Source: an uncultured Planctomycetia bacterium (GTDB lineage Bacteria > Planctomycetota > Phycisphaerae > FEN-1346 > JAACEH01). Taken from it: DNA of 64,000 nt. Position 1 is the first letter of the stretch. The number at the start of each line of letters is the position of its first letter. A model generated the notes under the pieces. That model was given only the letters and a program-made list of their open reading frames with translations. It did not search any database and was not told where the DNA came from. The position numbers and the translations under genes were made by a program. Shown one piece after another: positions 1 to 64,000 of the stretch. The stretch lies in the NCBI GenBank assembly GCA_903929765.1, contig CAIYVX010000063.1, forward strand, positions 10,174 through 74,173, written 5' to 3'.

Positions 1-528
1 GCCACCACCATGGCTTCCATGGCCGCCAATTTCACCATCGGCTCGGAAAAATTCAACGCTGTCGAATCCCAGATCCGCACCGACCTCGATCTCCTCGAAG
101 CCGCGCGACGCAAGTTCCTCGATCTCATGCACCGCGACATCGAAGCCTACTCCACCGTGAGCGCCGCCTATAAACTACCCAAGGCCACCCCCGCCGAAAA
201 GGCCGCCCGAGACGCCTCCGTCCAATCCGCCCTCTCCGAAGCCATGCTCGTCCCGCTCAAAGCCTCCAAAGTCGCCATCGACGTCCTCGAAGTCACCTCC
301 GAACTCGCCGCCATCGCCAACCCCAACCTCCTCAGCGACGTCGCCGTCGCCGCCATCCTCGCCGAGGCCGCCGTCGCCGCCAGCCGCGTCAACGTCGAGG
401 TCAACCTCAAAAGCTCCTCCAACCCCGCCCTCATCGCCTCCACCCGCCACGACCTCGACGACGCCGACCGCCTCGCCGCCCGCCTCAAATCCCTCGCCCT
501 CGACACCATCCGCAGTAGAGCCAGGTAG
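1..528 (+). CDS. Formiminotransferase-cyclodeaminase / methenyl-THF cyclohydrolase-like protein (FTCD_C family). The 5' end is probably upstream of the window, because the reading frame is already open at nt 1.
   Basis: The translation MASMAANFTIGSEKF...AYKLPKATPAEKAARDASVQSAL...NPNLLSDVAVAAILAEAA...VNLKS follows the conserved layout of the cyclodeaminase/cyclohydrolase domain. The ORF reaches the window edge in frame. Confidence 0.7.
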   Translation, partial: ATTMASMAANFTIGSEKFNAVESQIRTDLDLLEAARRKFLDLMHRDIEAYSTVSAAYKLPKATPAEKAARDASVQSALSEAMLVPLKASKVAIDVLEVTSELAAIANPNLLSDVAVAAILAEAAVAASRVNVEVNLKSSSNPALIASTRHDLDDADRLAARLKSLALDTIRSRAR

Positions 529-550
529 GTCGGGTCAACAGACCCGACAT
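525..550. repeat. REP-type palindromic element GTAGGTCGGGTC-AACA-GACCCGACAT (perfect 8-bp stem, 4-nt loop), directly after the stop codon of the preceding gene. A degenerate composite copy lies at 661-712.
   Basis: The inverted repeat is visible in the sequence. The same core recurs at 4394-4417, 8227-8250, 19772-19799, 27778-27805, 57345-57370, 57381-57402 and 60445-60472. Confidence 0.8.
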
Positions 551-735
551 CCGCTTGCCGTTTCTTTTCCGTTTCCGGGTGCCACACTTTGAAGCCCCGG
601 CTCTGCCGGGGCCAAAGTGTGTTCTTTGTCCTCATCAGAACTATTCGCCCGTTCCATGATCCTGGCCCGACATAGTAAAAAAGAAAAGGTCGGATCCACC
701 GACCCGACCTCTGCTTGCTGTTGCCTTTAAACTTA

Positions 736-1233
736 TTACTTTTTACTTTCTTCCCGCCCCGCCACATGCCGCCAAAACGTCGTCTTCGCCTCCACCTCCC
801 GCCGCGCCGTCATCTCGTCGATCTCAATCTCCACTATCGCGCAGCCCGCCAGACGTTTCGCGTCCAACTCCTTCGCCTCCGGTCGATAGACCCGATTAAA
901 GGCGTTGGCCAACTCCGCCTTCCGCGCCTCCTCCGTCACCAACTTCGCCCGCCCGAACACCAGCACGCTCCAATTGTCCACGTGGCACGGATTCCCGCCG
1001 TGGTCCTGCACCGTCCCCGTCTGCCGGCAGACGCAGAAGCAAATCCGCGGCTGGGCCGCAATCTCGTCCAGCTTCCGCCCCTCCAACGCCCCGTGAAACA
1101 CAATCCGATCCTGCACATAAGCATAGTTCAGCGGTACCGCATAAGCCTGCCCGCCCCCCGCCGTCGCCATCACGCCCCAGTCGCTCTGCCGCAACATCTC
1201 CTCGACCGCCGCTTTGTCGTTAATAAAATCCAT
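736..1233 (-). CDS. Pyridoxamine 5'-phosphate oxidase-like FMN-binding split-barrel protein.
   Basis: 165-aa ORF (MDFINDKAAVEEMLRQSDWGVMATAGGGQAYAVPLNYAYVQDRIVFHGA...) with a PNPOx/NimA-like layout and coding-like composition. Confidence 0.7.
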   Translation of the reverse strand: MDFINDKAAVEEMLRQSDWGVMATAGGGQAYAVPLNYAYVQDRIVFHGALEGRKLDEIAAQPRICFCVCRQTGTVQDHGGNPCHVDNWSVLVFGRAKLVTEEARKAELANAFNRVYRPEAKELDAKRLAGCAIVEIEIDEMTARREVEAKTTFWRHVAGREESKK

Positions 1234-1241
1234 AACTCCTC

Positions 1242-3137
1242 CTAAAGTTCCAGCGGCGAAACCACGTCGCCCTTCTTCGCCTGCAGCGCCGCAATCCGTT
1301 CCCCCTGCGCTTCCAGCGTCTTAAAGACCGCCTCCGGCACGTCCGTCTCGCTCCGGTAAATCTTCATGATCCGCTCGATCTTCTCCAGCAGTTTTACGCA
1401 CCGCACGCTGAACAGCTCGACGTATTTCTCCTTCGTAAACTCTTCCTTGCGGCACTCGCGGAAGAGCTTGGCCAGGTCGTCATAAAGCGGAATCTGCCCC
1501 GTCGGCGTCTGAATCACTTCCACCTCGCCGTGCAGCCGACGCTCGATCCACTGCACCCAGACCTTCTTGTCCAGCATCCCGCTCAAATACTTTCCGTCCG
1601 GCCCTTTGAGGAAATAGTTCACCGAAAAAATCCGCGGCGGGCTTTTCAGCTTCGCCCCGAACTCCAGGTGCCGCGCGATGTACCGCCCCGGCGGCACACT
1701 CAAAAATTGCAGGTTGCTCATCAAATCAAACGTCCGCACCCCCTGCTTCCCGATCACCGCCGCCGTCGTCTCCGACTCCAGCGTCGCCCCCTTCGTCACC
1801 GTCCCATGCACCCAGTCGAACGCCTCTTCCACCGCCACGCAAGTGTCGCTGTCGCGGCCGCCGTAAATGACCCCCTCCAGCGCCACGCCGCGCGGATTGT
1901 CGCAGGCCGCATCGTAATTCCCCAGCTTCGACAGCGAAATCGTGTACCGGGCGTTCTTGTGCGCGTGCGGAATTTCCTCCCCTGCCGCATCCTTCTTTCC
2001 CGTCTGCCACGACCCGGAAAAATTCACCCCGCTCGCCGGCGCCATCCGCCCGTCGCCCAGCCAGTACGGCGTCCCGTCACTCACCAGCACGTTCGAGAAG
2101 ATCACCTCGCCGGGCTTGGTCAGCACGTCCCAGATCAGCGGATCGCTCGCCGCCTTTACGTCCTGAATAATCCCGAAAATCCCGTGCTCCACGTTGGCCG
2201 CGCGGCACTGTCCGCCCATGATCCGCAGAAACGCCAGGTCGTCCCCCACGATCCGCTCGCCCGGAATCATCGCCGTCGAAGTCTTCCCACACGCGCTCGG
2301 AAACGCCCCGGCCAGGTACGTCACCCGCCCCTTCGGCCCGTTCACGCCCATCAGCAACATGTGTTCGCTCAGCCAGCCTTCCCGCGACGCCTTGTTGATC
2401 GACAGCCGCAGCGACAGCTTCTTCAGCCCCACGGTGTTCCCGGCGTACTGCGTGTTGACGCTGTAAACGGTGTTCTCTTCCAGATCGATGCGAATACATT
2501 TCTTGTCATGGTGCTTCGACACGCCGTCCACCGTCTCGCCGCAGGAATGCAGCAACCGGAAAAAGTCCGGCTTGTCGCCCAGCCGCCGGAACTGCTCATA
2601 GCCCTGCCGGTAGAGCAAATCCTCGCTGTGCCCGACGTAAAACGAATCCGTCACCTGCACGCAGCTAATGGCAAACTCCGACTCCGTCGGCCCCAGGCAG
2701 AAAAACCGCACCAGCGCCTGCCGCCCTTTCATGGTGTCTTTCATCCGCTCCCGCACTTCGACCAGACCCTCTTCCTTGCCGACGTGGTTGATGCGGGGCG
2801 AAAACACCACGCCCGGCGGCGCCAAATACTTCGTCGCCCCCGGATCGCGCCCCTGGTCGTTGTACCCGTCGAAGTGGACCGTGTGCCCCTCGGTCACGAG
2901 CGGCGTCTCTTCCTTCCGAGCCACCGCCTGCCCGCGAACATAAGCTATATCCGCCGGATCGTCCGTGCAGACGAACACGCTCTCAGGCTGGCACAGCGCC
3001 ACCGCCTCGGCCACAAACCGGTGCATCGCCGGGTTCCCGAGCGCCAACAGCTTCTCCAGATTCCGGGCGTCCAGCTTCGCCTTCAGAATCTCTATGACCT
3101 CCGCGCTCGCCGCATTTTCCGCTTTCTTTTTGCCCAC
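1242..3137 (-). CDS. pckG: Phosphoenolpyruvate carboxykinase (GTP).
   Basis: 631 aa. It carries the GTP-PEPCK kinase-1a P-loop SACGKTS and conserved blocks such as YNDQGRDPGATKYLAPPGVVFSPRINH and GRMAPASGVNFSGSW. Confidence 0.95.
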   Translation of the reverse strand: MGKKKAENAASAEVIEILKAKLDARNLEKLLALGNPAMHRFVAEAVALCQPESVFVCTDDPADIAYVRGQAVARKEETPLVTEGHTVHFDGYNDQGRDPGATKYLAPPGVVFSPRINHVGKEEGLVEVRERMKDTMKGRQALVRFFCLGPTESEFAISCVQVTDSFYVGHSEDLLYRQGYEQFRRLGDKPDFFRLLHSCGETVDGVSKHHDKKCIRIDLEENTVYSVNTQYAGNTVGLKKLSLRLSINKASREGWLSEHMLLMGVNGPKGRVTYLAGAFPSACGKTSTAMIPGERIVGDDLAFLRIMGGQCRAANVEHGIFGIIQDVKAASDPLIWDVLTKPGEVIFSNVLVSDGTPYWLGDGRMAPASGVNFSGSWQTGKKDAAGEEIPHAHKNARYTISLSKLGNYDAACDNPRGVALEGVIYGGRDSDTCVAVEEAFDWVHGTVTKGATLESETTAAVIGKQGVRTFDLMSNLQFLSVPPGRYIARHLEFGAKLKSPPRIFSVNYFLKGPDGKYLSGMLDKKVWVQWIERRLHGEVEVIQTPTGQIPLYDDLAKLFRECRKEEFTKEKYVELFSVRCVKLLEKIERIMKIYRSETDVPEAVFKTLEAQGERIAALQAKKGDVVSPLEL

Positions 3138-3397
3138 CGTCCCGCCCTCTCACCACGTTTTCCTTGTTTTCACTACTGTTAACCCCGCCCGGCCACGCGC
3201 CGAGCCTCGGGCAGGCGGCAATTTACCATCGCCCTGCCGGGTTGTCAAGCTTGGCTCGAACTGCCGGTTGAATTGCGCTGGGCGTCGGAAAAAAGGGAAA
3301 CAGAAATCAACAAATGCCCTGGAACCTGGGCGAGGTGGCAAGTATCATAGTGTCCTGGAGGTTCGCCGGTCTTATTCGAGAAAGGGCACGGGGCGCT

Positions 3398-4390
3398 ATG
3401 GGCCAGTCCAAGGACGAACTTAGCAAGGCCAACTTTGTCACCTTCCGGCCCCAGATCCGGGTGCTGGACTGCACGATTCGGGACGGCGGATTGATCAACG
3501 ACCACCAGTTCGACGACGATTTCGTCCGGGCCGTGTACCAGACCCTGGTCGCCGCGGGAGTCGACTACATGGAGTTCGGCTACAAAGGCTCGGCCAGCCA
3601 CTATTCGCGGACCGAGCACGGCTCCTGGCGGTTCTGCACCGAGGAGGACATCCGCCGCATCGTCGGCGACAACCCGACCGCCCTGAAACTGACCGTCATG
3701 GCCGACGTCGAGCGGACCGATTACCACACCGACATCCTGCCCAAGGATAAGAGCGTCATCGACGTGATCCGCGTGGCTACCTACATCCACCAGATTCCCG
3801 AGGCTCTGGAGATGATCAAGGACGCCCACGACAAGGGCTACGAGACCACCGTCAACCTGATGGCCATCAGCATCGTCCAGGACCGCGAACTCCAGGAAGC
3901 CCTGGAGGCCCTGGTCAAAAGCCCCGTCGACACCATCTACCTGGTCGACAGTTTCGGGGCCTATTACTTCGAGCAGATCCGCGACCTGACGCGGACTTTC
4001 CTCAGAGCTTTGAAGGGCAGCGGCAAGGAACTCGGCCTGCACATGCACAACAACCAGCAGTTGGCCTACGCCAACACGCTCGAAGGGCTGGTCCTGGGGG
4101 CCAACCGGTTCGACGTGACCATCAACGGCATGGGACGCGGGGCGGGCAACTGTCCCACCGAACTGCTGCTGGGCTTCCTGCGCAACCCCAAGTTCAAGCT
4201 CCGCCCGCTGCTCCAGTGCATCCAGGAGCATTTCATTCCGCTGCTCAAGTCGGGAAAAATGGAATGGGGCTACATGATTCCCTACATGATCACCGGGATA
4301 CTCAATCAGCACCCGCGGACGGCCATCAAGTTGCGCGAGAGCGACCAGCCCGACGACTATGTCGCCTTCTACGATCAGGTCATCGAATAA
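3398..4390 (+). CDS. HMGL-like (DRE-TIM) aldolase / pyruvate carboxyltransferase domain protein. The start could alternatively be the ATG at 3314.
   Basis: The LDCTIRDGG motif sits near the N-terminus, followed by a TIM-barrel-like sequence (HMHNNQQLAYANTLEGL, GMGRGAGNCPTELL), which is typical of the HMG-CoA-lyase-like superfamily. Confidence 0.75.
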   Translation: MGQSKDELSKANFVTFRPQIRVLDCTIRDGGLINDHQFDDDFVRAVYQTLVAAGVDYMEFGYKGSASHYSRTEHGSWRFCTEEDIRRIVGDNPTALKLTVMADVERTDYHTDILPKDKSVIDVIRVATYIHQIPEALEMIKDAHDKGYETTVNLMAISIVQDRELQEALEALVKSPVDTIYLVDSFGAYYFEQIRDLTRTFLRALKGSGKELGLHMHNNQQLAYANTLEGLVLGANRFDVTINGMGRGAGNCPTELLLGFLRNPKFKLRPLLQCIQEHFIPLLKSGKMEWGYMIPYMITGILNQHPRTAIKLRESDQPDDYVAFYDQVIE

Positions 4391-4446
4391 CGGGTAGGTC
4401 GGACCCTGGCCCGACATCCGACTGCCGTTGCTGTTGCTTCTTCTTA

Positions 4447-4495
4447 TGAAGCCACCAGCATTGCTGGGGGACACTGGTTTTTCTGTTTTAGCCGT
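4447..4495 (+). terminator. Candidate intrinsic terminator for the aldolase-like gene: an imperfect hairpin CCACCAGCATTGCTGGGGG followed by TTTTTCTGTTTT. The hairpin belongs to the CCCCCAGCAGTGCTGGGGG repeat family.
   Basis: A GC-rich stem-loop followed within 10 nt by a T-run on the plus strand, 57 nt after the stop codon at 4390. Confidence 0.45.
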
Positions 4496-4514
4496 TTGCC
4501 CGACGAGAGCCTTT

Positions 4515-6158
4515 TCACGCCTTCCGCCGATGCACAATATCGAAAAATTCTTCCAGCCTCAATAATTTCGCCGCCGCCAAATACACCCCGCCGCCCACCA
4601 CCGTCGCCGCCGCCAGCGCCGCCCAGGCCTGCGCCTTGCCCCCCGGCGCCAAGCCGCCCAGACCCGCCAACTCCATCGCCCCCCACGCCGCCGCCGTCAT
4701 CGCCGCCGTCGCCAAAACGCTCCGCCACAGCGTCGATAAATATTGCCGCAACCCCAGCCGTCCCAGCCGCCGCCGCAGCACCCACACCAGCCACAGGCAT
4801 TGTCCCCCCGCGCACAGCACCGTCGAGGCCGCCAGCCCCTCCAGCCCGAAATACCAGATCGAGGTCACGTTCAGCACAAAGTTGACCCCCGCCGCCGCCA
4901 TCGATGTCCGTACCGGCACGCGAGGTTCCTGCAACGCAAAAAACGCCCGCGTCACCAGATGTTGCACCGCAAACGGCAGCAGTCCGATCCCATAAATCGC
5001 CGTCATCCTCGCCACCTGCGGCGTGTCGGCCGGGTCGAACTTCCCGTGCTCAAACAGCACCCGCACCAGCGGCACAGCGGCGAGCGCCAGCCCCGCCGAG
5101 CACGGCAACGCGATCACTGTCGCCACGCGCAACCCCTGGTTCAGCGTCGCCGCCAGGCCCCGATGATCCACGTTCGCCGCATGACGCGCCAGCGCCGGAA
5201 AGATCGCCGTCCCCAGCGCGATGATGAACACACCCAGCGGCAACTGGTACAGCCGCTGCCCCAGGTACATCACCGAGTTGGCCGTCGCCTCCAGCGGATA
5301 TTTTATCGTGTGCCCCAGGAACTCAAACGTCGTCACCAGCCGCGCCGGGTCCGCCGCGTCCGGGTGCGGACTGAAGAACTGGGCCAGAAGTTGGTTTATG
5401 TAAATGTTAAATTGCACCACGCCCAGGGCCAGGATCATCGGCAGCATCAGCACCGCGATCTCCCGCAGGTACGGCGAGGCCAGATCCCACGCCGGCCGGA
5501 ACCGGAACCCCGCCCGCCACAGCGGCGGCACCTGCATCCCCACGTTCACCACCCCCAGCACCAGCACGCTCACCGCCAGGGCGTAAGCCTGCCGCTCCTC
5601 GTTTCCCGGCCACAGGTACCGCCCGCCCGCGCAGACCGCGATCATCCCCACGTTCAGCACCACCGGCGCCAGCGCCGGCGCCGAAAAATGTCCCCGCACG
5701 TTCAGCACGCCCTGCAACAGCGCCACCAGGCAGACCGTGATCAGAAACGGCAGCATCACCGCCGAAAGGCCCAGCGTCAGCTCAAACCGCGGGTCCGCCG
5801 CCCCGCCCCGGGCCACCGCCCAGTTGATGATCCAGATAATCCCCTCGCCGCACAGCGTCACCCCGGCCAGCAGCACCACCAGCACGGTGATGGCCAGGCA
5901 GGCCAGTTGCCGCGCCGCCTCCTCTTCCTTCTTTTCGACCAGGCGGGTGTAAACGGGCAGGAATGTGGTGGTCAGCGCCCCTTCGCCAAACAGCGTCCGA
6001 AACAGGTTGGGCAGCACGAACGCCGGCACCCAGGAATTCATCACCCCGCTCAGCCCGAACGCCGCCGCCAGGGCCATGTCGCGACCCAAGCCGGTCACGC
6101 GGCTGACGATGGTCAGGATCGATAACGTGCGGGCGTGTCTGACGAAATCGGCGGCCAC
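4515..6158 (-). CDS. murJ: Lipid II flippase MurJ (MviN).
   Basis: 547-aa polytopic membrane protein. The N-terminus ...TIVSRVTGLGRDMALAAAFG..., the overall length and the hydrophobic profile are typical of MurJ. Confidence 0.9.
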   Translation of the reverse strand: MAADFVRHARTLSILTIVSRVTGLGRDMALAAAFGLSGVMNSWVPAFVLPNLFRTLFGEGALTTTFLPVYTRLVEKKEEEAARQLACLAITVLVVLLAGVTLCGEGIIWIINWAVARGGAADPRFELTLGLSAVMLPFLITVCLVALLQGVLNVRGHFSAPALAPVVLNVGMIAVCAGGRYLWPGNEERQAYALAVSVLVLGVVNVGMQVPPLWRAGFRFRPAWDLASPYLREIAVLMLPMILALGVVQFNIYINQLLAQFFSPHPDAADPARLVTTFEFLGHTIKYPLEATANSVMYLGQRLYQLPLGVFIIALGTAIFPALARHAANVDHRGLAATLNQGLRVATVIALPCSAGLALAAVPLVRVLFEHGKFDPADTPQVARMTAIYGIGLLPFAVQHLVTRAFFALQEPRVPVRTSMAAAGVNFVLNVTSIWYFGLEGLAASTVLCAGGQCLWLVWVLRRRLGRLGLRQYLSTLWRSVLATAAMTAAAWGAMELAGLGGLAPGGKAQAWAALAAATVVGGGVYLAAAKLLRLEEFFDIVHRRKA

Positions 6159-6258
6159 GAGCGCTCCGAGATGGGCGATTTACCGCATCGGACGGCTGTT
6201 TAGGCCTCGAACGGTCCCAAATACCAGGTTTCCATCCGACCAGGACCCTTGCGACCGG

Positions 6259-7122
6259 CTAGTTCAGGTCAAAGTCCGCCCACATGTTATCCAAAGCGGA
6301 ACCGACATTGGATGTGGGATGTTGGGTCAAGTCCGTCAGGAACGGATAGTTGCAATACTTTACTGTGCCGTCAATATAGGCCACGTTGACTCCGTCCTTA
6401 TGGCGATTGGTAACACAAAGTTTGGTCGAGTCGACGTAGAAACTGTCGGCCATGAAGGCCCGGTAGGCCGGGTAGGCGTTGCTGTTTGGTCCTCCGTGGG
6501 GCATCTGAACCTGCGCCGACGTATACCCGGCCAGCCGGGGCCGGATGCTGTAGGAGGCGATGATCGTGCTGCCGGTGGCCGGTTTTCCCCCCGAGCCCAC
6601 ATTCACCTGGATGCTGGTGTCCGGGTTGCAATTGGGATTCTGCTGCCAGTAGTCATCCCCGCCGCTCGAACTCTCGTGCCACCACTGATCCTTGTCGGTG
6701 ATGGACGGGCAGACATAGTATCTCGCCGCCACCAGTTGCTGCCACGAGAGCGGCCCGAAACCCACCCCGTAGCCCCCGCCATTGCCGTTGTAGACTAGGT
6801 TGTCGAAGCCGCTGCCCGGCGAGGAGCCGCCGCTCAAACTGTAAACGTTGCCCTGGTTCTGCGTCCAGTTCACCTCGGTAGGACTCTGCAGCGGCGGGAA
6901 CTTGGTGGAATACTGGTTGGTGTAGTTCAAGTAGACCTGGGCCAGCGCCTTCAGTTGTGCCTGGCATTGGGCGATGCCGACGTGGTGCATGATCGGCCCC
7001 GACGCCACCGCCATGATCGAAAGCATGATCACGATAATCGTGATGACGATCAGCAGTTCGACCAGCGTGAATCCTGCTTTTCCTCTGGGCGTTTTTTCCG
7101 ACCTTTTCGTGCCGCTCATCAT
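6259..7122 (-). CDS. DUF1559 protein with a prepilin-type N-terminal cleavage/methylation domain (the large Planctomycetes paralog family).
   Basis: GFTLVELLIVITIIVIMLSIM matches the type IV pilin-like methylation motif. The C-terminal end NYPFLTDLTQHPTSNVGSALDNMW and a Gly/Asn/Tyr-rich core follow. Confidence 0.85.
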   Translation of the reverse strand: MMSGTKRSEKTPRGKAGFTLVELLIVITIIVIMLSIMAVASGPIMHHVGIAQCQAQLKALAQVYLNYTNQYSTKFPPLQSPTEVNWTQNQGNVYSLSGGSSPGSGFDNLVYNGNGGGYGVGFGPLSWQQLVAARYYVCPSITDKDQWWHESSSGGDDYWQQNPNCNPDTSIQVNVGSGGKPATGSTIIASYSIRPRLAGYTSAQVQMPHGGPNSNAYPAYRAFMADSFYVDSTKLCVTNRHKDGVNVAYIDGTVKYCNYPFLTDLTQHPTSNVGSALDNMWADFDLN

Positions 7123-7298
7123 CTAGCCCTTTCAGTTCGAGGAACACGAGCAACCCGCCTCTCCAACACCCCTATTTTCGCACCCCCACACGCTTTTGGC
7201 AACTGGAAAGCGAAAAAGACCAAAAAAGCGACGCCAGAATCGGTTTTCGCCCGGTTGGCGTGGTGGACTGGGATAGGTCTAAAAATTACCTTTGCCGT

Positions 7299-7327
7299 TT
7301 GCTTCCCCGGCTGAAACCGATTATAAT
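7299..7327 (+). promoter_or_regulatory. Candidate sigma70-like promoter, TTGCTT-N17-TATAAT, upstream of the zinc-ribbon protein gene.
   Basis: A perfect -10 hexamer TATAAT at 7322-7327, with a 4/6 -35 match 17 nt upstream. This sits in an otherwise GC-rich divergent intergenic region. Confidence 0.4.
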
Positions 7328-7444
7328 CCACTTGGTCTGATTCCGCACTGACGGGAAGTTCCGGGCGGCGGCCCGGAGACGGCGCTAGAATTATGATTTT
7401 TCCTCCCCCGCAACCTCGGGGGGTCTTTCTGGTGAGCAGCGGCC

Positions 7445-8215
7445 GTGCCTGTGGGGATCAACGACATGTCGATAATTGTAACCTGTTGCTGTGGCCGGCA
7501 ATTGGAAGCCCCCGATACGGCCGCCGGCCGACAGGGCAAATGTTCTCTCTGCGGCCGAACCGTCTTCGTCCCGCAACGCAATTCCCAGGAACTCGTCATC
7601 TGGTCCGGCACCGACTTCCAACTCCTCGAAGCCGCCCTGCACCAGGAATTGCCCCAGCTCCCCATCCAGCCCGCCGACCGTATTCTCGACGAGGCCGAAA
7701 AATGGGCCAAAGTCTGGAAGCTCCCCCTCGACCGCAAGCCCCACCACGCCGGCTTCGACCTCATTTGCGACATGGTCTCTTCCTGCGTCATGCGCGATGC
7801 CGCCGTCGGCATGGACAAAGTCTCCGTCCTCCACACCAACGGCGAACAGATGATCCGCGTCGCCGTCCTGCGCGGCGAACGCAAGCTCCTCCACTTCATC
7901 GCCCGCAGCGGCGAAGACGAGTACCTCTGCTGGCACCACCGCGACGCCGACGACGACGAGGCCGAGACCGCCCGCGAGCGGACCGACGTCCTCCAGTCCA
8001 TCTCCTCCGGCGTCCACTGTGCCAAGTGCGAGCACAACATGGGCTACGTCCGCGTCACCAAGGCCGGCCTCGCCCCCATCGCCGGCTACCGCTGCGGTCG
8101 CTGCGGCCGAATCTTCTGCTCCAAATGCCACGGCGCCTTCGTCCGCGGCTGCCCCTTCTGCTCCGCCGGACACGAAGCCCTCATCCTCCTCGCCGCCCGC
8201 CTCGTCCCGAAATAA
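7445..8215 (+). CDS. Hypothetical zinc-ribbon protein with cysteine clusters at both ends. The start could alternatively be M at 7466.
   Basis: N-terminal CCCGRQ...CSLCGR and C-terminal CAKCEHN...YRCGRCGRIFCSKCHGAFVRGCPFC zinc-ribbon-like CxxC pairs. The overlapping ORFs 7393..8265 (+) and 7391..8440 (-) are low-complexity Pro/Arg or Gly frames and are less likely to be real genes. Confidence 0.5.
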   Translation: MPVGINDMSIIVTCCCGRQLEAPDTAAGRQGKCSLCGRTVFVPQRNSQELVIWSGTDFQLLEAALHQELPQLPIQPADRILDEAEKWAKVWKLPLDRKPHHAGFDLICDMVSSCVMRDAAVGMDKVSVLHTNGEQMIRVAVLRGERKLLHFIARSGEDEYLCWHHRDADDDEAETARERTDVLQSISSGVHCAKCEHNMGYVRVTKAGLAPIAGYRCGRCGRIFCSKCHGAFVRGCPFCSAGHEALILLAARLVPK

Positions 8216-8226
8216 CGCAGCTTTAT

Positions 8227-8250
8227 GTAGGTTGGGCCCTGGCCCGACAT
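8227..8250. repeat. Variant copy of the REP-type element (GTAGGTTGGGCCCTGGCCCGACAT), 12 nt after the stop codon at 8215.
   Basis: It shares its flanks and the CCCGACAT arm with the 4394-4417 copy. Confidence 0.6.
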
Positions 8251-8277
8251 TCTTCTTCTGTATAACTCTTCCGCAAA

Positions 8278-8769
8278 TTAAATCGTTTCGACCACACCTT
8301 GCGAGATCAGTTCCCCCACCACCCCCGCCGCCCTCATCCCCCGCCCGACAAACCGCAACACCCGCTCTTCCGCCCCCGCCACCGCAAAATATATCTCCAG
8401 CCGATCCGCCGGCAGAGCCTCCGGCACCCGGTCCGCCCACTCAATCACCGACACTCCGTCCGCCGCCAGAATTTCATCTGACCCCAGGTCGATCATTTCC
8501 CGCGCCGCCCGCAACCGATATGCGTCAAAATGGTAAACCGGCAGCCGCCCGCGATGAATCTGCATCAGCACGAACGTCGGGCTGGTACACTCATCCGCAT
8601 CGCCCCCCAGCCCCGCCACCAGCCCCTTCGTAAAACAGGTCTTCCCCGCCCCGAGGTCCCCGAACAGGCACAACACGTCCCCCGCCGCCACCAGCGCCGC
8701 CAGCCGCGCCGCCAACCGCTGCGTCTCCTCCACCGACCGGCACCGTGCCGTCGCCTCTGTTTCGCTCAT
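8278..8769 (-). CDS. tsaE: tRNA threonylcarbamoyladenosine biosynthesis ATPase TsaE (YjeE).
   Basis: The Walker-A-like GDLGAGKTCFTKG, then PTFVLMQIH...HFDAYRL, typical of TsaE. The ATG at 8769 overlaps the thiL stop codon in an ATGA arrangement. Confidence 0.85.
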   Translation of the reverse strand: MSETEATARCRSVEETQRLAARLAALVAAGDVLCLFGDLGAGKTCFTKGLVAGLGGDADECTSPTFVLMQIHRGRLPVYHFDAYRLRAAREMIDLGSDEILAADGVSVIEWADRVPEALPADRLEIYFAVAGAEERVLRFVGRGMRAAGVVGELISQGVVETI

Positions 8770-9698
8770 TTTTTCCAATGCTCGTAACCTCCCGGCATGA
8801 GCGCCGCCGCGTGGCTGTGCTGATCGACCAGCACCCGCCCCTCCCCCGCCGCCACAATCCGTCCGATCACCGTCACCGGTACGCCCAGATCAAGTTTTCC
8901 TAGCGCCGCCGCATCTGCCGCCTCGCAGGTGAACAGCAGTTCAAAATCCTCGCCATCATTAATCGCATGATCGAGCGCCGTCCGCCCGTCTCGAGCCGCC
9001 ATTTTTTCCGCCGCCGCCGACACCGGCACCTTCGCCCCCTCGATCACCACCCCCACACCGCTCTCCTGGCAAATGTGCCCGATGTCGCTCGAAAGGCCGT
9101 CCGACAAATCCATCATCGCCCCCAGCCGCACCGCCGCCGCCAATTTTCGCGCCTCCGCAATGCGCGGCGGAAAGGTCAGGTGCCGCCCCAGGAGCGACCC
9201 GCCCAGCGAGCCGGTTACTGCCACCACTTGCCCCACCTTCGCACCATTGCGCCGCACCGGCTTTTCCGCCCACGCCAGCACCGTCACCGTAATCGCCAGC
9301 GGCGCGTCCCACGCCGTAATGTCCCCGCCCACCCACCGGCACCCGTAAGCGTCCGCGCACCGCTTGATCCCAGCAAAAATCTCCTGCGCCGCCGTCATCG
9401 CCATCGTTCGCGGCAACGCCAGCGTCCCCACCCCGCAAATCGGCTCCGCCGCCATCGCCGCCACGTCCGACAGGTTCACCGCCAAAGCCTTCCACCCCAC
9501 GTCCGCCGGCGCATCGCGCCGCAAATCAAAATGCGTCCCCTCCAGAATCGCATCCGTCCCCACCAGCACCCGCCCGCCCGTCGGCAGCCGCACTTCCGCC
9601 ATGTCGTCCCCCGACCCGATGGTCGTCACCCCATCCTCCGCCGGCAATTGCGACCGGATCCAATTGATATACGCAAATTCGCCCGAAGGTTCTGTCAT
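8766..9698 (-). CDS. thiL: Thiamine-monophosphate kinase.
   Basis: GEFAYINWIRSQL...IGSGDDMAEV...GTDAILEGTHF matches the AIR-synthase-related fold of ThiL. The first ATG is at 9698. The upstream TTG at 9716 is a less likely start. Confidence 0.85.
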   Translation of the reverse strand: MTEPSGEFAYINWIRSQLPAEDGVTTIGSGDDMAEVRLPTGGRVLVGTDAILEGTHFDLRRDAPADVGWKALAVNLSDVAAMAAEPICGVGTLALPRTMAMTAAQEIFAGIKRCADAYGCRWVGGDITAWDAPLAITVTVLAWAEKPVRRNGAKVGQVVAVTGSLGGSLLGRHLTFPPRIAEARKLAAAVRLGAMMDLSDGLSSDIGHICQESGVGVVIEGAKVPVSAAAEKMAARDGRTALDHAINDGEDFELLFTCEAADAAALGKLDLGVPVTVIGRIVAAGEGRVLVDQHSHAAALMPGGYEHWKK

Positions 9699-9716
9699 TG
9701 AAATCAACCACTCCAA

Positions 9717-10145
9717 CTAAGGATTGGTTTTCCTATTCAAGTTGTCTTCAAACAGCGCCCGGAGTTTGGGCCAATCAGTCTGAATGACCTGACCATTGTA
9801 TCTGACCAGGCCGCTCCCTCCGACATCAACCTGAACAGTATCACCTGAAGCATAGGTCAAAACCAGAAAAGCAAAGTTTTGATCCTTCATATCAGAGGAG
9901 GGGTGTCCTTCATCTACCAGGTGGCCAAAAGACGCAGCAAAATCGCTTCCCGCGGCTATCTGAGTCTTTGCCCCAGGGCCAGACATGTCTTCCCGAAGAA
10001 CATAACCGGCAGCTTTGACTGGATTCTTATCTGAAATTGTCTCCGACAACCCGGCGTCAAAGAAAGAATTGTCGCCAAAAGAAGAACACAGGAGCAATAA
10101 AACAGGGACTTTCTGGGTGCCATTAGTCTCTTCCTCCGCACTCAA
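9717..10145 (-). CDS. Hypothetical small lipoprotein encoded by a low-GC gene.
   Basis: Signal peptide and lipobox in MSAEEETNGTQKVPVLLLLCSS. The region is about 48% GC against roughly 67% for its neighbours. It lies within the operon between the isomerase genes and thiL. Confidence 0.45.
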   Translation of the reverse strand: MSAEEETNGTQKVPVLLLLCSSFGDNSFFDAGLSETISDKNPVKAAGYVLREDMSGPGAKTQIAAGSDFAASFGHLVDEGHPSSDMKDQNFAFLVLTYASGDTVQVDVGGSGLVRYNGQVIQTDWPKLRALFEDNLNRKTNP

Positions 10146-10159
10146 TCTATCTTCTCATT

Positions 10160-10983
10160 TCACAAAAGTGGGTCCAGAAACGCCATCGCCTCGTCCGCCA
10201 CCTGCCGCGCCGTCGATTCGTACGGATAAAGTTCCACCGTGATCCACCCATCGTATCCGATGTCCCGCAGGGCCGCAAACACCGCCGTATAGTCAATCGC
10301 CCCGCGCCCGGGCACCAGATGCCGATGTTCCCGCGACGGCGCAATGTCTTCCAGGTGCACGTGCCGAATCCACGGCGCCAGCGTCCGCGCCGCCTGCGCC
10401 GGGTCTTCCCCCACGCAATAAAAATGCCCGATGTCGAAGTTCAGCGCCACCTGACCGTGCGGCACCGTCCCGATAAATTCCAGAAAATCGTCCGTCCGCT
10501 CCAGCAGCAGTTTCGGCTCCGGCTCAATCAAGAGTGTCACGCCCAGCTCCCGCGCCAGCGGATAGACCATCTGAAGTCCCAGCCGATAATACTCCATCGC
10601 CTGCTCTCTGCTCATCCCCGCCGGCACCGGCCCGCCCGGCTCCAGGCTGATCGACTTCGCCCCGATTTCCGCCGCCAGGCGCAAACAATTTTCCGTATGC
10701 TCCACCCGCTGCGCCCGTACCGCCGGCGAAGGATCGATCCACGACGGATTATATGTGTCGCCCAGGGCGAAAAACGTGAACGCGTTGATGTTCGAGATTT
10801 TCAGGTTCAGTTCGCCGAGCAACTCCACCAGCCGCCGCGTCCGCCGCCGCGTCAGGTGCGGCGGATAGGCGTGCGGCACATCGGCCATAATCTCCACGCC
10901 CGCGTAACCCGCCTCGGCAATCTGCCGCACCGATTCTTCCAGGCTCACCTGCTTGAACGCATTGGTCGAAAAGGCCAGTTTCA
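10160..10983 (-). CDS. Sugar phosphate isomerase/epimerase (xylose-isomerase-like TIM barrel).
   Basis: The real start is MKLAFSTNAFKQ (ATG at 10983, overlapping the upstream stop codon in an ATGA arrangement). The rest of the 371-aa ORF in the track is G-rich read-through. The GHFYCVGEDP and ITVELYPY motifs are typical of the family. Confidence 0.8.
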
Positions 10984-11883
10984 TTTCAGCCCGATCCTCT
11001 CCAAATGCTCCCGTCCCGCCACCACCTTCTCCGCCGACCACTGCGCCGCCAGTTCCATCACCCGCACGCACGGACTTCCCGCCACCCGCGCCGCCACACC
11101 CGCCAGGTCCAACTCCCCCTGACCCGGCGGCTGATGATCGGCCGTCCGAATCATGTCGTGAATATGCACGCCCAGCAGCCGCTCCCGGAACCGTTCCAGC
11201 CACGACATTTCCGGCACCCCCGCAAAGATTTGCATCATCCGCGCGTGCCCGCAATCGTGCCAATATCCCAGCCACGGACCCACCGCGTCGAACATCGCCT
11301 GCAACTCCTCCGGGTGCGGCAAGCTGTTGTAATGGTAATGAACCTCCACCCCGACCGGAAATTCCCCCACCCGCAGGAACACCTGGTTCAGCGAATCAAT
11401 CGTCCGCGCCAGCCGGTCCGGCGCCTCCGCCGCCCGCAGCGGTTCGAGCGCCGCCAGTTCCTTGCGAAACCCCGGGCATTCGCCGTACATCTGATACAGC
11501 GCCACCAGCGCCGCCACCCGCCCCGCCAACTCGCCGCCAATCGCCCCCGCGTGCGTCACCACCGCCCGCGCCCTCAGCCGCCGGGCCAACTCAATCGTGC
11601 GACACAGGGCCTCGACCGTCGCTTGCCGTTTTGCGTCGTCCGGCGAGCCGATGTGCGACCCGCGCGGATCGATCCCCGCCTCGGCGTTGAACCCCGCCAC
11701 GGCATGAATGCTCGACACCACGATCTCGCCTGCCCGCACCGCCGCCTCAACCTCGTCGGCGTTGAGCTGGATCTTCGAAATGCCCCATTCAATCGCCCCA
11801 AACCCCAGGCGCCGCACCTGGGCCAAAGCCTCCGTCGTCGAGACCGCCGGATCATTAAACCACGCTGTTGAGAGGGAAAGCAC
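10981..11883 (-). CDS. Sugar phosphate isomerase/epimerase family protein, a paralog of the downstream gene.
   Basis: 300-aa TIM-barrel-like sequence (LGFGAIEW...VVTHAG...HYHYNSLPHPEE...HIHDM). It is translationally adjacent to both the GT4 gene and the next isomerase gene. Confidence 0.75.
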   Translation of the reverse strand: MLSLSTAWFNDPAVSTTEALAQVRRLGFGAIEWGISKIQLNADEVEAAVRAGEIVVSSIHAVAGFNAEAGIDPRGSHIGSPDDAKRQATVEALCRTIELARRLRARAVVTHAGAIGGELAGRVAALVALYQMYGECPGFRKELAALEPLRAAEAPDRLARTIDSLNQVFLRVGEFPVGVEVHYHYNSLPHPEELQAMFDAVGPWLGYWHDCGHARMMQIFAGVPEMSWLERFRERLLGVHIHDMIRTADHQPPGQGELDLAGVAARVAGSPCVRVMELAAQWSAEKVVAGREHLERIGLK

Positions 11884-13134
11884 TTAAACCAAACCTTTCT
11901 TCCGCGCCAACTCTTCAAACAACTCTTCATGCCGTTTCACAAACCGTTCCGCCGAAAACTCCTGACGCACCCAGGCTTTTCCTTCTTCCGCCATGCGCCG
12001 CGTTTCGTCCTCGTATTTCAGCGCCTGAAAAATCCCCGCCGCGATGCCTTTGGGATACCCCGGCTCCACCAGCCGTCCGCAACGCCCGTCGGCCACCAAC
12101 TCGCGCATCCCCGCCACGTCGCTCACCACCACCGGCGTCCCCGCCAGCATCGCCTCCAGCACCGCGTTGCTCATCCCCTCGTGGAAACTCGGCAGAATAA
12201 ACAGGTCCGCACGCCGCAAAATCGCCGGCACGTCCGTCCGCGGCCCCACCAGTGTCACGTACCCCTCCACCCGCATCCGCTCCACTTCAAACGCCAGCCG
12301 CGACCGCTCCGGCCCGTCCCCCACAATCCACAAATGCACCGGGCAACGCGTGTGCCGCAACAGGCCCATCGCCCACATCAGGTAAATCAAGCCCTTCTGC
12401 CGCGTCAGCCGACATGCCGTCACCACCAGCTTGTGCCCCGCCGGCACCTCCGGCAGTTGCACAGTGGCACGGGCATCTTGCCCGTGAGTCGCAGGGGCAT
12501 CTTGCCCCTGTGCCTTTGTTGCTTTTTTTTCTTCTTCACCCCTCTCCCTTGAGGGGAGAGGGTAGGGAGAGGGTGTTGCTTCTTCTTTTTCTTCGCTGTT
12601 GTTCTGTTGTTCAATCTCCCCCAACTTTATCCCCGCATGAATGACCCGAATCTTCTCCGCCGGCCAACCGTGCCCCAGCCCATATTCCCGCACCCCCGCC
12701 GAGTTGGCCACAATCGCATCCGTCCGCCGCCCCAGCCGCCGGTCCAGCCAATGGTGCAATCCCGGCTTCGGCCCGCTGTCCTGTTCCCCCGCCACGATCA
12801 CCGGCACCCCCGCCCGCAGCGCCGCCGCCCGACCGAACGCGTTCGCCGTGAACATCCACGTGTACGCAATATCCGTCTGCCGCTCTTTCAGCAGCCGCTC
12901 CAGGCGCAGCACCACGCGCAGGTCGTACTTGAACGCCTTATTCAGTATCGTTACCGGAATCCCCGCCGCCCGAATTTCCGCCTCATGCGGCCCGCCTCGC
13001 GTCAGCGCATAGACGTCCACCTCGAACCGCGCCGGGTCGAGCCGCCGAGCCAGCAGGGCCAACTGCTTCTCCGCTCCCGCCCGGTCCAGTGTCGCGATAA
13101 TCAAGGCCACCCGCAACTTTCTCATGGGAGGCAC
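11884..13134 (-). CDS. GT4-family glycosyltransferase carrying an in-frame low-complexity insertion of about 55 aa encoded by palindromic repeats.
   Basis: The N-terminal Rossmann domain (KLRVALIIATLDRAGAEKQ) and the C-terminal EGMSNAVLEAMLAGTPVV are typical of GT4. The insertion GEIEQQNNSEEKEEATPSPYPLPSRERGEEEKKATKAQGQDAPATHGQDARATVQLPE is encoded by repeat DNA at 12468-12575. Confidence 0.8.
   Translation of the reverse strand: MPPMRKLRVALIIATLDRAGAEKQLALLARRLDPARFEVDVYALTRGGPHEAEIRAAGIPVTILNKAFKYDLRVVLRLERLLKERQTDIAYTWMFTANAFGRAAALRAGVPVIVAGEQDSGPKPGLHHWLDRRLGRRTDAIVANSAGVREYGLGHGWPAEKIRVIHAGIKLGEIEQQNNSEEKEEATPSPYPLPSRERGEEEKKATKAQGQDAPATHGQDARATVQLPEVPAGHKLVVTACRLTRQKGLIYLMWAMGLLRHTRCPVHLWIVGDGPERSRLAFEVERMRVEGYVTLVGPRTDVPAILRRADLFILPSFHEGMSNAVLEAMLAGTPVVVSDVAGMRELVADGRCGRLVEPGYPKGIAAGIFQALKYEDETRRMAEEGKAWVRQEFSAERFVKRHEELFEELARKKGLV
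12468..12575. repeat. Cluster of palindromic repeats inside the GT4 coding sequence: tandem hairpins CACGGGCATCTTGCCCGTG (12468-12486) and CAGGGGCATCTTGCCCCTG (12492-12510), plus CACCCCTCTCCCTTGAGGGGAGAGGGTAGGGAGAGGGTG (12537-12575).
   Basis: Perfect 8-bp stems are visible. The first hairpin recurs intergenically at 57412-57430. The CCCTCTCCC...GGGAGAGGG type recurs at 20971-21020, 38896-38949 and 45051-45094. Confidence 0.75.
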
Positions 13135-13423
13135 ATCTTACACCGCTCCCGCCGGCAGGACAAGGCTGCGGCCATCGGCTTTGCCGTGGAAGGGACAGGG
13201 CACGCCCTGTCCGGCTGTTGTTGTGTGCGGGAAGGGGCGTTTTTTCTCCGCCCTGGCCGTACCGGCGGGAGCCGGCGCCCAAAGTTTTTTCTGCTGTTTC
13301 TTTTGTTTCTGCCGTACCTGAAGCCTGCTGTTCTGAAGTCGGCCGTTCCAAAACAGCGCGGACCAAGCCTCTGCCTTCAGAAGCCTGGTCCGCGATTCTC
13401 GTAAGCTGAAAGAACTTCCTGGG

Positions 13424-13738
13424 TTACCAGCGTCCGCCGCCGCCACCGCCGCGCCCGCCGCGACCACCACCCCCGCCGCCACCGCCGCCGGCCGCCTTGG
13501 GCTTGGCCACGTTGACGGTCAGTTTGCGCCCGTCCACATCGCGCCCGTCGAGCGCCGCTATGGCCGCCTGGGCTTGGCTGTCATCGCCCATTTCGACGAA
13601 GCCGAAACCACGCGATTGCCCCGTGGCCCGGTCGGTGATGAGCGACACACGCTGAATCTCGCCAAACTCGGAGAAAAGCTGGCGAACTTCTTCTTCGCCA
13701 AACCCGAACGGCAGATTCCCCACATAAATATTCACCAT
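13424..13738 (-). CDS. RRM-domain RNA-binding protein with a glycine/arginine-rich tail.
   Basis: NIYVGNLPF (RNP2) and RGFGFVEM (RNP1) followed by a GGGGGGGGRGGRGGGGGG tail. The start is MVNIYVG at 13738. Confidence 0.85.
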   Translation of the reverse strand: MVNIYVGNLPFGFGEEEVRQLFSEFGEIQRVSLITDRATGQSRGFGFVEMGDDSQAQAAIAALDGRDVDGRKLTVNVAKPKAAGGGGGGGGGRGGRGGGGGGRW

Positions 13739-13966
13739 CCAAGTGCTCCCGTGAACTGCAACCGAACCGGAGGCCGATCCGCGCGGTCCCGCGACCACGC
13801 TGAAAAGAGAGTGCCGCCCGTCGGCAGTCTGATATCCTATCTACAGTTGACCGCAGGGGACGGTTTAATGCAAGTTAATTCCAGCGGGATTGACGATCGA
13901 CCACCGGCCACGCCGCCACCGGACGACTTGTGCCCCACGCCGCCGTCGATTACAATTCCATTTGCT

Positions 13967-15175
13967 ATGAAAACTTCGAGGAAGGACAAGTTCGGCCGAA
14001 AGAGCATCGCGGCTCTGGCGGCCAGGAAGACGCTGTGCGTCGCCGGGCTGATGTCGGGCACCTCCGCCGACGGCGTGGACGTGGCCGTGGTCGACCTCGG
14101 GCCTGGAGGCGCGAAGGTCGTGGCTTTCGCCAGTTATCCCTATCCGAAAGAGGTTCGAGAGTTGGTCTTCGAGTTGTTCGACCCGCAGACGGCGCGGGTG
14201 GAGGCCCTCTGCCACGCCAATTTCGTGCTGGGCGAAGTTTTTGCCGAGGCCGTGTTGCGGCTCTGCCGGGAACAGGGCGTGAAACTGACCTCCATCGACC
14301 TGATCGGCTCGCACGGTCAAACCGTTTGCCATTTGCCGCAGGGAAAAAAATTCGGCGGACGGCTGATCCGCTCCACGCTCCAGATCGGCGAACCGTGCGT
14401 CATCGCCGAGCGGACGGGCATTACGACCGTGGCCGATTTCCGCCCGCGCGACATCGCCGCCGGCGGCGAAGGAGCGCCGCTGGTGCCCTTCACCGACTGG
14501 CTGCTCTTCGCCGACCCGCGCCAGACGCGCTGCGTCCAGAACATCGGCGGCATCGCCAACGTGACCTTTCTCCCGGTCGGCGGCGGCGTGGAAAAAGTCC
14601 TGGCCTTCGACACCGGGCCGGGGAACATGATCATCGACCGCCTGGCCTGGCTGGCGACGAAGGGGAAAAGGAATTTCGATAAGGATGGGGAAATGGCGGC
14701 GCGGGGACGGGTGGACACGAAACTTCTGGCAGGATTGATGGGGCATCGGTATTTCACCCGCCGTCCGCCGAAATCGACCGGCCGCGAAATGTTCGGCGTC
14801 GAGTATTCAACCACACTCTACAAATTGGCCAAAGAGGACCAGCTTGAACCGCGAGATATTCTCGCTACCGTCACCGCTTTCACCGCCCGGAGCATCGCCG
14901 ACGCCTACCGCCGGTTTCTTCCGCGTCAGCCCGACGAGGTAATCCTCTGTGGCGGCGGAGCGAGGAATCCGACGCTGGTGGCCATGCTCCGCGAGGAGTT
15001 GCCCGCATCTCGCGTCATGGTCATGGACGAACTGGGCATCAACGCCGACGCGAAAGAGGCGATTTCCTTCGCCCTCCTGGCCCGCGAAACGATTCGCGGC
15101 GCCGCCGGAAACATCCCCGCCGCCACCGGCGCCCGGCGGCGCGTGGTGCTGGGCAAGATCGTGCCGGGCAGCTAA
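13967..15175 (+). CDS. anmK: Anhydro-N-acetylmuramic acid kinase.
   Basis: The start is MKTSRKDK. GLMSGTSADGVDVAVVD is the canonical AnmK N-terminal motif, and the length is about 400 aa. The upstream part of the track ORF starting at 13574 is non-coding read-through. Confidence 0.9.
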   Translation: MKTSRKDKFGRKSIAALAARKTLCVAGLMSGTSADGVDVAVVDLGPGGAKVVAFASYPYPKEVRELVFELFDPQTARVEALCHANFVLGEVFAEAVLRLCREQGVKLTSIDLIGSHGQTVCHLPQGKKFGGRLIRSTLQIGEPCVIAERTGITTVADFRPRDIAAGGEGAPLVPFTDWLLFADPRQTRCVQNIGGIANVTFLPVGGGVEKVLAFDTGPGNMIIDRLAWLATKGKRNFDKDGEMAARGRVDTKLLAGLMGHRYFTRRPPKSTGREMFGVEYSTTLYKLAKEDQLEPRDILATVTAFTARSIADAYRRFLPRQPDEVILCGGGARNPTLVAMLREELPASRVMVMDELGINADAKEAISFALLARETIRGAAGNIPAATGARRRVVLGKIVPGS

Positions 15176-15246
15176 TCGGGTGTTTGACCGCGCCGCCAAG
15201 TTCTGCTAAACTCCCTTCAACCTTAACCCAGAAAGAAGGTAATTCC

Positions 15247-15768
15247 ATGGCGAAGAATGCGAATCCCACGTTGCTCATGACCACCAGCGAAGGCGAGGTC
15301 AAAATCGAACTCTGGCCGGACACGTCGCCGGCCACCGTCGAAAACTTCCTGACCTACGCCAAGGAGGGATTTTACGACGGCACGATCTTCCATCGCGTCA
15401 TCAAGGACTTCATGATCCAGGGCGGCGGATTCACGCCCGAGATGAAGCAGAAGGCCGTCCATGCCCCCATCAAGAACGAGGCCCGGACCGACGCGGCGAA
15501 CAACCGCGGCACCCTGGCCATGGCCCGGACCAACGACGTCAACAGCGCCACAGCCCAGTTTTTCATCAACGTCGTCGATAACGCCTTCCTGACCCATCGC
15601 GACAACACGTCGTCGGGTTTCGGCTACTGCGTCTTCGGCCAGGTCGTCGAGGGGCTGGACGTCGTGGACCGCATTCGGCAGGTGAAAACCCGCAGCGTCG
15701 GCGGCTTCGACGACGTGCCGCAAAAGCCGGTGGTGATCGAAAGCGTGAAAGTGGTCGAAGAGAAATAA
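15247..15768 (+). CDS. ppiB: Cytoplasmic cyclophilin-type peptidyl-prolyl cis-trans isomerase.
   Basis: The cyclophilin signatures [15 protein letters not shown] and ...[24 protein letters not shown]. The start is MAKNANP, with an AAGGT ribosome-binding site. Confidence 0.9.
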
Positions 15769-15785
15769 TCGAGGAGGAACCTGCA

Positions 15786-16445
15786 ATGCGAAAGATGCCG
15801 AGGACGATGTTGTTGGCGGCGCTGGTGGCGGGATATCTGGTCGGCTGCGCGCACAGCGCACCACCCAAGAGCAGCACGCCGGCAACTGCGGCGGCCACGA
15901 ATCAGGCGGCGGTTTCGGCAGCGCCGGCGAAGCCGATGAATCCGCTGATCCTGATCACGACGAGCGAAGGCACGATCAAGATTGAACTCTGGCCGGACAA
16001 GGCCCCGGCTACGGTGGAGAATTTCCTGGCCTACTCCAGGGAAGGTTTCTACGACGGCACGATCTTCCATCGCGTCATCCCGACTTTCATGATCCAGGGC
16101 GGCGGCTTCAGGGCCGACATGGTCCAGAAGCCCACCCACGCGCCGGTCAAGAACGAAGCTCGCAGCGATACGCCGAACAATCGCGGCACCATCGCCATGG
16201 CTCGGACCAACGCGATAGACAGCGCCACGGCCCAGTTCTTCATCAACGTGAAGGATAATGCGAATCTGAACCATAGCAACGACCCGCATCATGGCTTCGG
16301 TTACTGCGTCTTCGGCCTGGTGGTCGAGGGAATGGACGTGGTCGACCGGATTCGCCAAGTGCCGACGCACATGGTCGGCCCGATGGGCGATGTGCCGGTC
16401 ACGCCCGTGGTGATTCAAAGCGTGAAAGTGGTGGAACAGAAGTAG
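15786..16445 (+). CDS. ppiA: Lipoprotein cyclophilin-type peptidyl-prolyl cis-trans isomerase, a paralog of the preceding gene.
   Basis: Signal peptide and lipobox LVGC, followed by the cyclophilin core [15 protein letters not shown]. Confidence 0.9.
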
Positions 16446-16461
16446 CCCGAGGCCCGATTCC

Positions 16462-17358
16462 TTGCCAGACCGTTCTAAACTGACGACCGAGAAGCGCAAC
16501 GCCCGCAGCCGGAACATCGACCGGCTTTCGACGCGGGGCGTGGTCGAGATCATCAACGCCGAAGACGCCCGGGTGGCGCGGGCGGTGGGGCGCGAGGGCC
16601 GGCGCATTGCCGCCCTGGTCGATGCGGTGGTGGACTCTTTCCAGCGCGGCGGGCGGCTGATTTACGTCGGGGCGGGGACAAGCGGGCGGCTGGGCGTGCT
16701 GGATGCGGCGGAATGTCCGCCGACCTTTGGCGTGCCGCGAACGATGGTTCAGGGCATTATCGCGGGCGGGCGGCGGGCTTTGGTCCGCTCCGTCGAAGGG
16801 GCCGAGGATCGCCCGGCGGACGGCGCGGCCGCCGTGGAAAAGCGGCGCGTCGGGCCGAAAGACGTGGTCGTCGGCATTGCCGCGTGCGGCATAACTCCAT
16901 TCGTACACGGTGCCTTGCGGCGGGCGCGGGAACTCGGTGCGCGGACGGCTCTGGTGACTTGTGCCCCGGAGGCTCGCGGGAAGATTAAGGCCGACTTCAT
17001 CATTAATCCGGTCGTCGGACCGGAGGTCGTCACCGGCTCGACGCGGATGAAGGCCGGGACGGCGACCAAGCTGGTGCTGAACACGGTGACGACGGCGGCG
17101 ATGATCCGCCTCGGCAAGGTCCACGGCAACCTGATGGTCGATCTGCGGGCGACCAACGCGAAGCTGCGCGACCGGGCCGAGCGAATTGTCATGGAACTGA
17201 CCCGGCTGGACCGTCCGGCGGCGAAAAAACTTCTGGCGGCGGCCGATGGGGCGGTGAAACCGGCCGTGGTGATGCACTTCCGCAAGGCGAACCTGGCCCA
17301 GGCCCGGGGCATTCTGCGGCGCTGTGGCCAGTCGCTGCGCAAGGCCATGCAAGAATGA
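16462..17358 (+). CDS. murQ: N-acetylmuramic acid 6-phosphate etherase.
   Basis: The SIS-domain motifs GRLIYVGAGTSGRLGVLDAAECPPTF and TGSTRMKAGTATKLVLN, and the conserved C-terminus. Confidence 0.9.
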   Translation: MPDRSKLTTEKRNARSRNIDRLSTRGVVEIINAEDARVARAVGREGRRIAALVDAVVDSFQRGGRLIYVGAGTSGRLGVLDAAECPPTFGVPRTMVQGIIAGGRRALVRSVEGAEDRPADGAAAVEKRRVGPKDVVVGIAACGITPFVHGALRRARELGARTALVTCAPEARGKIKADFIINPVVGPEVVTGSTRMKAGTATKLVLNTVTTAAMIRLGKVHGNLMVDLRATNAKLRDRAERIVMELTRLDRPAAKKLLAAADGAVKPAVVMHFRKANLAQARGILRRCGQSLRKAMQE

Positions 17359-19022
17359 ACGGCGACAATTCGGTTTGGAATACTCTGACGCGGGCGCTGG
17401 GTTGGGGCGACGTGGCGGTGGTAGTCGCAGCCACGGCGGCGCTCTTGGTGATTGCGGCCGTGGCCGGGCGGCGGCAGAAGGACACCCGCGATTACTTCAT
17501 CGGCGAGCGGAAAATACCGGCCTTCGTCGTCTGCCTCTCCTTCGTGGCCACCGAAATCAGCGCCATGACGATCCTCATTGTCCCGGCGGCGGCCTTTGGC
17601 GAAAACTGGAACTATCTCCAACTCTTCATCGGTTCGGTCGCCGCCCGCATCTTCATCGCCTTTTTCTTCCTGCCGCGCTTCTACAAGCACAACGTCACCA
17701 GCATCTACGAATACCTACGCATCCGCTTCGGCCCGGCCACGCAGTACGCCGGATCGATCTTCTTTTTCATCACGCGGCTCCTGGCCTCCGGCATCCGCCT
17801 CTACGCCGCCTGCATGGGCATTGCCATCCTGCTCGGCGCCAGCCGCACCGCTGGCGGCGCCGTCGATGACACCTGGCTCTTCTGGACCATGCTCTTCTTC
17901 GTCCTCGTGAGCGCCGCCTTCACGGCCCTGGGCGGCATTCGCGGCGTGGTCTGGAACGGAGCTTACGAGGCGGTCTTTTTCTACGTCACCGCCGTGGTCC
18001 TCGCGGTCTTTCTGATTCTGCACTTACGCGGCAGCCCTGGCGAAATCTGGCACACCGCCGCCAGCGCCGGGCGGATGGAAGTCTTCAACTTCCGCCTCGA
18101 CATCACCGACGCCAAGACGATCTGGGCCGTGCTGCTCTTCTCCTTTTTCGTCGATGCCGCCGTTTACGGCACCGACCAGGAATTCGTCCAGCGTCTCCTG
18201 ACCGTCAAGACGCGGCAGGCGAGCCAGCGGGCCATGCTCGGCACCATCCTGGCCGGTTTTCCACTGGTCGCCCTCTATCTCTGCGTCGGCACGCTGCTCT
18301 TCGTTTTCTACCAGCAGAACCCGGCGGCCGCGCTGCCCGGCAAAACCGACGAAATCCTCCCTCATTTCGGCACGATGCTGCCGATGGGCCTCAAGGGCCT
18401 GCTGCTGGCGGCCATCGTCCTGGCCGGGATTCACCTGCCGCTCAATTCGCTTTCATCGTCATTTGTCATGGATATTTATAAACGGCTGCTGGTGCGGCAG
18501 GCTTCGGAGCGGCACTATCTGTGGGTGTCGCGCGGGTCGGTCCTGGTCTTCGGCCTGCTCTTGGGCCTGATCGCCTGGCAATTTCGTTCGAGCAAGGGGA
18601 TTCTGTGGATCGGCTTCCAGATTCTCTCCGTCACGGGCGGGGCGACGCTGGGCGTGTTCATGCTGGGCGTGTTGACCAAGCGCCGCGGGAACCGTGGGAA
18701 CGTCGTGGCCATGATCGCCAGTTCGCTGGTGATGCTGACGCTGTTGCTCCTGTCGCACGGGAAACTGTCGTGGCCGGATTGGCCGTGGCTGCGCTCGACG
18801 CTCGACGCGATGAACGATTTCAGCCGCACGAACGCTGCGGGGCACTGGGCGGCGACGGCGATTTATCATGCGGCCCACATCGGCTGGAGTTGGCTGATCG
18901 TGATCGGAACGGGGCTGACGTTCGCTCTGGGGTGGTTACTGGGGCGAAGCGGCTCCGCGACCGGAGACGAAAATCCGGTCGGACCTCTTGACAATCGGGC
19001 CAACGTTAGACAAAATGTCTAA
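17355..19022 (+). CDS. Sodium:solute symporter (SSS) family transporter, translationally coupled to murQ.
   Basis: 555 aa with about 13 predicted transmembrane segments and an SSS-type N-terminal region. The ATGA start/stop overlap with murQ is at 17355-17358. Confidence 0.85.
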   Translation: MNGDNSVWNTLTRALGWGDVAVVVAATAALLVIAAVAGRRQKDTRDYFIGERKIPAFVVCLSFVATEISAMTILIVPAAAFGENWNYLQLFIGSVAARIFIAFFFLPRFYKHNVTSIYEYLRIRFGPATQYAGSIFFFITRLLASGIRLYAACMGIAILLGASRTAGGAVDDTWLFWTMLFFVLVSAAFTALGGIRGVVWNGAYEAVFFYVTAVVLAVFLILHLRGSPGEIWHTAASAGRMEVFNFRLDITDAKTIWAVLLFSFFVDAAVYGTDQEFVQRLLTVKTRQASQRAMLGTILAGFPLVALYLCVGTLLFVFYQQNPAAALPGKTDEILPHFGTMLPMGLKGLLLAAIVLAGIHLPLNSLSSSFVMDIYKRLLVRQASERHYLWVSRGSVLVFGLLLGLIAWQFRSSKGILWIGFQILSVTGGATLGVFMLGVLTKRRGNRGNVVAMIASSLVMLTLLLLSHGKLSWPDWPWLRSTLDAMNDFSRTNAAGHWAATAIYHAAHIGWSWLIVIGTGLTFALGWLLGRSGSATGDENPVGPLDNRANVRQNV

Positions 19023-19325
19023 GTGCGAACAATCAGTCTGAAACCCTTGCGGGACTTCTGGGAGCGTCACCCTGACGCGGAGCGGCCCTTGCGGCTCTGG
19101 TACAAGACGGTCGTTTGCGCCCGCTGGGACAATTTACAGGACGTGCGACAGGATTATCCCCACGCGGACGGCATCAGGACGACCGACGGCGGCACGCTGA
19201 CCGTTTTCAACATCGGCGGCAACAAATATCGGCTGGTGGCGCGCATTCGTTATGACTATGGGTTAGTGAACGTGCGGGCCGTGTTGACGCACGCGGAATA
19301 TAATTCAGGTAGGTGGAAGGAATAG
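19023..19325 (+). CDS. higB: Type II toxin-antitoxin system HigB-family toxin (RelE/ParE fold). It has a GTG start immediately after the TAA stop codon of the transporter gene.
   Basis: FWERHPDAERPLRLWYKTV...VFNIGGNKYRLVARIRYDYGLVNVRAVLTHAEYN matches the HigB-toxin family pattern (FN[IV]GGN.[YL]R[LV]V...THAEYD). Confidence 0.85.
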   Translation: MRTISLKPLRDFWERHPDAERPLRLWYKTVVCARWDNLQDVRQDYPHADGIRTTDGGTLTVFNIGGNKYRLVARIRYDYGLVNVRAVLTHAEYNSGRWKE

Positions 19326-19328
19326 ATT

Positions 19329-19760
19329 ATGGCCGGGACAAAACATATCGTCGGGCGAGAAAAGTTGCCGGGACGGTTCGAGGAACTGGTGCGCGTGATG
19401 CCGCCGCAGAGCATCGTGGATGAGGTGCACTACGAGAACACGCTGGAGATGGTCGATCGTCTGATGGTCGTGGGTCGCCTGACCCGGGGACAGGAACTTT
19501 ACCTGGAGACGCTGGTCGAACTGGTCGAGGCCTTCGAGGCCCGGCAGCACGCCATTGAGACGGCGGACCTCACGGGGCTGGATTCTCTGCGCCACCTGCT
19601 GGAAGCCAATGAAATGGACGCTTCGGACCTGGGACGACTGCTGGGCATCCACGCCAGCATGGGGTCGAAGATTCTGAAGGGTCAACGGGCACTGACGGTC
19701 GGCCATCTGCGAAAACTTGCGAACCGCTTCAAGGTCAGCCCGCAGTTGTTCATGGATTGA
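19329..19760 (+). CDS. higA: HigA-family antitoxin (XRE-type helix-turn-helix).
   Basis: 143 aa. The C-terminal DASDLGRLLGIHASMGSKILKGQRALTVGHLRKLANRFKVSPQLF is an HTH_XRE domain. It starts 3 nt after the higB stop codon. Confidence 0.8.
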   Translation: MAGTKHIVGREKLPGRFEELVRVMPPQSIVDEVHYENTLEMVDRLMVVGRLTRGQELYLETLVELVEAFEARQHAIETADLTGLDSLRHLLEANEMDASDLGRLLGIHASMGSKILKGQRALTVGHLRKLANRFKVSPQLFMD

Positions 19761-19771
19761 AACCCATTTTA

Positions 19772-19799
19772 ATGTCGGGTCTGTTGACCCGACCTACAT
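19772..19799. repeat. REP-type palindrome in inverted orientation (ATGTCGGGTC-TGTT-GACCCGACCTACAT), 12 nt after the higA stop codon.
   Basis: Perfect 8-bp stem. Same family as 525-550. Confidence 0.8.
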
Positions 19800-19878
19800 T
19801 CTGGCGATTAGTAAAATATTATCAGGATTTCCAGAGAACCGATAAATGATCGGCTGCTGCGAGTCTGGAGGCAGACCC

Positions 19879-20460
19879 ATGGGTGAAGTCTGGAAAATAA
19901 ACCTTGCGTCATGGATCATCCAAGACGGGAACTACGGCGATTTTGCCAAGGGCGACGAGTGTGAGTTTGCCCTTGAATTCTGGCCAGAGAGGCTTGAACT
20001 CACCGAACGGGCACAACCTTGTTGCACCTGGGTTAAGGACTGCTATTACAGCGTGACTGCTCGCATTGTTATGTGCCAGGAAGACGTTTGGGTACTCAAC
20101 TTCGGCCTGCTGGCCTATCAGGAATCATCGCCGCTGAAAGGACTGGCCATCGGTGATTGTGTGGCAGGAAGGATCGGCATTGGCATTGATCCCTTTTTCT
20201 ACTCCGAGCGCCTGCACGCCTTGCCCGGTATGCCGCCGCTGAATTACTCGTGGAAGATAGAGCGAATTCTACTCCAAACCGCGCCTTTCGTTGAAACAAC
20301 AAGGCCCGGTACCGGCAAAGTATTGGTGCGTGATGAAAGCAACCGCGGCTATCGCGATATCGGTAAGACGGATGCTTGGCATGACGATGGAGGCATCGCC
20401 GAGTATCTTTTGGAGTGTCGCCACAATGAAATTACACCGGCTCAGAGGACTTTGGCGTAG
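19879..20460 (+). CDS. Hypothetical Cys-rich protein of low GC, with no family I recognise.
   Basis: A strong ribosome-binding site GGAGG sits 7 nt upstream of the ATG at 19879. GC is about 52%. The protein is MGEVWKINLASWIIQDGNYGDFAKGDECEFALEFWPE... Confidence 0.5.
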   Translation: MGEVWKINLASWIIQDGNYGDFAKGDECEFALEFWPERLELTERAQPCCTWVKDCYYSVTARIVMCQEDVWVLNFGLLAYQESSPLKGLAIGDCVAGRIGIGIDPFFYSERLHALPGMPPLNYSWKIERILLQTAPFVETTRPGTGKVLVRDESNRGYRDIGKTDAWHDDGGIAEYLLECRHNEITPAQRTLA

Positions 20461-22034
20461 ATGACTTTGTCGTCGGCGGGGGCGTAGAAGTCTTTGACGC
20501 GGGCGGCTTCGTGGTAGCCGACGCGGAGGTAGAAGGCGCGGGTGGAGTGGTAGCTGGGGCGGCCGTTGGTTTCGACGATGACCAGGCGGCCGGCGCGGGT
20601 GCGGATTTCATTTTCGGCGAAAGTCATCAGGGCCTTGCCGAGGCCGCGCGATTGGCGGCGCGGATCGACGGCGATCCAATAGATATCGAAGGTACCCTGG
20701 GCGCAGGGGGCGGGACCGTAACAGACCCAGCCGGCAGGACGGCCGTCGAGGTCGGCAGTAATAGATTGGTAATGGCCGTGATGGCCTTTGGCCAGGGCGT
20801 CGTCGAGGACTTCGCGGGCGATTTCTATTTCGTCGTCGCGGAAAAAGTCAGTGGCGATCATGAATTCGAGAATGGGGTCGCGGTCGGCGGGGAGGGAGCG
20901 GCGGATCGAAAAACTAGGGTCTGTCCCTAGTTTTTGGGAGACGTTCGTGGAGTCTGACGCACAGGGCCTCAACCCCTCACCCGGCCCTTGCGGGCCACCC
21001 TCTCCCGAGGGAGAGGGGTTAAAAGCAGCAAGGCGACGGGCGGCGTTTTCGACCAGGGTGCGGATGAACTCGTGGTAGGGGATGTTGGCGGCGGCGAGGG
21101 CGGCGGCCAGGCCGGCGTCGGAGGAAAGGTCGGGGTTGGAGTTGACCTCAATGATGGAAGGTGAGACGCGCTGGTCGAGGCGGAGATCGACGCGGACGTA
21201 GTCGCGGCAACCGAGGGCGTGCCAGGCGTCGAGGACGCACTGGCGGACGCGGTCGGCCTGGCGCGAGGTGAGCGGCGCGGGGATGATGCGATTTGTATGG
21301 TGATATTCAAATGATTCCGGTTGCCACTTGGCGGCATAGCCGACGATGCGCGGTCGGTCGTTGCCGAAGTCGGAGAAGTCGATTTCGGCCAGGGGCAGGA
21401 CCTGGGGCAGGCCGCGACGCTCGATGACGGAGACGTTGAGTTCGCGCTGGCCGACGAATTGTTCGACGAGGGCGGGCTGGTGGAACTGGTGGTGGATGGC
21501 GTGGATGGCTTCGGCGAGTTTCGGTCCCGGCTCGGAAACGACGGAATGGGCGTCGATGCCTTCGCTGGCGTCGGCGGCGACGGGTTTGACGATCCAGGGT
21601 CCGGGCGGGAGGTCGCGCGGGCGGACGGCCTGGCCGACGGGAATAAGCACGGCGGCGGGGCACGGGAGGCTGGCGGCGGCGAGGACGGCTTTGGAGCGCC
21701 ATTTGTCGAGGGTGAGGAAAAGGTTAGGCGTGTCGCCGCCGGTGGATTCTTTGCCGTAGGCGGCGCAGAGGGCGGGGACGGAGGCGGGCGAGCCGGGACC
21801 GAGGCGGAGCTCTTCGACCAGGTTGAAGACGAGCGGTTCGGGTGCGGCGGCGAGGATGGCGGGGAGGTCGGCGAGCGAGCGGAGGCCGAGGGCGCGGTAG
21901 GCGACGCCGAGTTGGCCGAGGGCGGCGACGACGGCTTCGACTTCGGCGAGGACTCCGGTGTCGCTGGCGGAGAATTTGTCTCCGGCTTCGGGAGTGTTAA
22001 AGAGAATGATAACGGCGGGAAGTTCGGCGTTCAT
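20442..22034 (-). CDS. Fusion protein with an N-terminal D-Ala-D-Ala-ligase-like ATP-grasp domain and a C-terminal GNAT N-acetyltransferase domain. The two domains are joined by a linker that is encoded by a palindromic repeat.
   Basis: The true start is MNAELPAVIILFN (ATG at 22034, overlapping the upstream stop codon in an ATGA arrangement). ATP-grasp blocks: WIVKPVAADASEGI and IIEVNSNPDLS. Linker: NPSPSGEGGPQGPGEGLRP. GNAT block: IRRSLPADRDPILEF...QSRGLGKALM...GYHE. The 5' 290 nt of the 626-aa ORF in the track are read-through across the upstream gene. Confidence 0.75.
   Translation of the reverse strand: MNAELPAVIILFNTPEAGDKFSASDTGVLAEVEAVVAALGQLGVAYRALGLRSLADLPAILAAAPEPLVFNLVEELRLGPGSPASVPALCAAYGKESTGGDTPNLFLTLDKWRSKAVLAAASLPCPAAVLIPVGQAVRPRDLPPGPWIVKPVAADASEGIDAHSVVSEPGPKLAEAIHAIHHQFHQPALVEQFVGQRELNVSVIERRGLPQVLPLAEIDFSDFGNDRPRIVGYAAKWQPESFEYHHTNRIIPAPLTSRQADRVRQCVLDAWHALGCRDYVRVDLRLDQRVSPSIIEVNSNPDLSSDAGLAAALAAANIPYHEFIRTLVENAARRLAAFNPSPSGEGGPQGPGEGLRPCASDSTNVSQKLGTDPSFSIRRSLPADRDPILEFMIATDFFRDDEIEIAREVLDDALAKGHHGHYQSITADLDGRPAGWVCYGPAPCAQGTFDIYWIAVDPRRQSRGLGKALMTFAENEIRTRAGRLVIVETNGRPSYHSTRAFYLRVGYHEAARVKDFYAPADDKVIYAKVL
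20971..21020. repeat. Palindromic repeat AACCCCTCACCCGGCCCTTGCGGGCCACCCTCTCCCGAGGGAGAGGGGTT that forms the in-frame interdomain linker of the ATP-grasp/GNAT gene.
   Basis: Outer inverted repeat AACCCCTC/GAGGGGTT, with inner hairpins GGCCCTTGCGGGCC and CCCTCTCCCGAGGGAGAGGG. Same family as 12537-12575, 38896-38949 and 45051-45094. Confidence 0.75.
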
Positions 22035-23023
22035 GGGACGATTCCGAGGCGGAGGCAGGCGCTGCGGATGATAGTGTCGATCAGTTTTTCGTAGGGGAGA
22101 CCTTCCTGGGTGGCGATCATGGGGAGGTCGCTGTGGGTGGGGTGGATGCCGGGCAAAGGGTTGAGTTCGATAAAGACGGGACGGCCGGCGGCGTCGCAGC
22201 GGACGTCGACGCGGCCCATGTCGCGGCACTCGAGGGTGCGGTAGGCGGCGAGGGCGAGGCTCTCGACCTCGTCGCGGAGCGGGCCGCGGGCCAGGGCGGA
22301 ATAGCGGACGAGCGTCTCGCACTTTTCCTTGTTCTCATAGGAATAGATGGCGTCACCGGCCTGGGGCAGGATTTCGACTTCCATGGTGCCCAGCACTCGG
22401 GCGGCGGGGCCCGTGCCGAGGACGGCGGAGGTAAACTCGCGGCCGGGGAGGTATTCTTCGATGAGGACGGGCTGGGCGAATTGTTTGAGGAGCGAGCGGC
22501 AGACTTCGCGGAGTTGGGCGGGCGAGTCGATGCGGGAGCGGGCGTCGATGCCTTTTCCGGTGCCCTCGGCCAGGGGTTTGGCGAAGAGGGGGAAGGGGAG
22601 CGCGACGGCGGCGAGGTCGGTTTCGGCGGCGACGACGTGGAAGCGGGCGGTGGGCAGGCCGGCGGCGGCGACAAGGCGTTTGGCGACGGCTTTGTCGAGG
22701 GTGACGGCGCAGGCGAGGCCGTCGCTGCCGACGTAGGGGACGCCGTAAAGTTCAAGGAGGCAGGGCACCTGGGCTTCGCGGTTTCGGCCGCGCAGGCCTT
22801 CGGCGATGTTGAAGACGAGGTCCCAGCGTTCGGCGGCGACGAGGCGGCGGCAGAGTTCCCAGGCGTGGCCGATGCGGACGGTGCGGTGGCCGAGCGAGCG
22901 GATGGCGGCGTCGAGGGCGTCGATGGTCGACGCGGAATCGAACTCGGCGACTTCCTCGGCGGTGTGGCCGCGATCGAGGTAGTCCTGGCGCAGGTCGTAG
23001 GTTAAGCCGATGGTGAGGCTCAT
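22031..23023 (-). CDS. D-alanine--D-alanine ligase family ATP-grasp protein.
   Basis: YGVPYVGSDGLACAVTLDKAVAKRL, PLFAKPLAEGTGKGI and FIELNPLPGI match the Ddl fold motifs. It is translationally coupled to the downstream ATP-grasp/GNAT gene. Confidence 0.8.
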   Translation of the reverse strand: MSLTIGLTYDLRQDYLDRGHTAEEVAEFDSASTIDALDAAIRSLGHRTVRIGHAWELCRRLVAAERWDLVFNIAEGLRGRNREAQVPCLLELYGVPYVGSDGLACAVTLDKAVAKRLVAAAGLPTARFHVVAAETDLAAVALPFPLFAKPLAEGTGKGIDARSRIDSPAQLREVCRSLLKQFAQPVLIEEYLPGREFTSAVLGTGPAARVLGTMEVEILPQAGDAIYSYENKEKCETLVRYSALARGPLRDEVESLALAAYRTLECRDMGRVDVRCDAAGRPVFIELNPLPGIHPTHSDLPMIATQEGLPYEKLIDTIIRSACLRLGIVP

Positions 23024-23032
23024 GGGGTTTAC

Positions 23033-24403
23033 CTAGAACAGTTGCTCGGCGGCGGAAACGCCGTGGCGTTGTCGGCGGCGGCCGCCGCGCGAAGTTTCGG
23101 CGGGAGCGATGGCCGAGGCGCGGCCGGTGGCCAGTTCCCAGACGCCGGGCGAGGCGGCGCCGGGCGCGGGCGGACCGGCGGGAGCGGCAGCGTGCGGCTC
23201 CGGGTAGGAGACCAGCATGCCCTCGAAGTTGCGCAGGACGGTGTGGGTCGGGCTGGTGGAGACGATGTAGTTGGGCAGGACGGGCACCTTGCCGCCGCCG
23301 TGCGGGGCGTCGATGACAAAGGTGGGAATGGCCAGGCCGGAGAGACGGCCGCGCAGGTATTCCATGATTTCGATACCGCGTGAGACGGGCGTGCGGAAAT
23401 GTTCGACGCCGCGCACCAGATCGCATTGGTACATGTAATATGGTTTGACGCGAATTTTAACCAGGGCGCGGCAGAGGCGTTCCATGAGTTGGGGGTCGTC
23501 ATTGATGCCCTTGAGGAGTACGGACTGGTTGCCCAGGGGAATGCCGGCGTCGGCCAGGCGCGTGCAGGCTTCGGTCGATTCGGTGGTGATTTCGTTGGGG
23601 TGGTTGAAATGGGTGTTGATGAAGAGCGGGTGGTATTTGCGGAGCATTTCAACCAGTTCAGCCGTGATGCGCTGGGGCATGGTGACGGGCGTGCGCGTGC
23701 CGATGCGGATAATATCCACGGTCGGGACAGAGCGGACGGCAGCGAGGACGCGCTCAAGAGATTCGGTGGTCATGGTCAGCGGGTCGCCGCCGGAGACGAT
23801 GACGTCGTGGATTTCCGGGTGCTGGCGCAGATAGGCGACGACCTGCTGGAGGCGAATCGGAGAGATTGAAGATTCGCGGGCGCCGGCGACGCGCTTGCGG
23901 GTGCAGTGGCGGCAGTACATGGCGCAGGTCGAAGTGGCGATGAGGAGGGCGCGGTCGGGATAGCGGTGGACCAGGCCGGGCACGGGCATGTCGTGATCCT
24001 CTTCGAGCGGATCGTCGCAGAGGAAGGGTGGATCGTTGAGTTCCTGGGCCTGGGGGACGCACATCTGGAAGATGGGGTCGGAGGCGTCGGGATTCTGGAT
24101 GAGCGAGGCGTAGTAGGGCGTGATGGCCAGGGGAAATTTTTCGGCGGCGCGCACGAGGGACGGCTGGCCGCGCAGTACCGGGAAACATCTGAGGAGTTGG
24201 TCGACGGAGCGGAGGCGATTTCGCATCTGCCACCGCCAGTTGTCCCAACGGTTATTGTTTTCGCGATTGAGAAGTCCGGCGGATGGGGCCGGGTCAAACG
24301 ATTCCGTGGCCGCACATGAGAGAGGAGGTTCGTCGGCGGAAACGGAGGGAGGTTCATCAAGTGAGGCTGGTGAAGCCTCCGACGAAGAAACTTTTGTCTT
24401 CAT
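23033..24403 (-). CDS. KamA-family radical-SAM aminomutase (lysine 2,3-aminomutase-like), with a low-complexity N-terminal extension of about 50 aa.
   Basis: The radical-SAM cluster TCAMYCRHCTRKR (CxxxCxxC in a KamA-type context), then VIVSGGDPL, and a length of 456 aa. Confidence 0.85.
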   Translation of the reverse strand: MKTKVSSSEASPASLDEPPSVSADEPPLSCAATESFDPAPSAGLLNRENNNRWDNWRWQMRNRLRSVDQLLRCFPVLRGQPSLVRAAEKFPLAITPYYASLIQNPDASDPIFQMCVPQAQELNDPPFLCDDPLEEDHDMPVPGLVHRYPDRALLIATSTCAMYCRHCTRKRVAGARESSISPIRLQQVVAYLRQHPEIHDVIVSGGDPLTMTTESLERVLAAVRSVPTVDIIRIGTRTPVTMPQRITAELVEMLRKYHPLFINTHFNHPNEITTESTEACTRLADAGIPLGNQSVLLKGINDDPQLMERLCRALVKIRVKPYYMYQCDLVRGVEHFRTPVSRGIEIMEYLRGRLSGLAIPTFVIDAPHGGGKVPVLPNYIVSTSPTHTVLRNFEGMLVSYPEPHAAAPAGPPAPGAASPGVWELATGRASAIAPAETSRGGRRRQRHGVSAAEQLF

Positions 24404-24570
24404 AATGTGTAACTGCTCTCCAAAAAAACCTTTGACCGATCATCCGGTGCGAGACTCCGATGGCGCAATATATAATCCTTGAGTAGGGTCAAGTCAACAG
24501 AGAATCATCGTCGTTTGGAAAAAATTTCTTTAGCGTCCCCCAATGGGGAGAAGAAAAAAGGTGGTCTAAC

Positions 24571-24590
24571 CCCCTACGGCTAGGGGGAAG
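24571..24590 (-). terminator. Candidate terminator after the stand-alone GNAT gene. On the minus strand it reads CCCCCTAGCCGTAGGGGG followed by TTAGACCACCTTTTTT.
   Basis: A 7-bp GC stem with a T6 run 10 nt downstream on the coding strand, about 110 nt after the stop codon at 24702. Confidence 0.35.
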
Positions 24591-24701
24591 GCGGGGCATG
24601 GGGTTTTTTGGTGGGGATAATTGTGGTGGGGGCTGAGGGGAGGGATTTGACAAAGCAGGCGATGATTTGACAAAGGCGAGGATGCCGGGCCAGGGCTCGA
24701 T

Positions 24702-25152
24702 CTACAATTCCAGTTCAAACATTTCGTAGGCGGCGGGGGCAAGACCGAGGGCGCGGTAGGTGGATTGAGCGGGGAGGTTTTGGCGCTCTACATAGAGGCG
24801 GAGGCCGCAGATATTTCCGGCGCGGCGGGCTTCGGCAAGGAGGTGGGCTTGGAGGGCGCGGTAGACGCCGTGGCGGCGCGCTGCGGAGGCGACGTAGACG
24901 GATTGGATCCACCAGAAGTTGGCGTTGCGCCAGTCGCTCCATTCGAAGGTAACGAGGAGTTGGCCGATGACCTCCCCTGCCCTCTCGGCGAGAAGGTAGA
25001 AACCTTTGGCGGAGTCGGCGAGGACAGCTTCTGTGCCGCGGCGGACGGTGGCGGGGTCGAGACGTTTGTTCTCGGTTTCGAGGGCCAGGGCGGCGTTGTG
25101 GGCGGCGATGAGGGAGGCGTCGGAGGGAAGAGCGCGGCGAAGGACAAGTTCG
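24702..25152 (-). CDS. GNAT-family N-acetyltransferase.
   Basis: The real start is MPELVLRRALPSDASLIAAHN (ATG at 25152). The acetyl-CoA motif region is QSVYVASAARRHGVYRALQ. The upstream 45 codons of the ORF in the track lack a start context. Confidence 0.75.
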
Positions 25153-25171
25153 GGCATTTGGGAGGCTCCGG

Positions 25172-25250
25172 AGAAAATTAAAACAGCGAATATCGAATAT
25201 CGAACACGGAACCGCAGAATCACGAAGTCAGATTCCGGTGAGAACGGTTT
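25172..25250. repeat. Truncated copy of an AT-rich complex element (AACAGCGAATATCGAATATCGAACACGGAACCGCAGAATCACGAAGTCAGATTCCGG). It is about 85% identical to the left half of the element at 50829-50949.
   Basis: Direct comparison of the two loci. This copy is locally AT-rich within the GNAT-lgt intergenic region. Confidence 0.65.
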
Positions 25251-25309
25251 GTTCTTCATGGCCACGCTACGCGTGACCATGCCACCCACCGTTTGTGGTT
25301 AGACACGAC

Positions 25310-26446
25310 CTACTTCTTTCTGCGCGGCGGCTTGTCGACGGATGCTGGGTCGGGTTGCCAGCGGAGGTCGGAATATTTGCTGTGGGGGAGCCAGAGGAAA
25401 TAGAGGATGGCGGCGGCGAAGACGAAGATGCCGACGGCCTGGGAGATGGAAAGGGAGCCGAAATAGATTTTGGCTTCGTCGACGCGGAGCATTTCGATCA
25501 GGAAGCGACTGACGGCCTTGAGGGCGAAGAAGCCGCCGATCAGGAGGCCGTGGCGCCAGCGGAGGCGGTAGCCGAGGTGGAGGACGAGGAAAATGAGGAA
25601 GGCGTTGAGGGCGCTGTAGAGTTGGGCGGGGTGGACGGGCATGGTGCGGAGGTCGCCCTGGCAGATCCGGTGGGCGTCCAGGTAGGCGGCGTAGGGAATG
25701 GAGCCGGCGGGCCAGGTGAGGCCCCAGGGCAGGTCGGTGGGTCCGCCGTAGCAGCAGCCGTTGAGGAAACAGCCGAGGCGGCCGAACATGAGGCCGAGGG
25801 CCAGGCTGGGGGCCATGATGTCGAGGAGTTGGAGCGGGTTGACACCGTAGCGGCGGCGGGCGTAGAGGAGATAGGGAATGGCGGCGAAGACGGCGAGGAG
25901 GATTCCGCCATAGGCGGTGAGACCGCCGCTGGTGACGGAAAGTGCCTGGATGAAGCCGTCGAAAGGCAGAGCGTTGGGGGAATAGCCGGCGGCCAGGGCG
26001 GCGGCGCGGGCGTGGATGATGAACCCGGCGCGGCCAAGGACGAGGGCGCCGAAGACCGCGTAAATTGTAATTGAGATAATAAAATGCTTTTTCACCTGGC
26101 GGGGGCCGGGGAGGATTCCGAAGGCGGCGGCGAGGGCGGCGCCGGCCAGTCCGGCGAGGGTCCACCAGAGGTCAAGTCCGCCGAGGAGGTTAAAACCGCC
26201 GAGCCAGTCGGGATAGCTGGCGGAATATTCGAGGACGTCGAAAAGCCGGGCGCCGACGATGCCGCCCAGGAGGGCGACGATGCCGAGGTTGTAGACGTGG
26301 TCGGGGCTGACGCCTTCGCGGCGGGCGCGCCAGGCGGCGACCAGGATGCCGGCGAGGAAGCCCAGGGCCAACATGAGGCCGTAGCCGTGGACGACGGGGT
26401 TCCAGTCGGTGAGCGGGACGTGAATCGTGAAAAGGGTCGGCTGCAT
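25310..26446 (-). CDS. lgt: Prolipoprotein diacylglyceryl transferase.
   Basis: Polytopic membrane protein carrying the Lgt signature around GRLGCFLNGCCYG. Confidence 0.9.
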   Translation of the reverse strand: MQPTLFTIHVPLTDWNPVVHGYGLMLALGFLAGILVAAWRARREGVSPDHVYNLGIVALLGGIVGARLFDVLEYSASYPDWLGGFNLLGGLDLWWTLAGLAGAALAAAFGILPGPRQVKKHFIISITIYAVFGALVLGRAGFIIHARAAALAAGYSPNALPFDGFIQALSVTSGGLTAYGGILLAVFAAIPYLLYARRRYGVNPLQLLDIMAPSLALGLMFGRLGCFLNGCCYGGPTDLPWGLTWPAGSIPYAAYLDAHRICQGDLRTMPVHPAQLYSALNAFLIFLVLHLGYRLRWRHGLLIGGFFALKAVSRFLIEMLRVDEAKIYFGSLSISQAVGIFVFAAAILYFLWLPHSKYSDLRWQPDPASVDKPPRRKK

Positions 26447-26456
26447 GAGTGGCGGG

Positions 26457-26819
26457 CTATTTCTCCAGGTAGCCGGTGAAGCGGTTCTTCTCGTCAACGA
26501 GGGCGATCTTGGGTTTCAGCGTGGCGGCCTCTTCGGGGGTGACCCAGGCGAAGCCCATGATGATGAGGATGTCGCCGACTTCGCCGAGCCGGGCGGCGGC
26601 GCCGTTGAGGACGACTTCGCCGGAGCCGCGGTCACCGGGGATGACGTAGGTTTCGTGGCGTGAGCCGTTGTTGACGTTGGCGACAAGGACAGATTCCCAG
26701 GGCAGGAGGCCGGCGCGGTCGATCAGATCGGGGTCGAGGCGGATCGAGCCGGGGTAGTTGACGTTCTTGTCGGTGAGGGTGGCGCGGTGGATTTTACTTT
26801 TTAACAACTTCAGGAACAT
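26457..26819 (-). CDS. panD: Aspartate 1-decarboxylase.
   Basis: MFLKLLKSKIHRATLTD...VNYPGSI...VANVNNGSRHETYVIPG matches PanD, including the self-cleavage GS motif. Confidence 0.9.
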   Translation of the reverse strand: MFLKLLKSKIHRATLTDKNVNYPGSIRLDPDLIDRAGLLPWESVLVANVNNGSRHETYVIPGDRGSGEVVLNGAAARLGEVGDILIIMGFAWVTPEEAATLKPKIALVDEKNRFTGYLEK

Positions 26820-26891
26820 AAGAGACATTCTCCTCTGACGAAGCACACTTTGCCCCCGAACAGCCGAGGGTCAAGACGTGGCCTCCCCATT

Positions 26892-27749
26892 TTACGCTTC
26901 GGGGCGGCACTCGACCAGCACATTATCGATAAGCCGGGCATCGCCGCAATAGACGGCCACGGCGATGAGCACCTGGCCGACCAGGGGGACGACGAGTTCG
27001 AGGGTTTCGGCGTCGACGATTTCGATGTACTCGACCTTGAGCTTGCCCTCGGCGACGAGTTCGGCGCGGATGAGGTCGGTGACGGTGCGTGGGCTGCGCT
27101 CGCCGCGTTCGACGATTTCGCGGGCTTGCTGGAGGGCGCGGGGAATGGCCAAAGCCCATTGCCGCGCTTCGGCGGAGAGGTAGGCGTTGCGGCTGGACAT
27201 GGCCAGGCCGTCGGCCTCGCGGTGGGTGGCGACGCCGATGACTTCGAGCTGGAGGTCGAGGTCGCGGACGGTGCGCTGGACGACCTTGAACTGCTGGTAG
27301 TCCTTGAGGCCGAAATAGGCGCGGTCGGGGCGGACGATGTTGAAGAACTTGAGGCAGACGGTGGCGACGCCGCGAAAGTGGCCGGGGCGGCGCGCGCCGC
27401 ACAGGCCTTCGGTCATGGCCTCTTCCTCGACCCAGGTGCTGTGGGTTTCGGCGTAAACCTCTTCGGCGGCGGGGGCAAAAATCAGGTGAGCGCCGGCCTG
27501 CTCGGCCAAGCTGCGGTCGGCTTCAAGGTTGCGGGGATAGGAGAGAAAATCCTCGGACGGGCCGAACTGGGTCGGGTTGACGAAAATGCTGAGGACGACG
27601 AAACCGTTCTCGGCGGCGCGCTGGAGCAGGGTCTGGTGGCCGGCGTGAAGGGCGCCCATGGTCGGGACGAAGCCGATGGACTTGCCGGCGGCGCGGGCGG
27701 CCTCGACGGCGCGGCGGACTTCGAGTTTGGTAGTGACGACTTCGGCCAT
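26892..27749 (-). CDS. panC: Pantoate--beta-alanine ligase.
   Basis: GFVPTMGALHAGHQTLL (HIGH-like motif) and RPDRAYFGLKDYQQ. Confidence 0.9.
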   Translation of the reverse strand: MAEVVTTKLEVRRAVEAARAAGKSIGFVPTMGALHAGHQTLLQRAAENGFVVLSIFVNPTQFGPSEDFLSYPRNLEADRSLAEQAGAHLIFAPAAEEVYAETHSTWVEEEAMTEGLCGARRPGHFRGVATVCLKFFNIVRPDRAYFGLKDYQQFKVVQRTVRDLDLQLEVIGVATHREADGLAMSSRNAYLSAEARQWALAIPRALQQAREIVERGERSPRTVTDLIRAELVAEGKLKVEYIEIVDAETLELVVPLVGQVLIAVAVYCGDARLIDNVLVECRPEA

Positions 27750-27777
27750 AAAAAAATCCTCTGACCCCTCAGTCAGG

Positions 27778-27805
27778 ATGTCGGGTCTGTTGACCCGACC
27801 TACAT
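27778..27805. repeat. REP-type palindrome (ATGTCGGGTC-TGTT-GACCCGACCTACAT) between the folK stop codon and the panC start codon.
   Basis: Perfect 8-bp stem. Same family as 525-550. Confidence 0.8.
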
Positions 27806-27814
27806 TCCGAGCAG

Positions 27815-28273
27815 TTACATTGTATCAAGCAATTGCCGAATCGTCAGGCCGGTAATTGGATCAACGGCTTGCGGAGCGATGGCGGCGAGCGGTTCGAGTA
27901 CGAACCGGCGCTCGCGCAAACGCAGGTGCGGCACGCGAAGGCGGCCGGTGGCGACTATGCGATTGCCGTAAAGAAGCAGATCGAGGTCGATGGTTCGCGG
28001 TGCCCAGCGGACGATTCGCTCGCGGCCGAGGCGGCGCTCGATGGCTTGGAGCAGGTCGAGCAGGGCTTCGGGGTCGAGGGCGGTTTCCAGCGCGGCAGCG
28101 GCATTGAGAAACTGCGGCTGATTCGGCGGTCCGCCGGCGGGCGCGGTTTCGAGATAGGGGCTGACGGCAACGACTTCGATTCCGGCGGTGGCCCGCAGGG
28201 CGGCGACGGCGGCGTCGAGAGCGGTGCGGCGGTCGCCGAGGTTGCTGCCAAGAGAGAGGAAGGCGCGCGCCAT
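27815..28273 (-). CDS. folK: 2-amino-4-hydroxy-6-hydroxymethyldihydropteridine pyrophosphokinase.
   Basis: AFLSLGSNLGDR...ATAGIEVVAVSPYLETAP...RWAPRTIDLDLL are the canonical HPPK motifs. Confidence 0.9.
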   Translation of the reverse strand: MARAFLSLGSNLGDRRTALDAAVAALRATAGIEVVAVSPYLETAPAGGPPNQPQFLNAAAALETALDPEALLDLLQAIERRLGRERIVRWAPRTIDLDLLLYGNRIVATGRLRVPHLRLRERRFVLEPLAAIAPQAVDPITGLTIRQLLDTM

Positions 28274-28287
28274 AATTATTTTCAGCC

Positions 28288-29466
28288 CTATTTTTTCAAT
28301 CCCAGCTTGGCGATGCGGGCGATGGCTTCGTCAATTTTGGCGGGTTCGACGGTCAGGGCGAAACGGATGTAGCCGTCGCCGCTGGGGCCGAAGCCGACGC
28401 CGGGAGTGCAAACGATGTCGCACTTCTCCAGGAGCAGCGAAGCCAGGGCGACGCTGGAATAGCCGGCGGGGCATTTGACCCAGACGTAAAACGTGGCGTG
28501 CGGCTCGTTAGGTTCCAGGCCGACGCTGCGCAGGCCGGCGACGAGGCGGTCGCGGCGCTCTTTGTACATGTGGCGCAGGTCGCGGATTTCGGGGCGGTCG
28601 GAGCCTTCGAGGGCGGTGATGCCGACCCGCTGAATGGCGGTGAAGACGCCGCTGTCGACGTTGCTCTTGATCTGCTGAAGGGCGGCGACGAGGTCGGCGT
28701 TGCCGCAGGCCCAGCCGAGCCGCCACCCGGTCATGTTGAAAGGTTTGGAGAAGCTGTGGAATTCGATGGTCACGTCGCGGGCGCCAGGGATTTCGAGGAG
28801 GCTCAGCGGGCGGTCGGCTTCGTCGTAAAAAACTTCGGTGTAGGCGGCATCGGAGGCGATGATGAGGTCGTGCTTTTTGGCGAAGGCGACCAGTTCGACG
28901 TAAAATTCGCGGCTGGCGCAGGCCGAGGTCGGATTGTTCGGGTAGTTGACGAAAATCAGTTTCGCTTTTTTCAGGACGGCGGCGGGAATGGCGGCGAGGT
29001 CGGGGAGGAAATTATTTTTCTCCAGGAGCGGCATGAGGTGCGGCTCGGCGCCGGCGAAGATGGAACTGGAGCGGTAGGGCGGATAGCCAGGCTCGGGGAC
29101 GAGGACGACGTCGCCGGGGTTGCAGACGGCCAGGGGAAAATGGGCGATGGCCTCTTTTGAGCCGATGGTCGGGAGGATTTCGCGTTTGGGGTCGAGTTCG
29201 ACGCCGAAGCGGCCTTTGAACCAGGTGGCAATGGCCTGGCGCAGGCCGGGATCGCCTTCGTCGAGGGCGTACTGGTGGGTCTTGGGATCGTTGGCAAATT
29301 TGGCCAGGGCGTCGACGATAAATTGCGGCGTGGGGCGGTCGGGGTCGCCGATGCCGAGGTTGAGGATCGGACGGCCGGCGGCAATGGCGGCTTTCTTCTT
29401 GCGGTCGATTTCGGCGAAGAGGTAGGGCGGGAGAACCTGAAGACGTTTTGCTTTCTCGAATGCCAT
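28288..29466 (-). CDS. dapL: LL-diaminopimelate aminotransferase (DapL-type class I aminotransferase).
   Basis: The start is MAFEKAKRLQVLPPYLFAEID. The PLP-lysine region is SFSKPFNMTGWRLGW, and the YLFAEI N-terminal block is characteristic of DapL. Confidence 0.8.
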   Translation of the reverse strand: MAFEKAKRLQVLPPYLFAEIDRKKKAAIAAGRPILNLGIGDPDRPTPQFIVDALAKFANDPKTHQYALDEGDPGLRQAIATWFKGRFGVELDPKREILPTIGSKEAIAHFPLAVCNPGDVVLVPEPGYPPYRSSSIFAGAEPHLMPLLEKNNFLPDLAAIPAAVLKKAKLIFVNYPNNPTSACASREFYVELVAFAKKHDLIIASDAAYTEVFYDEADRPLSLLEIPGARDVTIEFHSFSKPFNMTGWRLGWACGNADLVAALQQIKSNVDSGVFTAIQRVGITALEGSDRPEIRDLRHMYKERRDRLVAGLRSVGLEPNEPHATFYVWVKCPAGYSSVALASLLLEKCDIVCTPGVGFGPSGDGYIRFALTVEPAKIDEAIARIAKLGLKK

Positions 29467-29597
29467 ATTCTGGCCTTTCTTTTCCGGCAAGGGACCAACG
29501 GGAAACACCTGATTATAAATTGTGGCGGCGCGGGGTACACGAAAAAAGTGCGCGGCGTTGCGTTGGCTGCGGCGATGTGGTACTTTGTGGTTCTCTT

Positions 29598-31376
29598 ATG
29601 GCCGACCTAAACCCCATTCTCCGCCGCGAGATTTTTCCGTTCGTCGAGCGGCCGGTGCAGTACATCGGCGGCGAGGTGAACTCGGTGGTCAAAGATTGGG
29701 ACGCGACGGCGGTGCGGTTCTGCCTGGCCTTTCCGGACACCTACGCCATCGGGATTTCACATCACGGGTCGGGAATCATTTATGAAATGCTGAACGCCCG
29801 GGCAGACACGCTGTGCGAACGGACCTACCTGCCGTGGATCGACGCCCAGGACCGGATGCGGAAGGCGGGCGTGGGGCTTTGGTCGTGGGAGACACGGCGG
29901 CCGGTGGGGGATTTCGACATTCTGGGCGTCTGCCTGCAATACGAATTGCTCTACACCAACGTGCTGGCCATGCTCGACCTGGCGGGGATTCCGCTGCGGT
30001 CGGCGGAGCGGCGCGAGACGGATCCGCTGGTGCTGGCGGGCGGTCCGGGAACGAACAATCCGGAGCCGATGGCCCCGTTCATCGACCTGTTCTACATCGG
30101 CGACGCCGAGGCGGGGCTGCCGGCGGTGCTGGACGAATTTACCGCCATGAAACGGGCGGAGCCGGGGCTGCGGCGCGAAGAGAAGATTCTGCGGCTGGCG
30201 GCGAAATTCCCGTTCCTCTATGCTCCGGCGTTTTACGAGCCGAGCTACAATCCGGACGGGACGCTGCGCGAGATTCGGCCGACGCGGTCGGAGTTGCCGG
30301 CGGTGATCGAGGCGGCGTTCGTGGAAGATCTGGACGCGGCGCCGAGCGTGGTGCGGCCGATTGTGCCGTTCGCGGAGGCGGTGCATGACCGGGTGTCGAT
30401 TGAGATTATGCGGGGCTGCCCGCGACGGTGTCGGTTCTGCGAGGCGGGGCACACAAAGGGGAAGTTGCGGCTCCGGTCGCCGGAAAAAATTCTGGAAATC
30501 GCCCGGGCGGCGATTGCGGCCACGGGGTACGAGGAAATTACGCTGCTCTCTTTGAGTTCGTCGGACCATCCGGAACTGTTTCGGATTCTCGATATGCTGG
30601 ACGCGGAGTTTCGCGATAAGAACGTGTCGCTGTCGCTGCCGAGCCTGCGGACGAACGAGCAGTTAGCGGATTTGCCGGCCCTGTTGACGCGCGGGCGGAA
30701 GAGCGGGTTGACGCTGGTACCGGAGGCGGCGACTGATCGGTTGCGGCGGGCGATTGGCAAGGACATCGACGAGCAGCACCTGATCGACGGGGCGCGGGAG
30801 GCGTTTCGGCGCGGATGGATGTCGATCAAACTTTATTTTATGGCCGGGTTGCCGGGGGAAACGCCGGAGGACTTGGACGCGATTTGCGGGCTGGCGGCGC
30901 GGCTGGCGAACTTGCGGCGCGAGTTTACGAAAGGTCCGGGGCAGATCAACGTGGCGGTTTCGACTCTGGTTCCTCGGCCGCACACGCCGCTCCAGTGGCT
31001 GGCCATGCCGGACGAGGCGGCCATCGGCGAGACGCGGCGGCGGCTGCGCGAACGGTTCCGGCCGCTAGGTCACATGCACCTTAAATTTCACCACATCGAA
31101 CGGACGGTGCTGGAAGGCGTGTTAGCGCGCGGCGACCGGCGGATGGCCGCGGCCATTGAGGGGGCCTACCGGCGCGGGGCGCGGTTCGACGCCTGGGACG
31201 AGACGTTTATCTATTCGAAGTGGGTCGAGGCGTTTTCTGCGGCAGGGATCGACCCGGCGTGGTACGCCCATCGGCAGCGCGGGCTGGAGGAAGTTCTGCC
31301 GTGGTCACATATTCTGTTGGGGCTGACTCCGGAGCAATTGCGGCGACAGTATGAGGCAACGCTGGCGGCGCTGTAG
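29598..31376 (+). CDS. Uncharacterised radical-SAM protein with an N-terminal B12-binding-like domain (TIGR03960-like).
   Basis: The radical-SAM cluster IMRGCPRRCRFCEAG sits in the middle of a 593-aa protein. The N-terminal block is RPVQYIGGEVNSVVKDW. The start is MADLNPIL at 29598. Confidence 0.75.
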   Translation: MADLNPILRREIFPFVERPVQYIGGEVNSVVKDWDATAVRFCLAFPDTYAIGISHHGSGIIYEMLNARADTLCERTYLPWIDAQDRMRKAGVGLWSWETRRPVGDFDILGVCLQYELLYTNVLAMLDLAGIPLRSAERRETDPLVLAGGPGTNNPEPMAPFIDLFYIGDAEAGLPAVLDEFTAMKRAEPGLRREEKILRLAAKFPFLYAPAFYEPSYNPDGTLREIRPTRSELPAVIEAAFVEDLDAAPSVVRPIVPFAEAVHDRVSIEIMRGCPRRCRFCEAGHTKGKLRLRSPEKILEIARAAIAATGYEEITLLSLSSSDHPELFRILDMLDAEFRDKNVSLSLPSLRTNEQLADLPALLTRGRKSGLTLVPEAATDRLRRAIGKDIDEQHLIDGAREAFRRGWMSIKLYFMAGLPGETPEDLDAICGLAARLANLRREFTKGPGQINVAVSTLVPRPHTPLQWLAMPDEAAIGETRRRLRERFRPLGHMHLKFHHIERTVLEGVLARGDRRMAAAIEGAYRRGARFDAWDETFIYSKWVEAFSAAGIDPAWYAHRQRGLEEVLPWSHILLGLTPEQLRRQYEATLAAL

Positions 31377-31397
31377 GATGACGTCGCCCCATATGAC

Positions 31398-31425
31398 TTG
31401 ACTTACGTCTAGCCCGTGCTATACT
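31398..31425 (+). promoter_or_regulatory. Near-consensus sigma70 promoter TTGACT-N16-TATACT. It ends 6 nt before the hicA ATG, which implies a leaderless or near-leaderless hicAB transcript.
   Basis: TTGACT at 31398-31403 and TATACT at 31420-31425, visible in the sequence. Confidence 0.65.
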
Positions 31426-31431
31426 ATTGAC

Positions 31432-31611
31432 ATGCCGAGCGAGGTCAGATACTCGGAAGTGAAAAAGATGCTGGAAGCCAAGGGCTACCGGTTTGACCGG
31501 GTCAATGGTTCGCATCATGTCTTCGTCAAGCCCGGCTGCAACCACAAAAGCGTGCCGGTTCATGGCGGAAAGGTGAAATATGGTTACGTCAGGCAAATCG
31601 AAAAACTCTAA
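31432..31611 (+). CDS. hicA: HicA-family mRNA interferase toxin (59 aa). It is absent from the supplied ORF track because it is below the length cut-off.
   Basis: The manual translation is MPSEVRYSEVKKMLEAKGYRFDRVNGSHHVFVKPGCNHKSVPVHGGKVKYGYVRQIEKL. The G.R....GSHH.F block matches the HicA/YcfA family. Confidence 0.8.
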   Translation: MPSEVRYSEVKKMLEAKGYRFDRVNGSHHVFVKPGCNHKSVPVHGGKVKYGYVRQIEKL

Positions 31612-32047
31612 GCGCGGGAAAACTCTCGATCCGGCCCGGCCCTTCGATCCGGCGATTCTGGTCCGGGCCAGGACCATCGCCGAGCGCTATCAGATTGTGT
31701 TGGAGCGCGAGGACGATTGGTGGTACGGCCACGGGTTGGAACAGCCGGGGGCCGGAGGTGACGGGGCAACGATCGAAGCCGCCGTGGCTGACACTCGCGA
31801 AGCACTGGTCACCATAACGGCTTACATGCTCGAAAAGGGCGAACGACCGCCCGCACCGGCCAACGAAGGTCTCCGCACCGAACAGGTCAACATCCGGCTG
31901 ACGGCAGAAGAACGTCTGCATTTGGAGAGCCGCTCCCAGGCTCAAGGTTTCAGAGGGCTATCGGACTTTGTGCGGGCGGTGGCTCTGGCGGATGCTCCGG
32001 CCAAAACCGCGACCGTGGTTCGGCCGAGGCGGCGCGCTCGCAAGTGA
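31580..32047 (+). CDS. hicB: HicB-family antitoxin with a C-terminal ribbon-helix-helix domain.
   Basis: It overlaps the hicA 3' end by 32 nt. The N-terminal HicB-like fold is YQIVLEREDDWWYGHGLE...TIEAAVADTREAL, and the RHH-like block is VNIRLTAEERLHLESRSQAQGFRGLSDFVRAVAL. Confidence 0.8.
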   Translation: MVTSGKSKNSKRGKTLDPARPFDPAILVRARTIAERYQIVLEREDDWWYGHGLEQPGAGGDGATIEAAVADTREALVTITAYMLEKGERPPAPANEGLRTEQVNIRLTAEERLHLESRSQAQGFRGLSDFVRAVALADAPAKTATVVRPRRRARK

Positions 32048-32060
32048 TCGGCACACGAAA

Positions 32061-32612
32061 ATGGACTTCGTCGCCATAGATTTTGAGACGGCCAATTACG
32101 AGCGGGACTCGGCTTGTTCCATCGGTTGGGCGGTGGTCAGGAACGACGCGGTCGTGAGCAACGGCGTGCGACTGATTCGCCCGCCCTACCGGCATTTTGA
32201 ATACCGCTTTACCGAGTTGCATGGCCTCACCTGGGAGGACGTGGCGACGGCGCCGACGTTCGGGGATCTCTGGCCGGAACTTCACGAGTTGTTAGAGGGA
32301 CAAATGCTGGCGGCGCACAATGCGCCGTTTGACATGGGCGTGCTGGGGGCGCTCCTGGACCGGTACCGGCTGCGGTCGCCGAAATCGTCGTATTTCTGCA
32401 CCTGCGTGCTGGCCCGCCGGGCGTGGCCCGAACTGCCAAATCACAAGCTGGGAACCGTGGCGAGGCACCTCGGCATTCCCCTGAACCATCATCAGGCGGA
32501 ATCCGACGCGGTGGCCTGCGCGCGAATTGCTATTGCGGCGAACGTCGCTTTGGCTGCGGTTGGGCCGCCGGTGAAGACCACGAGCGTGGCCCGGCGGCGA
32601 GGTCGGAAATAA
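32061..32612 (+). CDS. DEDDh-family 3'-5' exonuclease (DnaQ/epsilon-like domain).
   Basis: AIDFETAN (Exo I), LAAHNAPFDMGVL (Exo II) and HQAESDAVACARI (Exo III). Confidence 0.85.
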   Translation: MDFVAIDFETANYERDSACSIGWAVVRNDAVVSNGVRLIRPPYRHFEYRFTELHGLTWEDVATAPTFGDLWPELHELLEGQMLAAHNAPFDMGVLGALLDRYRLRSPKSSYFCTCVLARRAWPELPNHKLGTVARHLGIPLNHHQAESDAVACARIAIAANVALAAVGPPVKTTSVARRRGRK

Positions 32613-32633
32613 ACCTGAGCAATTCCCTTCTGA

Positions 32634-33272
32634 TTACAACAGCGATTTGAGCCGCAGAATGATCAGGGCGGCGGAGACGCCGAGGATGACCAGGCCGGCG
32701 ACGCCGAGGATGTTGCGGACTTCGGGGTCGACAAAGGTGAAGGGCCGGTCAGCGATTTCCAAAACCGTAGCCAGGAGCGAGCCGGGCTTGCTCAGAATGG
32801 CGGCGAGGGGGGAGGGCTTTTTGGGGGCGGCGGTTTCGTCGGCCTTGGCGGGTTTTTCGGCGCGGGGTTTGGATTTTTTCTCCGGCTTGGCTTCAGGCTC
32901 GGCGGGCTTTTCGATCAGGCCTTGGCGCTCGGCGGCGCTGACGGCTTCGGCGGAGGCGGCGCGGCCGGCGGCGAGAGGATCGTCTGCGGGTGGCTCGGAC
33001 TTGACGGGCGGCTGGGTTGGGGCTTCCGCTTTCGGATCGGCGGATTTGGCGGTTTCCTGGGCGGCGACTTCGTCGAGTAGGACTTTCTGGGCCTCGGCGT
33101 CGCTGGCGGCTTCGTCGTCGGAGGAGTGGGCGTTGGCTTTGGCCGGGGCGGCGGCCTTGGCGGGAAAGGCGGCGTCGACTTCCTTGTCGATTTGCTCTTT
33201 CATCGCAGCTTCCAGAGGGGCGGATGCCTCCCCTTCGGCCGCAGACTCATTTTTAGATTCCTCTTCAGCCAT
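32634..33272 (-). CDS. Hypothetical Ala/Glu/Lys-rich protein with a C-terminal transmembrane anchor.
   Basis: The start is MAEEESKNE. The protein is low-complexity and acidic/basic, with a hydrophobic C-terminus ILGVAGLVILGVSAALIIL. It lies directly downstream of trmD. Confidence 0.4.
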   Translation of the reverse strand: MAEEESKNESAAEGEASAPLEAAMKEQIDKEVDAAFPAKAAAPAKANAHSSDDEAASDAEAQKVLLDEVAAQETAKSADPKAEAPTQPPVKSEPPADDPLAAGRAASAEAVSAAERQGLIEKPAEPEAKPEKKSKPRAEKPAKADETAAPKKPSPLAAILSKPGSLLATVLEIADRPFTFVDPEVRNILGVAGLVILGVSAALIILRLKSLL

Positions 33273-33304
33273 ACTACACTTTTCGACTTTCAGGGCGTCC
33301 GGCC

Positions 33305-33982
33305 TCAAATAATATCCGGGCGGCGCTGGTGGGTGCGGAGGCGGGCCTGTTCGCGGCGCCATTTTTCGATTTCGCCGTGGTGTCCGGAAAGGAGGATGTC
33401 GGGGACGGCATCGCCGCGAAATTCGCGCGGACGGGTGTACTGGGGATATTCGAGGACACCGCTGGTGAAAGACTCGTCCTGGCAGGACTGGTCGTCGCCG
33501 AGGACGCCGGGAACGAGCCGGGTGACGGCGTCGGTGAGGACCATGGCGGGCAGCTCGCCGCCGGTGAGGACGTAATCGCCGATGGAGATTTCCTCAGTGA
33601 CGAAGCGGCGGACGCGTTCGTCGATGCCTTCGTAGTGGCCGCAGATCAGGGTGAGGCGCAGTTGCTGGGCGAGGCGTTCGGCCATGGGCTGGCGGAAGGG
33701 TTCGCCCTGGGGCGTGAGGAGGATGATGGGGCCGCGGCGGTGGTCAAGAGCCTCGACGGCGGCCAGGCAGTCGGCCACGGGCTGGACCATCATGACCATG
33801 CCTGGTCCGCCGCCGAAGGGCGAGTCGTCAACCTTCTGGTGCTTGTCGTGGGTGTGTTCGCGGATATTGTGGAGATGGACGTTGACCAGGCCCTTTTCGG
33901 CGGCGATGCGCATCATGCTCTCGGAGGCGAACCCGGCAAACATTTCGGGGAAGAGCGTGAGGATGTCGACGCGGAGGGCCAT
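33305..33982 (-). CDS. trmD: tRNA (guanine37-N1)-methyltransferase.
   Basis: [24 protein letters not shown] and the SPOUT-knot region. Confidence 0.9.
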
Positions 33983-34085
33983 GAGCGAATCTCAGAAAAG
34001 AAACGTGCCGCGACCGGCTCTAGGGCCGCGCGGCACAGGTTGCTTTATAAACGACCGCATGGCTGCCAGCAGCCACCCCGCCTTC

Positions 34086-34367
34086 TTACGCCGTCGGTTC
34101 GAGCTTGGCGGCAACGGGCTTTTTGAAGAAGCCGGCCTTCTTGAGGAACGAGCGGACGGTGTCGGACGGCTGGGCGCCGACGCTGAGCCAGTACTGGACG
34201 CGGTCAGCGTTGAAGCGGACCTTTTTGTCGTCGGCGGCATGAGGATCGTAGCTGCCGAGTTCCTCGATGATGCGACCGTCGCGAGCGGAGCGGCCGTCGA
34301 TGGCATTGATGCGGTAAAACGGGCTGTTGGTCCGCCCGATGCGTTTCATTCTGATTTTTACGGCCAA
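34086..34367 (-). CDS. rpsP: 30S ribosomal protein S16.
   Basis: MAVKIRMKRIGRTNSPFYRI...GSYDP is canonical bS16. Confidence 0.95.
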   Translation of the reverse strand: MAVKIRMKRIGRTNSPFYRINAIDGRSARDGRIIEELGSYDPHAADDKKVRFNADRVQYWLSVGAQPSDTVRSFLKKAGFFKKPVAAKLEPTA

Positions 34368-34563
34368 GAGTGCGTCCTCCGATTGTCAGGACAGTTACCG
34401 CCCCGCATTGGTTTACGGGGAACCGGATAGAATAGCAGCCCGCGGCCTTTAATTCAAGCAAAATTGTGAGAAACCGTTGACATTCAACCTCAAAAACAAC
34501 AAAAAAAGCATCCTCCGGCCGTGCTGGTGGGCTTCAAAAGAAAAAGCAAAGCCAAGCAGCCCC

Positions 34564-35160
34564 CTAATTTTTGGGCTTGACGATGCCTTTGGACGCAAGA
34601 AATTTGACGACGGAATGGCCGAGGCCGCGCGAAACCATTTCTTCCCACTCTCGGAGGCTCTTGGACTGGGAGGCCAGGACGGCCTCGGAAAGAACCTTGC
34701 CGGAGGCGCGGTCGGAGAATTTGGCGTGGATGGCGAGGACGGGATTGTCGCCGAAACCGATGATGCGCAGGCCCCTGCTGTCGCCCTCGTAAAAATCGAC
34801 CACCTCGCCGGTGACGAGGATCGTTTTGCCCTGGCCCTGGAGGACGCCTTCCTTGTCGATTTCCATCTGGGCATAGGGCTGGAGGTCCGCCAGGAGCGTG
34901 AGCGGGACGGTGCCGTGCATGAAGCCGGAGGTGATCGGGCCGATCCTGATGGACTGGTAACTGGTCCAGTCGGCGGGGCCGGCCGAGGTCTCCGTGAAGC
35001 GGACGTCGTACGGCAGCGCTTCGTGGAACAGTCCTCCGGCGGCCAACTCGGCCGCGGTTTCGCAGCCGGAAACGGAGGCCAGCGCAGCCAGGGTGAGAAT
35101 CATCAACAGGCCTCGGACCAATTTTCCCTCCTCCATTGGATTGTTGGCGTCACGAGGCAC
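34564..35160 (-). CDS. Hypothetical lipoprotein.
   Basis: Signal peptide with the lipobox LAALASVSGC. There is no recognisable catalytic motif. Confidence 0.5.
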   Translation of the reverse strand: MPRDANNPMEEGKLVRGLLMILTLAALASVSGCETAAELAAGGLFHEALPYDVRFTETSAGPADWTSYQSIRIGPITSGFMHGTVPLTLLADLQPYAQMEIDKEGVLQGQGKTILVTGEVVDFYEGDSRGLRIIGFGDNPVLAIHAKFSDRASGKVLSEAVLASQSKSLREWEEMVSRGLGHSVVKFLASKGIVKPKN

Positions 35161-35211
35161 ACCCTTTGGCCCCGGTTTCGCCGGGTCTTCAAAGTGCGGC
35201 AGCCGGAAAAA

Positions 35212-35886
35212 TCAGCCCTTCCGGCGGCGCTTGGTGCAGCCGGGGCGGAAGAATTCGTTGTGGCGGTCCATGAGCTTTCGGACTTCGGCGACGGGGAGGG
35301 TTTTGACTTTGCCGAGCTGGCGGGCGTAGAAGTTGATCAGGGCGGCATGCTCGACTTTTTCCATTCTTCTCAGGGCGTCCCAGACGTCGTTGCCGCAGGT
35401 GACGGCGCCGTGGCGGTCGAGGATGACGGCGTTGTGGTCGTGGATCAGTTTTTTGATCACAAGCGGCCCCTGTTCGCTGGCCGGTGTAGCGTAGTCGCTG
35501 GTGGGGATGGAGCCGAGGGTGGCGATGACTTCGGGAATGACGCCGTCGGCGAGCGGGAAGCCGGCGATGGTGAGGGCAGTGGCCACCGGCGGGTGGGCGT
35601 GGATGACGGCGAAGACGTCGGGGCGCTCTTCGTAAACGGCCAGGTGGAGGCGGAGTTCGCTGGTGGGTTTGCCGGGGCCGCCGGAAATTTTTTTGCCCTT
35701 CAGGTCGGTGATGATCAGGTCGGTGGGCTTGATGAATCCCTTGCTGACGCCGGAGGGGGTGGCGAGGATGCGGCCGCGCGGCAGGCGGATGCTGACGTTG
35801 CCGTCGGTGGCAATAGTGAGATTTTTGTCGTAGAGAACTTGGCAGACGGCGACCATGTCGAGGCGAAGCTGACGTTCGGTTTTCAT
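35212..35886 (-). CDS. Class II aldolase/adducin-family protein (L-fuculose-phosphate aldolase / ribulose-5-P 4-epimerase-like).
   Basis: GNVSIRLP...ILATPSGVSKG...FAVIHAHPPVATAL carries the metal-binding His pattern of class II aldolases. Confidence 0.85.
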   Translation of the reverse strand: MKTERQLRLDMVAVCQVLYDKNLTIATDGNVSIRLPRGRILATPSGVSKGFIKPTDLIITDLKGKKISGGPGKPTSELRLHLAVYEERPDVFAVIHAHPPVATALTIAGFPLADGVIPEVIATLGSIPTSDYATPASEQGPLVIKKLIHDHNAVILDRHGAVTCGNDVWDALRRMEKVEHAALINFYARQLGKVKTLPVAEVRKLMDRHNEFFRPGCTKRRRKG

Positions 35887-36086
35887 TTGCACTCCTTTAT
35901 TTTTTTACAATGAGAGTTTATCCGCCTTCGAACCTTAAGCCACAATTCGTAGAGAATGAAGAGACAACCCCATCCGCCATAGACGCCCACTATTCCAGCG
36001 ATTACGCCAAGAATCAGGCCATGTTCCCGTCCGAAATCCGCTCCGAAGAAGATGCCGAATGTCAGCAAGGCGATCAGAATTAACAA
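35883..36086 (-). CDS. Possible small two-transmembrane-helix membrane protein (67 aa) in a low-GC patch.
   Basis: Two hydrophobic helices (LILIALLTFGIFFGADF and LGVIAGIVGVYGGWGCLFIL). Local GC is about 48%. It overlaps the aldolase start codon by 10 nt. Confidence 0.3.
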   Translation of the reverse strand: MLILIALLTFGIFFGADFGREHGLILGVIAGIVGVYGGWGCLFILYELWLKVRRRINSHCKKIKECK

Positions 36087-36133
36087 TTCGATCAGTGTTA
36101 TCGCCTAGGCCGTGCGGTTTTTCAAGTTTTTTC

Positions 36134-36511
36134 CTAATTGCCGTCGGAGTTTTTTATTTCGCGGACCTGGCGGATGAGGGGGAGGACGGAGAGGACGACG
36201 CTGGTGATGAGGAGAATCAGGCCGGCCGAGACGGTGATGGTGGCGGCGGGCAAGGGAAAGGCTTGGTCGAAGACGCCGCCGATGAGGAAGCCGTCGGCAA
36301 CGAGAACGTAGCCGGCCAGGGCGATGAGGAAGCGCGGGCTGGCGAAATGGAGATAGGATTTGTGGTGGAGGTGGCGGATGTAATTTTCGATGGCCCGGGC
36401 GAGGTAGGCCAGGACGACGATGGCGGCGCTGGCCAGGGCGAGGGTGGGCAGCGGGCCGGCGCGGTTGAGGAGGTCGAGGCCGCGGGTCAGGTCACTGGCA
36501 AGAATGGGCAT
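36134..36511 (-). CDS. Hypothetical membrane protein.
   Basis: 125 aa with 3-4 predicted transmembrane segments. Confidence 0.4.
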   Translation of the reverse strand: MPILASDLTRGLDLLNRAGPLPTLALASAAIVVLAYLARAIENYIRHLHHKSYLHFASPRFLIALAGYVLVADGFLIGGVFDQAFPLPAATITVSAGLILLITSVVLSVLPLIRQVREIKNSDGN

Positions 36512-36591
36512 GGGCGGTCTTCCTTCAAGGACACAATGCGGTCAACGGCATTTCTATTTCCGCGTGGCGGCAAGCAGCCACCCTACATGAC

Positions 36592-38847
36592 TCATTCCTT
36601 GGCCCCGTGTTGGCGTAACAGATCGGCCACGTCCTGGTGGTTTTTCTTGAGCGCTCCAGACAAAGGTGTTAGGCCAAACACATCTCTGGCGTTGAGATCG
36701 GCCCCTTTGTCCAGCAGCACCTTCACGGTCTCGATCTTCCCGTCCTCGGCCGCAACTTCCAGCGGCGTGCGGTTCAATTTATCTTTCGCGTCCACGGCGG
36801 CGCCTTTGGCGATCAAAAATTCCAGGATTTCATTATGCCCCATCCTGGCGGCTTGGTGAAGAGGGGTCGAGTCTAGATTGTCCCTGGCATCCACAACCGC
36901 GCCCTTGTCGATTAACAAGGCCGCAACCTCACGGGAACCTCGCCAGGCAGCTTTGTGCAACGGGGTATCTTCTTGGCGGTCTCTGGCATCAACTTTGGCC
37001 CCATGGGCGAGCAACTGTTCGGCGAGATCCTTGTGGCCCCCAAAGGCGGCTTTGTGCAGGGGTGTCATACCGCCGTCGTCTGTGGCGTCCACCGTGGCCC
37101 CGTGGGTGAGTAGGAACTCCGCGGCCACGGGCTTGCCATATGTGGCGGCGTGATGGAGCAAAGTCCCGCCCTGCTCCGTTCGAGCGTCGACCAGAGCACC
37201 TTTGACGATCAGGAATTCTGCGACAACTTTCTGGCCCTTTTCGGCCGCCAGGTAGAGCGGCGTGGCACCAAATTGGTCTTTGGCGTCCACGGCGGCACCT
37301 TGTGCTATTAGTTTTTCCGCCAACTCCAGCTTGCCCTCCTCAGCGGCCTGATGGAGCAGGGTGCGGCCCCGCATATCCCGGGTGTCGAGCTTCGCCCCCT
37401 TGGCCTTCAACAACTCCGCGGTATCATCGTGCCCGCCGATCAAGGCCAGGCGCAGGGGCGTATAGCCCATGGAGTTCATGGCCTCCAGCTTCGCGCCCTG
37501 GTCGAGCAGAAACTCCACCATCTTCCGGTCCCCCTTGCCGGCGGCCAAGTGCAAGACGGTCTCGCCCATACGGTTGGTGGTCTCGACCCTGGCCCCCTTC
37601 TCGATCAGCAATTTCGCCATATCGAGGTGGCCGGAGTAAACCGCCCAATAAAGCGGCGTTTCGCCGGCGGAGTCCTGGCCGTTGACGTCCGCCCCTTCGG
37701 CAATAAGCCGCTGGGCCAGGTGGATCAAACCTTGGGACGCAGCGACAGTCAGTTTTTTCGGGGCCGCATTAGCCTTCACCCCAGACCTTACCTGGCTCGC
37801 GGTCGTGGCACCGACCTGCGGCAGGTCCGCCTCTTTCGTGTCCACGACGCTCAGGTCGCCACGGACCAGGCGATAAAGCTCCGACCCTTTCGGCTTGTAC
37901 CAGCAGACCGGCGAAGCCTGGTCGCCAAGTTTTGCGCCCACCCCGACATAGCGAAAAGTTCCCTTGTTCAGTTCGCGAAAGCCGCTCAGGCGAATCGCGA
38001 GCGAAAGGAGTCTGCTCGTTACCTCGGTCATTTCTTTTTTATCTTTCCCCACCGCACGGTCGGGCTTATTCATGTAGTTCGCGACGATTTCTTGCGTTAT
38101 TTCCATTTTTTCGGGAAATAGGTTTTCATTATTTTCGGCCAGGAACTGCAGTCCGCCGATCAGGTCGCCCTCGGTCAGGTTGGCCAGCGAGGCATGGGCT
38201 TCCATCTTCTGATAGCCCTCCGGAATCTTGAAGCTGAACAGTTCCTGGTCGAGCGGGGGATTAATCACGATATCGCTCATTGTTTGATGCCAATGGCCCG
38301 GCTTGTCCCACTCCACGACCAGAAGTTTCTTCTGCGTGCCCCGGTCAAACCAGAACTCGGTCGTCGCGCCGTCCTCATCGGCTACGCGAAAGCCGACGGC
38401 CGGCGTCCCGCCGATGACCTTGTTCCCCAGCGGCTCACCTTTTTTCCGAGCCAGGGTTTTCAATCCGGCGAGGAAGTCTGCATGTCCCTCTTTTTCCGCC
38501 AACTCCGGGGGCGTAGGGCCGTAATCCACCAGGTTGGCAATTTTCCCCCGTGGAAGAAGGGTGAGAATCTGGCCGGCCCGAAGATCAGAGATGGTAATCG
38601 TCATAACTTCCGATTCTTTTCCCAGCCACTCCGCCCGCCGCAACAAAGGCTGACTGTAAAACTCCTTGAAGTTTTTTTCGATCACGTCGCCGTCGGGCGT
38701 CTGTTGCGAGCGATGAATATTGCAACTCATCGTCTGCATCCCGTCGAGTGTTTCTCCCAGTCCGGACAACCCTTCTGCTGAAGGTTTTGCTGCGCCGGCG
38801 CAGCCGCCGACGGCCAAGACAGCAATGACCAAGATTGCGATTTTCAT
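36592..38847 (-). CDS. Lipoprotein with an N-terminal domain of unknown function (about 360 aa) followed by about 11 C-terminal ankyrin repeats.
   Basis: The real start is MKIAILVIAVLAVGGCAG (ATG at 38847). The repeated ankyrin consensus G.TPLH.AA..GH...V..LL..GA is seen from residue 380 onward. The upstream 64 codons of the ORF in the track cross the repeat region and lack a ribosome-binding site. Confidence 0.8.
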   Translation of the reverse strand: MKIAILVIAVLAVGGCAGAAKPSAEGLSGLGETLDGMQTMSCNIHRSQQTPDGDVIEKNFKEFYSQPLLRRAEWLGKESEVMTITISDLRAGQILTLLPRGKIANLVDYGPTPPELAEKEGHADFLAGLKTLARKKGEPLGNKVIGGTPAVGFRVADEDGATTEFWFDRGTQKKLLVVEWDKPGHWHQTMSDIVINPPLDQELFSFKIPEGYQKMEAHASLANLTEGDLIGGLQFLAENNENLFPEKMEITQEIVANYMNKPDRAVGKDKKEMTEVTSRLLSLAIRLSGFRELNKGTFRYVGVGAKLGDQASPVCWYKPKGSELYRLVRGDLSVVDTKEADLPQVGATTASQVRSGVKANAAPKKLTVAASQGLIHLAQRLIAEGADVNGQDSAGETPLYWAVYSGHLDMAKLLIEKGARVETTNRMGETVLHLAAGKGDRKMVEFLLDQGAKLEAMNSMGYTPLRLALIGGHDDTAELLKAKGAKLDTRDMRGRTLLHQAAEEGKLELAEKLIAQGAAVDAKDQFGATPLYLAAEKGQKVVAEFLIVKGALVDARTEQGGTLLHHAATYGKPVAAEFLLTHGATVDATDDGGMTPLHKAAFGGHKDLAEQLLAHGAKVDARDRQEDTPLHKAAWRGSREVAALLIDKGAVVDARDNLDSTPLHQAARMGHNEILEFLIAKGAAVDAKDKLNRTPLEVAAEDGKIETVKVLLDKGADLNARDVFGLTPLSGALKKNHQDVADLLRQHGAKE

Positions 38848-38895
38848 CGTTGCTCCTTCATGTAGAATTGTTGGTGTTCGGACGGTTTGATGCAT

Positions 38896-39030
38896 AAACC
38901 CCTCACCCTGCCCGTTGGGCCCCCTCTCCCAAGGGAGAGGGGTGAAACGACAAAAGAAACGGCATCCCCCAGCAGTGCTGGGGGCTTCAAAAGAAAAGCA
39001 ATAACAGAAACAACGGCAACGCCAAGCGGA
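38896..39030. repeat. Composite intergenic repeat block made of a CCCTCTCCC...GGGAGAGGG palindrome module (38896-38949) joined to a CCCCCAGCAGTGCTGGGGG hairpin module with AACAACGGCAACGCCAAGCGG.
   Basis: The same modules recur at 47527-47600, 55566-55645, 34495-34560, 53266-53320 and 4447-4471. Confidence 0.7.
38958..38990 (-). terminator. Candidate intrinsic terminator for the lipoprotein gene 39098-39664. On the minus strand it reads GCCCCCAGCACTGCTGGGGG followed by ATGCCGTTTCTTTTGTCGTTT.
   Basis: An 8-bp GC-rich stem followed by a T-rich tract on the minus strand, about 110 nt after the stop codon. Confidence 0.45.
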
Positions 39031-39097
39031 AAATGGCATTTATTTTGGCGGCTGCAAACGGCGCAACCGCCCTACATAACTACGAAAAAACAGCCGC

Positions 39098-39664
39098 TCA
39101 TTTCGCCGGCGGCTTGGCTTCGCGGTTGAGGCGGTCGAGTTCCTGTTCGAGTTGGAGGATGCGGTCGGTGTAGGTTTTTTTGTCGGCGGCGCGGGCGGTT
39201 TCGGCGGCCTTTAATTTTTCTTCGGCGATCAGGCGATGGGCTTTTTCGTCATCGACCTTGTCTTTGCAGAGGACGCTTTCCCTGTTCTCGAGCGCCGTCT
39301 TTTCGTAAAGCTCCTGGAAGTTGGCGCCGAGTTGGCTGAGGGGGAGTTCGAGGGTGACGTAATAGGTGCCGGTGAGGGTTTTTTCGGTGGACTTGATGTT
39401 GTAGCCGCGAATGAGGGCCTCGACAAATTCGGTCGGCGGTTCGGACTTGGGTTCGGTCCGGGGGAGGATGGCTTTGTGCACGAGCTTGTCGATGGCGTCC
39501 TGGCGGGCCTGTTCGGGCGTCGCGCCGGTGCCGATGACGATCAGGGTGGTGGCCGTGGCGGGCTGGACCGGCAGGGGCACCGGGACGTAGTGCGAGACGA
39601 CGGTCGGCTCGCAGCCGGAGAAAACAAGGGCGGCGATGAGCAGGAGCGGAAATTGGATTCGCAT
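39098..39664 (-). CDS. Hypothetical lipoprotein with a C-terminal coiled-coil tail.
   Basis: Lipobox LVFSGC. The tail is AEEKLKAAETARAADKKTYTDRILQLEQELDRLNREAK. Confidence 0.55.
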   Translation of the reverse strand: MRIQFPLLLIAALVFSGCEPTVVSHYVPVPLPVQPATATTLIVIGTGATPEQARQDAIDKLVHKAILPRTEPKSEPPTEFVEALIRGYNIKSTEKTLTGTYYVTLELPLSQLGANFQELYEKTALENRESVLCKDKVDDEKAHRLIAEEKLKAAETARAADKKTYTDRILQLEQELDRLNREAKPPAK

Positions 39665-39678
39665 CGGAAGTCCTCCGG

Positions 39679-40803
39679 TTAAGCCTCAATGGGCTGGGGA
39701 TGATCGACCATGCAGCGTAAGGCGCCTTCGGGGATGCCGAAGCACTTGTTGCAGGAAATACAACGGGCCTCGTGGCTGCGGCCGGACTGGATTTTGGCGG
39801 GGAAGTCGGGTTCGCGGACGAGGGCGCGGGAGAGGCTGACCAGGTCGAGGCCCTCGCCGATGGGTCGGAGGATGACGGGTGTGGTTTTGTAGCCGCCGAC
39901 GGTGGCGACGGGAATGTGGACCCGGGCGGCGACGGCCGTGGCCAGTGGGAGAAGATAAGCTTCCTCTTCGGGCTGGTGGACGGGCCGGGCGGCGCCGAGG
40001 CCGGCGCCGGATTCCATCATGCCGCAGGAGACTTCGATCATCTGGACGCCGGCGGCTTCGAGTTGGGCGGCGGTTTCGGCAGCCTCGTCGGGTTCGATGC
40101 CGTCAGGCGGAAGAAAATCGGAGCCGTTGAGCTTGACCAGAAGGGCCTTGTCGGCGGGGAGCTTGCGGCGGACGGCTTCGACGATTTTGAGCGGCAGTCG
40201 GCGGCGGTTGGCGGGGTCGGGTCCGCCCCAGGAGTCGGAACGTTTGTTGGTGTGGGCGGAGAGACATTCGGAGAGGAGGTAGCCGTGGGCCAGGTGCAGT
40301 TGGACGCCGTCGAAACCGGCGGCGACGGCACGGACGGCAGCGTCGGCAAAGGCGGGGATGAGGTTTTCGAGTTGCTTGTCGGTGAAATCATTTAGAGCGG
40401 TGCCGGGCGGCGGGAGCGGGGCGGCGGGGTCGTTGGGAGCGGGGACGGCGCCGCGAAAATAGCCCTGGCGACCGGCGTAGTTTAGTTGGGCGACGAGCGG
40501 GGCGCGGGTGAGCGGGCGAAGGGCAGCGAGGAGTGGTTTCCATGCGGCTGCGTGGGCGTCGGCGGAAAGGCCGGACTGGCGGGCGGAGGCGCGGCCGTTG
40601 GCGTGGACAAAGGCGTGGCCGAAGATGATCAGGCCGACGCCGCCGCGGGCGAGGTCGCCGTAGATGCGGGACATGGGGGCGGCCAGCGGCAGACCGGCGA
40701 GGTCGGCGGCAGCTTCGCCGGTGGCGGAGCGAATCAGGCGGTTGGTCGCCGTGAGCGGGCCGATGGCGACGGGATGGAAGATAGATTCGACGTTCATGTG
40801 CAT
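39679..40803 (-). CDS. NADH:flavin oxidoreductase (Old Yellow Enzyme family).
   Basis: TIM-barrel OYE blocks: IFGHAFVHANGRA, GFDGVQLHLAHGYLLSECLS and GGYKT. Confidence 0.85.
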   Translation of the reverse strand: MHMNVESIFHPVAIGPLTATNRLIRSATGEAAADLAGLPLAAPMSRIYGDLARGGVGLIIFGHAFVHANGRASARQSGLSADAHAAAWKPLLAALRPLTRAPLVAQLNYAGRQGYFRGAVPAPNDPAAPLPPPGTALNDFTDKQLENLIPAFADAAVRAVAAGFDGVQLHLAHGYLLSECLSAHTNKRSDSWGGPDPANRRRLPLKIVEAVRRKLPADKALLVKLNGSDFLPPDGIEPDEAAETAAQLEAAGVQMIEVSCGMMESGAGLGAARPVHQPEEEAYLLPLATAVAARVHIPVATVGGYKTTPVILRPIGEGLDLVSLSRALVREPDFPAKIQSGRSHEARCISCNKCFGIPEGALRCMVDHPQPIEA

Positions 40804-40933
40804 GAGCTAAATCTCCTGCGGAAGTTGACCGGTCGGCGCTCACGCGCCGCACGCGGCGATGTCGGCTATTATACACTATCGACAGGGAAGGCAAAGGGCG
40901 TGGAGGCGATATCGGGGGAGTTAGGGCGGTTGT

Positions 40934-41671
40934 CTAACTGGCAGCCATGGCGGCAATCTTTCCGGCCAGCGTGGCGGCGAAGCGGCGCGGGCTGGACAGG
41001 TCGCTGGCGACTGTTGAATCGCCGGTTTTGACGGCCTCCGATTTGGTCAAGACCAGCGCCGCCGCATCATAGAGTTGTTCCTGGACCAACTTGCGGCAGA
41101 GGATTTCATAACGAGCGGCATAACTGGTCTGGCTGAACTCCGGAAGGGCAGCAAAGTGCGGCGACGTAAACCGCACCGGGGTAGTTGAGCCAGGGCATTC
41201 TTCCAGAACGAAGAAAAAGCCCAGGAATGGCTTGGGGCTTTGGCCGAAAGCGCCTTCACGAAAGGCGGTGTTGAGGTCGGTGGCGTTGCCGAGGGCCTCT
41301 TCGACGCGGTTGTTGAAATTGTTGCCGAAAGAAGGTCCGACCTGCGATTTGAACTCGACGGCGGCGACCAGCCGGCCACCGCTGACAACCAGCAAATCCC
41401 AATTTTTGGTCGGGCGATAGAAACCGGGAATGGTCAGTTGGCCGCGTTTCCTAGTATAGACTTCGGCACCCGCCAGACCATTATCCAAAATGATTTCGCG
41501 GACCAAGTCGATAAAGCCGTCAAGGTTTTTGCCGGCGGTGACGCCGGAGCGGTTGCCCTGATCGGCACTGCCGCGAGTCGCCTGGCTCTTGGCGGCGCGG
41601 ACTCTGGCCCGCCAGAAGTGACGAACGGCTGAGGGCATCATTCGATCCAGCGCTGAGATGTTGACGGCCAT
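40934..41671 (-). CDS. Putative type II restriction endonuclease (tentatively XhoI/PaeR7I-like), assigned mainly by its operon context with the DNA methyltransferase.
   Basis: 245 aa. The acidic/lysine block DLLVVSGGRLVAAVEFKSQ resembles a PD-(D/E)xK-type core. It lies 8 nt downstream of the methyltransferase gene. GC is about 59%, below the local average. Confidence 0.5.
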   Translation of the reverse strand: MAVNISALDRMMPSAVRHFWRARVRAAKSQATRGSADQGNRSGVTAGKNLDGFIDLVREIILDNGLAGAEVYTRKRGQLTIPGFYRPTKNWDLLVVSGGRLVAAVEFKSQVGPSFGNNFNNRVEEALGNATDLNTAFREGAFGQSPKPFLGFFFVLEECPGSTTPVRFTSPHFAALPEFSQTSYAARYEILCRKLVQEQLYDAAALVLTKSEAVKTGDSTVASDLSSPRRFAATLAGKIAAMAAS

Positions 41672-41679
41672 GTCGGCTC

Positions 41680-42684
41680 CTATCCCACCAACTCAAGTTC
41701 ATGGTGGCTGCCCAGGACGGCGGAGTGTTTGTGGAAGCGTTGGGTGGCGGCTTTCAGGTACGCATCGTCGATTTCGACGCCGACGCTGTTGCGGCCGGTG
41801 AGCCAGGCGGCGATGGCGGTGGTGCCGGAGCCGAGAAAGGGGTCGAGAACGGTGTCGCCGACGAAGCTGAACATGCGAATCAGGCGGGTGGCGAGTTCGA
41901 GCGGATACGGCGCCGGGTGGTGGCGAGTGGAAGCGCCGGGAACGTCGGCCCAGATTTGCCGGAACCACTGCTTGTGCAAGGCGTCGGGAATGACGCTGAA
42001 AGCGCGTTCGAGAAAACCGGGGCTGCGGTAGCCGCCGGGCTTTCGCTGCATGAGAATGAATTCGATGTCGTTCTTGATGATGGCGTTAGGTTCGTAGGGC
42101 TTGCCGAGGAAGCCGCCACCGTTGCCGGCGGCTTCGAGTTTGGCATTGGCGATTTTGTACCAGATGATGGGGGCCAGATTGTCGTAGCCCAGGTTGCGGC
42201 AATGCTCCTGAATCGAGGCGTGCAGCGGAACCACGGTGTGGCGGCCGTCGTTTTTGCGCCGGGAGAGGCAAACGTCGCCGACGACACAGATGAGGCGTCC
42301 GCCGGGAACCAGAGCGCGAAAACAGTGCGTCCAGACGCGGTCAAGTTCTTTCAAGAACGTCTCGTAGTCGGCTACGCTGCCGAGCTGTCCTTCGCTCTCG
42401 TTGTACTGTTTCAGCGTCCAGTATGGCGGTGACGTCAGGACGAGGTGGACACTCTCGTCTGGCAAAAAATCCAAGTGCCGCGCGTCGGAGCGCCGGAGTT
42501 CGTGCCGCGTCGGCAGCGTCGGCAGGATCGCTTCTATTTCGCGGATGGCGGATTCGTCCTTGGCCAACTCGGGAATCGCCTGCTGGGTTTTTTGAAGGCG
42601 GAGAATGTTGTCGGAGGCGTATTCCCGAAGAATGGCTTCCTTCGACGCTTCGCCGAAACCCAGGATGGAATGAGCCTTTCGCAT
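41680..42684 (-). CDS. Site-specific DNA methyltransferase of the beta class (N4-cytosine or N6-adenine), with a permuted motif order.
   Basis: Catalytic motif IV LVLTSPPYW, followed later by AdoMet motif I DTVLDPFLGSGTTAIAA. This arrangement is typical of the N6_N4 methyltransferase family. Confidence 0.85.
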   Translation of the reverse strand: MRKAHSILGFGEASKEAILREYASDNILRLQKTQQAIPELAKDESAIREIEAILPTLPTRHELRRSDARHLDFLPDESVHLVLTSPPYWTLKQYNESEGQLGSVADYETFLKELDRVWTHCFRALVPGGRLICVVGDVCLSRRKNDGRHTVVPLHASIQEHCRNLGYDNLAPIIWYKIANAKLEAAGNGGGFLGKPYEPNAIIKNDIEFILMQRKPGGYRSPGFLERAFSVIPDALHKQWFRQIWADVPGASTRHHPAPYPLELATRLIRMFSFVGDTVLDPFLGSGTTAIAAWLTGRNSVGVEIDDAYLKAATQRFHKHSAVLGSHHELELVG

Positions 42685-42779
42685 GCTTCCGCCGTTCCGT
42701 AATCATCAGACAGAGCCTAATGTAATCGTAGAGGGGCGGGGCGGCAAGCTATTAGTTGCCAAAGTGCCATCATTCTCTT

Positions 42780-43781
42780 TTAGCGGCTGGCAACGATGGG
42801 CAGGTCGGCGGTCGTTGCGTCGGGGCTGGGGGCGGCGGAAAAGTGGACGGGGGTGCCGATGGCGACGAGGCGGGAAAGGCGGAGGGCGTCCCAGTTGGTC
42901 AGGCGGAAACAACCGTGCGAGCCGGTTTTGCCGATCAGTTCGGGGGTGGGGGAGCCGTGCATGCCGTAGCCGGGCAGCGAGAGGCCGATCCAGCAGAGGC
43001 CGACGGGGTTGCGCGGGCCGGGGGGAATGAGGAGCTTGTGGTCGATGCCGTGGACGTCGGGCCACTTGGCGGGGTCGAAGGTGTAGTTGGGGTTGACGGA
43101 GATAACGGTGACGCGGGCATCGCCGGAGGGAAGCTTGGCCTTGTCCTTGGCGATGGAACAGTGGATGAGGGCGATCTCTATTCCGGTTTCATAAACACGG
43201 ATGACTTTTTCTGATAGATTAATGTCGATACGGTCTGGGTGTGGCACGTAGGAATAAATGGTGGCTCCATCGGTGATGTTGGGGACTTTCAGTTTGTCGC
43301 CGACTTTGAGGTCAGACATTTTCAGGCCGGGATTGAGGCGGGCGAGGCAGGCGCGGGAGGTGTGGAACTTTTCGGCGACGAGTTCCTCGAGCGACGGATA
43401 GCGGAGGCGGTCGAGGCGGCTCTTTTCGAGCCAGCCCTTGGGGGCCGGGGCGACGTCGGCGAGGTCGGCGGCGAGGACGACGTAGGTTCTTATGGCGGGC
43501 CATAGTGGTATTGTTTCGCGGAGGGATGAGTCGAGTTCTCCGGTTACCGGGAGTTCCTTGAGTCGCTGGAACTCGCGCATGGCCAGGTGTGTCTTCGCGC
43601 CGGGGTTGCCGTCGATCAGTCCGGGAGAGAAGCCGAGACCGTCCAGTTGTATCTGCCATGAGAGGTTGGTTTCGAATGTGTCTGGGCCGGTCGGCGGCGT
43701 CTCGGCCCGGATGGTGGACCCGGTGATCAGAAGAATGAGGGCGGCCGCAGAGAGCGCGGCGGCGCGCAGGGAGAGAGTCAT
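42780..43781 (-). CDS. L,D-transpeptidase (YkuD fold) with an N-terminal peptidoglycan-binding domain.
   Basis: Signal peptide. The PG_binding_1-like block is LDGLGFSPGLIDGNPGAKTHLAMREFQ. The catalytic block is GMHGSPTPELIGKTGSHGCFRL (His...Cys). Confidence 0.85.
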   Translation of the reverse strand: MTLSLRAAALSAAALILLITGSTIRAETPPTGPDTFETNLSWQIQLDGLGFSPGLIDGNPGAKTHLAMREFQRLKELPVTGELDSSLRETIPLWPAIRTYVVLAADLADVAPAPKGWLEKSRLDRLRYPSLEELVAEKFHTSRACLARLNPGLKMSDLKVGDKLKVPNITDGATIYSYVPHPDRIDINLSEKVIRVYETGIEIALIHCSIAKDKAKLPSGDARVTVISVNPNYTFDPAKWPDVHGIDHKLLIPPGPRNPVGLCWIGLSLPGYGMHGSPTPELIGKTGSHGCFRLTNWDALRLSRLVAIGTPVHFSAAPSPDATTADLPIVASR

Positions 43782-43859
43782 GGCACAGGTCTCCAGATGA
43801 GGTGAGGGCCACTTTTAGTATGATTATCGGCGGTTGGCGGAAGAATCTGAAGTTGCGGA

Positions 43860-44393
43860 TTATTTCGCCAGGCCGAACCAGTCCCACTTCACGGGCTTAG
43901 CCGTAGTGTTGGTGCGGAAATCCTTGAACCAGAGGAGCTTCTGGTCGAGAAAGGAGGCCTGGCGGGAGTAACTGGGTTGGCCGCGGGCGTCGGCGGTGGG
44001 GTCGAAGCTCCAGAGTTCGCAGCGGCGACCGGCGAGGCGTTCGGCGGGGTCGGTGACGTCTTCGACGGCTGCGGGACGGCCCCAGGCCATGCGGACCTCG
44101 TCGGTGCTCATACCTTCGACGAGGCGGCCTTTGCGGATGAGGGCCTGACGCTCGGGCGGGACAGCCTGCCACTTCTGGTAGACGCCGATCTCCTGGCAAT
44201 AAAGAAGGAGTTGGACGTCGTCGCGCTGGTCCTTTTCCATGAGGCGGAACTGGGCGGCCTGGTCGGCCGTCATGAGGCGGAGGTAGATATCGTGTTTGGT
44301 CAGGTCGCCCCTCAGGCCGGCCTGTTGCTGGGCGGTGCAGCCGGCAAGAAGTGCGAGGGCGACGACGATAAGAAGGAGTTTCGGTCGGCTCAT
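43860..44393 (-). CDS. Hypothetical lipoprotein.
   Basis: The real start is MSRPKLLLIVVALALLAGC (ATG at 44393). The longer ORF in the track overlaps hpt in another frame. Confidence 0.6.
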   Translation of the reverse strand: MSRPKLLLIVVALALLAGCTAQQQAGLRGDLTKHDIYLRLMTADQAAQFRLMEKDQRDDVQLLLYCQEIGVYQKWQAVPPERQALIRKGRLVEGMSTDEVRMAWGRPAAVEDVTDPAERLAGRRCELWSFDPTADARGQPSYSRQASFLDQKLLWFKDFRTNTTAKPVKWDWFGLAK

Positions 44394-44412
44394 ATTTATC
44401 CTTGTCCTAAAG

Positions 44413-44946
44413 TCAGACTCCGGGCCGCAGTACGGCAATGTGCGGCAGGTTGCGGTAGCGGCCATTGAAATCGAGGCCGTAGCCGACGGCGAAGAGATTG
44501 TCGATCGGGAAGCCGACGAGGTCGGGCGGCGGCGAGTCGGGGGCGGCGCAGCCGGTTTTCTGGAGCAGAACGACGACATGGACTTCTGCGGCGCCGAGGT
44601 CGCGGAGTTGGGCGGCGGCGTGGGTGATGGTTCGACCGGTGTCGAAGATGTCGTCGACGAGGATAACGTTGCGGCCGCGCACGGCGTCGGGGAGAGTGGC
44701 CCGCTGGCCGAATTCGAGGGGTCCGCATTTGGTGCCGCGATAGGAGCGGCAATAGACGAATTCCAGGTCGAGCGGGATGGGCATCTGGCGGACAAGGTCG
44801 GCCAGGAAGAGGACGCAGCCGTGCATTATTGCGACGACGAGGGGGTCGCGGTGGCGAAAGCGGTCGGTCAGTTCGCGGCCGATTTCGGCGACGCGGCGCG
44901 AGATGGCGTCGGCGGGAATGAGGATGCGGTCGAGGTCCTGGTCCAT
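44413..44946 (-). CDS. hpt: Hypoxanthine phosphoribosyltransferase.
   Basis: The PRPP-binding motif VILVDDIFDTGRT and the HPRT family layout. Confidence 0.9.
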   Translation of the reverse strand: MDQDLDRILIPADAISRRVAEIGRELTDRFRHRDPLVVAIMHGCVLFLADLVRQMPIPLDLEFVYCRSYRGTKCGPLEFGQRATLPDAVRGRNVILVDDIFDTGRTITHAAAQLRDLGAAEVHVVVLLQKTGCAAPDSPPPDLVGFPIDNLFAVGYGLDFNGRYRNLPHIAVLRPGV

Positions 44947-45050
44947 GATGGCGGGGATTATAGCAGAACGGCAACGACGGTGGACAGTGGGTAGTGGTCA
45001 GTGGACAGTGAACAGCAACGACAGCACTCCTGGATTCGGATGAAACTGGT

Positions 45051-45094
45051 GTCACCCGCACCCTACCCTCCCCCGTCAAGGGGGAGGGGTGAAG
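45051..45094. repeat. Palindromic repeat GTCACCCGCACCCTACCCTCCCCCGTCAAGGGGGAGGGGTGAAG.
   Basis: Variant of the CCCTCTCCC...GGGAGAGGG family with outer CACCC/GGGTG arms. Confidence 0.6.
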
Positions 45095-45105
45095 AAGCAG
45101 CCGGA

Positions 45106-46461
45106 CTACTTTTTCTCGGCGGCGTGGTAGGGCTTGACCACGTCTTCCCAGAGTGACTGGGTGAGTTGATAGCTCCAGACGCAATGATTGGCGTCGGTGA
45201 CTTCTTTACTGGCGTGACCCTTCGAGTAGTCGTAGTAGCCGTGTTCGAGTTTGTAGAAGAAGTCGGGGATGCCGATGTTCAGGCGGGCGAGGCATTCGTC
45301 GGCCTGCGGCCCGGGCTTCCAGTAGCCGCCGACGACCAGAACGAGATGATTGAGGAGGTTGGTGATAAATCCGGAGTAGGCGTAGTCCATGTCGCTGCGC
45401 GGCCCGCCGCCGTCCATGGAGTCGAGTTCCTTCAACATGCCGATTTTGCCCTTATTGGGCAGCTTGTCTGCCCCGGAGGCGAGGCAGCCGGCGCCGGTGT
45501 CTTTGAAACCTTTGCCGCCGTTGAGGCCGGCACTGACCGTGGCGCCATAGGTGAAGGTGGTCAGCTTGTAATAGAGACCCATCAGGTCGTCCAGATGCTG
45601 TTTCTCGTAGCGGTAGTTGCGGATACCGGCGGCGATGGTCGGGCCGTCGGGAGCGGGCGAGGTGGGATGATCGGCTTTCCAGTTGAACGCCTTATAGGTG
45701 TTGGTCAGGCCGGCGGCTTTGAGTTGGGCGACAAAGGCGTCGTGGTCGTAGGCGTTGAGGATGCGGTTGGCCTGGGCCGGTCCGCCGAAGAAGACGGAAG
45801 TGGCGATCAGGTTGCCGAACATGCCTTCGCGGAAATTGGGGTTCCAACCGCGGTTGAAGTTGAGGTCGCCGTCGATGGCCACGGGCTTCGGGACGCCGCC
45901 GGAAGCGTCGCTGGTGGTGAAGGCGGAGCCGACGAGCTCGGCTTTCATAACCAGGGCGATCTTGGCCTTTTCCTCGGGCGTAAACTGATTCCAGACGCGC
46001 GGGGTCATGCGGGCGACGGCCAGGGCCGCGGTGACCTGGAGTTCGTGCTGGGCCGGATAGCCGCCGTTGGCGGTCGGACTGCTTTTTGCGGAGATGACGC
46101 CGTTGCGGATCTGTTCGAGAAGCCGGGCGTCGGCGGCGGTGTTGCCCTGCCAGGCCGCCAAGGCCAGAACCATGGGGCTGCCGCCGTTGAAGCCGCCGTC
46201 GGTGTGGGCGCCACCATTGAAGTCGCGGTTAAAGTGCATAATACGGACGGCGCTGGCGGACTCGACGGTCTTCTGCGGCACCGGAGGGAGCTTGATCTTG
46301 GCCGCAGGAAGCGGAGGCAAACCCGAGTCAACATTGTTCGACGCCACCGCGACGACGCTGGTCGCGGAGTCGGCGGCCCAGGCGACGGAGCAGAGGCTGG
46401 CCGAGAGGGTAAGCAGAATGAACAGGCCGGCTAGATACTTGGAAGTCATGTGATTCCTCAC
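45106..46461 (-). CDS. Hypothetical secreted protein.
   Basis: N-terminal signal peptide (LFILLTLSASLCSVAWA), 451 aa, with no recognisable motif. Confidence 0.55.
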   Translation of the reverse strand: MRNHMTSKYLAGLFILLTLSASLCSVAWAADSATSVVAVASNNVDSGLPPLPAAKIKLPPVPQKTVESASAVRIMHFNRDFNGGAHTDGGFNGGSPMVLALAAWQGNTAADARLLEQIRNGVISAKSSPTANGGYPAQHELQVTAALAVARMTPRVWNQFTPEEKAKIALVMKAELVGSAFTTSDASGGVPKPVAIDGDLNFNRGWNPNFREGMFGNLIATSVFFGGPAQANRILNAYDHDAFVAQLKAAGLTNTYKAFNWKADHPTSPAPDGPTIAAGIRNYRYEKQHLDDLMGLYYKLTTFTYGATVSAGLNGGKGFKDTGAGCLASGADKLPNKGKIGMLKELDSMDGGGPRSDMDYAYSGFITNLLNHLVLVVGGYWKPGPQADECLARLNIGIPDFFYKLEHGYYDYSKGHASKEVTDANHCVWSYQLTQSLWEDVVKPYHAAEKK

Positions 46462-46614
46462 AAAAAGGTGTCCGGAAAAGACGTCGGATGAAGTTGTAAC
46501 GCCGGTCAGGGAAAAATGTTCTCGAAAATATCCGTTACGGCAAAGAAAAAAGCGGCCCCGGAGAGAATACCGGAGCCGCAGTGGTGATAAAGCTAATTGA
46601 ACAACCGGTCCAAG

Positions 46615-47373
46615 TTACTTGGCGGGCTTGTCGATGCTGAGCAGTTCGATCTCGAAGTGCAGCGTGGCGTTGGCCGGGATGCGCGGCGGATTGCCATGTT
46701 CGCCGTAGCCCAGCGCGCCGGGAACCCAGATTTCGTACTTCGAGCCGACCTTCATTTTCTGGAGGATTTCGGTCCAGGCGGGAATGACCTGGGTGACGGG
46801 GAAGCTGGCGGGCTGGCCGCGCTTGTAGGAACTGTCGAACTCGGTGCCGTCGAGGAACTTGCCGGAGTAGTTGACGGTGACGGTATCAGTGGTGGTAGGA
46901 ATGTCGCCGGCGCCTTCCTTGATCACTTTGTACTGGAGTCCGTCGGGTAGGGTTTTGACGCCGTCCTTGGATTTGTTGTCGGCGAAGAACTTGTCGCCTT
47001 CGGTCTTGTTCTTTTCGCCCTCGACTTTGGCCTTATCCATCATTTTGGCGCGCATCTGGCTGTCGAAGTTCTTCAGGATCTGCATCACCTCTTCGTCAGT
47101 GAGGACGGTTGTGCCGGCCAAGGCGTCGCCGATGCCCTTGCCGACGAGGGCAGGATCGACCTCGACGCCCTGGGACTTCATGTTGCGTCCGATGCTGGAG
47201 CCGATGGCGTAGCTGACCTTTTCCTTGTCGGTCTTGAAGAGGGCCAGGCCGCTGGAAGTGGCGGCGGGTGCGGCGCTGCTGGCGGCCGGAGGGCCAATGG
47301 TAATGTTCTGGGCTGAGGCGCCCGCAGTCAGGAACAGCGCTGCCACAAAGGCCAACAGAGAAACGGTTTTCAT
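46615..47373 (-). CDS. fkpA: FKBP-type peptidyl-prolyl cis-trans isomerase (FkpA/Mip-like, periplasmic).
   Basis: Signal peptide, a helical dimerisation region, and the C-terminal FKBP domain YSGKFLDGTEFDSSY...VIPAWTEIL...PGALGYGEHG. The ribosome-binding site GGAGA lies 7 nt upstream of the ATG at 47373. Confidence 0.85.
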   Translation of the reverse strand: MKTVSLLAFVAALFLTAGASAQNITIGPPAASSAAPAATSSGLALFKTDKEKVSYAIGSSIGRNMKSQGVEVDPALVGKGIGDALAGTTVLTDEEVMQILKNFDSQMRAKMMDKAKVEGEKNKTEGDKFFADNKSKDGVKTLPDGLQYKVIKEGAGDIPTTTDTVTVNYSGKFLDGTEFDSSYKRGQPASFPVTQVIPAWTEILQKMKVGSKYEIWVPGALGYGEHGNPPRIPANATLHFEIELLSIDKPAK

Positions 47374-47554
47374 AATCATCTCCTCGGTATCTGAACTAAT
47401 TCCGCCACCCAGCCGCTTGGCGCTGCCCCCGACAGCAGCAACGCGACGGCACGAAGGGACTATCATAGCAAGGTGCGGGCGGATGGCAAGGGAGAAAGGT
47501 CGTGGAAAGGCCGTGGACCGTGAGCAGTAACAACAGCAACGGCAGAAACAACAG

Positions 47555-47590
47555 CATCCCCCAGCAGTGCCGGGGGCTTCAAAGGCAACA
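47555..47590 (-). terminator. Candidate terminator for gene 47602-49614. On the minus strand it reads GCCCCCGGCACTGCTGGGGG followed by ATGCTGTTGTTTCTGCCGTTGCTGTTGTT.
   Basis: Repeat-family hairpin located directly after the stop codon. The downstream tract is only moderately T-rich. Confidence 0.4.
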
Positions 47591-47601
47591 ACAGCAAAAG
47601 A

Positions 47602-49614
47602 TTAATGGTGCGGGGCGAGGCCGGAGTGCGGGGGCCAGGCGGAATGCGGGGGCCAGGCGGAGGACGGTGGCCAGGGGTGGCGGGCGTCGCGATGGACGTC
47701 GCGATGGTCGTCGAGGATGTGACCGAAAATAACAGGGTAGCCTGAGGGCCAGGGCCAGGCGGCGCCGTAGGCCGGAGCCGGGACAGGAAAATTGCCCCAG
47801 GAGGCCGGGGTTTCGACGGGCGGCGGGGCGGCTTCGCCGCCGAGGGCTTCGATCATTCGGAGGCAGATTTCCTGGCGACGGCGGGCGATGCGGATTTCGT
47901 TGTGCCGCCCGGCGATTTGGTCGGGCGTCAGGATGATGCGGCTGCCTTTGATGGAACTCGCGGGCACGACCGGCGATTGGGCGGCGAGTTGGATGTCGAG
48001 TTTTCTGGCCTGGTCGTCGTAGGCGGCGGCGAGGCTGCGGAAGGCTTTGATCAGGGCGGCCTGATTGGCTTGCAGGGCGGTGGTGTCAATCGAGGGTCGT
48101 TCAAAGGTACCGACAGAGACGAAGGCGGCGCCGATGGCGTCGACGTAAGCGTCGCGGACGGTCGGGTCGGGATTGGCCAGGACAACAGCATCATCGACCA
48201 GGAAGGTCTGAGCGCGGGCCCTGGTGCGGCGGGCGTCTTCGTTGGCCGGAGCGATCTTGGCGAGCCAGCCGAGGGCCCAGAAGGCGGCGCGGCGCGGTTC
48301 GGGGGCGTTGGCGCGGTTGAGGGCGGCGCGGCTGAGGGCGTCGGCGGCGTCGAACTTGGGGGCGGCAGCGCGAACGGTTTCCTCGATGGCAAAGGCGGAG
48401 AGGAAATCGTTTTTGAGGCCGATGCGGCCGATTTCAATGCTGAGGTGCGGCCAGCGTTTGGCCTCGTCGAGGGCGTGGATCTGGAGGGCGCGTTTGACCT
48501 GGGCGACGAGCGGCGCATCGGCCGCGGCGAGTGGGCAGAGGCCGCGAATTTCGCCGGCGGCGATGAAAACGAGCCACTCGGTGGAGGCCTTGAGATTGAC
48601 GCGTCGCCAGAAGGCGAAGGGCGCGGCCGGGTCGGCACTTTCGCCGAGGACAAAAGCCGGGGCGCGGACGGTTTGGCTGGCGGCGCCGCCGCGAAGCGAG
48701 GTTTGAGAGTCGAAGACGGCTTCACTGGCCCAGGCGTCGCCGAGACGGGTCCAGGGAGAAACGCCGGTCAACCGGCCGACGAAAATCGAGTCGCTGGCGG
48801 CGACGAGGTCGACGGGGCCGACGGTGGCGTAGAGCAGGTCGGGGATGAAAAAGAGGGCCGGGGCGAGGGCGGCGGCGGGCGTGGGCACGCCGGGTGTCGG
48901 TACGTCGGCGGGAAGCGGCGGGACCAGGGAGGTTACGGGCGCCGGCGAGGGGGCGACGACGACCGGGGCTGAGACGGGGGCCACGGGCGGGGTAGCGCTG
49001 GCGGCGCTGGTCACATTCCAATTGACGGGGTTGAAGCCGGTGCTGGGCGTGACCGTGACAACGGGCGGAGTTGGGGCCGGTTGGCCGGAGGGCACGATGG
49101 CCGCGGGCTGGCCGGAAGGAATTTCGGCGATGGGCGCGGCGGGGACAGCGGACTGGGCGGAGATCAGGGGATGGCTGTGCGGCTGGGAGATGGTGAACGG
49201 GATCATGGTGAACTCGGCAGCGTTGTGGGCGGTCCGGGCGATCTGCCAGATCAGGACGGCGACAATAATGAGGAGAATGGAGGCAGTCACGGCGGCGAAG
49301 ACGGCCCAGCGCGAGCGTCCGGCGGCGGCGAGGATGAGGGCTTCCAGTTGCGGGACGGGCATGGAGTCGAGCCAGGAAACTTCGTCGGGGGTGAGTTCGA
49401 CCTCGGCGTCGTCGGCGGCCGCGGCACGCTGCTGGAGGAGTGCGGCCTTGAAGCCGGGGTCTTCAGCGGCGAGCTTGAGCAACATCAGGACGCCCGGAGG
49501 ACAGGAGAGCAAGACTTTTCGCCGGCTGTCTTTAGCGTAAGCGTAGGTCCAGGAAGAATCAGTCATTTCAACGTCGGAACCCTGTTTTTCTCGCGGCTCT
49601 TGGGCATCGGTCAT
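47602..49614 (-). CDS. Large hypothetical protein with one central transmembrane helix, a Pro/Ala/Val-rich segment and a Trp-Pro-rich C-terminal tail.
   Basis: 670 aa. Transmembrane helix: AVFAAVTASILLIIVAVLIW. Tail: HPWPPSSAWPPHSAWPPHSGLAPHH. No family I recognise. Confidence 0.5.
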   Translation of the reverse strand: MTDAQEPREKQGSDVEMTDSSWTYAYAKDSRRKVLLSCPPGVLMLLKLAAEDPGFKAALLQQRAAAADDAEVELTPDEVSWLDSMPVPQLEALILAAAGRSRWAVFAAVTASILLIIVAVLIWQIARTAHNAAEFTMIPFTISQPHSHPLISAQSAVPAAPIAEIPSGQPAAIVPSGQPAPTPPVVTVTPSTGFNPVNWNVTSAASATPPVAPVSAPVVVAPSPAPVTSLVPPLPADVPTPGVPTPAAALAPALFFIPDLLYATVGPVDLVAASDSIFVGRLTGVSPWTRLGDAWASEAVFDSQTSLRGGAASQTVRAPAFVLGESADPAAPFAFWRRVNLKASTEWLVFIAAGEIRGLCPLAAADAPLVAQVKRALQIHALDEAKRWPHLSIEIGRIGLKNDFLSAFAIEETVRAAAPKFDAADALSRAALNRANAPEPRRAAFWALGWLAKIAPANEDARRTRARAQTFLVDDAVVLANPDPTVRDAYVDAIGAAFVSVGTFERPSIDTTALQANQAALIKAFRSLAAAYDDQARKLDIQLAAQSPVVPASSIKGSRIILTPDQIAGRHNEIRIARRRQEICLRMIEALGGEAAPPPVETPASWGNFPVPAPAYGAAWPWPSGYPVIFGHILDDHRDVHRDARHPWPPSSAWPPHSAWPPHSGLAPHH

Positions 49615-49762
49615 GGTCAGGCTCTCCTGGAAAGACGTTACATAGGATATTATCGCTTTTAACGTCCCGGACCGCCAACAATTTTATGATTGGATGGGCG
49701 GAAAAACCAGAACCTGTCGCCCCTACACAGAAGGGAGGCGGGCGGCTATACTCGTCGGGGCT

Positions 49763-50818
49763 ATGAGCGACGGCAGGGCGCGGTCATATTATCTGGAGTT
49801 GGTTTCCGGGCGGGCGCGCGGGACGGGGGCGGCCTGCCTGCGGGGACTGCTGGCCTGCGGGGAAGTGCCGTACCGGGCGGCGATGGCGGCGCGGCGGGCG
49901 TGGTACGCGATGGCGGCGCGGCGGGTGGAAATGCCGGTGATTTCGGTGGGCAACCTGACGCTGGGCGGGACGGGGAAAACGCCGCTGGTGGCCTGGCTGG
50001 CGCGGCTGCTGGTGGAGTCGGGGCGGCGGCCGGTGATCGTGTCGCGGGGGTACAAGCGGCAGGCGGGCCGGGTGGGCGACGAAGCGGCGGCGCTGCGGCT
50101 GGAGTTGCCGGAGACGGTGGGGCAGATTGAAGCGGCGGATCGCGTGGGGGCGTTGCGGTGCGTGGCGGCGGAGAAGAAATTCGACGTGGCGATACTGGAC
50201 GATGGGTTTCAGCACCTGAAATTGCGGCGCGATTTGGATTTGCTGCTGATCGACGCGATGCAGCCGTTCGGGTACGGACGGGTGATTCCGCGCGGGTTGC
50301 TGCGCGAGCCGCTGTCGGCGATCGGACGGGCGGACGCGGTGATTTTGACGCGGACGGATTTGGTGGCGGAGGCGGAGTTGGAGCGGATCGAGGCGGAAGT
50401 GCGGCGGCATTTGCGGCCGGGAGCTCCGCTGGTGCGGGCGGCGCACGTGGCGACGCACCTGGTGGGGCAGGACGGGCGACGCGAGGCGGTGGAGAGTCTG
50501 CGCGGGGCGGCGGTTTATGCGTATTCGGGGCTGGCGAATCCGGACGGGTTCGTGGGGACGCTGGAAGGGCTGGGTACGCGGGTGGTGGGGCGGCGCGACT
50601 TTGCGGACCATTATCACTACACGGCGGCAGACCTGGACGATATTATGTCGGCGGCGCGGACGGTGGGGGCGGCGCGGGTGGTGACGACGACGAAGGATTT
50701 GGTGAAGGTGGCGGGAACGGAACAGAACGTGACGGCGCTGGCGGTGGAGATTCAGTTTGTGAGCGGGGGAGAAGAGCTGTCGCGGTTGGTATCGGAAAAG
50801 GTCAAAGGCAACCGGTAA
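49763..50818 (+). CDS. lpxK: Tetraacyldisaccharide 4'-kinase.
   Basis: The P-loop VISVGNLTLGGTGKTP and the length of about 350 aa. The start is MSDGRARSYY at 49763. Confidence 0.85.
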   Translation: MSDGRARSYYLELVSGRARGTGAACLRGLLACGEVPYRAAMAARRAWYAMAARRVEMPVISVGNLTLGGTGKTPLVAWLARLLVESGRRPVIVSRGYKRQAGRVGDEAAALRLELPETVGQIEAADRVGALRCVAAEKKFDVAILDDGFQHLKLRRDLDLLLIDAMQPFGYGRVIPRGLLREPLSAIGRADAVILTRTDLVAEAELERIEAEVRRHLRPGAPLVRAAHVATHLVGQDGRREAVESLRGAAVYAYSGLANPDGFVGTLEGLGTRVVGRRDFADHYHYTAADLDDIMSAARTVGAARVVTTTKDLVKVAGTEQNVTALAVEIQFVSGGEELSRLVSEKVKGNR

Positions 50819-50828
50819 CGGGTCAGGC

Positions 50829-50949
50829 AAAAACGGCGAATATCGAATATCGAACATCGAGCCGCAGAATCATGAAGTCAGACTCCCGATCCGGAATCTG
50901 ACTTCGAGATTCGATATTCGTTATTCAATATTCTGCGGTTCGCCGTTTC
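50829..50949. repeat. AT-rich element of about 120 bp with nested, partly permuted inverted repeats: outer AAACGGCGAA/TTCGCCGTTT, CCGCAGAAT/ATTCTGCGG, CGAATATCGAA/TTCGATATTCG, and a central hairpin GAAGTCAGA...TCTGACTTC.
   Basis: It sits directly after the lpxK stop codon. A truncated copy is at 25172-25250. Its GC content is far below that of the flanking DNA. Confidence 0.7.
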
Positions 50950-50986
50950 TGGAAGACATCACCTTCGCGGCTGAAGTTAACAGGCA

Positions 50987-51943
50987 ATGGAGGCCACAGA
51001 AATGATTAACCGTAAGCAGTACGAGCCGCTGGATCTTTCGGGGCTGAAGACGCGGAGCATCACGGAGCGGAAGCACCTGGTGACGGTGAAGGGTTTCGGG
51101 CGGGTGCCGCCGGAGCCGGCGACGATGGCGGAATTTCTGGCGAGCCTGCCGGTGACGCCGGTGACGCAGGCACTGGGGGCGGTGGCGGACGCGGTGGTGC
51201 GGGCGCATAAAGAGGATGCCCCGGTGGTGTTTGCCATGGGGGCGCACGTGATCAAGGTGGGGCTGGCCCCGTTTGTGATCGACCTGCTGGAACGCGGGGT
51301 GCTGACGGCGGTGGTGCTGAACGGCGCGGGGGCGATTCACGATCTGGAAATTGCGCTGCAGGGGGAGACCTCGGAGGACGTGCGGGCCGGGCTGGAGGAC
51401 GGGACGTTCGGGATGGTCGAGGAGACGCCGGCGCTGATGAACGACGCGGCGAACCTGGGGCGGCATCGCGGTCTGGGGCGGGCCATCGGGGATTTGATCG
51501 ACGAAGACCCGGACGAGTTTCCCCATGCGGAACTGTCGATCCTGGCGGCGGCGAGTCGGCTGGACGCGACGGCGACGGTCCATGTGGCCATCGGGACGGA
51601 CACGGTGCACATGCACCCGGAGGCCTCGGGCGGAACGATCGGGGCGGCCAGCATGCTGGATTTTCGGAAAGTCTGCGCGGTGGTGATGGACATGCACCAC
51701 GGGGTGTGGTGCAACATCGGGTCGGCGGTGGTGCTGCCGGAGGTGTTCCTGAAGGCGTTCACGGTGGCGGTGAACCTGGGGGCGGATCTGGCGGAAATCA
51801 CGACGGCGAACTTCGACCAGATTCAGCATTACCGGCCGCGGCAGAACGTGGTCGAGCGACCAACGCAGCACGGGTACTCGCTGACTGGGCACCACGAGAT
51901 CATGGTGCCGCTGGTACACCAGATGATTGTGCAGCGGCTATAA
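50987..51943 (+). CDS. Deoxyhypusine-synthase-like (DHS-family) protein.
   Basis: The block VFAMGAHVIKVGLAPFVIDLLERGVLTAVVLNGAGAIHDLEIAL lines up with the DHS block [45 protein letters not shown], and the downstream HVAIGTD / NIGSAVVLPE blocks also correspond. This is recalled similarity and has not been searched. Confidence 0.55.
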   Translation: MEATEMINRKQYEPLDLSGLKTRSITERKHLVTVKGFGRVPPEPATMAEFLASLPVTPVTQALGAVADAVVRAHKEDAPVVFAMGAHVIKVGLAPFVIDLLERGVLTAVVLNGAGAIHDLEIALQGETSEDVRAGLEDGTFGMVEETPALMNDAANLGRHRGLGRAIGDLIDEDPDEFPHAELSILAAASRLDATATVHVAIGTDTVHMHPEASGGTIGAASMLDFRKVCAVVMDMHHGVWCNIGSAVVLPEVFLKAFTVAVNLGADLAEITTANFDQIQHYRPRQNVVERPTQHGYSLTGHHEIMVPLVHQMIVQRL

Positions 51944-52011
51944 GTGCGGGTCGCACTTGCGGTGTGACGGAAATCGAGCAACAATGGTTTCTGTAATGAT
52001 TAACTGGAGGT

Positions 52012-52647
52012 TTGACCATGACGGAACCGGAAAATAATAATCCTCGTCCAACAACGCCAGAATGGAGTGCGCCGTCGAAACCGACGGAAGTGCCAACGGT
52101 GCCGCCGTGGCCGCCGGCAGGGTCGGCCGCGCCGGCGGCCAAGTCTAAGGGCTTGAGCCGGACGTGGTGGATCGTGCTGGGCGTGGGCCTGGGTTGCCTG
52201 ACGCCGCTCTTGCTTGGCGTCCTGTTCTTCGCTGGAGTGATGTTCTGGAAGAGTTCTGCGCATATTCGCAACGTCCGCAATACCCAAGAGTTCACGTTCC
52301 GGCACATGCAGCCGCCGGGCCTTTCGAGGGAGACTCCCGATTCGCCCTATGCAGCGCACGTCCGGACGTGGCAACATGGGAATCGCGGCGCTCCGGCGGA
52401 CGGCGATCTGGGGAAATTCCGGAAACAGTTGGACGAATGGGTGTTCGCGGAGAACGGCGAGCGTGTCCAGCGGGACTTAGGCGAAGTGACAAGCTTTGCG
52501 GCCTCGACGGAGTTCGCTTCGGAGGGGACGAGCGGAGTGAGCGTGGTGACGCTGGGTGGCACGGGGAGCCGGAAGGTGCGGCTGTATGTTTCGTTCTCGC
52601 AGGAGGTGGGCGGGGCGTGGGAGTTTAAGCTGAATATGTACAGATAA
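52012..52647 (+). CDS. Hypothetical membrane-anchored protein.
   Basis: A Pro-rich N-terminus followed by one transmembrane helix (WWIVLGVGLGCLTPLLLGVLFFAGVMFW). 211 aa. Confidence 0.45.
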   Translation: MTMTEPENNNPRPTTPEWSAPSKPTEVPTVPPWPPAGSAAPAAKSKGLSRTWWIVLGVGLGCLTPLLLGVLFFAGVMFWKSSAHIRNVRNTQEFTFRHMQPPGLSRETPDSPYAAHVRTWQHGNRGAPADGDLGKFRKQLDEWVFAENGERVQRDLGEVTSFAASTEFASEGTSGVSVVTLGGTGSRKVRLYVSFSQEVGGAWEFKLNMYR

Positions 52648-52717
52648 CGGCAGGCTTCAAGGACAGCCACGGCCGACGGATAAGGCCTTTCATTGCTGGT
52701 GCGTGCAAGCACGCCTC

Positions 52718-53221
52718 CTACCCATGCAATTCGTGGCAGCGTTGGCTGGCTTCGGCCAGGGCGGCGAGGTGGAGGCGTTCCTCGGCGACGATGCGCTCAA
52801 AGGCGGCGACGGCGGCCTTGGAGTCGGTGAAGCTGATCATTTCCTGGTAGAAAAGGAGGGCGTCGCGCTCGGCGCGGATGCCGACGGCCAGCGCGGCGAT
52901 GTCGTCGGCGGCCTCGGCCAGCAGGCGGGCGGGCGTGCCTTTCTCGGAAAAGACGTGCGAGGCGACCAGGTGCTGGACGTAGTCGGCGGTTTCGTCGTCC
53001 TCGACGGCGTCGGGGGTGCGCGGTTCGGCAAGAAGTTTCTTCTGGAGATCCTCGAACAAGCCGAGGTGCTGTCGTTCCTCGCCGGCCAGGTGGAGGAACA
53101 TTTTCTTGACGTAGGGGTCGCGCGTCTTCTCGGCGGCGCGGGTGTAGAAGTCGAGGCCGCACTGTTCCATGGCCGTGGCGATTTTGACGGCTTCGAGGTC
53201 GTCGAAGAACATGGATGACAT
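52718..53221 (-). CDS. Rubrerythrin-like ferritin-like di-iron protein, with no rubredoxin domain.
   Basis: Two E..H di-iron motifs (LAGEERQHL and VAEERLHLAAL) in a four-helix-bundle-sized protein of 167 aa. Confidence 0.7.
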   Translation of the reverse strand: MSSMFFDDLEAVKIATAMEQCGLDFYTRAAEKTRDPYVKKMFLHLAGEERQHLGLFEDLQKKLLAEPRTPDAVEDDETADYVQHLVASHVFSEKGTPARLLAEAADDIAALAVGIRAERDALLFYQEMISFTDSKAAVAAFERIVAEERLHLAALAEASQRCHELHG

Positions 53222-53236
53222 GGGCAGCCTCCCAAA

Positions 53237-53273
53237 GAAATTAAAAGTGAAAAATTAAAAATGCAAAATTAAC
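53237..53273. promoter_or_regulatory. AT-rich motif GAAATTAAAAGTGAAAAATTAAAAATGCAAAATTAAC, 16 nt upstream of the start codon of the rubrerythrin-like gene (in that gene's 5' UTR on the minus strand).
   Basis: It shares the core TTAAAAATGCAAAATTAA with 54501-54524 and with the reverse complement of 54634-54669. Confidence 0.5.
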
Positions 53274-53317
53274 GGCAAAAGAAACGGCGGAAAAAACGGC
53301 AACGCCAAGCAGCCACC

Positions 53318-54481
53318 CTACTTTCTACCGAAGGGGCTGATTTCGCGAAGGCGGCGCACGATGCCGGGCAGAACTTCGATGACTTTGTCCACGTCGGCGG
53401 CAGTGTTGTAAATCGAGAAAGAGAAACGAATCGAGCCGTGGGCGGCAGTGAAGGGGACGCCCATGGCGCGGAGAACGTGGCTGGGTTCCAGCGACCCCGT
53501 GGTGCAGGCCGAGCCGCTGGAGGCACAGATGCCGTGCTGGTCGAGCAGCAACAGGATGGCTTCGCCTTCGATGAATTCGAAACTGATGTTGGTCGTGTTG
53601 GGGAGGCGGTGAGCGGAGTCCCCGTTGACTTTGGCGTCGGGGCAACGGGCGAGAAGTTCGCGTTCGAGGCGGTCGCGGAGGGCGGCGACGGCGGTGTTCT
53701 CCTTATCCAGGTTGGCCAAAACCAGATCGGCGGCGCGGCCGAGGGCGACGAGGTTGGGCACGGCTTCGGTGCCGGCGCGGCGGTTGGATTCCTGGTGGCC
53801 GCCAAGCAGGAAGGGCGAGAAGCGGGTGCCGCGACGGACAAAGAGGGCGCCGACGCCTTTGGGAGCATGGAGCTTGTGGCCGGAAAGGCTCAGGAAATCG
53901 ATGGCCGAATTGGCCAGGTTGATCGGGACTTTGCCGACGGCCTGGACGGCGTCAGTGTGGAAGAGAGCGCCGTGGTCGCGAGCAATGGCGGCGCATTCTT
54001 CAACGGGGAAGATGACGCCGGTTTCGTTGTTGGCCCACATGACGCTGGCGACCGCAGTTTCGTCATCGACCGCAGCGCGGTACTGGTCCATATCCAATCG
54101 GCCCTGATGGTCGACGCCGACTTCGGTCAGGCGGAGGCCCTGGGTGTCGTGCAGGTGGCGGCAGAGGGTGCGGACGGCGGGGTGCTCGACGCGGGTGGTG
54201 ACGACGTGGCGGCGGTCGGGCAGCGTGGCCAGGGCGGAGAGGATGGCGGTGGAGTCGCTTTCGGTGCCGCAGGAGGTGAAGATGATTTCACTGGGGTGGG
54301 CGCCGAGGAGTCGGGCCAGGGCCTCGCGGGCTTCGCTGATGCGGTTCATGACCAGGCCGCCGAAGGTGTGGATGCTCGATGGGTTGCCGTAGGATTCGCG
54401 GAGGTAGGGCAACATGGCCTCAAGAACTTCGGGGGCGACGGCGGTGGTGGCGTTGTTGTCAAGGTAAACGACGTTGGGCAT
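53318..54481 (-). CDS. nifS: Cysteine desulfurase.
   Basis: The start is MPNVVYLDNNATT. The PLP-lysine motif is SGHKLHAPKG, and the active-site cysteine region is SSGSACTTGS. Confidence 0.9.
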   Translation of the reverse strand: MPNVVYLDNNATTAVAPEVLEAMLPYLRESYGNPSSIHTFGGLVMNRISEAREALARLLGAHPSEIIFTSCGTESDSTAILSALATLPDRRHVVTTRVEHPAVRTLCRHLHDTQGLRLTEVGVDHQGRLDMDQYRAAVDDETAVASVMWANNETGVIFPVEECAAIARDHGALFHTDAVQAVGKVPINLANSAIDFLSLSGHKLHAPKGVGALFVRRGTRFSPFLLGGHQESNRRAGTEAVPNLVALGRAADLVLANLDKENTAVAALRDRLERELLARCPDAKVNGDSAHRLPNTTNISFEFIEGEAILLLLDQHGICASSGSACTTGSLEPSHVLRAMGVPFTAAHGSIRFSFSIYNTAADVDKVIEVLPGIVRRLREISPFGRK

Positions 54482-54490
54482 CGGTGGAGT

Positions 54491-54524
54491 CCTTAAAATC
54501 AATGCAAAATTAAAAATTAACAGC
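54491..54524. promoter_or_regulatory. AT-rich motif CCTTAAAATCAATGCAAAATTAAAAATTAACAGC, 10 nt upstream of the nifS start codon.
   Basis: On the nifS coding strand it reads as an AU-rich leader, TTAATTTTTAATTTTGCATTGATTTTAAGG, that runs up to the ribosome-binding site. Confidence 0.5.
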
Positions 54525-54633
54525 AAGAGTACCGCCGGCCACCTGGCTAGCCGGGAGCCGCGAGTTATGTAGGGCGGCTGCTTGACAGCCGCCATGTCAA
54601 AAGATCGTTTTCCGCTTGATGTTGCTGCTTCTT

Positions 54634-54669
54634 TTCAATTTTTAATTTTGCATTTTTAATTTTTAATTG
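54634..54669. promoter_or_regulatory. Inverted copy of the AT-rich motif (TTTCAATTTTTAATTTTGCATTTTTAATTTTTAATTGC), 5 nt downstream of the nifU stop codon.
   Basis: It is the reverse complement of the 54501-54524 core. Together the two copies form an inverted repeat about 110 nt apart within the nifU-nifS spacer. Confidence 0.5.
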
Positions 54670-54673
54670 CCTC

Positions 54674-55525
54674 TCATGCCACCTGCTCGACGTGAATCGT
54701 TTCGTCGACGAGTTCGCGGAGCTTCTGTTCAACCACGCTCTTGAGGGTGAACTGGCTGACGCGGCAGTTGGAGCAGGTGCCGCGCAGGGCGACGGTGACT
54801 TTGGCCCGGTCGATGTCGATGATTTCGATGTCGCCGCCGTCGTTGCGGAGCCAGGGCCGGATTTCGCGTTCGACGACTTCCTCGATGCGCTTGACGCGTT
54901 CGAGGTTGGTAAGCGGACGCTTTTGCGCGGCGGGGGAAGCCGCCACGGCTTTGCCCGTCGCGGGTTTCGCATTAACATGGTCGATGATTTTCTGAATTTC
55001 CTTGTGACAGCCGCCGCAACCGCCGCCGGCCTTGCAATAGTGGGTGACCTGCTCGATGGTGGTCAGGCCGTGTTCGCGAATGACTTTTTCGATGAGCTGG
55101 TCGGTGACGCCGAAGCAGCGGCAGACGACGGTGCCTTCGGCCACGGCCAGGGTTTCGTGTCGGTAGGCGGCGATGGCTTTTTCGAGGGCTTCCATGCCCA
55201 TGACGGAGCAGTGCATTTTGGCTTCGGGCAGGCCCTGGAGGAAATCGGCAATGTCGTCGTTGGAAAGCTTGGCGGCCTGGTCGAGGGTCATGCCCTTGAT
55301 CATTTCGGTGACGGCGCTGGAACTGGCGATGGCCGAGGCGCAGCCAAAGGTCTGAAAGCGGGCGTCGAGGATGCGCTGGGTGGCCTTGTCGATGCGGAGA
55401 GTCAGCTTGAGAGCGTCGCCGCAAGTAATGTTGCCGACCTCGGCGACGGCGTCGGGATTTTCGATTTCCCCGACGTTGCGCGGATGGAGGAAATGGTCTT
55501 TGACCTTTTCACTGTAGTCCCACAT
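54674..55525 (-). CDS. nifU: Fe-S cluster assembly scaffold NifU (three-domain type).
   Basis: The N-terminal IscU-like domain (GNITCGDALKL, FQTFGCASAIASSS, HCSVMGMEAL), a central domain with CRCFG and CGGCH Cys pairs, and the C-terminal NifU domain GTCSNC. Confidence 0.9.
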   Translation of the reverse strand: MWDYSEKVKDHFLHPRNVGEIENPDAVAEVGNITCGDALKLTLRIDKATQRILDARFQTFGCASAIASSSAVTEMIKGMTLDQAAKLSNDDIADFLQGLPEAKMHCSVMGMEALEKAIAAYRHETLAVAEGTVVCRCFGVTDQLIEKVIREHGLTTIEQVTHYCKAGGGCGGCHKEIQKIIDHVNAKPATGKAVAASPAAQKRPLTNLERVKRIEEVVEREIRPWLRNDGGDIEIIDIDRAKVTVALRGTCSNCRVSQFTLKSVVEQKLRELVDETIHVEQVA

Positions 55526-55565
55526 GGTGAGTCCTTTCAGAACAGCAGTCCTCAGTCTTCAGGCA

Positions 55566-55645
55566 CAGCAACTGCAGAAACACCGGCGTCCCCCAGCAGT
55601 GCTGGTGGCTTCAAAAAAAGAAGCAACAACGGCAACAGCCCCGTC
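55566..55645. repeat. Copy of the repeat family CAGAAACA-CCCCCAGCAGTGCTGGTGGCTTCAAAAAAAGAAGCAACAACGGCAACAGCC, 40 nt upstream of the nifU start codon.
   Basis: Same modules as 38945-39030 and 47527-47600. Confidence 0.65.
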
Positions 55646-55981
55646 TCACTTCATTCTAGCGGGAGGAGCGTACGGCGGCAAGCGGTGATTTACGGGTCGT
55701 TTTCTGTTGACGAGGGCAGGGAGGCGGAGATAGAATGCTCGGTCGCAGGCGGGTCCGTTGACGTGGGCCCTGGTGATGTGGAAGAAGTCGAGGTCGGCCC
55801 GAGACGGGAACGAGGCGTATTCCCTGGAGTCAGAGCATGTAGCGAGCGGCATTAAGATCCTCGGCGTCCCGAAGAAGTTCGAGGCGTCTGCCGCGCCAGA
55901 GGCGCGGCCTGTAGGTGGGGTCCGCTCGCAGCGCTCCACTTTTTTGTTTTTATATGGCCAGGCAGGAAGCAAGGAGAAGGT

Positions 55982-57340
55982 ATGAACAATGAATTGTTGC
56001 GGCTGATCGACGCGATCGCCCGCGAGAAGAACATCGACCGCGAGGTGGTGCTCCAGGGCATCGAAGGGGCGCTGCTCAGCGCCGCCCACAAGCATTGCGG
56101 GATGACGGCCAACGTGGTGGCGAGCATCGACCGGATCACGGGGGCGATGAGCGTGACCTGCGACGGCAAGGAGCTCGACCCGAAACACCTGGGGCGGATA
56201 GCAGCCCAGGCGGCCAAACAGGTGCTGATCCACAAGAACCGCGAGGCGGAGCGGAGTTCGATCTTCGGCGAGTACCAGGGCCGCAAGGGTTCGATCATTT
56301 CGGGCCAGGTTTCGCGGGCCGAGGGCGGGAACATCGTCGTAAACCTGGGCCGGGTGGAGGGCTTTTTGCCGCGCTCGGAGCAGATTCCCGGCGAGGCGAT
56401 TCACGAGGCCGACCGGATTCGGGCGTTGATTTTCGACGTGCGCGAGGCCGGCAACCAGGTCAAGATCATCCTGTCGCGGACCAGTCCGGACTTCATCCGG
56501 CGGCTGTTCGAGCTGGAGGTGCCGGAGGTGGCCGACCGGATCATCGAGATCAAGGGCATCGCCCGCGAGGCGGGACAGCGGACGAAAATCGCGGTGACGT
56601 CGATCGACACGCGGGTGGACGCGGTGGGGGCGTGCGTGGGAATTCGCGGCTCGCGGATCAAAAACATCGTGGAGGAACTGGGCGGCGAAAAAATCGACAT
56701 CGTGCGCTTTAACGAATCCTCGCAGGTGTTCATCGCCAACGCCCTGCGGCCGGCCCTGGTGGAAGACATTTTCCTGAATCACGAACTGGGCCGGGCGACG
56801 GTGATCGTGCCGGAAGACCAGTTGAGCCTGGCCATCGGCAAGCGCGGCCAGAACGTGCGCCTGGCGGCGCGGCTGACGGGATGGGACCTGGACATCATGA
56901 TGGCGGGCGAGTTCGCCCAGCAGCGGGACAACGCCGTCAAGGTGCTGGCCGAGGTGCCGGGGATGGACCAGGCCCTGGCGGAGCGGATTGCGGCGGCTGG
57001 GTTTGTGTCGCTGGGCGACATTGCCCGGCTCGACCCGCAGATTCTGACGCGGTTCGAAGGGGTGAACGAACAACTTTCGCAGGACATTATCAACTTCTCG
57101 GCCGAGTATGTGCGGCAGCTTGAAGCGGCCAAGACGGAGGAGACGGTGGCGTTGGCGTCGGCGACGGCGGAAGGTGAATTGATCGCGGGCGCGGAGTTGG
57201 CCGAGAACGCCCCGGACGCGCCGAGCGAAGGTCTGGCGGAGGTTCTGGACGCGGAAGGCGCGGCGGCGGAAGGTGAAAAAGCCGTCGAGAAACCGGCGGA
57301 AACCGAGAAGCCGGGTGAGGCGGAGAAGCCGAGCGCGTAA
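55982..57340 (+). CDS. nusA: Transcription termination/antitermination factor NusA.
   Basis: The N-terminal NusA domain ([20 protein letters not shown]), the S1 domain, and the KH domains with [22 protein letters not shown] and [21 protein letters not shown]. Confidence 0.95.
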
Positions 57341-57344
57341 GCAA

Positions 57345-57402
57345 GTAGGTCGGGTCAACAGACCCGACATTATCAGTAGCACGTCGGGTCTGTTGACCCG
57401 AC
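57345..57402. repeat. Tandem inverted pair of REP-type palindromes (GTAGGTCGGGTC-AACA-GACCCGACAT and ACGTCGGGTC-TGTT-GACCCGAC), 5 nt after the nusA stop codon. A CACGGGCAAGATGCCCGTG hairpin follows at 57412-57430.
   Basis: Two perfect 8-bp-stem hairpins in opposite orientation, 10 nt apart. The third hairpin is identical to the one inside the GT4 gene. Confidence 0.8.
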
Positions 57403-57460
57403 TAACGTTCTACAAAGCTCACGGGCAAGATGCCCGTGCTACTGTAAAGGGAGAGCCTCA

Positions 57461-60436
57461 TTGAGCATCCGAGTTTACGGCCTCTCAACTGAGTTGGGCG
57501 TTACCAGCAAGAAGTTGCTGGAACTGTGTCAGCTTGAGGGGATCGACGCGAAGAGCCATGCGGCGACGCTGACCGAAAGCGAAGCGACCCGTCTGCGCGT
57601 GCGGATCAAGGCGGATTCCGAGCCGGCGGCTAAGGCGGCGGAGACACCGGCGGCAGAGCCGGCTCCGGCGGCGGAAGGGGCGAAGTTGGCGTTCGCGCCG
57701 AAGCTGGGTGCGGTGCGACGGCGACCGCCGCAAAAAGGCGTGGCCATAGAAGAGGCCAAGGCGAGCCCCGCGGCGGCGACCGCGGAAGCGGTCGTGGCGG
57801 CGGTTCCCGCCGTGGCGGTCGCTGCTAAAGTTGAGTCAGCGCCGGCAACACCAGCGGTCGCGGCGCCGGTCGAGGCGGCGGAGGTCGCTGCGGCGGCGCC
57901 GGTCGCGGAGCCTGTGACGGCAGCGCCGACGGAAGCTGAGACGGAAGCGCCGGCGGCCGAGGTCGTCTCGGAGCCAGAAACTCCGCCGACCGAGATAGCA
58001 CCGCCCAAGAAGAAAAAAGTTTCAATTGATGAGTTTGTGGTCGAGGTGCCCAAGGCCATCGGCCGCATCGAAGGCATTGTGCCGAAGAAGATTCCGGTCC
58101 GCGACCGGGATCGCAAAAAAGGGCGAGAGAAGAAGGAAGAAGAGAAGCCGGCGGAAGCGGGTGGTCGGGCTCATCCACAGTCGATTGGACTACCGCCGGA
58201 GCAAACGGAAGCGGGCAAGAAGGCCAAGGAGATCGCCTCTCGGGCGATTCGTGAAGCGCACAAGCAGTCGCCGAGCCAGAAGGGCCTGATGGCGGACACA
58301 AACCGTCCGCAATCGGGTCGGTCGGCCAGCGCCGGCGGCCGTCGCGGGGCTGCCGCGGCGAGCGGGGGCGTGGCAGAGGCAGCGCCGGGACCGCGCGGCG
58401 GGCCATCGCGCGGCGGGGCTTCGCGCGGCGGGGCCGGCGGCGAACCGGACGCTCCTGAAACTGATGAGCGTAAGGGCGTTAAGCCGGTCAAACGGTCGCA
58501 GGACGCCCGGCGGCGCGACAAGGTGGAATTGGACTCGGACATCGGGGTTCTGGCGGCGGGGCACGTCCGGCTGGAGCGCGGCGAGCCGATCCGCAAGACC
58601 TATACGGAACGGCGGCGCCGGCAGCGGCCGCTGAAGACGAAGAAGGCGGACGAACCGCTGCACGGCGGGGCGGTGGAGATTGAAGAGCCGATTACGATCA
58701 AGTCGTTCTGCGCGGCCTTGGGCGTTCAGGCCAGCGCGGTGATCGCGCGGCTGATGCGCAGCGGGGTGATGGCGACGGTAAACCAGGCCCTGGCGACGGA
58801 TCAGGCGGAGGCGCTGGCCATCGAGTTCGGTGTGGAACTGAAGGTGAAACAGCAACTGGACGTGGAAGAGTCGATTGCGGCGGCCGTCACCGGGAGCGAC
58901 GGCGAAGGCGAAGAGCCGGGCGTGCGTCAGCCGCGAGCGCCGGTGGTAACGTTCCTGGGTCACGTCGACCACGGCAAGACGAGCTTGATGGACCAGATTC
59001 GCCGGACCAACGTGGTTTCGGGCGAGGCCGGCGGGATAACGCAGCACATCGGGGCCTACCGGGTTCAGGTGGGCGAGCGGGCCGTGACGTTCCTGGACAC
59101 ACCGGGTCACGAGGCGTTTACGGCCATGCGGGCCCGCGGGGCGCGAATCACGGACATCGTGGTGCTGGTGGTGGCGGCGGACGACGGCATCATGCCGCAG
59201 ACCGACGAGGCGATCAATCACGCCCGGGCGGCGAAGGTGCCGATCGTGGTGGCGCTCAACAAGGTGGACAAGCCGGAGGCGAACTTGCAGCGGGTGCTGG
59301 GCCAGTTGGCCGAGCGCGACCTGGTGCCGGAAGAGTGGGGCGGCAAGACGATTGTCATTCAGACCGCAGCGACGACGGGCCAGGGCATTCCGGAACTGCT
59401 GGAAGCCCTGACACTGGAAGCGGAAATGCTGGAACTGGGCGCGGTGCCGGACCGGTTGGCCCGCGGAACGGTGATCGAAGCACGAATGGACGAGGGCCTC
59501 GGTCCGGTCACGACGGTGCTGGTGCAGGATGGCACGCTGCGCGTGGGCCAGGCGATTCTGGCCGGGACGGCCTTCGGTCGCGTGCGGGCGATGACGGACG
59601 ACGCAGGACGGACGGTGACGGAAGCGGCGCCGAGCATGCCGGTGCGGGTCAGCGGGTTTTCGGCGGTGCCCAACGCGGGAGACCGGTTCACGGTGCTGGA
59701 AAATCTCCAGGCGGCGCGCGAGTTCGCCGAGCAGCGGGCCGACAAGACGCGGCAGGCGGCGCTGGTCTCGCGCAAGCACGTCACGCTGGAAAAGTTGATG
59801 GAGCAGATGGCGGCGACCGAGGTGAAGATGCTCAACGTCATCCTCAAGGGCGACGTGCAGGGCTCGGTCGAAGTGCTGAAGTCAGCCATCGGAGAGTTGA
59901 AGCACCCGGAAGTTCAGGTGGCGGTGCTGCACGCGGGGGTCGGGGCGATCAACGAGAGCGACGTGATTCTGGCCGACGCCAGCGACGCGGTGATCATCGG
60001 CTTCGGCGTCATTGCCGACGACACGGGCCGGGCTTTGGCCGAGCAGAAGGGCGTGGACATCCGGGTTTACACGATTATTTACCAGGTCATCGACGACCTC
60101 AAGGCGGCGCTCCAGGGCATGCTCAAGCCGGAGAAGAAGCAGCAGGTGGTCGGGCATCTGGTGGTGCGAACCACCTTCAAGGTTTCGCGCGTGGGGACGA
60201 TTGCGGGTTGCTACGTCACCGACGGCGTGTTCCGGCGAGCCAATCCGGTGCGCGTCAGCCGGCACGGCGTGGTGGTCTACGAAGGCAAGATCGATTCGCT
60301 GAAACGGTTCAAGGACGACGCCAAAGAAGTGGCGTCGGGGTTGGAATGCGGGTTGAAGATCGCCGGGTTCGACGACATCAAGGCCGATGACGTGGTGGAG
60401 TCAATCGAGACGATTGAAATCAAACGCACGCTATGA
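57461..60436 (+). CDS. infB: Translation initiation factor IF-2.
   Basis: TTG start. The N-terminus is Ala/Pro/Glu-rich. The G-domain is [12 protein letters not shown]...DTPGHEAF...NKVD, followed by the C-terminal beta-barrels. Confidence 0.95.
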
Positions 60437-60444
60437 GCCTACGG

Positions 60445-60472
60445 ATGTCGGGTCTGTTGACCCGGCCTGCAT
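60445..60472. repeat. REP-type palindrome (ATGTCGGGTC-TGTT-GACCCGGCCTGCAT), 9 nt after the infB stop codon.
   Basis: Same family as 525-550. The stem has one mismatch. Confidence 0.7.
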
Positions 60473-60475
60473 AAT

Positions 60476-60757
60476 ATGGTGGTAGGCGTACTGGAATTCG
60501 AGGTGGTCATCCGCGAGTCGCAGTCGCTGAAGGATAAGCGTCGCGCCGTGAAGGGGTTGAAAGATCGGCTGCGGCACCGCTTTCCGGTGTCGATTGCGGA
60601 GGTGGATTACCTGGAGCACTGGCAGCGGAGCGGGCTGGGGGCGGCGATCGTTTCCAACGATGCTCAGTATGCGACGGAAGTGCTGTCGAAAGTGGTGGAT
60701 TTTGTGCGGAACTCGGTGACGGTGGAGTTGGTTGACTATTCTATAGAGACTTTCTAG
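60476..60757 (+). CDS. DUF503 family protein (YlxP-like), in the conserved position within the nusA-infB operon.
   Basis: 93-aa ORF MVVGVLEFEVVIRESQSLKDKRRAVKGLKDRL, typical of DUF503. Confidence 0.85.
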   Translation: MVVGVLEFEVVIRESQSLKDKRRAVKGLKDRLRHRFPVSIAEVDYLEHWQRSGLGAAIVSNDAQYATEVLSKVVDFVRNSVTVELVDYSIETF

Positions 60758-60823
60758 GCCACGAAGACATGGCGGCAAACAACGGCCGCCATGCCACCCG
60801 GCCCTTGTGGTTTGGAGACAAAC

Positions 60824-61279
60824 GTGGTAACCAGTCGGCGGTGTCTGCGCGTGGCCGAGGTGATCAAGCAGATCACGAGCCGCGTCATCCTCTACGAACT
60901 GGCCGACCCGCGTGTGGGGTTTGTGACGGTGACAGAGGTGGACGTGGCGCCGGACATGCGCTCTGCCCAGGTCAAGATCTCGGTGCTGGGAGACGAGACG
61001 CGCGGGCGGCTCTGTATGGCGGCGGTGCGGCGGGCGGCGGGCCGGATTCAGGGCGAGGTCAACCGGGAACTGGGCATGAAGATCCTGCCGCGATTGCACT
61101 TCGTTCTCGACGACAGCGTGAAGAAGAGCGTGGAAATATCGCGGCTGATGCACCAGGCCGCATCAGAGTACCGCACGCCGGCGGACGGCGAAGCGGAGGT
61201 CCCGGCGGGCCAGGACGAAACGAAAAAGCCGGCCGAGGACGAGGATGAGAATCAGGAGAGTGGGGAGGACCTTTCATAA
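60824..61279 (+). CDS. rbfA: Ribosome-binding factor A.
   Basis: RVAEVIKQITSRVILYELADPRVGFVTVTEVDVAPDMRSAQVKISV is the RbfA KH-like fold. Likely GTG start at 60824, 5 nt after a GGAGA ribosome-binding site. The ATG at 60791 is an alternative. Confidence 0.85.
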   Translation: MVTSRRCLRVAEVIKQITSRVILYELADPRVGFVTVTEVDVAPDMRSAQVKISVLGDETRGRLCMAAVRRAAGRIQGEVNRELGMKILPRLHFVLDDSVKKSVEISRLMHQAASEYRTPADGEAEVPAGQDETKKPAEDEDENQESGEDLS

Positions 61280-62109
61280 TGAGATCGTTCGCCGAGCGTC
61301 AGGCCGGCCTGCAAAAGGCGGTCCGGCCGCTGCGTAAAAAATTCGGCAAGCAGCAGATGGCGTCGGGCGAGGACGTGGCCCTCCAACTGGTGCGTTTCCT
61401 CCTGCTGGAGGAAAGCAGCCACGCGGAGGTGAACGAGGCCATGGTCCGGATTCCGGCGGGCTTTGTCGATCTCAACGAACTGCGGATCAGCTTCCCGGAG
61501 GAGATCGCCGAGGTCGTGCCGGGGGTAAGCTTCATCCAGCGGAAGGCCTCGCGGATCACGCAACTGTTCAACGCCATGTTCCTGCGGCACAACACGATGA
61601 CCTGGGAATTCCTGCGAACCTACAACATCCGCGACCTGCGGCAATACTTCGAGAAGATTGACGGCGGCGACGCAGTGCTGAGCGCGGCGGCGGTGATGCT
61701 GTTGTCGCCGGGCCACGCGATTCCGGCCGACAGCGACGTGCGGCGCACGCTGGGGCGGCTGGGCCTGACGGAGCATGGCGAGGACGTGGCGGCGCTGCAG
61801 GGGTTCCTGGAACGTGCGGTGGCGAAGGAACAGGGCTACGAGACGTGGGCGCTGCTGCACCGGCTGGCGGAAACGGTTTGCGTGGTTGGTGAGCCGGCCT
61901 GCGCCAAGTGCCTGCTGCACGGATTCTGCCCGACGGGAATTGATAAGCTGACGAAGAAGGCAAAGAAGAGCGAGACGAAAACGGAGAAGAAGCCGGAGAA
62001 GAAGAAACCGGCTGGGAAGAAACCCACGGCGAAGAAACCCAAAGCGGCGGTGAAGATGGCCGCGAAGCCGGCGGGGAAGAATAACCAGAAGAAGAAAAAG
62101 AAGAAGTGA
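61279..62109 (+). CDS. HhH-GPD (endonuclease III-like) superfamily protein with a [4Fe-4S] loop and a long lysine-rich C-terminal tail resembling histone H1.
   Basis: The C-X6-C-X2-C-X5-C Fe-S cluster loop CVVGEPACAKCLLHGFC is at the C-terminal end of the catalytic domain. It is followed by the tail KKAKKSETKTEKKPEKKKPAGKKPTAKKPKAAVKMAAKPAGKNNQKKKKKK. Confidence 0.6.
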   Translation: MRSFAERQAGLQKAVRPLRKKFGKQQMASGEDVALQLVRFLLLEESSHAEVNEAMVRIPAGFVDLNELRISFPEEIAEVVPGVSFIQRKASRITQLFNAMFLRHNTMTWEFLRTYNIRDLRQYFEKIDGGDAVLSAAAVMLLSPGHAIPADSDVRRTLGRLGLTEHGEDVAALQGFLERAVAKEQGYETWALLHRLAETVCVVGEPACAKCLLHGFCPTGIDKLTKKAKKSETKTEKKPEKKKPAGKKPTAKKPKAAVKMAAKPAGKNNQKKKKKK

Positions 62110-62125
62110 TTAGGAAATTAAGGAT

Positions 62126-63001
62126 TTGGCGATGGGCAAATTGAAACTCGGGCTGCCCAAAGGGAGCCTTCAGGAATCGACGTTCGATATGCTGCGGCGA
62201 GCAGGGTTCGACATCGACGCGGGGTCGCGGAGCCTCTATCCGTCGATCAACGATCCGGAGTTGGAAATCGTTCAGTTCCGGGCTCAGGAGATGTCGCGCT
62301 ACGTCGAGGACGGTGTGATTGACGCGGGGCTGACGGGCTTCGACTGGATCACCGAGAACGGGTCGGCCGTGGTCGAGGTGGCGGAGTTCGTTTATTCCAA
62401 GGCCAAGCTGGTGCCGGTGCGCTGGGTGCTGGCGGTGCCGCAGGAATCGAAGGTCCAGTCGGTTCAGGACCTTGAGGGCGGCATCGTGGCCACGGAACTG
62501 GTCAACGTGACACGGAAATATTTCGAGGAGCGCAAGATCAAGGTCAAAGTGGAGTTTTCGTGGGGGGCCACCGAGGGCAAGGCGCGCCTGCTGGACGGGA
62601 TCGTCGACGTGACGGAAACGGGGTCGAGCCTGCGGGCCAACGGGCTGCGAATCGTCGAAACGCTGATGACCAGCACGACGCGGTTCATCGCCAACCAGGC
62701 GGCGTGGGATGACGCGTGGAAACGTGATAAGATCGAGAGCCTGGCGCTCTTGATGAAGGGCGCGCTGGCGGCGCGGGAAAAAGTCGGACTGAAGATGAAC
62801 GTGCCGCGGGCGGCGCTGGAGAAGGTGACCAAGCTGCTGCCGGCGGAGAAAAGCCCGACGGTGTCGAACCTGCTGGATTCGGACTGGGTGGCGATTGAAG
62901 TGATCTTGCCGGACGTGGAGGAACGTCGCCTCGTGCCGCTGTTGAAGAAGGCGGGGGCGACGGGGATCATCGTCTATCCGTTGAACAAGGTGGTGCCGTA
63001 G
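62126..63001 (+). CDS. hisG: ATP phosphoribosyltransferase (long form with C-terminal regulatory domain).
   Basis: KLKLGLPKGSL...DAGLTGFDW and a HisG_C-like C-terminus. 291 aa. Confidence 0.9.
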   Translation: MAMGKLKLGLPKGSLQESTFDMLRRAGFDIDAGSRSLYPSINDPELEIVQFRAQEMSRYVEDGVIDAGLTGFDWITENGSAVVEVAEFVYSKAKLVPVRWVLAVPQESKVQSVQDLEGGIVATELVNVTRKYFEERKIKVKVEFSWGATEGKARLLDGIVDVTETGSSLRANGLRIVETLMTSTTRFIANQAAWDDAWKRDKIESLALLMKGALAAREKVGLKMNVPRAALEKVTKLLPAEKSPTVSNLLDSDWVAIEVILPDVEERRLVPLLKKAGATGIIVYPLNKVVP

Positions 63002-63036
63002 GTCGTCCGTGATGCATTCCGGCTTGGGAAGCTGAA

Positions 63037-64000
63037 ATGAAAAAGTACGGTCCCTTTGCTGCCTGTGCGGCGCTGGTCGCGTCGGCGGCCCTCTTTTGCA
63101 CCCCCCTGCCCGTCCCGGCAGCGAATTCAGCCACCTCAGCCCTAGCCGCCCATCCGATCGCGCCGTCATCGGCCACCTCGGCGCGGGCGGCGGCCGGTTC
63201 GCAATCGTTCTACCATTACGGCTTGGCGACGGAAGCGCTGAAAGCGAGCCGGCTGAGCGAGGCGATCGCGGAGTACAAAAAAGCGGCCGAGCTGGACCCG
63301 CAGAGTTCGCTGATTCAGCGCGAACTGGCCTCGGCGTATCTGGCGGCGCACGAGCCGCTGGAAGCTGTGGCGGCGTACCGGCGGGCCGTGACCCTGGATC
63401 CCAAGGACGTCGAATCGTTGTACAACCTGGGCCGTGCGGCGGTGGGGGATAAGGATTATCCGGCGGCGCTGGGGTATTTCCAGAAGGTACTCGAGCAGTC
63501 GAGCGAGCCGTCGTCGGACCGGCTCTGCGGCCTGGCCCTGTATCAGATCGCAGCGCTTTACGACGCGCAGGACCGGACCCGCGATGCGGCCCAGGCGTTT
63601 GAACGGCTGGTGCAGTGGCTGGGGGCGGCGCCGGCGCGGACGCTGGAGCAGGCGGACGTGGCCTGGCTGGCGTCGTCACGACAATCGCTGGTGGCCAAGA
63701 CGGTTCAGCTTTACCTGCGCGACAAGCAGCCGGAACGGGCGGTGAGGTTCCTGCGGCAGACGGCGCCGGAGATTCTGGATCAACCGAAATTCGCTTCGGC
63801 GGTGGTGGTCATGTTGCTCCAGGAAAAACAGTATGAGCCGGCGCTGGAAGTGGCGCGGCTGATGCAGAGCCGCCGCCCGGACGAGGCCGCGGGCTACCAG
63901 ATGGTGGTCCGCGTGTACGACGAGCGGAAGGACGCCGAGGGTTGCGTCAAGGCCCTGCGGCAGTTCGCGGCGGAGAAGCCCAAGGTGGCCTTCATCCGCC
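63037..64000 (+). CDS. Secreted tetratricopeptide-repeat protein, partial (it continues past the window end).
   Basis: My own translation from the ATG at 63037 is MKKYGPFAACAALVASAALFCTPLPVPAANS (signal peptide) followed by TPR-like units (AIAEYKKAAELDPQSS, AVAAYRRAVTLDPKDVESLYNLG). The frame is open to nt 64000. It is not in the ORF track because no stop codon falls inside the window. Confidence 0.55.
   Translation, partial: MKKYGPFAACAALVASAALFCTPLPVPAANSATSALAAHPIAPSSATSARAAAGSQSFYHYGLATEALKASRLSEAIAEYKKAAELDPQSSLIQRELASAYLAAHEPLEAVAAYRRAVTLDPKDVESLYNLGRAAVGDKDYPAALGYFQKVLEQSSEPSSDRLCGLALYQIAALYDAQDRTRDAAQAFERLVQWLGAAPARTLEQADVAWLASSRQSLVAKTVQLYLRDKQPERAVRFLRQTAPEILDQPKFASAVVVMLLQEKQYEPALEVARLMQSRRPDEAAGYQMVVRVYDERKDAEGCVKALRQFAAEKPKVAFIR

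Follow-up and report, generated by a model that had tools for sequence, protein, structure and literature searches.

GTAG-tagged REP palindromes in an uncultured Phycisphaerae bacterium and their association with RAYT transposase genes

A 64-kb stretch of the genome of an uncultured member of the Phycisphaerae (Planctomycetota), here referred to as the window, contains a small palindrome that recurs between genes, usually within a few nucleotides after a stop codon. A first-pass annotation called these palindromes REP-like and proposed that they serve as stabilising stem-loops or Rho-independent punctuation at gene 3′ ends. The question is whether the position of the palindromes reflects such a function or the manner in which they spread. 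We find that the hairpins do not represent a novel type of gene-end signal; very probably they are GTAG-tagged REPs, non-autonomous elements maintained by a domesticated, single-copy HUH/Y1 transposase of the RAYT (TnpAREP) type encoded elsewhere in the genome.

The palindrome family in the window

Searches of the window with the exact pattern GTCGGGTCNNNNGACCCGAC resulted in five matches (positions 529, 19774, 27780, 57349 and 57383), against 0.00 matches in 100 dinucleotide-preserving shuffles, and when up to three mismatches were allowed two further sites were added, 60447 and 689, with one mismatch each. The repeated palindrome family is therefore real, and together with its decayed and variant copies it amounts to about ten members in 64 kb, every one of them intergenic: five perfect GTCGGGTC-N4-GACCCGAC hairpins, one near-perfect, two variant, one diverged and one fragment. 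These are listed below, along with two hairpins that do not belong to the family.

525–550, plus strand: main-type REP; the TAG of its GTAG (526–528) terminates the FTCD_C reading frame (1–528), distance −3 nt
583–630, plus strand: not a REP; long hairpin (583–621) followed by TTCTTTGTC, downstream of the 525 REP
661–673, plus strand: REP fragment, 3′ half of the variant type, CCTGGCCCGACAT
685–712, minus strand: diverged member, AGAG-GTCGGGTC-GGTG-GATCCGAC-CTTT, 23 nt past the stop of a PNPOx-like gene (736–1233, minus strand)
4394–4417, plus strand: variant REP, GTAG-GTCGGAC-CCTG-GCCCGAC-AT, one stem mismatch, 3 nt past the stop of the HMGL-like aldolase gene
8227–8250, plus strand: variant REP, GTAG-GTTGGGC-CCTG-GCCCGAC-AT, 11 nt past the stop of a Cys-rich 256-aa gene
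19772–19797, minus strand: perfect main-type REP, 11 nt past the higA stop, orientation opposite to higA
27750–27776, minus strand: not a REP; hairpin CTGACTGAGGGGTCAG and T7 run, a canonical terminator that follows the REP of folK
27778–27803, minus strand: perfect main-type REP, oriented as folK (HPPK), 11 nt past its stop (9 nt when counted to the first-pass outer bound, 27805)
57345–57370, plus strand: perfect main-type REP, left half of an inverted, REPIN/BIME-like doublet, 4 nt past the nusA stop
57381–57406, minus strand: main-type REP with perfect core and decayed tag GTTA, right half of the doublet, 40 nt past the stop
60445–60470, minus strand: decayed main-type REP (tag GCAG, one stem mismatch), 8 nt past the infB stop

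The main-type consensus, GTAG-GTCGGGTC-AACA-GACCCGAC-AT, forms a perfect 8-bp stem with a 4-nt loop, with a folding energy of −9.7 kcal/mol as DNA (z = −5.7) and −15.5 kcal/mol as RNA in either orientation. The loop reads AACA in every case (TGTT on the complement), which gives the element an orientation, and the window carries copies in both orientations. GTAG abuts the stem directly in six of nine window copies, the remaining tags being GTTA, GCAG and AGAG. The two variants (GTAGGTCGGACCCTGGCCCGACAT at 4394–4417 and GTAGGTTGGGCCCTGGCCCGACAT at 8227–8250) are real and have the GTAG and ACAT flanks in common with the main type. No match to the variant type was found in any other locus, and none adjoining a RAYT gene. 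What had been taken for one degenerate copy at 661–712 is indeed family material, but resolves into the fragment at 661–673 and the separate diverged member; the latter has a stem of 10–12 bp, depending on the method, followed by TCTTTTTT, and is terminator-like. The two halves of the doublet at 57345–57406 could pair into a single 20-bp hairpin (DNA −26 kcal/mol, z = −9.9).

Position relative to genes and terminators

Pfam matches confirmed most of the flanking genes as named in the first-pass annotation (FTCD_C, HMGL-like aldolase, HigB/HTH for higA, HPPK for folK, NusA and IF-2), the exception being the 256-aa 'zinc-ribbon' protein, which contains several CxxC pairs and has no Pfam match. 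Seven window sites start −3 to 11 nt from a stop codon, i.e. within less than 16 nt, and the copies at 685–712 and 57381 lie farther away; because the measured distances run from −3 to 40 nt, the earlier figure of 5–15 nt is only approximate. When compared with uniform placement within the same spacers, stop proximity in the window gave a combined p of 0.015. The 525 copy is circular in this respect, because its own TAG defines the stop, and p is ∼0.13 once it is dropped (hand calculation from the per-copy p-values). Stop proximity is mostly explained by the shortness of the spacers, and the clustering within 13 nt of stops would still be compatible with a degree of selection for, or targeting to, gene ends.

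Copies 525, 4394 and 8227 are housed in convergent spacers, the last of them facing tsaE, and no window copy is found in a divergent spacer. Two REP sites are located inside the conserved nusA-infB-DUF503-rbfA gene string, where the 60445–60470 copy fills the spacer of 39 nt between infB and DUF503, leaving 5 nt before the DUF503 ATG. In related genomes, ∼80% of the DNA of which is coding, 101 of 107 clusters of the element lie outside called genes and six inside. Tandem, convergent and divergent spacers hold 50, 21 and 14 of these clusters, compared with 52, 16 and 17 expected (p = 0.36), and the median distance to the stop in other genomes is ∼85 nt. The same 107 clusters revealed no significant stop-side bias, 30 clusters being nearer to a stop and 20 nearer to a start (p = 0.2). 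Relative to the gene ending toward it, the element has the same orientation in 49 cases and the opposite one in 46, that is, a random one.

A terminator scan called none of the six main copies, and no U-tract is found behind them, as the first-pass annotation had stated for the family at large. T-rich tails do follow the diverged 685–712 copy on the minus strand and, weakly, the variant at 8231–8248, for which the statement holds only weakly. The folK REP is directly followed by a separate, scan-detected canonical terminator consisting of a hairpin and a T-tract. The hairpin at 583–630, terminator-like by fold prediction and not reported by the scan, is likely to be the terminator of the FTCD-like gene. 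We conclude that the REP copies are not intrinsic terminators, and the random orientation, the missing U-tracts of the main copies, the separate terminator-like hairpins, the sites within the gene string and the lack of a significant stop-side bias in related genomes argue against 3′-end stabilisation or Rho-independent punctuation as their primary role.

Distribution in other genomes and association with RAYT genes

The identical 24-mer is present in at least 12 other metagenome-assembled genomes with GC contents of 51–70%, and among the matches listed for species-representative genomes more than 87 stretches carry the element. The pattern used to collect the 135 copies from elsewhere did not include GTAG, and yet the tag is kept in ∼95% of them (G128/T121/A129/G129); unlike this 5′ tag, the 3′ flank is not conserved. 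Singletons account for 82 of the 107 clusters in related genomes. Among 28 adjacent pairs, including the window doublet 57345/57383, 17 are inverted with GTAG pointing outward and spacers of 9–40 nt.

With regard to strand, GTAG is found preferentially on the C-rich strand, an observation that may be new. If the G-rich strand is the leading one, this bias runs opposite to the IS608 rule.

Comparison of the nusA-infB region among relatives revealed insertion polymorphism. The nusA-infB doublet is also present in the closest relative (L088, a 3.6-kb contig with NusA 93% identical), and it is missing, together with the infB-DUF503 copy, from three others (L089, L090 and L092, with NusA 84, 79 and 71% identical); the two spacers are thus filled in the window and L088 and empty in the other three. 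At the syntenic JAAYDY locus (L085) a REP resides in the adjoining spacer in the opposite orientation. The REP cores of L088 are identical to those of the window, and the spacer around them has accumulated indels and substitutions. It is such presence/absence comparisons of sequences that suggest mobility of the element.

REPs associated with transposases are characteristically marked by an unpaired 5′ GTAG. In one of the matching loci (L011), positions 1019–1594 encode a 191-aa protein that scores 185.6 bits against the NCBIfam model of REP-associated tyrosine transposases (NF047646, cut-off 80 bits), passes Pfam Y1_Tnp and matches TnpArep of PDB entry 4ER8 with an E-value of 1.8e-40. This RAYT gene is bracketed by the exact REP of the window, at 927–950 on the plus and 1603–1626 on the minus strand, with GTAG outward. 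A complete RAYT gene (191–196 aa) with REPs on both sides, GTAG outward, was found in five loci (L011, L173, L174 and L175/L176), the RAYTs of the loci other than L011 being 69–76% identical and flanked by the exact REP. The REP also adjoins an interrupted (L039) and a partial (L111) RAYT gene, on one side each. The HUH histidines H60 and H62, the catalytic Tyr Y133 and N137 are invariant in an alignment of 16 homologues.

The palindrome and the transposase covary. RAYTs at least 69% identical are accompanied by the identical REP, the 61% identical RAYT of L177 by a REP with a one-base loop variant, AGCA, and those at most 57% identical by other stems with GTAG kept. Of 80 further RAYT loci (42–68% identity), 51 possess an outward GTAG and a perfect hairpin within 250 nt, compared with 1.1% of control windows, and the stems at these 51 loci are lineage-specific. 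The label 'REP-like' has thus proved correct, and more literally than was meant, for the repeats are REPs with a GTAG tag and are linked to a transposase of the RAYT/TnpAREP type. Because the 64-kb window is without a RAYT gene, we can only infer that one is encoded elsewhere in the source genome and that the source organism has an active cognate transposase.

Mechanism, alternative explanations and comparison with known systems

RAYT requires GTAG and a hairpin on single-stranded DNA (PMC3333891, PMC8266576). By analogy with the biochemistry worked out in E. coli, S. maltophilia and Marinomonas, the enzyme would bind the strand carrying 5′-GTAG and the hairpin when the DNA is transiently single-stranded, the candidate substrate here being GTAG-GTCGGGTCAACAGACCCGAC. 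It would then cut at a nearby dinucleotide and re-ligate, so that single REPs or inverted doublets might be excised, copied or inserted. Copies would persist in intergenic positions, where they cause little harm, and in this compact genome such a position would usually be only a few nucleotides beyond a stop codon. Once transcribed, the hairpin may secondarily block 3′-exonucleases, and within 15 nt of a stop it may stall terminating ribosomes; what is reported for E. coli REPs makes a secondary effect of this kind at the RNA level plausible.

One could instead suppose that the hairpins are selected RNA elements, i.e. lineage-specific 3′-UTR stem-loops that stabilise mRNA or mark its end without a U-tract, and that the link to the transposase is incidental. 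In favour of this reading, every first copy in the window starts within 11 nt past a stop, the RNA hairpins are strong in both orientations, their cores are preserved in L088 despite changes in the surrounding spacer, and the diverged 685–712 copy looks in every part like an intrinsic terminator. [quoted passage not shown] 2015, as cited in PMC12306157. However, the element points with and against its gene about equally often, yet the asymmetric GTAG is kept on its DNA strand whichever way transcription runs. In addition, the main copies have no U-tract, terminator-like hairpins follow two of them, two sites lie within a conserved gene string, and the same gene ends in relatives are without hairpins. 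Elsewhere the stop distances are long and the spacer classes match the background, and in the window the placement statistic weakens without the 525 copy. We therefore regard this explanation as improbable.

A perfect, dispersed 8+8 palindrome conserved exactly across genomes of such different GC content might also be a double-stranded site for a host protein (a dimeric regulator, or a nucleoid or gyrase/IHF-type factor) involved in chromosome organisation or regulation, and binding of IHF, Pol I and gyrase has been reported for the REP/BIMEs of E. coli (PMC6006769). A symmetric operator would nevertheless have no need of the asymmetric AACA loop and the one-sided GTAG, the sites lie outside promoter regions, as illustrated by their absence from divergent window spacers, and the same sequence is found at the RAYT gene in seven loci and changes with the RAYT lineage. 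A host-protein site is accordingly a very remote prospect, and we favour REPs mobilised by a RAYT.

The element shares with the subterminal hairpins of the IS200/IS605 family (IS608, ISDra2) a 5′ guide tetranucleotide and recognition of one strand by a Y1 HUH enzyme (PMC3333891), but the REPs described here are 26 nt long, occur in high copy number and do not enclose a transposase gene between two different ends. GTAG REPs have been reported from Planctomycetes and other PVC bacteria, including Rhodopirellula baltica and Opitutus terrae (Di Nocera et al. 2013, PMC3733652). These families fall under the same superfamily definition (GTAG and a 6–13 bp stem), lie mostly downstream of ORFs, sometimes provide the TAG stop codon, as at 526–528 here, and flank RAYT genes; the name Phycisphaerae has zero occurrences in that text. 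Judged against the general description of the 24 families in PMC3733652, the REPs of the uncultured Phycisphaerae appear to form a previously uncatalogued family. Most descriptions of REPs present them as species-specific (PMC6006769), in contrast to the identical 24-mer found here across genomes of 51–70% GC.

As with the REPINs of P. fluorescens SBW25 (Bertels and Rainey 2011, PMC3116915), the members of an inverted pair can fold together into a single long hairpin, the closest relative has kept the doublet in the corresponding place, and singletons resemble decayed or partial units; unlike in SBW25, most clusters are singletons and the doublet spacers are short. The E. coli REP-BIME/TnpAREP system (RayT/YafM, PDB 4ER8) likewise comprises dispersed extragenic singletons, inverted doublets and a REP-bracketed transposase gene, and its TnpAREP is 43% identical over the full length to the RAYT described here, with HUH and Tyr motifs in common. 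E. coli REPs, however, need a stem bulge, which is absent from the present family, and differ in stem and loop sequence. The REPtrons of both E. coli and S. maltophilia belong to Proteobacteria, whereas the present host is an uncultured member of the Phycisphaerae. In shape, the closest counterpart is the REP of S. maltophilia REPtron Sm, which is also a perfect 16-nt palindrome with a 3–4 nt loop and GTAG directly 5′ of the stem (PMC8266576).

Anatomy and distribution of the palindromes

The hairpins that the first-pass annotation had described as a REP-like palindrome family are GTAG-tagged repetitive extragenic palindromes (REPs), tied both physically and evolutionarily to a REP-associated tyrosine transposase (RAYT). 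In the window the family comprises five exact copies, two copies with a single mismatch and a set of variants. The pattern GTCGGGTC-N4-GACCCGAC occurs without mismatches at positions 529, 19774, 27780, 57349 and 57383, and allowing up to three mismatches added the copies at 60447 and 689, which carry one mismatch each. The exact pattern was found 0.00 times per shuffle in 100 dinucleotide-preserving shuffles of the window, which rules out a chance or low-complexity origin of the palindromes. With all copies co-oriented the consensus reads GTAG-GTCGGGTC-AACA-GACCCGAC-AT. The loop is invariably AACA (TGTT on the opposite strand), so that the element is directional despite its perfectly palindromic stem. 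The main type is written GTAG-GTCGGGTCAACAGACCCGAC and the variant type GTAG-GTCGGGCCCTGGCCCGAC; the latter, represented by the copies at 4394 and 8227, had no match in any other locus searched.

Variant and diverged members of the family in the window
4394-4417, variant-type REP with the same flanks as the main type, GTAGGTCGGACCCTGGCCCGACAT
8227-8250, variant-type REP with the same flanks as the main type, GTAGGTTGGGCCCTGGCCCGACAT
661-673, fragment of a variant-type REP
685-712, diverged family member, read best on the minus strand

The main-type hairpin has a predicted folding energy of -9.7 kcal/mol as DNA (z=-5.7) and of -15.5 kcal/mol as RNA in either orientation, in a window with a GC content of ~63%. 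The inverted REP pair in the nusA-infB spacer (57345-57406) can be folded into a single 20-bp hairpin (DNA, -26 kcal/mol, z=-9.9). An Rfam scan of the whole window at the gathering threshold returned no family.

The 20-nt REP core, searched for without the GTAG in one genome per species, is present in at least 87 stretches from at least 12 metagenome-assembled genomes (MAGs), which are labelled Phycisphaerae, Planctomycetota or "Anaerolineales" and range in GC content from 51 to 70%. Immediately 5' of the core, 135 copies from outside the window have G in 128, T in 121, A in 129 and G in 129 at the four successive positions; the 5' flank consensus is CAGCNC-GTAG, and the 3' side of the core is only loosely conserved. 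Past the hairpin, 3' tails are conserved within some genomes: ATCC-CTTGCCG is common to the window and assembly JADHXV, CCTTCTC to assemblies CAYGZE and CAZGEE, and GGAATG is found in CAXXKI. An extra tail of 12–20 nt (ATCC-N-CTTGCCG...) is shared by window segments 529-570, 4398-4440 and 689-730 and by two JADHXV loci (L005, L041); the hairpin of 26 nt is probably just one part of the mobile unit.

Singletons account for 82 of the 107 clusters at all loci. Of 28 adjacent pairs, 17 are inverted with GTAG outward (spacers of 9–40 nt), ten are direct and one has GTAG inward. Seven copies (L008 7860, L025 6266, L027 6258, L028 7507, L031 491, L054 4015 and L062 6362) show a tandem duplication of a 4–5-nt flank, GTAG, the left arm and AACA right before a complete REP. 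The junction follows the CA of the loop, with CA^G frequent at the 5' boundary; judging from the sequences, these duplications may be footprints either of RAYT cleave-and-ligate events or of hairpin slippage. The exact 24-mer is not present in IMG/VR, and nothing therefore indicates carriage by phages. MAGs labelled "Anaerolineales/Anaerolineaceae" (L003, L004, L009, L011 and others; CAYGZE, CAZGEE, CAYTJE; protein P0007) carry both the exact REP and its RAYT. Their aldolase and NusA are 70% and 78% identical to the window proteins, and the taxonomic labels look doubtful, or the bins contaminated.

Association with the RAYT transposase

An ORF of 191 aa was found by tblastn at L011, a locus outside the window. 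It scores 185.6 bits (cut-off 80) against the NCBIfam model NF047646, "REP-associated tyrosine transposase", passes the Pfam Y1_Tnp model and matches the E. coli TnpAREP structure 4ER8 with E=1.8e-40. The gene is bracketed by the exact REP of the window, at 927-950(+) and 1603-1626(-), with GTAG outward. The same bracketing was found around RAYTs 76, 71 and 69% identical to it (L173, L174 and L175/L176, respectively), and a RAYT that is 61% identical (L177) is bracketed by a REP with the one-base loop variant AGCA. Retention of an identical REP despite divergence of the RAYT to ~69% and a range of 20 points in host GC content points to tight constraints on recognition.

The REP also adjoins RAYT genes at L039, where the gene is interrupted, and at L111, where it is partial. 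The L039 gene, at 1417-2045(-), is broken by ~140 nt in which an internal repeat encodes the peptide DRSITVAVL twice; from its sequence it would be either a pseudogene or a transposase gene with an insertion, cases of which are reported in some RAYT subclasses.

Of 80 metagenomic loci with more distant RAYTs, 51 have an outward GTAG with a perfect hairpin no more than 250 nt away, compared with 1.1% of control windows taken from the same contigs at a distance of at least 1 kb. The stems of these hairpins are lineage-specific (e.g. GTAGGGTGGGCATCGCCCACC or GTAGGTCAGGCTGTGCCTGAC). The family alignment shows no substitution of the HUH histidines or of the catalytic tyrosine. The family combines catalytic motifs that are intact with REPs that form inverted doublets and are inserted in a lineage-specific manner. 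Searches of the 64-kb window by tblastn, with an E. coli RayT query and then with the L011 RAYT, detected no RAYT, as is to be expected of a gene that most genomes carry about once. REPs also explain the fragmentation of the assemblies: many RAYT contigs are 1–2 kb long and end in REPs.

Gene 3' ends, terminators and insertion sites

The first-pass annotation had placed the palindromes just after stop codons and read them as stabilising 3'-end stem-loops or lineage-specific punctuation signals. The placement holds in the window, where each first copy begins within 11 nt of a stop, and Pfam bears out the flanking genes named there (FTCD_C, HMGL-like aldolase, HigB/HigA, HPPK, NusA and IF-2), along with panC, tsaE, murJ, DUF503 and rbfA. 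The gene called "zinc-ribbon" has many CxxC pairs but no Pfam match. The REP at 19772 has the higB (HigB_toxin) and higA (HTH_3) toxin-antitoxin pair (19023-19760) directly upstream. The FTCD-like gene ends on the TAG within the GTAG of the REP at 525, so that a REP provides the stop codon of at least one gene in the window; such use of the TAG is reported in an earlier survey (PMC3733652). Window spacers holding REPs are short (39–210 nt). Against uniform placement within these spacers, proximity to stops gives a combined p of 0.015, or ~0.13 by hand calculation from the per-copy p-values without the circular 525 case.

The proposed 3'-end bias did not hold up in the wider census of 107 clusters, for which genes were called with our own crude codon-usage caller (coding fractions ~0.5–0.9). 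Copies are strongly extragenic, only 6 of the 107 clusters lying inside called genes. Tandem, convergent and divergent spacers hold 50, 21 and 14 clusters versus 52, 16 and 17 expected (p=0.36), and the stop-side and start-side counts of 30 and 20 do not differ significantly (p=0.2). The median distance to the stop is ~85 nt in this wider sample, and with respect to the gene the REPs face either way at random (49:46). Nor are the main copies intrinsic terminators: terminator scans do not call them, and no T-tracts follow them, as had been noted. The folK copy is followed by a canonical hairpin with T7 at 27776-27750(-), and the FTCD copy by a long predicted hairpin with TTCTTTGTC at 583-630; each of these REPs therefore separates the stop codon from the real terminator. 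The earlier statement on T-tracts fails only for the diverged REP at 685-712(-), the one copy with terminator shape (a T-rich tail behind a stem of 10–12 bp). This copy, possibly an exapted REP, seems to serve the PNPOx-like gene (736-1233) as a functional intrinsic terminator. For annotation, the hairpins are to be labelled REP/REPIN elements rather than terminators or novel RNA motifs.

Comparison of relatives reveals lineage-specific insertions. The same inverted doublet occupies the nusA-infB spacer of L088, the closest relative found (NusA 93% identical); both REP cores are identical in the two, and the spacer around them has acquired indels and substitutions. In relatives at 84, 79 and 71% this spacer is empty and the infB-DUF503 copy is also missing. 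At the syntenic locus of assembly JAAYDY a REP occurs in a neighbouring spacer, in the opposite orientation. Conservation of REP positions at deeper divergence was rejected, since the JAAYDY REP occupies another spacer.

Two further features of this region were observed. A 27-nt hairpin, CACGGGCA-AGA-TGCCCGTG with its flanks, lies at 57413-57440 in the nusA-infB spacer and is missing from the otherwise alignable L088 spacer; it has the look of a further small insertion. The decayed REP at 60445-60478 fills the 39-nt infB-DUF503 spacer and stops 5 nt before the DUF503 ATG, the copy at 60445-60470 spanning the usual ribosome-binding region of that gene. The orthologous infB-DUF503 spacers of L089, L090 and L092 contain no REP.

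Strand orientation and comparison with known systems

GC skew was estimated over 6 kb, from 8-kb blocks. The GTAG strand of singletons is the locally C-rich strand in 33 of the 39 copies with |GC skew| of at least 0.05 (Fisher p=3e-6); counted by locus (window 525-60470 and loci L001–L087) the bias is 23 versus 4. Over all 101 singletons orientation correlates with skew at r=-0.38, independently of gene-strand balance. Skew in the window is very strong: it runs at ~-0.25 to -0.34 over 1–13 kb, is near 0 over 13–19 kb and lies at +0.2 to +0.3 from 20 kb onwards. Three plus-strand copies lie at a skew of ~-0.25 and three minus-strand singletons at +0.2, REP orientation switching exactly where the skew does. 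The minus strand carries most genes on either side of the sign change at ~13000-19500, and the skew is therefore not a coding-strand effect. An origin, a terminus or a rearrangement breakpoint could underlie this switch; neither dnaA nor dnaN is among the genes between 8.8 and 19 kb.

We consider it possible, though less likely than not, that REP orientation is coupled to the replication strand, the GTAG strand being C-rich in ~85% of clear-skew singletons. Such polarity might arise if copies are excised preferentially when the lagging-strand template exposes their active strand. If the G-rich strand is the leading strand, the polarity of IS608/ISDra2 is opposite to that of the REPs. We did not find a bias of the GTAG strand with respect to GC skew stated in the REP/RAYT literature searched. 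If true genome-wide, the coupling would be direct genomic evidence for REP gain or loss at replication forks and, if confirmed on complete genomes, would bear on how and where RAYTs act in vivo. Together with one exact 24-mer across 51–70% GC, it would make these Phycisphaerae a useful natural system for RAYT/REP dynamics.

An unpaired GTAG right 5' of a short hairpin marks the REP class recognised by RAYTs, according to PMC3733652, PMC3333891 and PMC8266576. By analogy with the published biochemistry (PMC3333891, PMC8266576), the RAYT would bind the GTAG strand as single-stranded DNA, cut at a nearby CT or CA dinucleotide and re-ligate, thereby moving or copying REPs, which would then persist in extragenic DNA. 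As secondary effects, transcribed hairpins may protect RNA 3' ends from exonucleases, and ribosomes may stall at hairpins that lie fewer than 16 nt away from a stop codon (PMC12306157).

GTAG REPs were catalogued earlier in Planctomycetes, in R. baltica (PMC3733652); the text of that survey yielded no mention of Phycisphaerae. The present family extends the known REP/RAYT partnership to uncultured Phycisphaerae, where every testable defining feature of a REP/RAYT (REPtron, REPIN) system was found. Its closest solved enzyme relative is E. coli TnpAREP (43% identity), and in shape its REP comes closest to the S. maltophilia type, in which GTAG leads straight into a perfect 16-nt palindrome with a short loop.

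Follow-up and report, generated by a model that had tools for sequence, protein, structure and literature searches.

The 64-kb stretch of DNA that was analysed (the window) encodes a GT4 glycosyltransferase on its minus strand, and the linker between the two domains of this enzyme holds a cluster of short palindromic repeats (Table 1). The open reading frame (ORF) that the first-pass annotation had assigned to a GT4 enzyme, at 11884-13134 on the minus strand, was recovered in the ORF listing with 416 amino acids. Its likely start is the ATG at 13125, which gives a 413-aa protein beginning with MRKLRV, as in all orthologs and in the database entry P0121; the alternative GTG at 13134 would add three codons. 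Pfam analysis of the 416-aa ORF supported the assignment, with Glyco_transf_4 at residues 20-171 and Glycos_transf_1 at residues 232-388, both far above the cut-offs. The EX7E motif, read from the sequence as EGMSNAVLE at residues 316-324 of the 413-aa protein, is intact, and its columns are near-invariant in the alignment of GT4 homologs. The AlphaFold2 model had a mean pLDDT of 91 and a pTM of 0.87, with both Rossmann domains above a pLDDT of 90, and its top Foldseek matches were HepE, PglA, and BshA, with MshA among the matches as well (TMt, the TM-score normalised to the target, ~0.8). With two Rossmann-like domains, both Pfam domains, and the EX7E motif, the protein is a GT4 enzyme of the GT-B fold. 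The insert-bearing 413-aa protein includes the peptide stretch EEKEEATPSPYPLPSR. Elsewhere in the window, the identity of NusA was confirmed, and its best named matches were from Phycisphaerae, among uncultured Planctomycetota.

The first-pass annotation had placed an in-frame insertion of about 55 codons at 12420-12614. The insertion proved to be real, whereas that interval corresponds to an ORF in an alternative frame, and the variable linker covers 12457-12612. The size also required correction: the linker comprises 52 codons, and both protein and DNA alignments gave a net gain of 129 nt (43 codons) over the nearest insert-free orthologs, and the gain was 108 nt over a short allele in the close relative L123. 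The peptide quoted for the insert was found between the two domains, and six-frame translation confirmed that the reading frame is kept with no stop codon. The G+C content of the insert is ~50%, within a gene of 65-70% G+C. In the AlphaFold2 model, the insert forms a loop that follows helix 168-180 and precedes strand 232-237, the first one of the C-terminal domain, and residues 187-218 have a pLDDT below 50, in line with the earlier placement of the insert in a loop between the two Rossmann domains.

Table 1. Coordinates of the GT4 gene, the components of its linker insert, and further copies of the repeats in the window.
Feature	Position	Strand	Description
GT4 glycosyltransferase gene	11884..13125	minus	413 codons + stop; GT-B fold, retaining-type
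Variable interdomain linker with repeat cluster	12457..12612	minus	156 nt, 52 codons, EQQNNSEEKEEATPSPYPLPSRERGEEEKKATKAQGQDAPATHGQDARATVQ
REP unit B1	12464..12486	plus	head GTGG + palindrome CACGGGCATCTTGCCCGTG
REP unit B2	12488..12510	plus	degenerate head GTCG + palindrome CAGGGGCATCTTGCCCCTG
T-rich spacer	12511..12539	plus	A/G-rich on gene strand, encodes EEEKKATKA; contains direct repeat D2
Palindromic unit C	12540..12573	plus	CCCTCTCCC-TTGAG-GGGAGAGGG, then second AGGGAGAGGG arm; encodes PSPYPLPSRERG
Second T-rich spacer	12574..12612	plus	encodes EQQNNSEEKEEAT on gene strand
Unit C copy in frame	20998..21017	plus	interdomain linker of ATP-grasp/GNAT gene 20442-22034 (minus)
Intergenic unit C copy	38921..38942	plus	upstream of lipoprotein-like gene
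Intergenic unit C copy	45066..45088	plus	same flanks as in GT4 (ACCCTACCCTC...GGGGTGAAGAAGCA)
Intergenic REP B copy	57420..57442	minus	canonical GTAG head; between nusA and infB; adjoins two family-A REPs

The three palindromes and the tandem hairpins with 8-bp stems described in the first-pass annotation were all exact. The palindromes of B1 (12468-12486) and B2 (12492-12510) each have an 8-bp stem and a 3-nt loop, and the two units form a 24-nt head-to-tail tandem in which the B2 stem carries a compensatory C-G to G-C swap relative to B1. B1, which codes for HGQDARAT on the gene strand, is common to the window and L123; B2 is absent from L123, and its stem variant also adjoins a B copy at locus L014. 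B2 and the T-rich spacer that follows it resemble an intrinsic terminator, on the antisense strand only. Unit C contains the exact palindrome CCCTCTCCCTTGAGGGGAGAGGG at 12540-12562. It is bracketed by 21-nt direct repeats (12517-37 and 12574-94), the first 21 nt of the second spacer being 86% identical to 12517-12537. Since a similar tail follows the unit C copy at 45066, these direct repeats may be part of element C.

Chance does not explain the three palindromes. The expected number of hairpins per 156 nt is 0.019, and three were seen; in the window as a whole, 23 hairpins with stems of at least 8 bp were counted, compared with 7.9 ± 2.6 in simulated sequence. The first hairpin had 5 strand-matches in the window, at three sites, versus 0.04 expected from shuffles. 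Folding of the insert was likewise compared with shuffled sequences and gave z = -6.4 for DNA and z = -4.1 for mRNA (-70.3 kcal/mol), and the B1 and B2 hairpins fold as predicted in both DNA and RNA. A known structured RNA was ruled out by the Rfam search, which returned nothing at gathering score over the whole window and only chance-level matches within 12300-12750. An intein or intron was also rejected, as 129 nt is far too short and no such motifs are present. Neither a terminator nor a promoter was found on the sense strand inside the GT4 gene, and terminator-like hairpin-plus-T-run motifs occur only in the antisense direction; the observed orientation is the one in which translation is not stopped and the mRNA would not be expected to end early. 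T makes up only 14 of the 156 nt on the sense strand of the insert, and two of the three sense frames are open (three of six overall). Once the length is a multiple of three, the lack of stop codons is thus unremarkable, and their absence alone is weak evidence.

Alignments showed that more than 90 orthologs and paralogs lack the insert and have a linker of 9-11 codons, so the insert is lineage-specific. An equivalent loop in all orthologs, which had been raised as a counter-explanation, was not found, and an ancestral low-complexity loop was ruled out by the same alignments. Outside the linker, the closest insert-free orthologs, P0002 and P0003, share 91% and 89% identity with the window protein (81% and 78% when the full BLASTP alignment is counted), and the members of the five nearest ortholog (90%) clusters are all at most 375 aa long, none with the insert. 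The long allele of 52 codons was found on two contigs, one of 84 kb (P0121) and one of 4.4 kb (P0001, from ERZ1426725), and the two proteins are one residue apart, inside the insert. A third sample (L123/P0122, from JGI 3300037110) carries an intermediate allele at the same site, GEISEEATHGQDARATVQLPE, with one REP in a 15-codon linker; it shows 95% amino-acid identity to the window, a dS of 0.26, and 16% divergence at four-fold sites. No REP lies at the site in L001, L002, or L003. A metagenome scan with the GT4 protein gave one further close relative, L127, whose contig ends before the linker and adds no allele.

Three allelic states, with 0, 1, and 3 palindromic units, are therefore present at one site, indicating that the site changed at least twice. 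Against the short linkers of all other homologs, the insert is a gain and not a loss, and the difference between the long allele and the short allele of L123 may reflect either stepwise gain or partial loss in L123. The insert is also not very recent, as one REP is common to a relative at 16% four-fold-site divergence, and purifying selection has acted on the gene throughout the time since.

REPs are recognised by a stem of 5-13 bp, a loop of 2-20 nt, and an unpaired GTAG/GTRG at one end (Di Nocera 2013; Nunvar 2010). Both B1 and B2 have perfect 8-bp stems and 3-nt loops, and the tag reads GTGG on B1, GTCG (degenerate) on B2, and GTAG on the intergenic copy, at 57439-57442 (reverse complement). 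This last copy had been reported after nusA at 57412-57430; its existence and the neighbouring NusA were both confirmed, and the hairpin lies eight bases further on, at 57420-57438. In total, the 64-kb window has three copies of B and five of the related family A, the commonest hairpin of the window. GTAG followed by GTCGGGTCAACAGACCCGAC is found in four of the five family A copies, so the host genome clearly carries GTAG REPs. As judged from stem, loop, and tag, the tandem units B1 and B2 can be assigned to the GTAG-tagged REP elements, as GTAG-19-like in the nomenclature of Di Nocera.

The exact 19-mer of the hairpin was found at more than 119 loci in other genomes among the matches listed, in more than ten phyla. 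Its hosts among these matches include Planctomycetota, Verrucomicrobiota, Kiritimatiellia, Lentisphaerae, Elusimicrobia, Cyanobacteria, Acidobacteria, Armatimonadota, Chloroflexi-type MAGs, Hydrogenedentota, and Sumerlaeota. In the 135 oriented copies among the matches listed, the upstream flank is random, and the four downstream bases are C (85%), C or T (61% and 32%), A (94%), and C (98%). Read from the opposite strand, a C[C/T]AC flank becomes a GT[A/G]G head ahead of the palindrome, the hallmark of GTAG-tagged REPs. The stems of adjoining copies differ by covarying changes, as in GTGGCATGGGCGTCCCGCCCATG and GTGGCACTGGCGTCTCGCCAGTG, and L053, L070, L110, and L116 contain inverted doublets. 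Several foreign loci hold two or three copies, and 129 of the 138 copies listed are outside verified genes. A full-text literature search for the hairpin or its peptides returned nothing relevant.

A link to a transposase was seen at locus L037, from Ca. Sumerlaeota. The ORF at 4741-5397 of this locus matched Pfam Y1_Tnp with 39.3 bits (cut-off 23) and NCBIfam REP_Tyr_transpos with an E value of 4e-21 and 75.3 bits, slightly below the cut-off of 80. This transposase ORF is bordered on either side by the same ~70-nt doublet, which includes the hairpin. Together with the intergenic copies in the window and the foreign loci listed, these flanking copies bear out the earlier proposal that the segment is mobile or repeat DNA. 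Within the 64-kb window, no RAYT gene was found with E. coli RayT and the L037 protein as queries, and active mobility in the source organism is for this reason something that we infer.

Three more copies of unit C with conserved flanks are present in the window, and relatives occur in other genomes. In a hand alignment, the likeness between unit C of GT4 and the copy at 45066 extends over ~12533-12580 (~41 of 49 nt) and includes compensatory stem changes. Unit C belongs to a second palindromic family, one without the GTAG tag. The in-frame copy is accompanied by another palindrome in the interdomain linker of the ATP-grasp/GNAT protein, and a 53%-identical homolog of this protein has PLPLGEGRGEG at the same place. 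Two observations speak against a REP reading of the units in GT4, namely that the head of B2 is GTCG and not GT[A/G]G, and that unit C is untagged.

Insertion into coding sequence recurs elsewhere. Nine of the 138 hairpin copies in other genomes among the matches listed (~6%) lie in frame inside genes, and a Pfam check of these intragenic copies showed that domains span the insertion point or flank it in most of the genes. The hosts are a MiaB-like methylthiotransferase, a histidine kinase (inside HATPase_c), a UvrA-like protein, a UvrD-like helicase, a ResIII protein (two sites), an RND pump, a radical-SAM enzyme, a pectate lyase, and an RnfD fusion. Every stop-free frame is represented among these copies, giving the peptides HGQDARAT, TGKMPVP, GTGILPV, and HGHLARA.

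The GTAG REP superfamily has been defined and reported in the PVC superphylum, with high enrichment in Opitutus terrae (Di Nocera, De Gregorio & Rocco 2013, BMC Genomics 14:522, PMC3733652). In that study, GTGG heads were found in GTAG-20, RAYT genes were flanked by GTAG REPs, and intragenic REPs were catalogued; the latter were most numerous in O. terrae, often in uvrA, UvrD, and similar genes (PMC3733652). Intragenic dimers or clusters encode 20-30 residues, and up to 43-82, and a neutral location in linkers or loops was suggested for them (PMC3733652). A GTAG-19 dimer in O. terrae Oter_3001 encodes ...VHGQDARATEF... (PMC3733652 supplement). The repeats described here resemble O. terrae GTAG-17 to GTAG-20 in the short palindrome, the unpaired GTAG/GTGG tag, and, among the copies listed from other genomes, the dimers and clusters and the mostly intergenic location with an in-frame minority, and they share the peptide HGQDARAT with GTAG-19. 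Unlike the O. terrae REPs, they are hosted by a Phycisphaerae-like planctomycete and not a verrucomicrobium, they lie in a GT4 glycosyltransferase gene, and a second palindromic family that has no tag is mixed into the cluster, which exists in three allelic states. The string 'glycosyl' was not found in the text of five supplementary files of PMC3733652.

Similar comparisons were made with other small repeats. The REP/BIME elements of E. coli and the REPINs of Pseudomonas occur with RAYT (Nunvar 2010; Bertels & Rainey 2011; both cited in PMC3733652). They share with the present repeats a GTAG head plus palindrome (imperfect in those species), mosaic clusters, inverted doublets, and a single-copy Y1 transposase gene flanked by repeats, here seen in L037. 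However, the E. coli and Pseudomonas elements are by definition extragenic and largely species-specific, whereas the 19-mer here is identical across many phyla and ~6% of the sampled copies are intragenic. In-frame fusion is also known for MITEs, including ERIC, the Coxiella QMITE, and Nezha (PMC10969869, PMC5896051). MITEs are likewise small non-autonomous repeats that sometimes lie inside ORFs and extend proteins, but they have IS-derived terminal inverted repeats and target-site duplications, and no such ends were found at the GT4 insert. Here, there are no inverted termini beyond the hairpins themselves, and the 21-nt direct repeats around unit C are ambiguous.

Another in-frame system is that of the Rickettsia palindromic elements (RPE), reportedly described by Ogata and colleagues in 2000. 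RPEs are palindromic repeats that lie in frame in unrelated housekeeping genes, where a peptide is added and the protein is not destroyed (PMC10969869). The GT4 cluster is alike in that an in-frame palindromic repeat adds a peptide segment to a protein. In contrast, RPEs are single elements of ~100-150 bp with a conserved peptide and are confined to Rickettsia, while the units here form a mosaic of 23-45 nt pieces with unrelated sequences. In addition, RPE-4 and RPE-6 have been filed under the CGTC, not the GTAG, superfamily (PMC3733652). Membership in the RPEs was rejected on the basis of unit size (23-45 nt), the planctomycete host, and the GTAG-19-like REP sequence family.

We consider it very probable that the extra segment of the GT4 gene is an intragenic cluster of small palindromic repeats typical of the host's intergenic DNA. 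The cluster is made up of two GTAG-type REP units (head GT[A/G/C]G), one CCCTCTCCC/GGGAGAGGG unit, and A/G-rich tails. A tyrosine transposase of the REP-associated (HUH/Y1) type, working on hairpins in single-stranded DNA, would most likely have spread the REPs; we infer this for the source genome, the association with a transposase having been seen in one other genome (L037). Copies would land more or less anywhere, and those that break genes would be purged by selection. The GT4 cluster could have survived because its length is a multiple of three, because its sense strand is T-poor and hence free of stop codons, because the terminator-like hairpin-plus-T-run faces the antisense direction, and because it lies in a disordered linker between Rossmann domains, where extra residues would leave the fold undisturbed. 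The cluster would have changed stepwise, from 9-11 codons with no REP in distant orthologs to 15 codons with one REP in the close relative and 52 codons in the source genome.

Local growth, through slipped replication or tandem duplication of a short sequence able to form a hairpin, is very unlikely as the main source of the insert. The 24-nt head-to-tail arrangement of B1 and B2 and the 86%-identical direct repeats that bracket unit C are what such a process can leave, and local duplication could account for some of the added length relative to the L123 state. However, the 19-mer with its GTRG tag is present at more than 119 listed loci of many phyla and between genes in the window, the B2 stem variant is also found in L014, and unit C recurs with the same flanks at three other sites in the window. 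Slippage is disfavoured because it cannot create sequences identical to dispersed families.

In flanking codons, dN/dS was 0.073 relative to L001 and 0.107 relative to L123 (over 217-355 codons). Judged from these ratios and the structure model, the gene is under purifying selection and the insert-bearing GT4 enzyme is putatively still functional, and the insert is better described as a tolerated passenger, making a flexible linker longer, than as an adapted module. The first-pass annotation had proposed a recent, tolerated insertion or a domesticated loop; tolerance was upheld, the insertion is not very recent, and no positive sign of domestication was seen. Between the window and L123, a single one of the 36 nt in the shared REP with its flanks differs, compared with 16% at four-fold sites (P = 0.013). 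This weakly suggests constraint or homogenisation and is slightly harder to reconcile with pure neutrality.

Domestication would mean that the hairpins, or the acidic disordered peptide, are kept by selection; they might make translation pause between the domains, act on mRNA stability, or tune the length of the linker. The palindromes of both in-gene hairpins remain perfect, and the low divergence of B1 and the stable fold of the mRNA segment also favour such a reading. Nevertheless, we regard it as very unlikely: linker length varies between 15 and 52 codons in close relatives, all other orthologs do without the insert, and the P value is modest and could just as well result from REP copies homogenising one another. 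Furthermore, the same REP is found in unrelated proteins at unrelated positions, and PMC3733652 argues likewise against a specific function.

An assembly chimera, or a dead pseudogene with its open frame retained, is highly improbable: although the assembly is of the metagenome type and short repeats can mislead assemblers, a chimera, which had been raised beforehand, is excluded by the recurrence of the long insert on a second contig from another assembly, one residue apart, and by the intermediate form in the third sample, and a pseudogene is contradicted by the dN/dS of 0.07-0.11, the intact catalytic motif, and the confident modelling of both domains.

The tandem repeats belong to an already described family, the GTAG REPs, for which intragenic copies are already documented. 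Since the general phenomenon was published in 2013, the value of the GT4 case is that of a clean example with a new host and gene, and not of a new principle. It is also of value for its natural set of three allelic states and for how broadly the repeat family is distributed. Judged from this case, an essential-type enzyme can apparently be extended harmlessly by tens of residues through selfish hairpin repeats, as long as these lie in an interdomain linker that is disordered. In Planctomycetota, Verrucomicrobiota, and other phyla, peptides such as HGQDARAT, TGKMPVP, GTGILPV, and PLPSRERG are repeat-derived, and they should be masked before homology is searched, domains are annotated, or structures are predicted; REP inserts of this kind are not assembly errors. 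We also considered, as an unlikely extension, that the in-gene hairpins are actively preserved, whether through selection on the DNA or RNA or through homogenisation by RAYT or gene conversion, and that the site is a hot spot for repeat nesting. If this were true, the states with 0, 1, and 3 units would record how REPs multiplied inside coding sequence in a natural planctomycete population, and interdomain linkers of PVC-type bacteria would regularly become longer and more diverse through REP nesting.

Zero intergenic bases separate the GT4 glycosyltransferase gene from the next gene (window 10981–11883, minus strand), which has a further ORF downstream, and the first AP_endonuc_2 gene after GT4 was confirmed in the window using Pfam. 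In a close relative with the short GT4 linker allele (L123, 737–2460) and on the contig of P0001, a second long-insert GT4 protein, the GT4 gene is followed by two xylose-isomerase-like TIM-barrel (AP_endonuc_2) genes. This conservation of gene order after GT4 suggests a sugar-modifying operon. Upstream of the GT4 gene lies a gene for an RNA-binding protein that has an RRM domain and a tail rich in Gly and Arg, and the 290-nt spacer between the two genes contains another hairpin (13193–13212) and T-rich runs.

Within the GT4 insert, 21-nt direct repeats with 86% identity (window 12517–12537 and 12574–12594) lie on both sides of unit C, the untagged palindromic family; they could have arisen as a target duplication or could belong to the element as its A/G-rich tail. 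GGGGTGAAGAAGCA was also found after the unit C copy at window 45066, and the intergenic segment 44960–45030, which adjoins a unit C copy, is made of short GTGGACAGTG/GTGGTCAGTG-like repeats. In the gene for a two-domain ATP-grasp/GNAT protein, the interdomain linker carries two in-frame palindromes, namely unit C (20998–21017) and a palindrome with an 11-bp stem (20909–20935). A 53%-identical homolog of this protein (P0123) has PLPLGEGRGEG at the matching linker position.

The second REP family of the window, GTAG+GTCGGGTCAACAGACCCGAC, has five copies, four of which retain the GTAG head. This family was not found among the 119 foreign loci listed for the 19-mer, the hairpin shared by the GT4 insert and the region after nusA, and for that reason it may be lineage-specific.

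Coordinates of the genes and REP copies described in the text
Feature	Sequence	Positions	Strand	Remarks
ATP-grasp (D-Ala-D-Ala-ligase-like) + GNAT two-domain protein gene	window	20442–22034	minus	interdomain linker about 20863–21030
RRM-domain protein gene	window	13424–13798	minus	
GTAG+GTCGGGTCAACAGACCCGAC REP copies	window	529–548, 19774–19793, 27780–27799, 57349–57368, 57383–57402		all intergenic
REP-associated tyrosine transposase-like gene	L037, CAZOKZ010000092.1	4741–5397		within 4642–5468; Ca. Sumerlaeota MAG

In L037, identical doublets of ~70 nt are present on either side of the REP-associated tyrosine transposase-like gene. Each doublet contains two inverted hairpins with GGAG/CTCC tags, one of which is the exact 19-mer of the GT4 insert. 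In an Anaerolineales MAG (L006, 1296–1520), three copies of this 19-mer recur with an exact 103-nt period, forming a tandem repeat of a longer unit in which each unit has two different hairpins. The contig scan revealed the identical 19-nt palindrome in genomes from more than 10 phyla (loci L004–L122 among the matches listed); most REPs are species-specific, and such identity is uncommon among them. This cross-phylum identity suggests either that the REP/RAYT pair has spread horizontally or that constraint is strong.

Follow-up and report, generated by a model that had tools for sequence, protein, structure and literature searches.

Organization of the locus

Within the window (the whole 64,000-nucleotide stretch that was analysed), four minus-strand ORFs were confirmed, with domain E-values taken from Pfam and NCBIfam profile searches. 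These E-values exclude chance ORFs and bear out the domain calls made for all four ORFs in an earlier note on this DNA. The features of the locus are as follows:

24702-25157, minus strand: stand-alone GNAT, a neighbour only (Acetyltransf_1, 8.3e-13)
24404-24701, minus strand: putative leader/promoter region of the three-gene operon, 298 nt, from sequence inspection
23033-24403, minus strand: KamA-family radical-SAM/PLP lysine 2,3-aminomutase (AblA-like), 456 aa
22031-23023, minus strand: Ddl-family ATP-grasp ligase 1 (Ddl2), 330 aa (Dala_Dala_lig_C, 7.2e-30)
22031-22034, minus strand: ATGA stop/start overlap coupling the Ddl2 and AG::GNAT genes (...GTC CCA TGA / ATG AAC GCC)
20442-22034, minus strand: AG::GNAT fusion protein, 530 aa
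21015-22034, minus strand: AG, Ddl-family ATP-grasp ligase 2, the N-terminal domain of the fusion (Dala_Dala_lig_C)
20904-21014, minus strand: Pro/Gly/Ser low-complexity linker from AG to GNAT in the fusion protein, translation AAFNPSPSGEGGPQGPGEGLRPCASDSTNVSQKLGTDPS
20442-20903, minus strand: GNAT N-acetyltransferase domain fused to AG (Acetyltransf_1 and PDB 2R7H matches)
19023-19760: HigB_toxin (PF09907) and HTH_3 antitoxin, as on record

The KamA gene lies 9 nt from the Ddl2 gene, and the ATGA overlap described earlier for the last two genes is present. The three genes would be co-transcribed as one operon. The leader contains a tandem 20-nt direct repeat at 24644-24683 (GATTTGACAAAG... 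twice, 80% identity); neither an Rfam match at E<=1 nor a strict sigma-70 consensus site was found within 24404-24701.

Three of the four coordinate pairs previously assigned to these ORFs were correct. The exception was the stand-alone GNAT, which begins at 25157 (ATG at 25157-25155, with GGAG upstream), position 25152 being out of frame by 5 nt. This gene gave weak and non-specific NCBIfam matches only, and tblastn at E<=1e-6 found no homologue of it in 91 and then 99 related loci. Because it was not found at the other loci and lies 298 nt from KamA, the stand-alone GNAT is probably not part of the cassette, and the functional unit is best defined from sequence as three genes with four domains (KamA, Ddl2, and AG::GNAT) at 20442-24403. 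The conservation proposed for all four genes thus extends across phyla for KamA, Ddl2, and AG::GNAT, and not to the stand-alone GNAT.

The GC content is 0.56-0.59 in the 1-kb windows from 19001 to 21000, which include higBA and the orphan gene, compared to approximately 0.62-0.68 in most of the window. The accessory-region context suggested on the basis of these neighbours proved misleading. A relative with 80% identity has its cassette next to the same SSF symporter and MurQ genes and carries different genes where higBA and the orphan stand here, indicating that the toxin-antitoxin module is the variable insert and that the cassette itself is syntenic.

The aminomutase

KamA matched the Pfam families LAM_C (1.7e-26) and Radical_SAM, and carries the CxxxCxxC cluster motif CAMYCRHCTRKR. 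Against the NCBIfam AblA model TIGR03820 it scored 510.2 bits (E 3.7e-153; cut-off 525.4), compared to 441 bits for the glutamate 2,3-aminomutase model (cut-off 650) and 253 bits for the EpmB model (cut-off 369); the last score argues against the EpmB class, which had been raised as a possible assignment. AblA was also the top-scoring model for six KamAs sampled from five architectures, and these six copies scored 456-523 bits against the same AblA cut-off. KamA aligned to the C. subterminale LAM (PDB 2A5H) with an E-value of 9.5e-142. Asp293 and Asp330, the lysine-binding positions singled out earlier as a check, are kept, as are Arg134, Lys337, and the CxxxCxxC motif, and all of these are invariant in 47 of 47 cassette-linked KamAs. 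Retention of the lysine-specific residues in every linked copy makes beta-lysine the likely precursor supplied by KamA. Scores just below the AblA cut-off make it possible that the stereochemistry differs or that the substrate is another, related basic compound.

The ATP-grasp ligases and the fused GNAT domain

The two ligases share approximately 30% identity and are homologous to Ddl over their full length (PDB Ddl/VanA chains, 1e-25 for Ddl2 and 1e-10 for AG). In AG, Dala_Dala_lig_C was matched at 3.9e-19 over residues 146-329 of the fusion protein. The best NCBIfam Ddl model scored 162 bits on Ddl2 and 89 bits on AG, against a cut-off of 243. Substrate pockets were read by alignment to E. 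coli DdlB, not from a structure. By this alignment Ddl2 retains K97, K144, E180, E187, K215, R255, D257, E270, and N272 of DdlB and carries the substitutions H63E, Y216E, and L282D, with position 216 being E, R, or W according to clade. AG likewise retains the ATP-grasp catalytic residues; its pocket has an invariant W216, D276 in 71 of 77 copies, and E63 in 73 of 77. Both ligases retain R255 and S281/A281, which in Ddl hold the carboxylate of the small substrate, and an acidic residue lies beside the Glu15 position (an invariant Glu in Ddl2; Glu or Asp in 59/77 AG copies). These data suggest that the ATP/Mg catalytic residues of both enzymes are intact, with activity predicted, and that the substrate pockets are altered. 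Ddl2 is thus predicted to be an amide-bond-forming ligase other than a D-Ala-D-Ala ligase. The scores and changed substrate residues agree with the earlier supposition that neither protein is a genuine Ddl.

The fused GNAT domain matched Acetyltransf_1 (2e-11, residues 407-507 of the fusion protein) and PDB 2R7H (4.6e-35), a similarity that places the two in one GNAT family. 2R7H is the GNAT of this cassette type in D. alaskensis G20, and Desulfovibrio-type loci have the 2R7H-type GNAT inside this cassette. In alignment A1 the acetyl-CoA motif Q461-x-x-G464-x-G466 does not vary, so that the domain looks active; the linker preceding it is not conserved in the same alignment. Neither GNAT matched an AblB-type model in the NCBIfam scans, in which 25 of the 28 matches to the whole fusion protein were displayed; scanned alone, the fused domain matched only rimI-type models, all far below cut-off.

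Conservation of the cassette

The KamA/Ddl2/AG/GNAT cassette was found in Planctomycetota, Verrucomicrobiota, Bacteroidota, and Desulfuromonadales, as well as in Desulfovibrio mangrovi, a G20-like Oleidesulfovibrio, a Pseudomonadota MAG, and a Woeseia MAG; it occurs in Gammaproteobacteria. Where AG is flanked by 3.5 kb or more on each side (35 loci), KamA was present in 25, Ddl2 in 28, and both in 24. The order Ddl2, AG, GNAT is constant, with KamA before or after. AG::GNAT is the common Rosetta-stone fusion, and Ddl2::AG fusions occur in at least seven cluster representatives. Such co-conservation, constant order, and fusion across phyla indicate that the adjacency of these genes is not due to chance. 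Since approximately 30% of the well-flanked AG loci have no KamA nearby, beta-lysine may not be an obligatory substrate of the ligase module.

Orthologous HDAC-family amidohydrolases were found in or beside the cassette at four loci, in three different positions; this deacetylase is an addition of some proteobacterial versions. Regulators are the only other recurrent neighbours, with sigma-54 control in some proteobacterial (Desulfovibrio-type) versions and TetR regulators at others. Two KamA-less variants adjoin a deoxyhypusine-synthase-like gene and also have a methyltransferase and a second GNAT, one of the two having agmatinase and arginine decarboxylase genes in addition. The amidohydrolases and the polyamine-gene contexts of the KamA-less variants make a small acetylated amine the likely substrate. 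No co-conserved transporter or exporter was found among the cassette neighbours across loci.

A proposed pathway and its alternatives

We propose, with a probability of roughly 0.55 for the scheme in full, that the genes at 20442-24403 direct the biosynthesis of a small amide compound derived from beta-lysine. In the first step, which is well supported by sequence, KamA would convert L-lysine to beta-lysine (3,6-diaminohexanoate) by radical-SAM/PLP chemistry. Steps 2 and 3 would be two amide-bond formations, one by Ddl2 and one by AG, both proceeding via an acyl phosphate; the acidic residues gained in both pockets suit a cationic diamino substrate such as beta-lysine. Because its pocket is the same almost everywhere, AG probably takes a constant building block; the partner block is probably not the same in every lineage, as pocket charge in Ddl2 varies by clade. 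In step 4, the AG-fused GNAT would N-acetylate a free amine, either on beta-lysine itself or on the compound formed by ligation. The product expected in this organism is an N-acetylated di- or tri-'peptide' containing beta-lysine, which would probably be retained in the cytoplasm given that no transporter is co-conserved. The deacetylase present in some versions raises the possibility that the acetyl group could be a transient protecting group, absent from the final product.

A potential concern is whether the ligases act on a macromolecule, attaching beta-lysine or a short beta-lysine tail to a protein or to peptidoglycan with the GNAT capping the amine, as modelled by EpmA/EpmB on EF-P, by RimK/TTL tailing, or by the ATP-grasp ligase that adds D-aspartate to peptidoglycan precursors. 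EF-P modification draws its beta-lysine from KamA-family enzymes, and the deoxyhypusine synthase family, a member of which is suggested by the gene adjoining the KamA-less variants, modifies the equivalent lysine of eIF5A. The faint TTL-family matches to AG (Pfam), the RimI-type protein acetyltransferases that are the top named (all far sub-threshold) GNAT matches, and the lack of a conserved exporter point in the same direction. We nevertheless consider this reading unlikely. KamA resembles AblA and not EpmB, no efp gene is present in the window or in 91 related loci, no candidate target gene is co-conserved, and conservation in other phyla does not extend to the peptidoglycan-recycling genes that lie close to the cassette in the window. 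In addition, the retained R255, S281/A281, and acidic residue near Glu15 fit free amino-acid substrates.

A slightly less probable alternative is that beta-lysine units are joined into an oligomer or polymer, a cationic poly-amide primed by one ligase and elongated by the other, with the GNAT and deacetylase controlling charge or toxicity; the beta-lysine chain of streptothricin and cyanophycin-type storage polymers are the comparators. Acidic pockets in both paralogous ligases would suit a cationic substrate on either side of the bond, an acetyltransferase/deacetylase pair resembles self-protection logic, and a nitrogen-rich compound would be in keeping with the sigma-54 control of Desulfovibrio-type loci. 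Ddl-family enzymes, however, are known to act as single-turnover dipeptide ligases rather than polymerases. A conserved exporter, primer protein, or depolymerase is also lacking, and the clade-dependent residue at position 216 of Ddl2 is hard to square with a homopolymer.

We find it very improbable that the locus encodes a graspetide-like RiPP, in which a ribosomally made precursor peptide would be cross-linked by the ligases, acetylated at its N-terminus by the GNAT, and acted on by KamA at a lysine. Two ATP-grasp ligases and a GNAT do make up the microviridin biosynthesis set, but no conserved small ORF (18-90 aa) was found in the cassette or its surroundings in a comparison of 69 loci, and the genes in the window overlap or sit 9 nt apart, with no space for a precursor gene. 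Furthermore, both ligases are of the Ddl type over their full length, KamA retains its binding residues for the carboxylate and epsilon-amine of free lysine, and neither a peptidase nor an ABC exporter is conserved. Just as little credence attaches to the view that these are ordinary, unrelated neighbours (real D-Ala-D-Ala ligases beside a plain AblA/AblB pair or a lysine-fermentation first step): the homologues are annotated publicly as 'D-alanine-D-alanine ligase' and 'GNAT family N-acetyltransferase' and the KamA score is near the AblA cut-off, but both ligases fall far under every Ddl cut-off and have lost Tyr216 and His63, neither GNAT matched an AblB-type model, the genes are co-conserved and fused across phyla in constant order, and the conserved neighbours include neither a beta-lysine 5,6-aminomutase nor any further gene of lysine fermentation.

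Comparison with known systems

The proposed beta-lysine amide pathway has partial parallels in several known systems. The AblA/AblB pathway to N-epsilon-acetyl-beta-lysine is found in methanogens and is predicted in Pelobacter carbinolicus (PMC3543383). Like AblA/AblB and the B. subtilis kamA-yodP pair, the cassette combines an AblA-type aminomutase and a GNAT in one operon, with an N-acetylated beta-lysine-derived small molecule as the predicted outcome. It differs in that every cassette KamA tested scores just under the AblA cut-off, in that its GNAT is of the 2R7H type rather than AblB, and in having two ATP-grasp ligases as obligatory partners, in many cases joined with the GNAT or with one another in a single polypeptide, whereas AblA/AblB has no ligation step. 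The earlier description of the cluster as an ablA-ablB pair with extra genes is consequently an analogy only, and the earlier reading as a whole is partly supported.

The cassette ligases share with the Ddl/VanA family their full-length homology and all ATP-grasp catalytic residues, so that an acyl-phosphate mechanism is expected. They differ in profile score (162 and 89 bits against 243) and in the changes H63 to E (both), Y216 to E/W, L282 to D/G, and G276 to D. Whereas ddl is commonly located among mur/fts genes, the cassette ligase genes are found with KamA and a GNAT and stand under regulators of the TetR or sigma-54 type.

Ngg of the NAGGN pathway is a bifunctional GNAT and ATP-grasp enzyme that makes N-acetylglutaminylglutamine, an acetylated dipeptide solute, and so resembles the cassette fusion in joining an N-acetyltransferase and a peptide ligase in one polypeptide. 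In the cassette the order is reversed (ligase, then GNAT), the ATP-grasp domains are of the Ddl type, and the precursor enzyme is an aminomutase, with no asparagine-synthetase (AsnO) among the conserved neighbours. With EpmA/EpmB the cassette would share the feeding of beta-lysine from a KamA-family aminomutase to an ATP-dependent amide-forming ligase, but its aminomutase is not EpmB-type, its ligases are ATP-grasp enzymes and not LysRS paralogues, and efp is not nearby in any of the 91 loci. Carnosine synthase, an ATP-grasp ligase that joins beta-alanine and histidine, activates the carboxylate of a beta-amino acid. The ATP-grasp subfamilies of carnosine synthase and of the microviridin sets differ from those of the cassette, which, unlike both, would make its beta-amino acid in situ by a radical-SAM enzyme and, unlike microviridin loci, has no precursor peptide.

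A full-text literature search found no description of the cassette, in agreement with the earlier remark that no annotated pathway was known to add two ATP-grasp ligases and a fused acetyltransferase to an ablA-ablB pair. The most plausible roles for the product are those of a stress or compatible solute or of a polyamine-like metabolite. Role is the weakest part of the proposal, and the sigma-54/TetR regulators, the deacetylase, and the polyamine-gene contexts give no specific pointer to osmoadaptation. The cassette recurs in several bacterial phyla without a described product.

Results

The four consecutive minus-strand genes proposed in the earlier note as a beta-amino-acid ligation/acetylation cluster were borne out by ORF listing, translation, and Pfam, each with the domains claimed for it. 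We use Ddl2 for the first Ddl-like ATP-grasp ligase and AG for the second, which forms the N-terminal domain of the fusion protein AG::GNAT.

Genes of the cluster in the window
20442-22034, minus strand: fusion protein AG::GNAT, 530 aa; PF07478 (3.9e-19, residues 146-329) and PF00583 (2e-11, residues 407-507)
22031-23023, minus strand: Ddl2, 330 aa; PF07478 (7.2e-30)
23033-24403, minus strand: KamA, 456 aa; LAM_C (1.7e-26) and Radical_SAM (2.9e-12)
24702-25157, minus strand: stand-alone GNAT, ATG start at 25157; PF00583 (8.3e-13)

The start of the stand-alone GNAT gene, placed previously at 25152, required a 5-nt correction. The translation of KamA includes CAMYCRHCTRKR, and in the fusion protein a Pro/Gly/Ser-rich linker joins the ATP-grasp and GNAT domains. 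The ATGA overlap reported for the two ligase genes is present at 22031-22034, KamA and Ddl2 are spaced by 9 nt, and the stand-alone GNAT lies 298 nt upstream of KamA.

Homologues of the fusion protein number in the hundreds at approximately 50% identity, with names from Planctomycetota and Phycisphaerae MAGs, and an exhaustive search of a database holding one representative per 50%-identity cluster gave 843 matches to the ligase-GNAT protein at E<=1e-30. Related loci were collected by scanning with A1, a 27-sequence alignment of the fusion-protein family (80 metagenome loci), by look-up of exact protein sequences (8 more), and by a query of GTDB species representatives with a single protein, less far-reaching than one with an alignment, which yielded 7 loci. 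These 7 loci are from Planctomycetaceae, Verrucomicrobiota, Planctomycetes, Bacteroidetes, and Desulfuromonadales. Where at least 3.5 kb was available on either side of AG (n=35), KamA was found in 25 loci, Ddl2 in 28, and both in 24. The genes occur in the following arrangements.

Architectures of the cassette
TetR, KamA, Ddl2, AG::GNAT: planctomycete and verrucomicrobial type
Ddl2, AG::GNAT, KamA: Bacteroidetes, Desulfuromonadales, and others
Ddl2, PAS histidine kinase, sigma-54 response regulator, second response regulator, KamA, AG: no GNAT found in the locus
KamA, Ddl2, AG, GNAT as separate genes: Desulfovibrio mangrovi, G20-like Oleidesulfovibrio, a Pseudomonadota MAG, and a Woeseia MAG

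The order Ddl2, AG, GNAT is fixed throughout and the position of KamA floats. Tandem Ddl2::AG fusions of 637-712 aa are found in at least seven cluster representatives (P0372, P0378, P0379, P0389, P0395, P0396, and P0398), with 46-56% identity in the Ddl2-type domain and 32-37% in the AG-type domain. As judged from gene order and gene fusion, the aminomutase, the two ligases, and the GNAT are shown to be encoded as one unit and co-inherited. The co-conservation of all four window genes thus holds in part: KamA, Ddl2, and AG::GNAT recur together over phyla, and a counterpart of the stand-alone GNAT was not found in any other locus, either among 91 loci or later among 99. The stand-alone GNAT is not part of the conserved unit.

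Two variants of the arrangement were observed. In L008/L009 (6862-9605), from a Planctomycetes MAG (ADurb.Bin126-like), a DUF6786 protein of 378 aa replaces Ddl2 with a 2-nt gap before AG::GNAT, and there is no KamA within 8 kb. In L010/L011 (6337-7869), Ddl2 and AG::GNAT are separated by an inserted PIN-domain/DUF6364 toxin-antitoxin pair together with a 142-aa ORF, this being the second toxin-antitoxin module at this cassette besides that of the window.

The window KamA looks lysine-specific, with beta-lysine as its expected product, because AblA (TIGR03820) is its best NCBIfam model and the lysine-binding residues are conserved. The AblA score is 510.2 bits, under the cut-off of 525.4, and the comparison with Clostridium subterminale LAM (PDB 2A5H) gives an E value of 9.5e-142. 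In the alignment with 2A5H, the CxxxCxxC motif, Arg134, Asp293, Asp330, and Lys337 are all identical, and the same residues are kept in 47 of 47 cassette-linked KamAs; the Asp293 and Asp330 equivalents had been named in the earlier note as the positions to compare. From the published LAM structure, we take Lys337 to be the PLP lysine, Arg134 to bind the carboxylate, and Asp293 and Asp330 to bind the epsilon-ammonium of lysine. In glutamate 2,3-aminomutase these two Asp residues are reportedly replaced by Lys and Asn. The retention of both in the window protein, together with a score of 441 bits against a cut-off of 650 (TIGR04368), argues against a glutamate 2,3-aminomutase; the arginine 2,3-aminomutase score is 356 against 600. 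Assignment to the EpmB clade, the alternative that the earlier note had raised against its own proposal, would connect the cassette with EF-P beta-lysylation. EpmA/EpmB is a close system, but the aminomutase clade and the ligase type both differ: KamA scores 253.5 bits with the EpmB model (cut-off 369), and tblastn with E. coli EF-P found no efp in the window or in 91 loci. For six cassette KamAs sampled across architectures, AblA was the best model for each, at 456-523 bits. By these scores, the six are AblA-like lysine 2,3-aminomutases, all of which miss the AblA equivalog cut-off of 525.4 bits.

Ddl2 and AG are paralogues with approximately 30% identity. Among solved structures they come closest to Ddl and VanA chains (Ddl2 at 1e-25, AG at 1e-10), and the Ddl model NF002378, with a cut-off of 243 bits, scores 162.2 for Ddl2 and 89.1 for AG. 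To compare residues, 48 Ddl2 and 77 AG sequences were aligned to E. coli DdlB, the reference being identical to 2DLN. The positions for ATP/Mg binding and catalysis (K97, K144, E180, E187, K215, R255, D257, E270, and N272) are invariant or nearly so in all of these, including the window proteins. The substrate site of DdlB (His63, Ser150, Tyr216, and Leu282) is altered at every position, to E63, T150, E216, and D282 in Ddl2 and to E63, A150, W216 (invariant), and G282 in AG, where Gly276 is also changed to D276. Both are thus probably active ligases of a kind other than D-Ala-D-Ala ligase, with new, more acidic pockets, since the catalytic residues are kept, the substrate-site residues differ, and the scores lie under the Ddl cut-off. 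Fold and chemistry are as in Ddl, but the pocket and gene context are different, and the possibility in the earlier note that the ATP-grasp proteins would prove to be genuine Ddl is contradicted by the same evidence.

The two pockets differ in their conservation. That of AG (E63, W216, D276, G282) is nearly constant over all architectures, including those that lack KamA, whereas position 216 of Ddl2 varies by clade, with Glu in planctomycete-type loci, Arg in those of the sigma-54 two-component type, and Trp in a further clade. This pattern suggests that the core substrate stays the same while the second building block differs by lineage, and hence a family of related products.

The fused GNAT appears intact, as shown by its acetyl-CoA motif Q-x-x-G-x-G, in which Q461, G464, and G466 do not vary among the 27 sequences of A1. 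It matches PDB 2R7H, 'putative D-alanine N-acetyltransferase' (E 4.6e-35), which we take to be a structural-genomics structure from Desulfovibrio desulfuricans (now alaskensis) G20. A protein 99% identical to 2R7H sits inside this very cassette in G20-like Oleidesulfovibrio, and by this identity the orphan structure 2R7H is the acetyltransferase of the cassette. The earlier note had likened the KamA/GNAT neighbourhood to the ablA-ablB pairing for acetyl-beta-lysine. The cassette shares the precursor enzyme type with AblA/AblB but differs in having another GNAT type and two ligases. NCBIfam, which we believe to include an AblB model, gave no AblB-type match for the stand-alone GNAT (E<=0.01) or for the fused GNAT domain scanned alone (E<=0.001). 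These results argue against an AblA-AblB system, and for both GNATs of the window the pairing is best taken as an analogy.

Additional genes accompany the cassette in some lineages. Orthologues with an HDAC/acetylpolyamine-amidohydrolase domain, approximately 580 aa long and 58-61% identical, are found in four proteobacterial and Desulfovibrio-type loci.

HDAC-family genes at related loci
L093, 1603-3387
L096, 8629-10386
L098, 5268-7004
L099, 5505-7001 (called as 498 aa, the N-terminal part being in a separate frame)

A weak N-terminal GNAT-like region is on record in three of the four proteins. The position of the gene varies: it precedes the cassette, follows it, or separates AG from GNAT. 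Neither the window nor the planctomycete-type loci have such a gene. In the Desulfovibrio-type loci L096 and L097, near-consensus TGGCAT-N5-TTGC promoters precede KamA by 122 and 143 nt (TGGCATATCTGTTGC and TGGCATGGCAGTTGC). L097 is the G20-like contig, with the gene order sigma-54 activator, KamA, Ddl2, AG, GNAT. Because these predicted sigma-54 promoters adjoin the gene for a sigma-54 enhancer-binding protein (activator), the cassette of Desulfovibrio-type bacteria appears to depend on sigma-54. A related pair of loci carries Ddl2-AG-GNAT without KamA (5222-11506 in L057 and 3482-10108 in L073). In both, the module is preceded by a deoxyhypusine-synthase-like gene and followed by genes for a SAM methyltransferase and another GNAT, and in L057 the upstream genes include agmatinase and pyruvoyl arginine decarboxylase as well; this gene context suggests that the KamA-less module is linked to polyamines. 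Next to distant AG-GNAT homologues lie genes for an MFS transporter and an ABC exporter.

In ORF clustering of 91 loci, every annotated family common to at least 5 of them belongs to the cassette, to the regulators, or to the lineage-specific surroundings of a single group of close relatives; an rRNA/tRNA-type methyltransferase is of this last kind. A conserved transporter, peptidase, lysine-fermentation gene, or asparagine synthetase was not found across these 91 loci, and no small-ORF family is common to loci among the 69 compared. A lipoprotein-like ORF of 63-71 aa (MKKWIFLLLAMVLVINLAA..GC.., Ala/Pro/Lys-rich) was seen approximately 350-570 nt upstream of KamA in L076, L081, L083, L087, and L090, which are close relatives with the sigma-54 two-component arrangement, and nowhere else.

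At its other side, the window cassette adjoins a HigB-toxin (PF09907) and HTH_3 antitoxin pair beside a 204-aa orphan gene (19023-20460). The orphan protein has no Pfam, NCBIfam, or PADLOC match; its gene lies within 1-kb windows of 0.56-0.59 GC and is convergent with the fusion gene, their 3' ends overlapping by 19 nt. In L095, an 80%-identical relative, the genes after the cassette are, in order, one of the PMT_2 family (weak Pfam match), a B12-binding radical-SAM gene, and then an SSF symporter and MurQ. Since SSF symporter and MurQ genes also flank the window cassette and the genes in between are others, the HigB/HigA-like pair and the orphan gene are, by this comparison, the occupants of a variable slot beside a syntenic cassette. 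The accessory-region context ascribed to the cassette in the earlier note therefore belongs to the toxin-antitoxin pair and the orphan gene. The upstream neighbours are housekeeping genes (Lgt and PanD confirmed; PanC, FolK, and an aminotransferase from translations).

The 298-nt region upstream of KamA contains a tandem 20-nt direct repeat at 24644-24683 (GATTTGACAAAGCAGGCGAT / GATTTGACAAAGGCGAGGAT), which could be a regulator binding site. A TetR gene precedes KamA in 11 related loci and is absent from the window, where no TetR remnant was found. There was no Rfam match for a riboswitch or leader RNA at E<=1 within 19000-26000; no strict sigma-70 site was found, and terminator-like matches were at or below chance level. 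By eye, weak TTGACT-17-TATATA and GG-N10-GC elements can be seen upstream of KamA, and no claim is attached to them.

Farther along the window, plus-strand GC skew is about -0.3 over 1-13 kb and +0.2 to +0.3 from approximately 20 kb onward, with a sharp change at approximately 13000-16000 and a cumulative-skew minimum near 13-15 kb. The magnitude of the skew is unusually large, and the switch could mark a replication origin, a terminus, or a strand-composition boundary. From translations, genes at 13424-13798 and 15184-16445 include an RRM-type RNA-binding protein with a long Gly/Arg tail, with two tandem cyclophilin-type peptidyl-prolyl isomerase genes nearby, the second having an apparent signal or lipoprotein leader by its N-terminal sequence; the RRM and cyclophilin genes sit between AnmK-like and MurQ-like genes.

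Discussion

In our classification, the enzyme families of the cassette are known, and what is undescribed is their combination, which is widely conserved. The matches to Ddl, LAM, and 2R7H are decisive for the assignments at family level. Besides the systems considered with the individual enzymes, Ngg, which makes NAGGN, is likewise a GNAT/ATP-grasp fusion, but the domain order of the cassette protein is the opposite, its ATP-grasp subfamily is different, and no asparagine synthetase (AsnO-type) is a conserved neighbour. A graspetide (microviridin-type) RiPP would call for a precursor, and neither a precursor small-ORF family in 69 loci nor intergenic room in the window operon was found. A lysine fermentation cluster is dismissed because none of its genes (kamA, kamDE, kdd, kce, kal) other than the aminomutase itself is among the annotated conserved neighbours of 91 loci, and none of five proteins had a PADLOC match to anti-phage defence at E<=0.001. 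In agreement with the earlier claim that the cluster is undescribed, a full-text literature search found no description of it; the ATP-grasp amidoligase survey of Iyer et al. (2009) lay outside the reach of that search, and a prior in-silico mention is possible there.

In the pathway we propose, beta-lysine would be made in situ by KamA, two ATP-dependent amide bonds would be formed via acyl-phosphates by the ligases, and an amine would be acetylated by the GNAT. An N-acetylated aliphatic amine as the chemical handle would be in keeping with the HDAC-family partner and with the neighbouring polyamine genes, and the acetyl group may be a removable protecting group. No exporter is conserved, which favours a product that stays inside the cell; by analogy with acetyl-beta-lysine and NAGGN, it might plausibly serve as a compatible solute. 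A bolder extension, rather unlikely at perhaps one chance in five, is that Ddl2-AG-GNAT is a widespread and so far unrecognised amine-conjugating machine fed by whichever aliphatic di- or polyamine the neighbouring genes supply, mostly beta-lysine from KamA, and putrescine/homospermidine-type amines beside deoxyhypusine-synthase-like genes. Its products would then be a new class of cationic pseudo-peptides that can be N-acetylated and deacetylated, and in anaerobes and Planctomycetota they would take the functional place of glutathionylspermidine or carnosine. Their second building block, specific to the lineage, would be set by position 216 of Ddl2.

The cassette is widespread and consistently mis-annotated, its genes being routinely labelled 'D-alanine--D-alanine ligase', which falsely suggests a cell-wall function. 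PDB 2R7H, a structure without assigned function, gains a genomic context from it. The cassette is also found in an organism whose GNAT shares 99% identity with that of G20, a model sulfate reducer for which a transposon mutant library exists (PMC4045070), and a quick functional test is therefore possible. The switch in pocket charge of Ddl2 between clades provides a natural series for the specificity of Ddl-type ligases. To our knowledge, the only known beta-lysine solute pathway is that to acetyl-beta-lysine by AblAB; the cassette would add two amide-forming steps, and these point to a metabolite family that is chemically undescribed.
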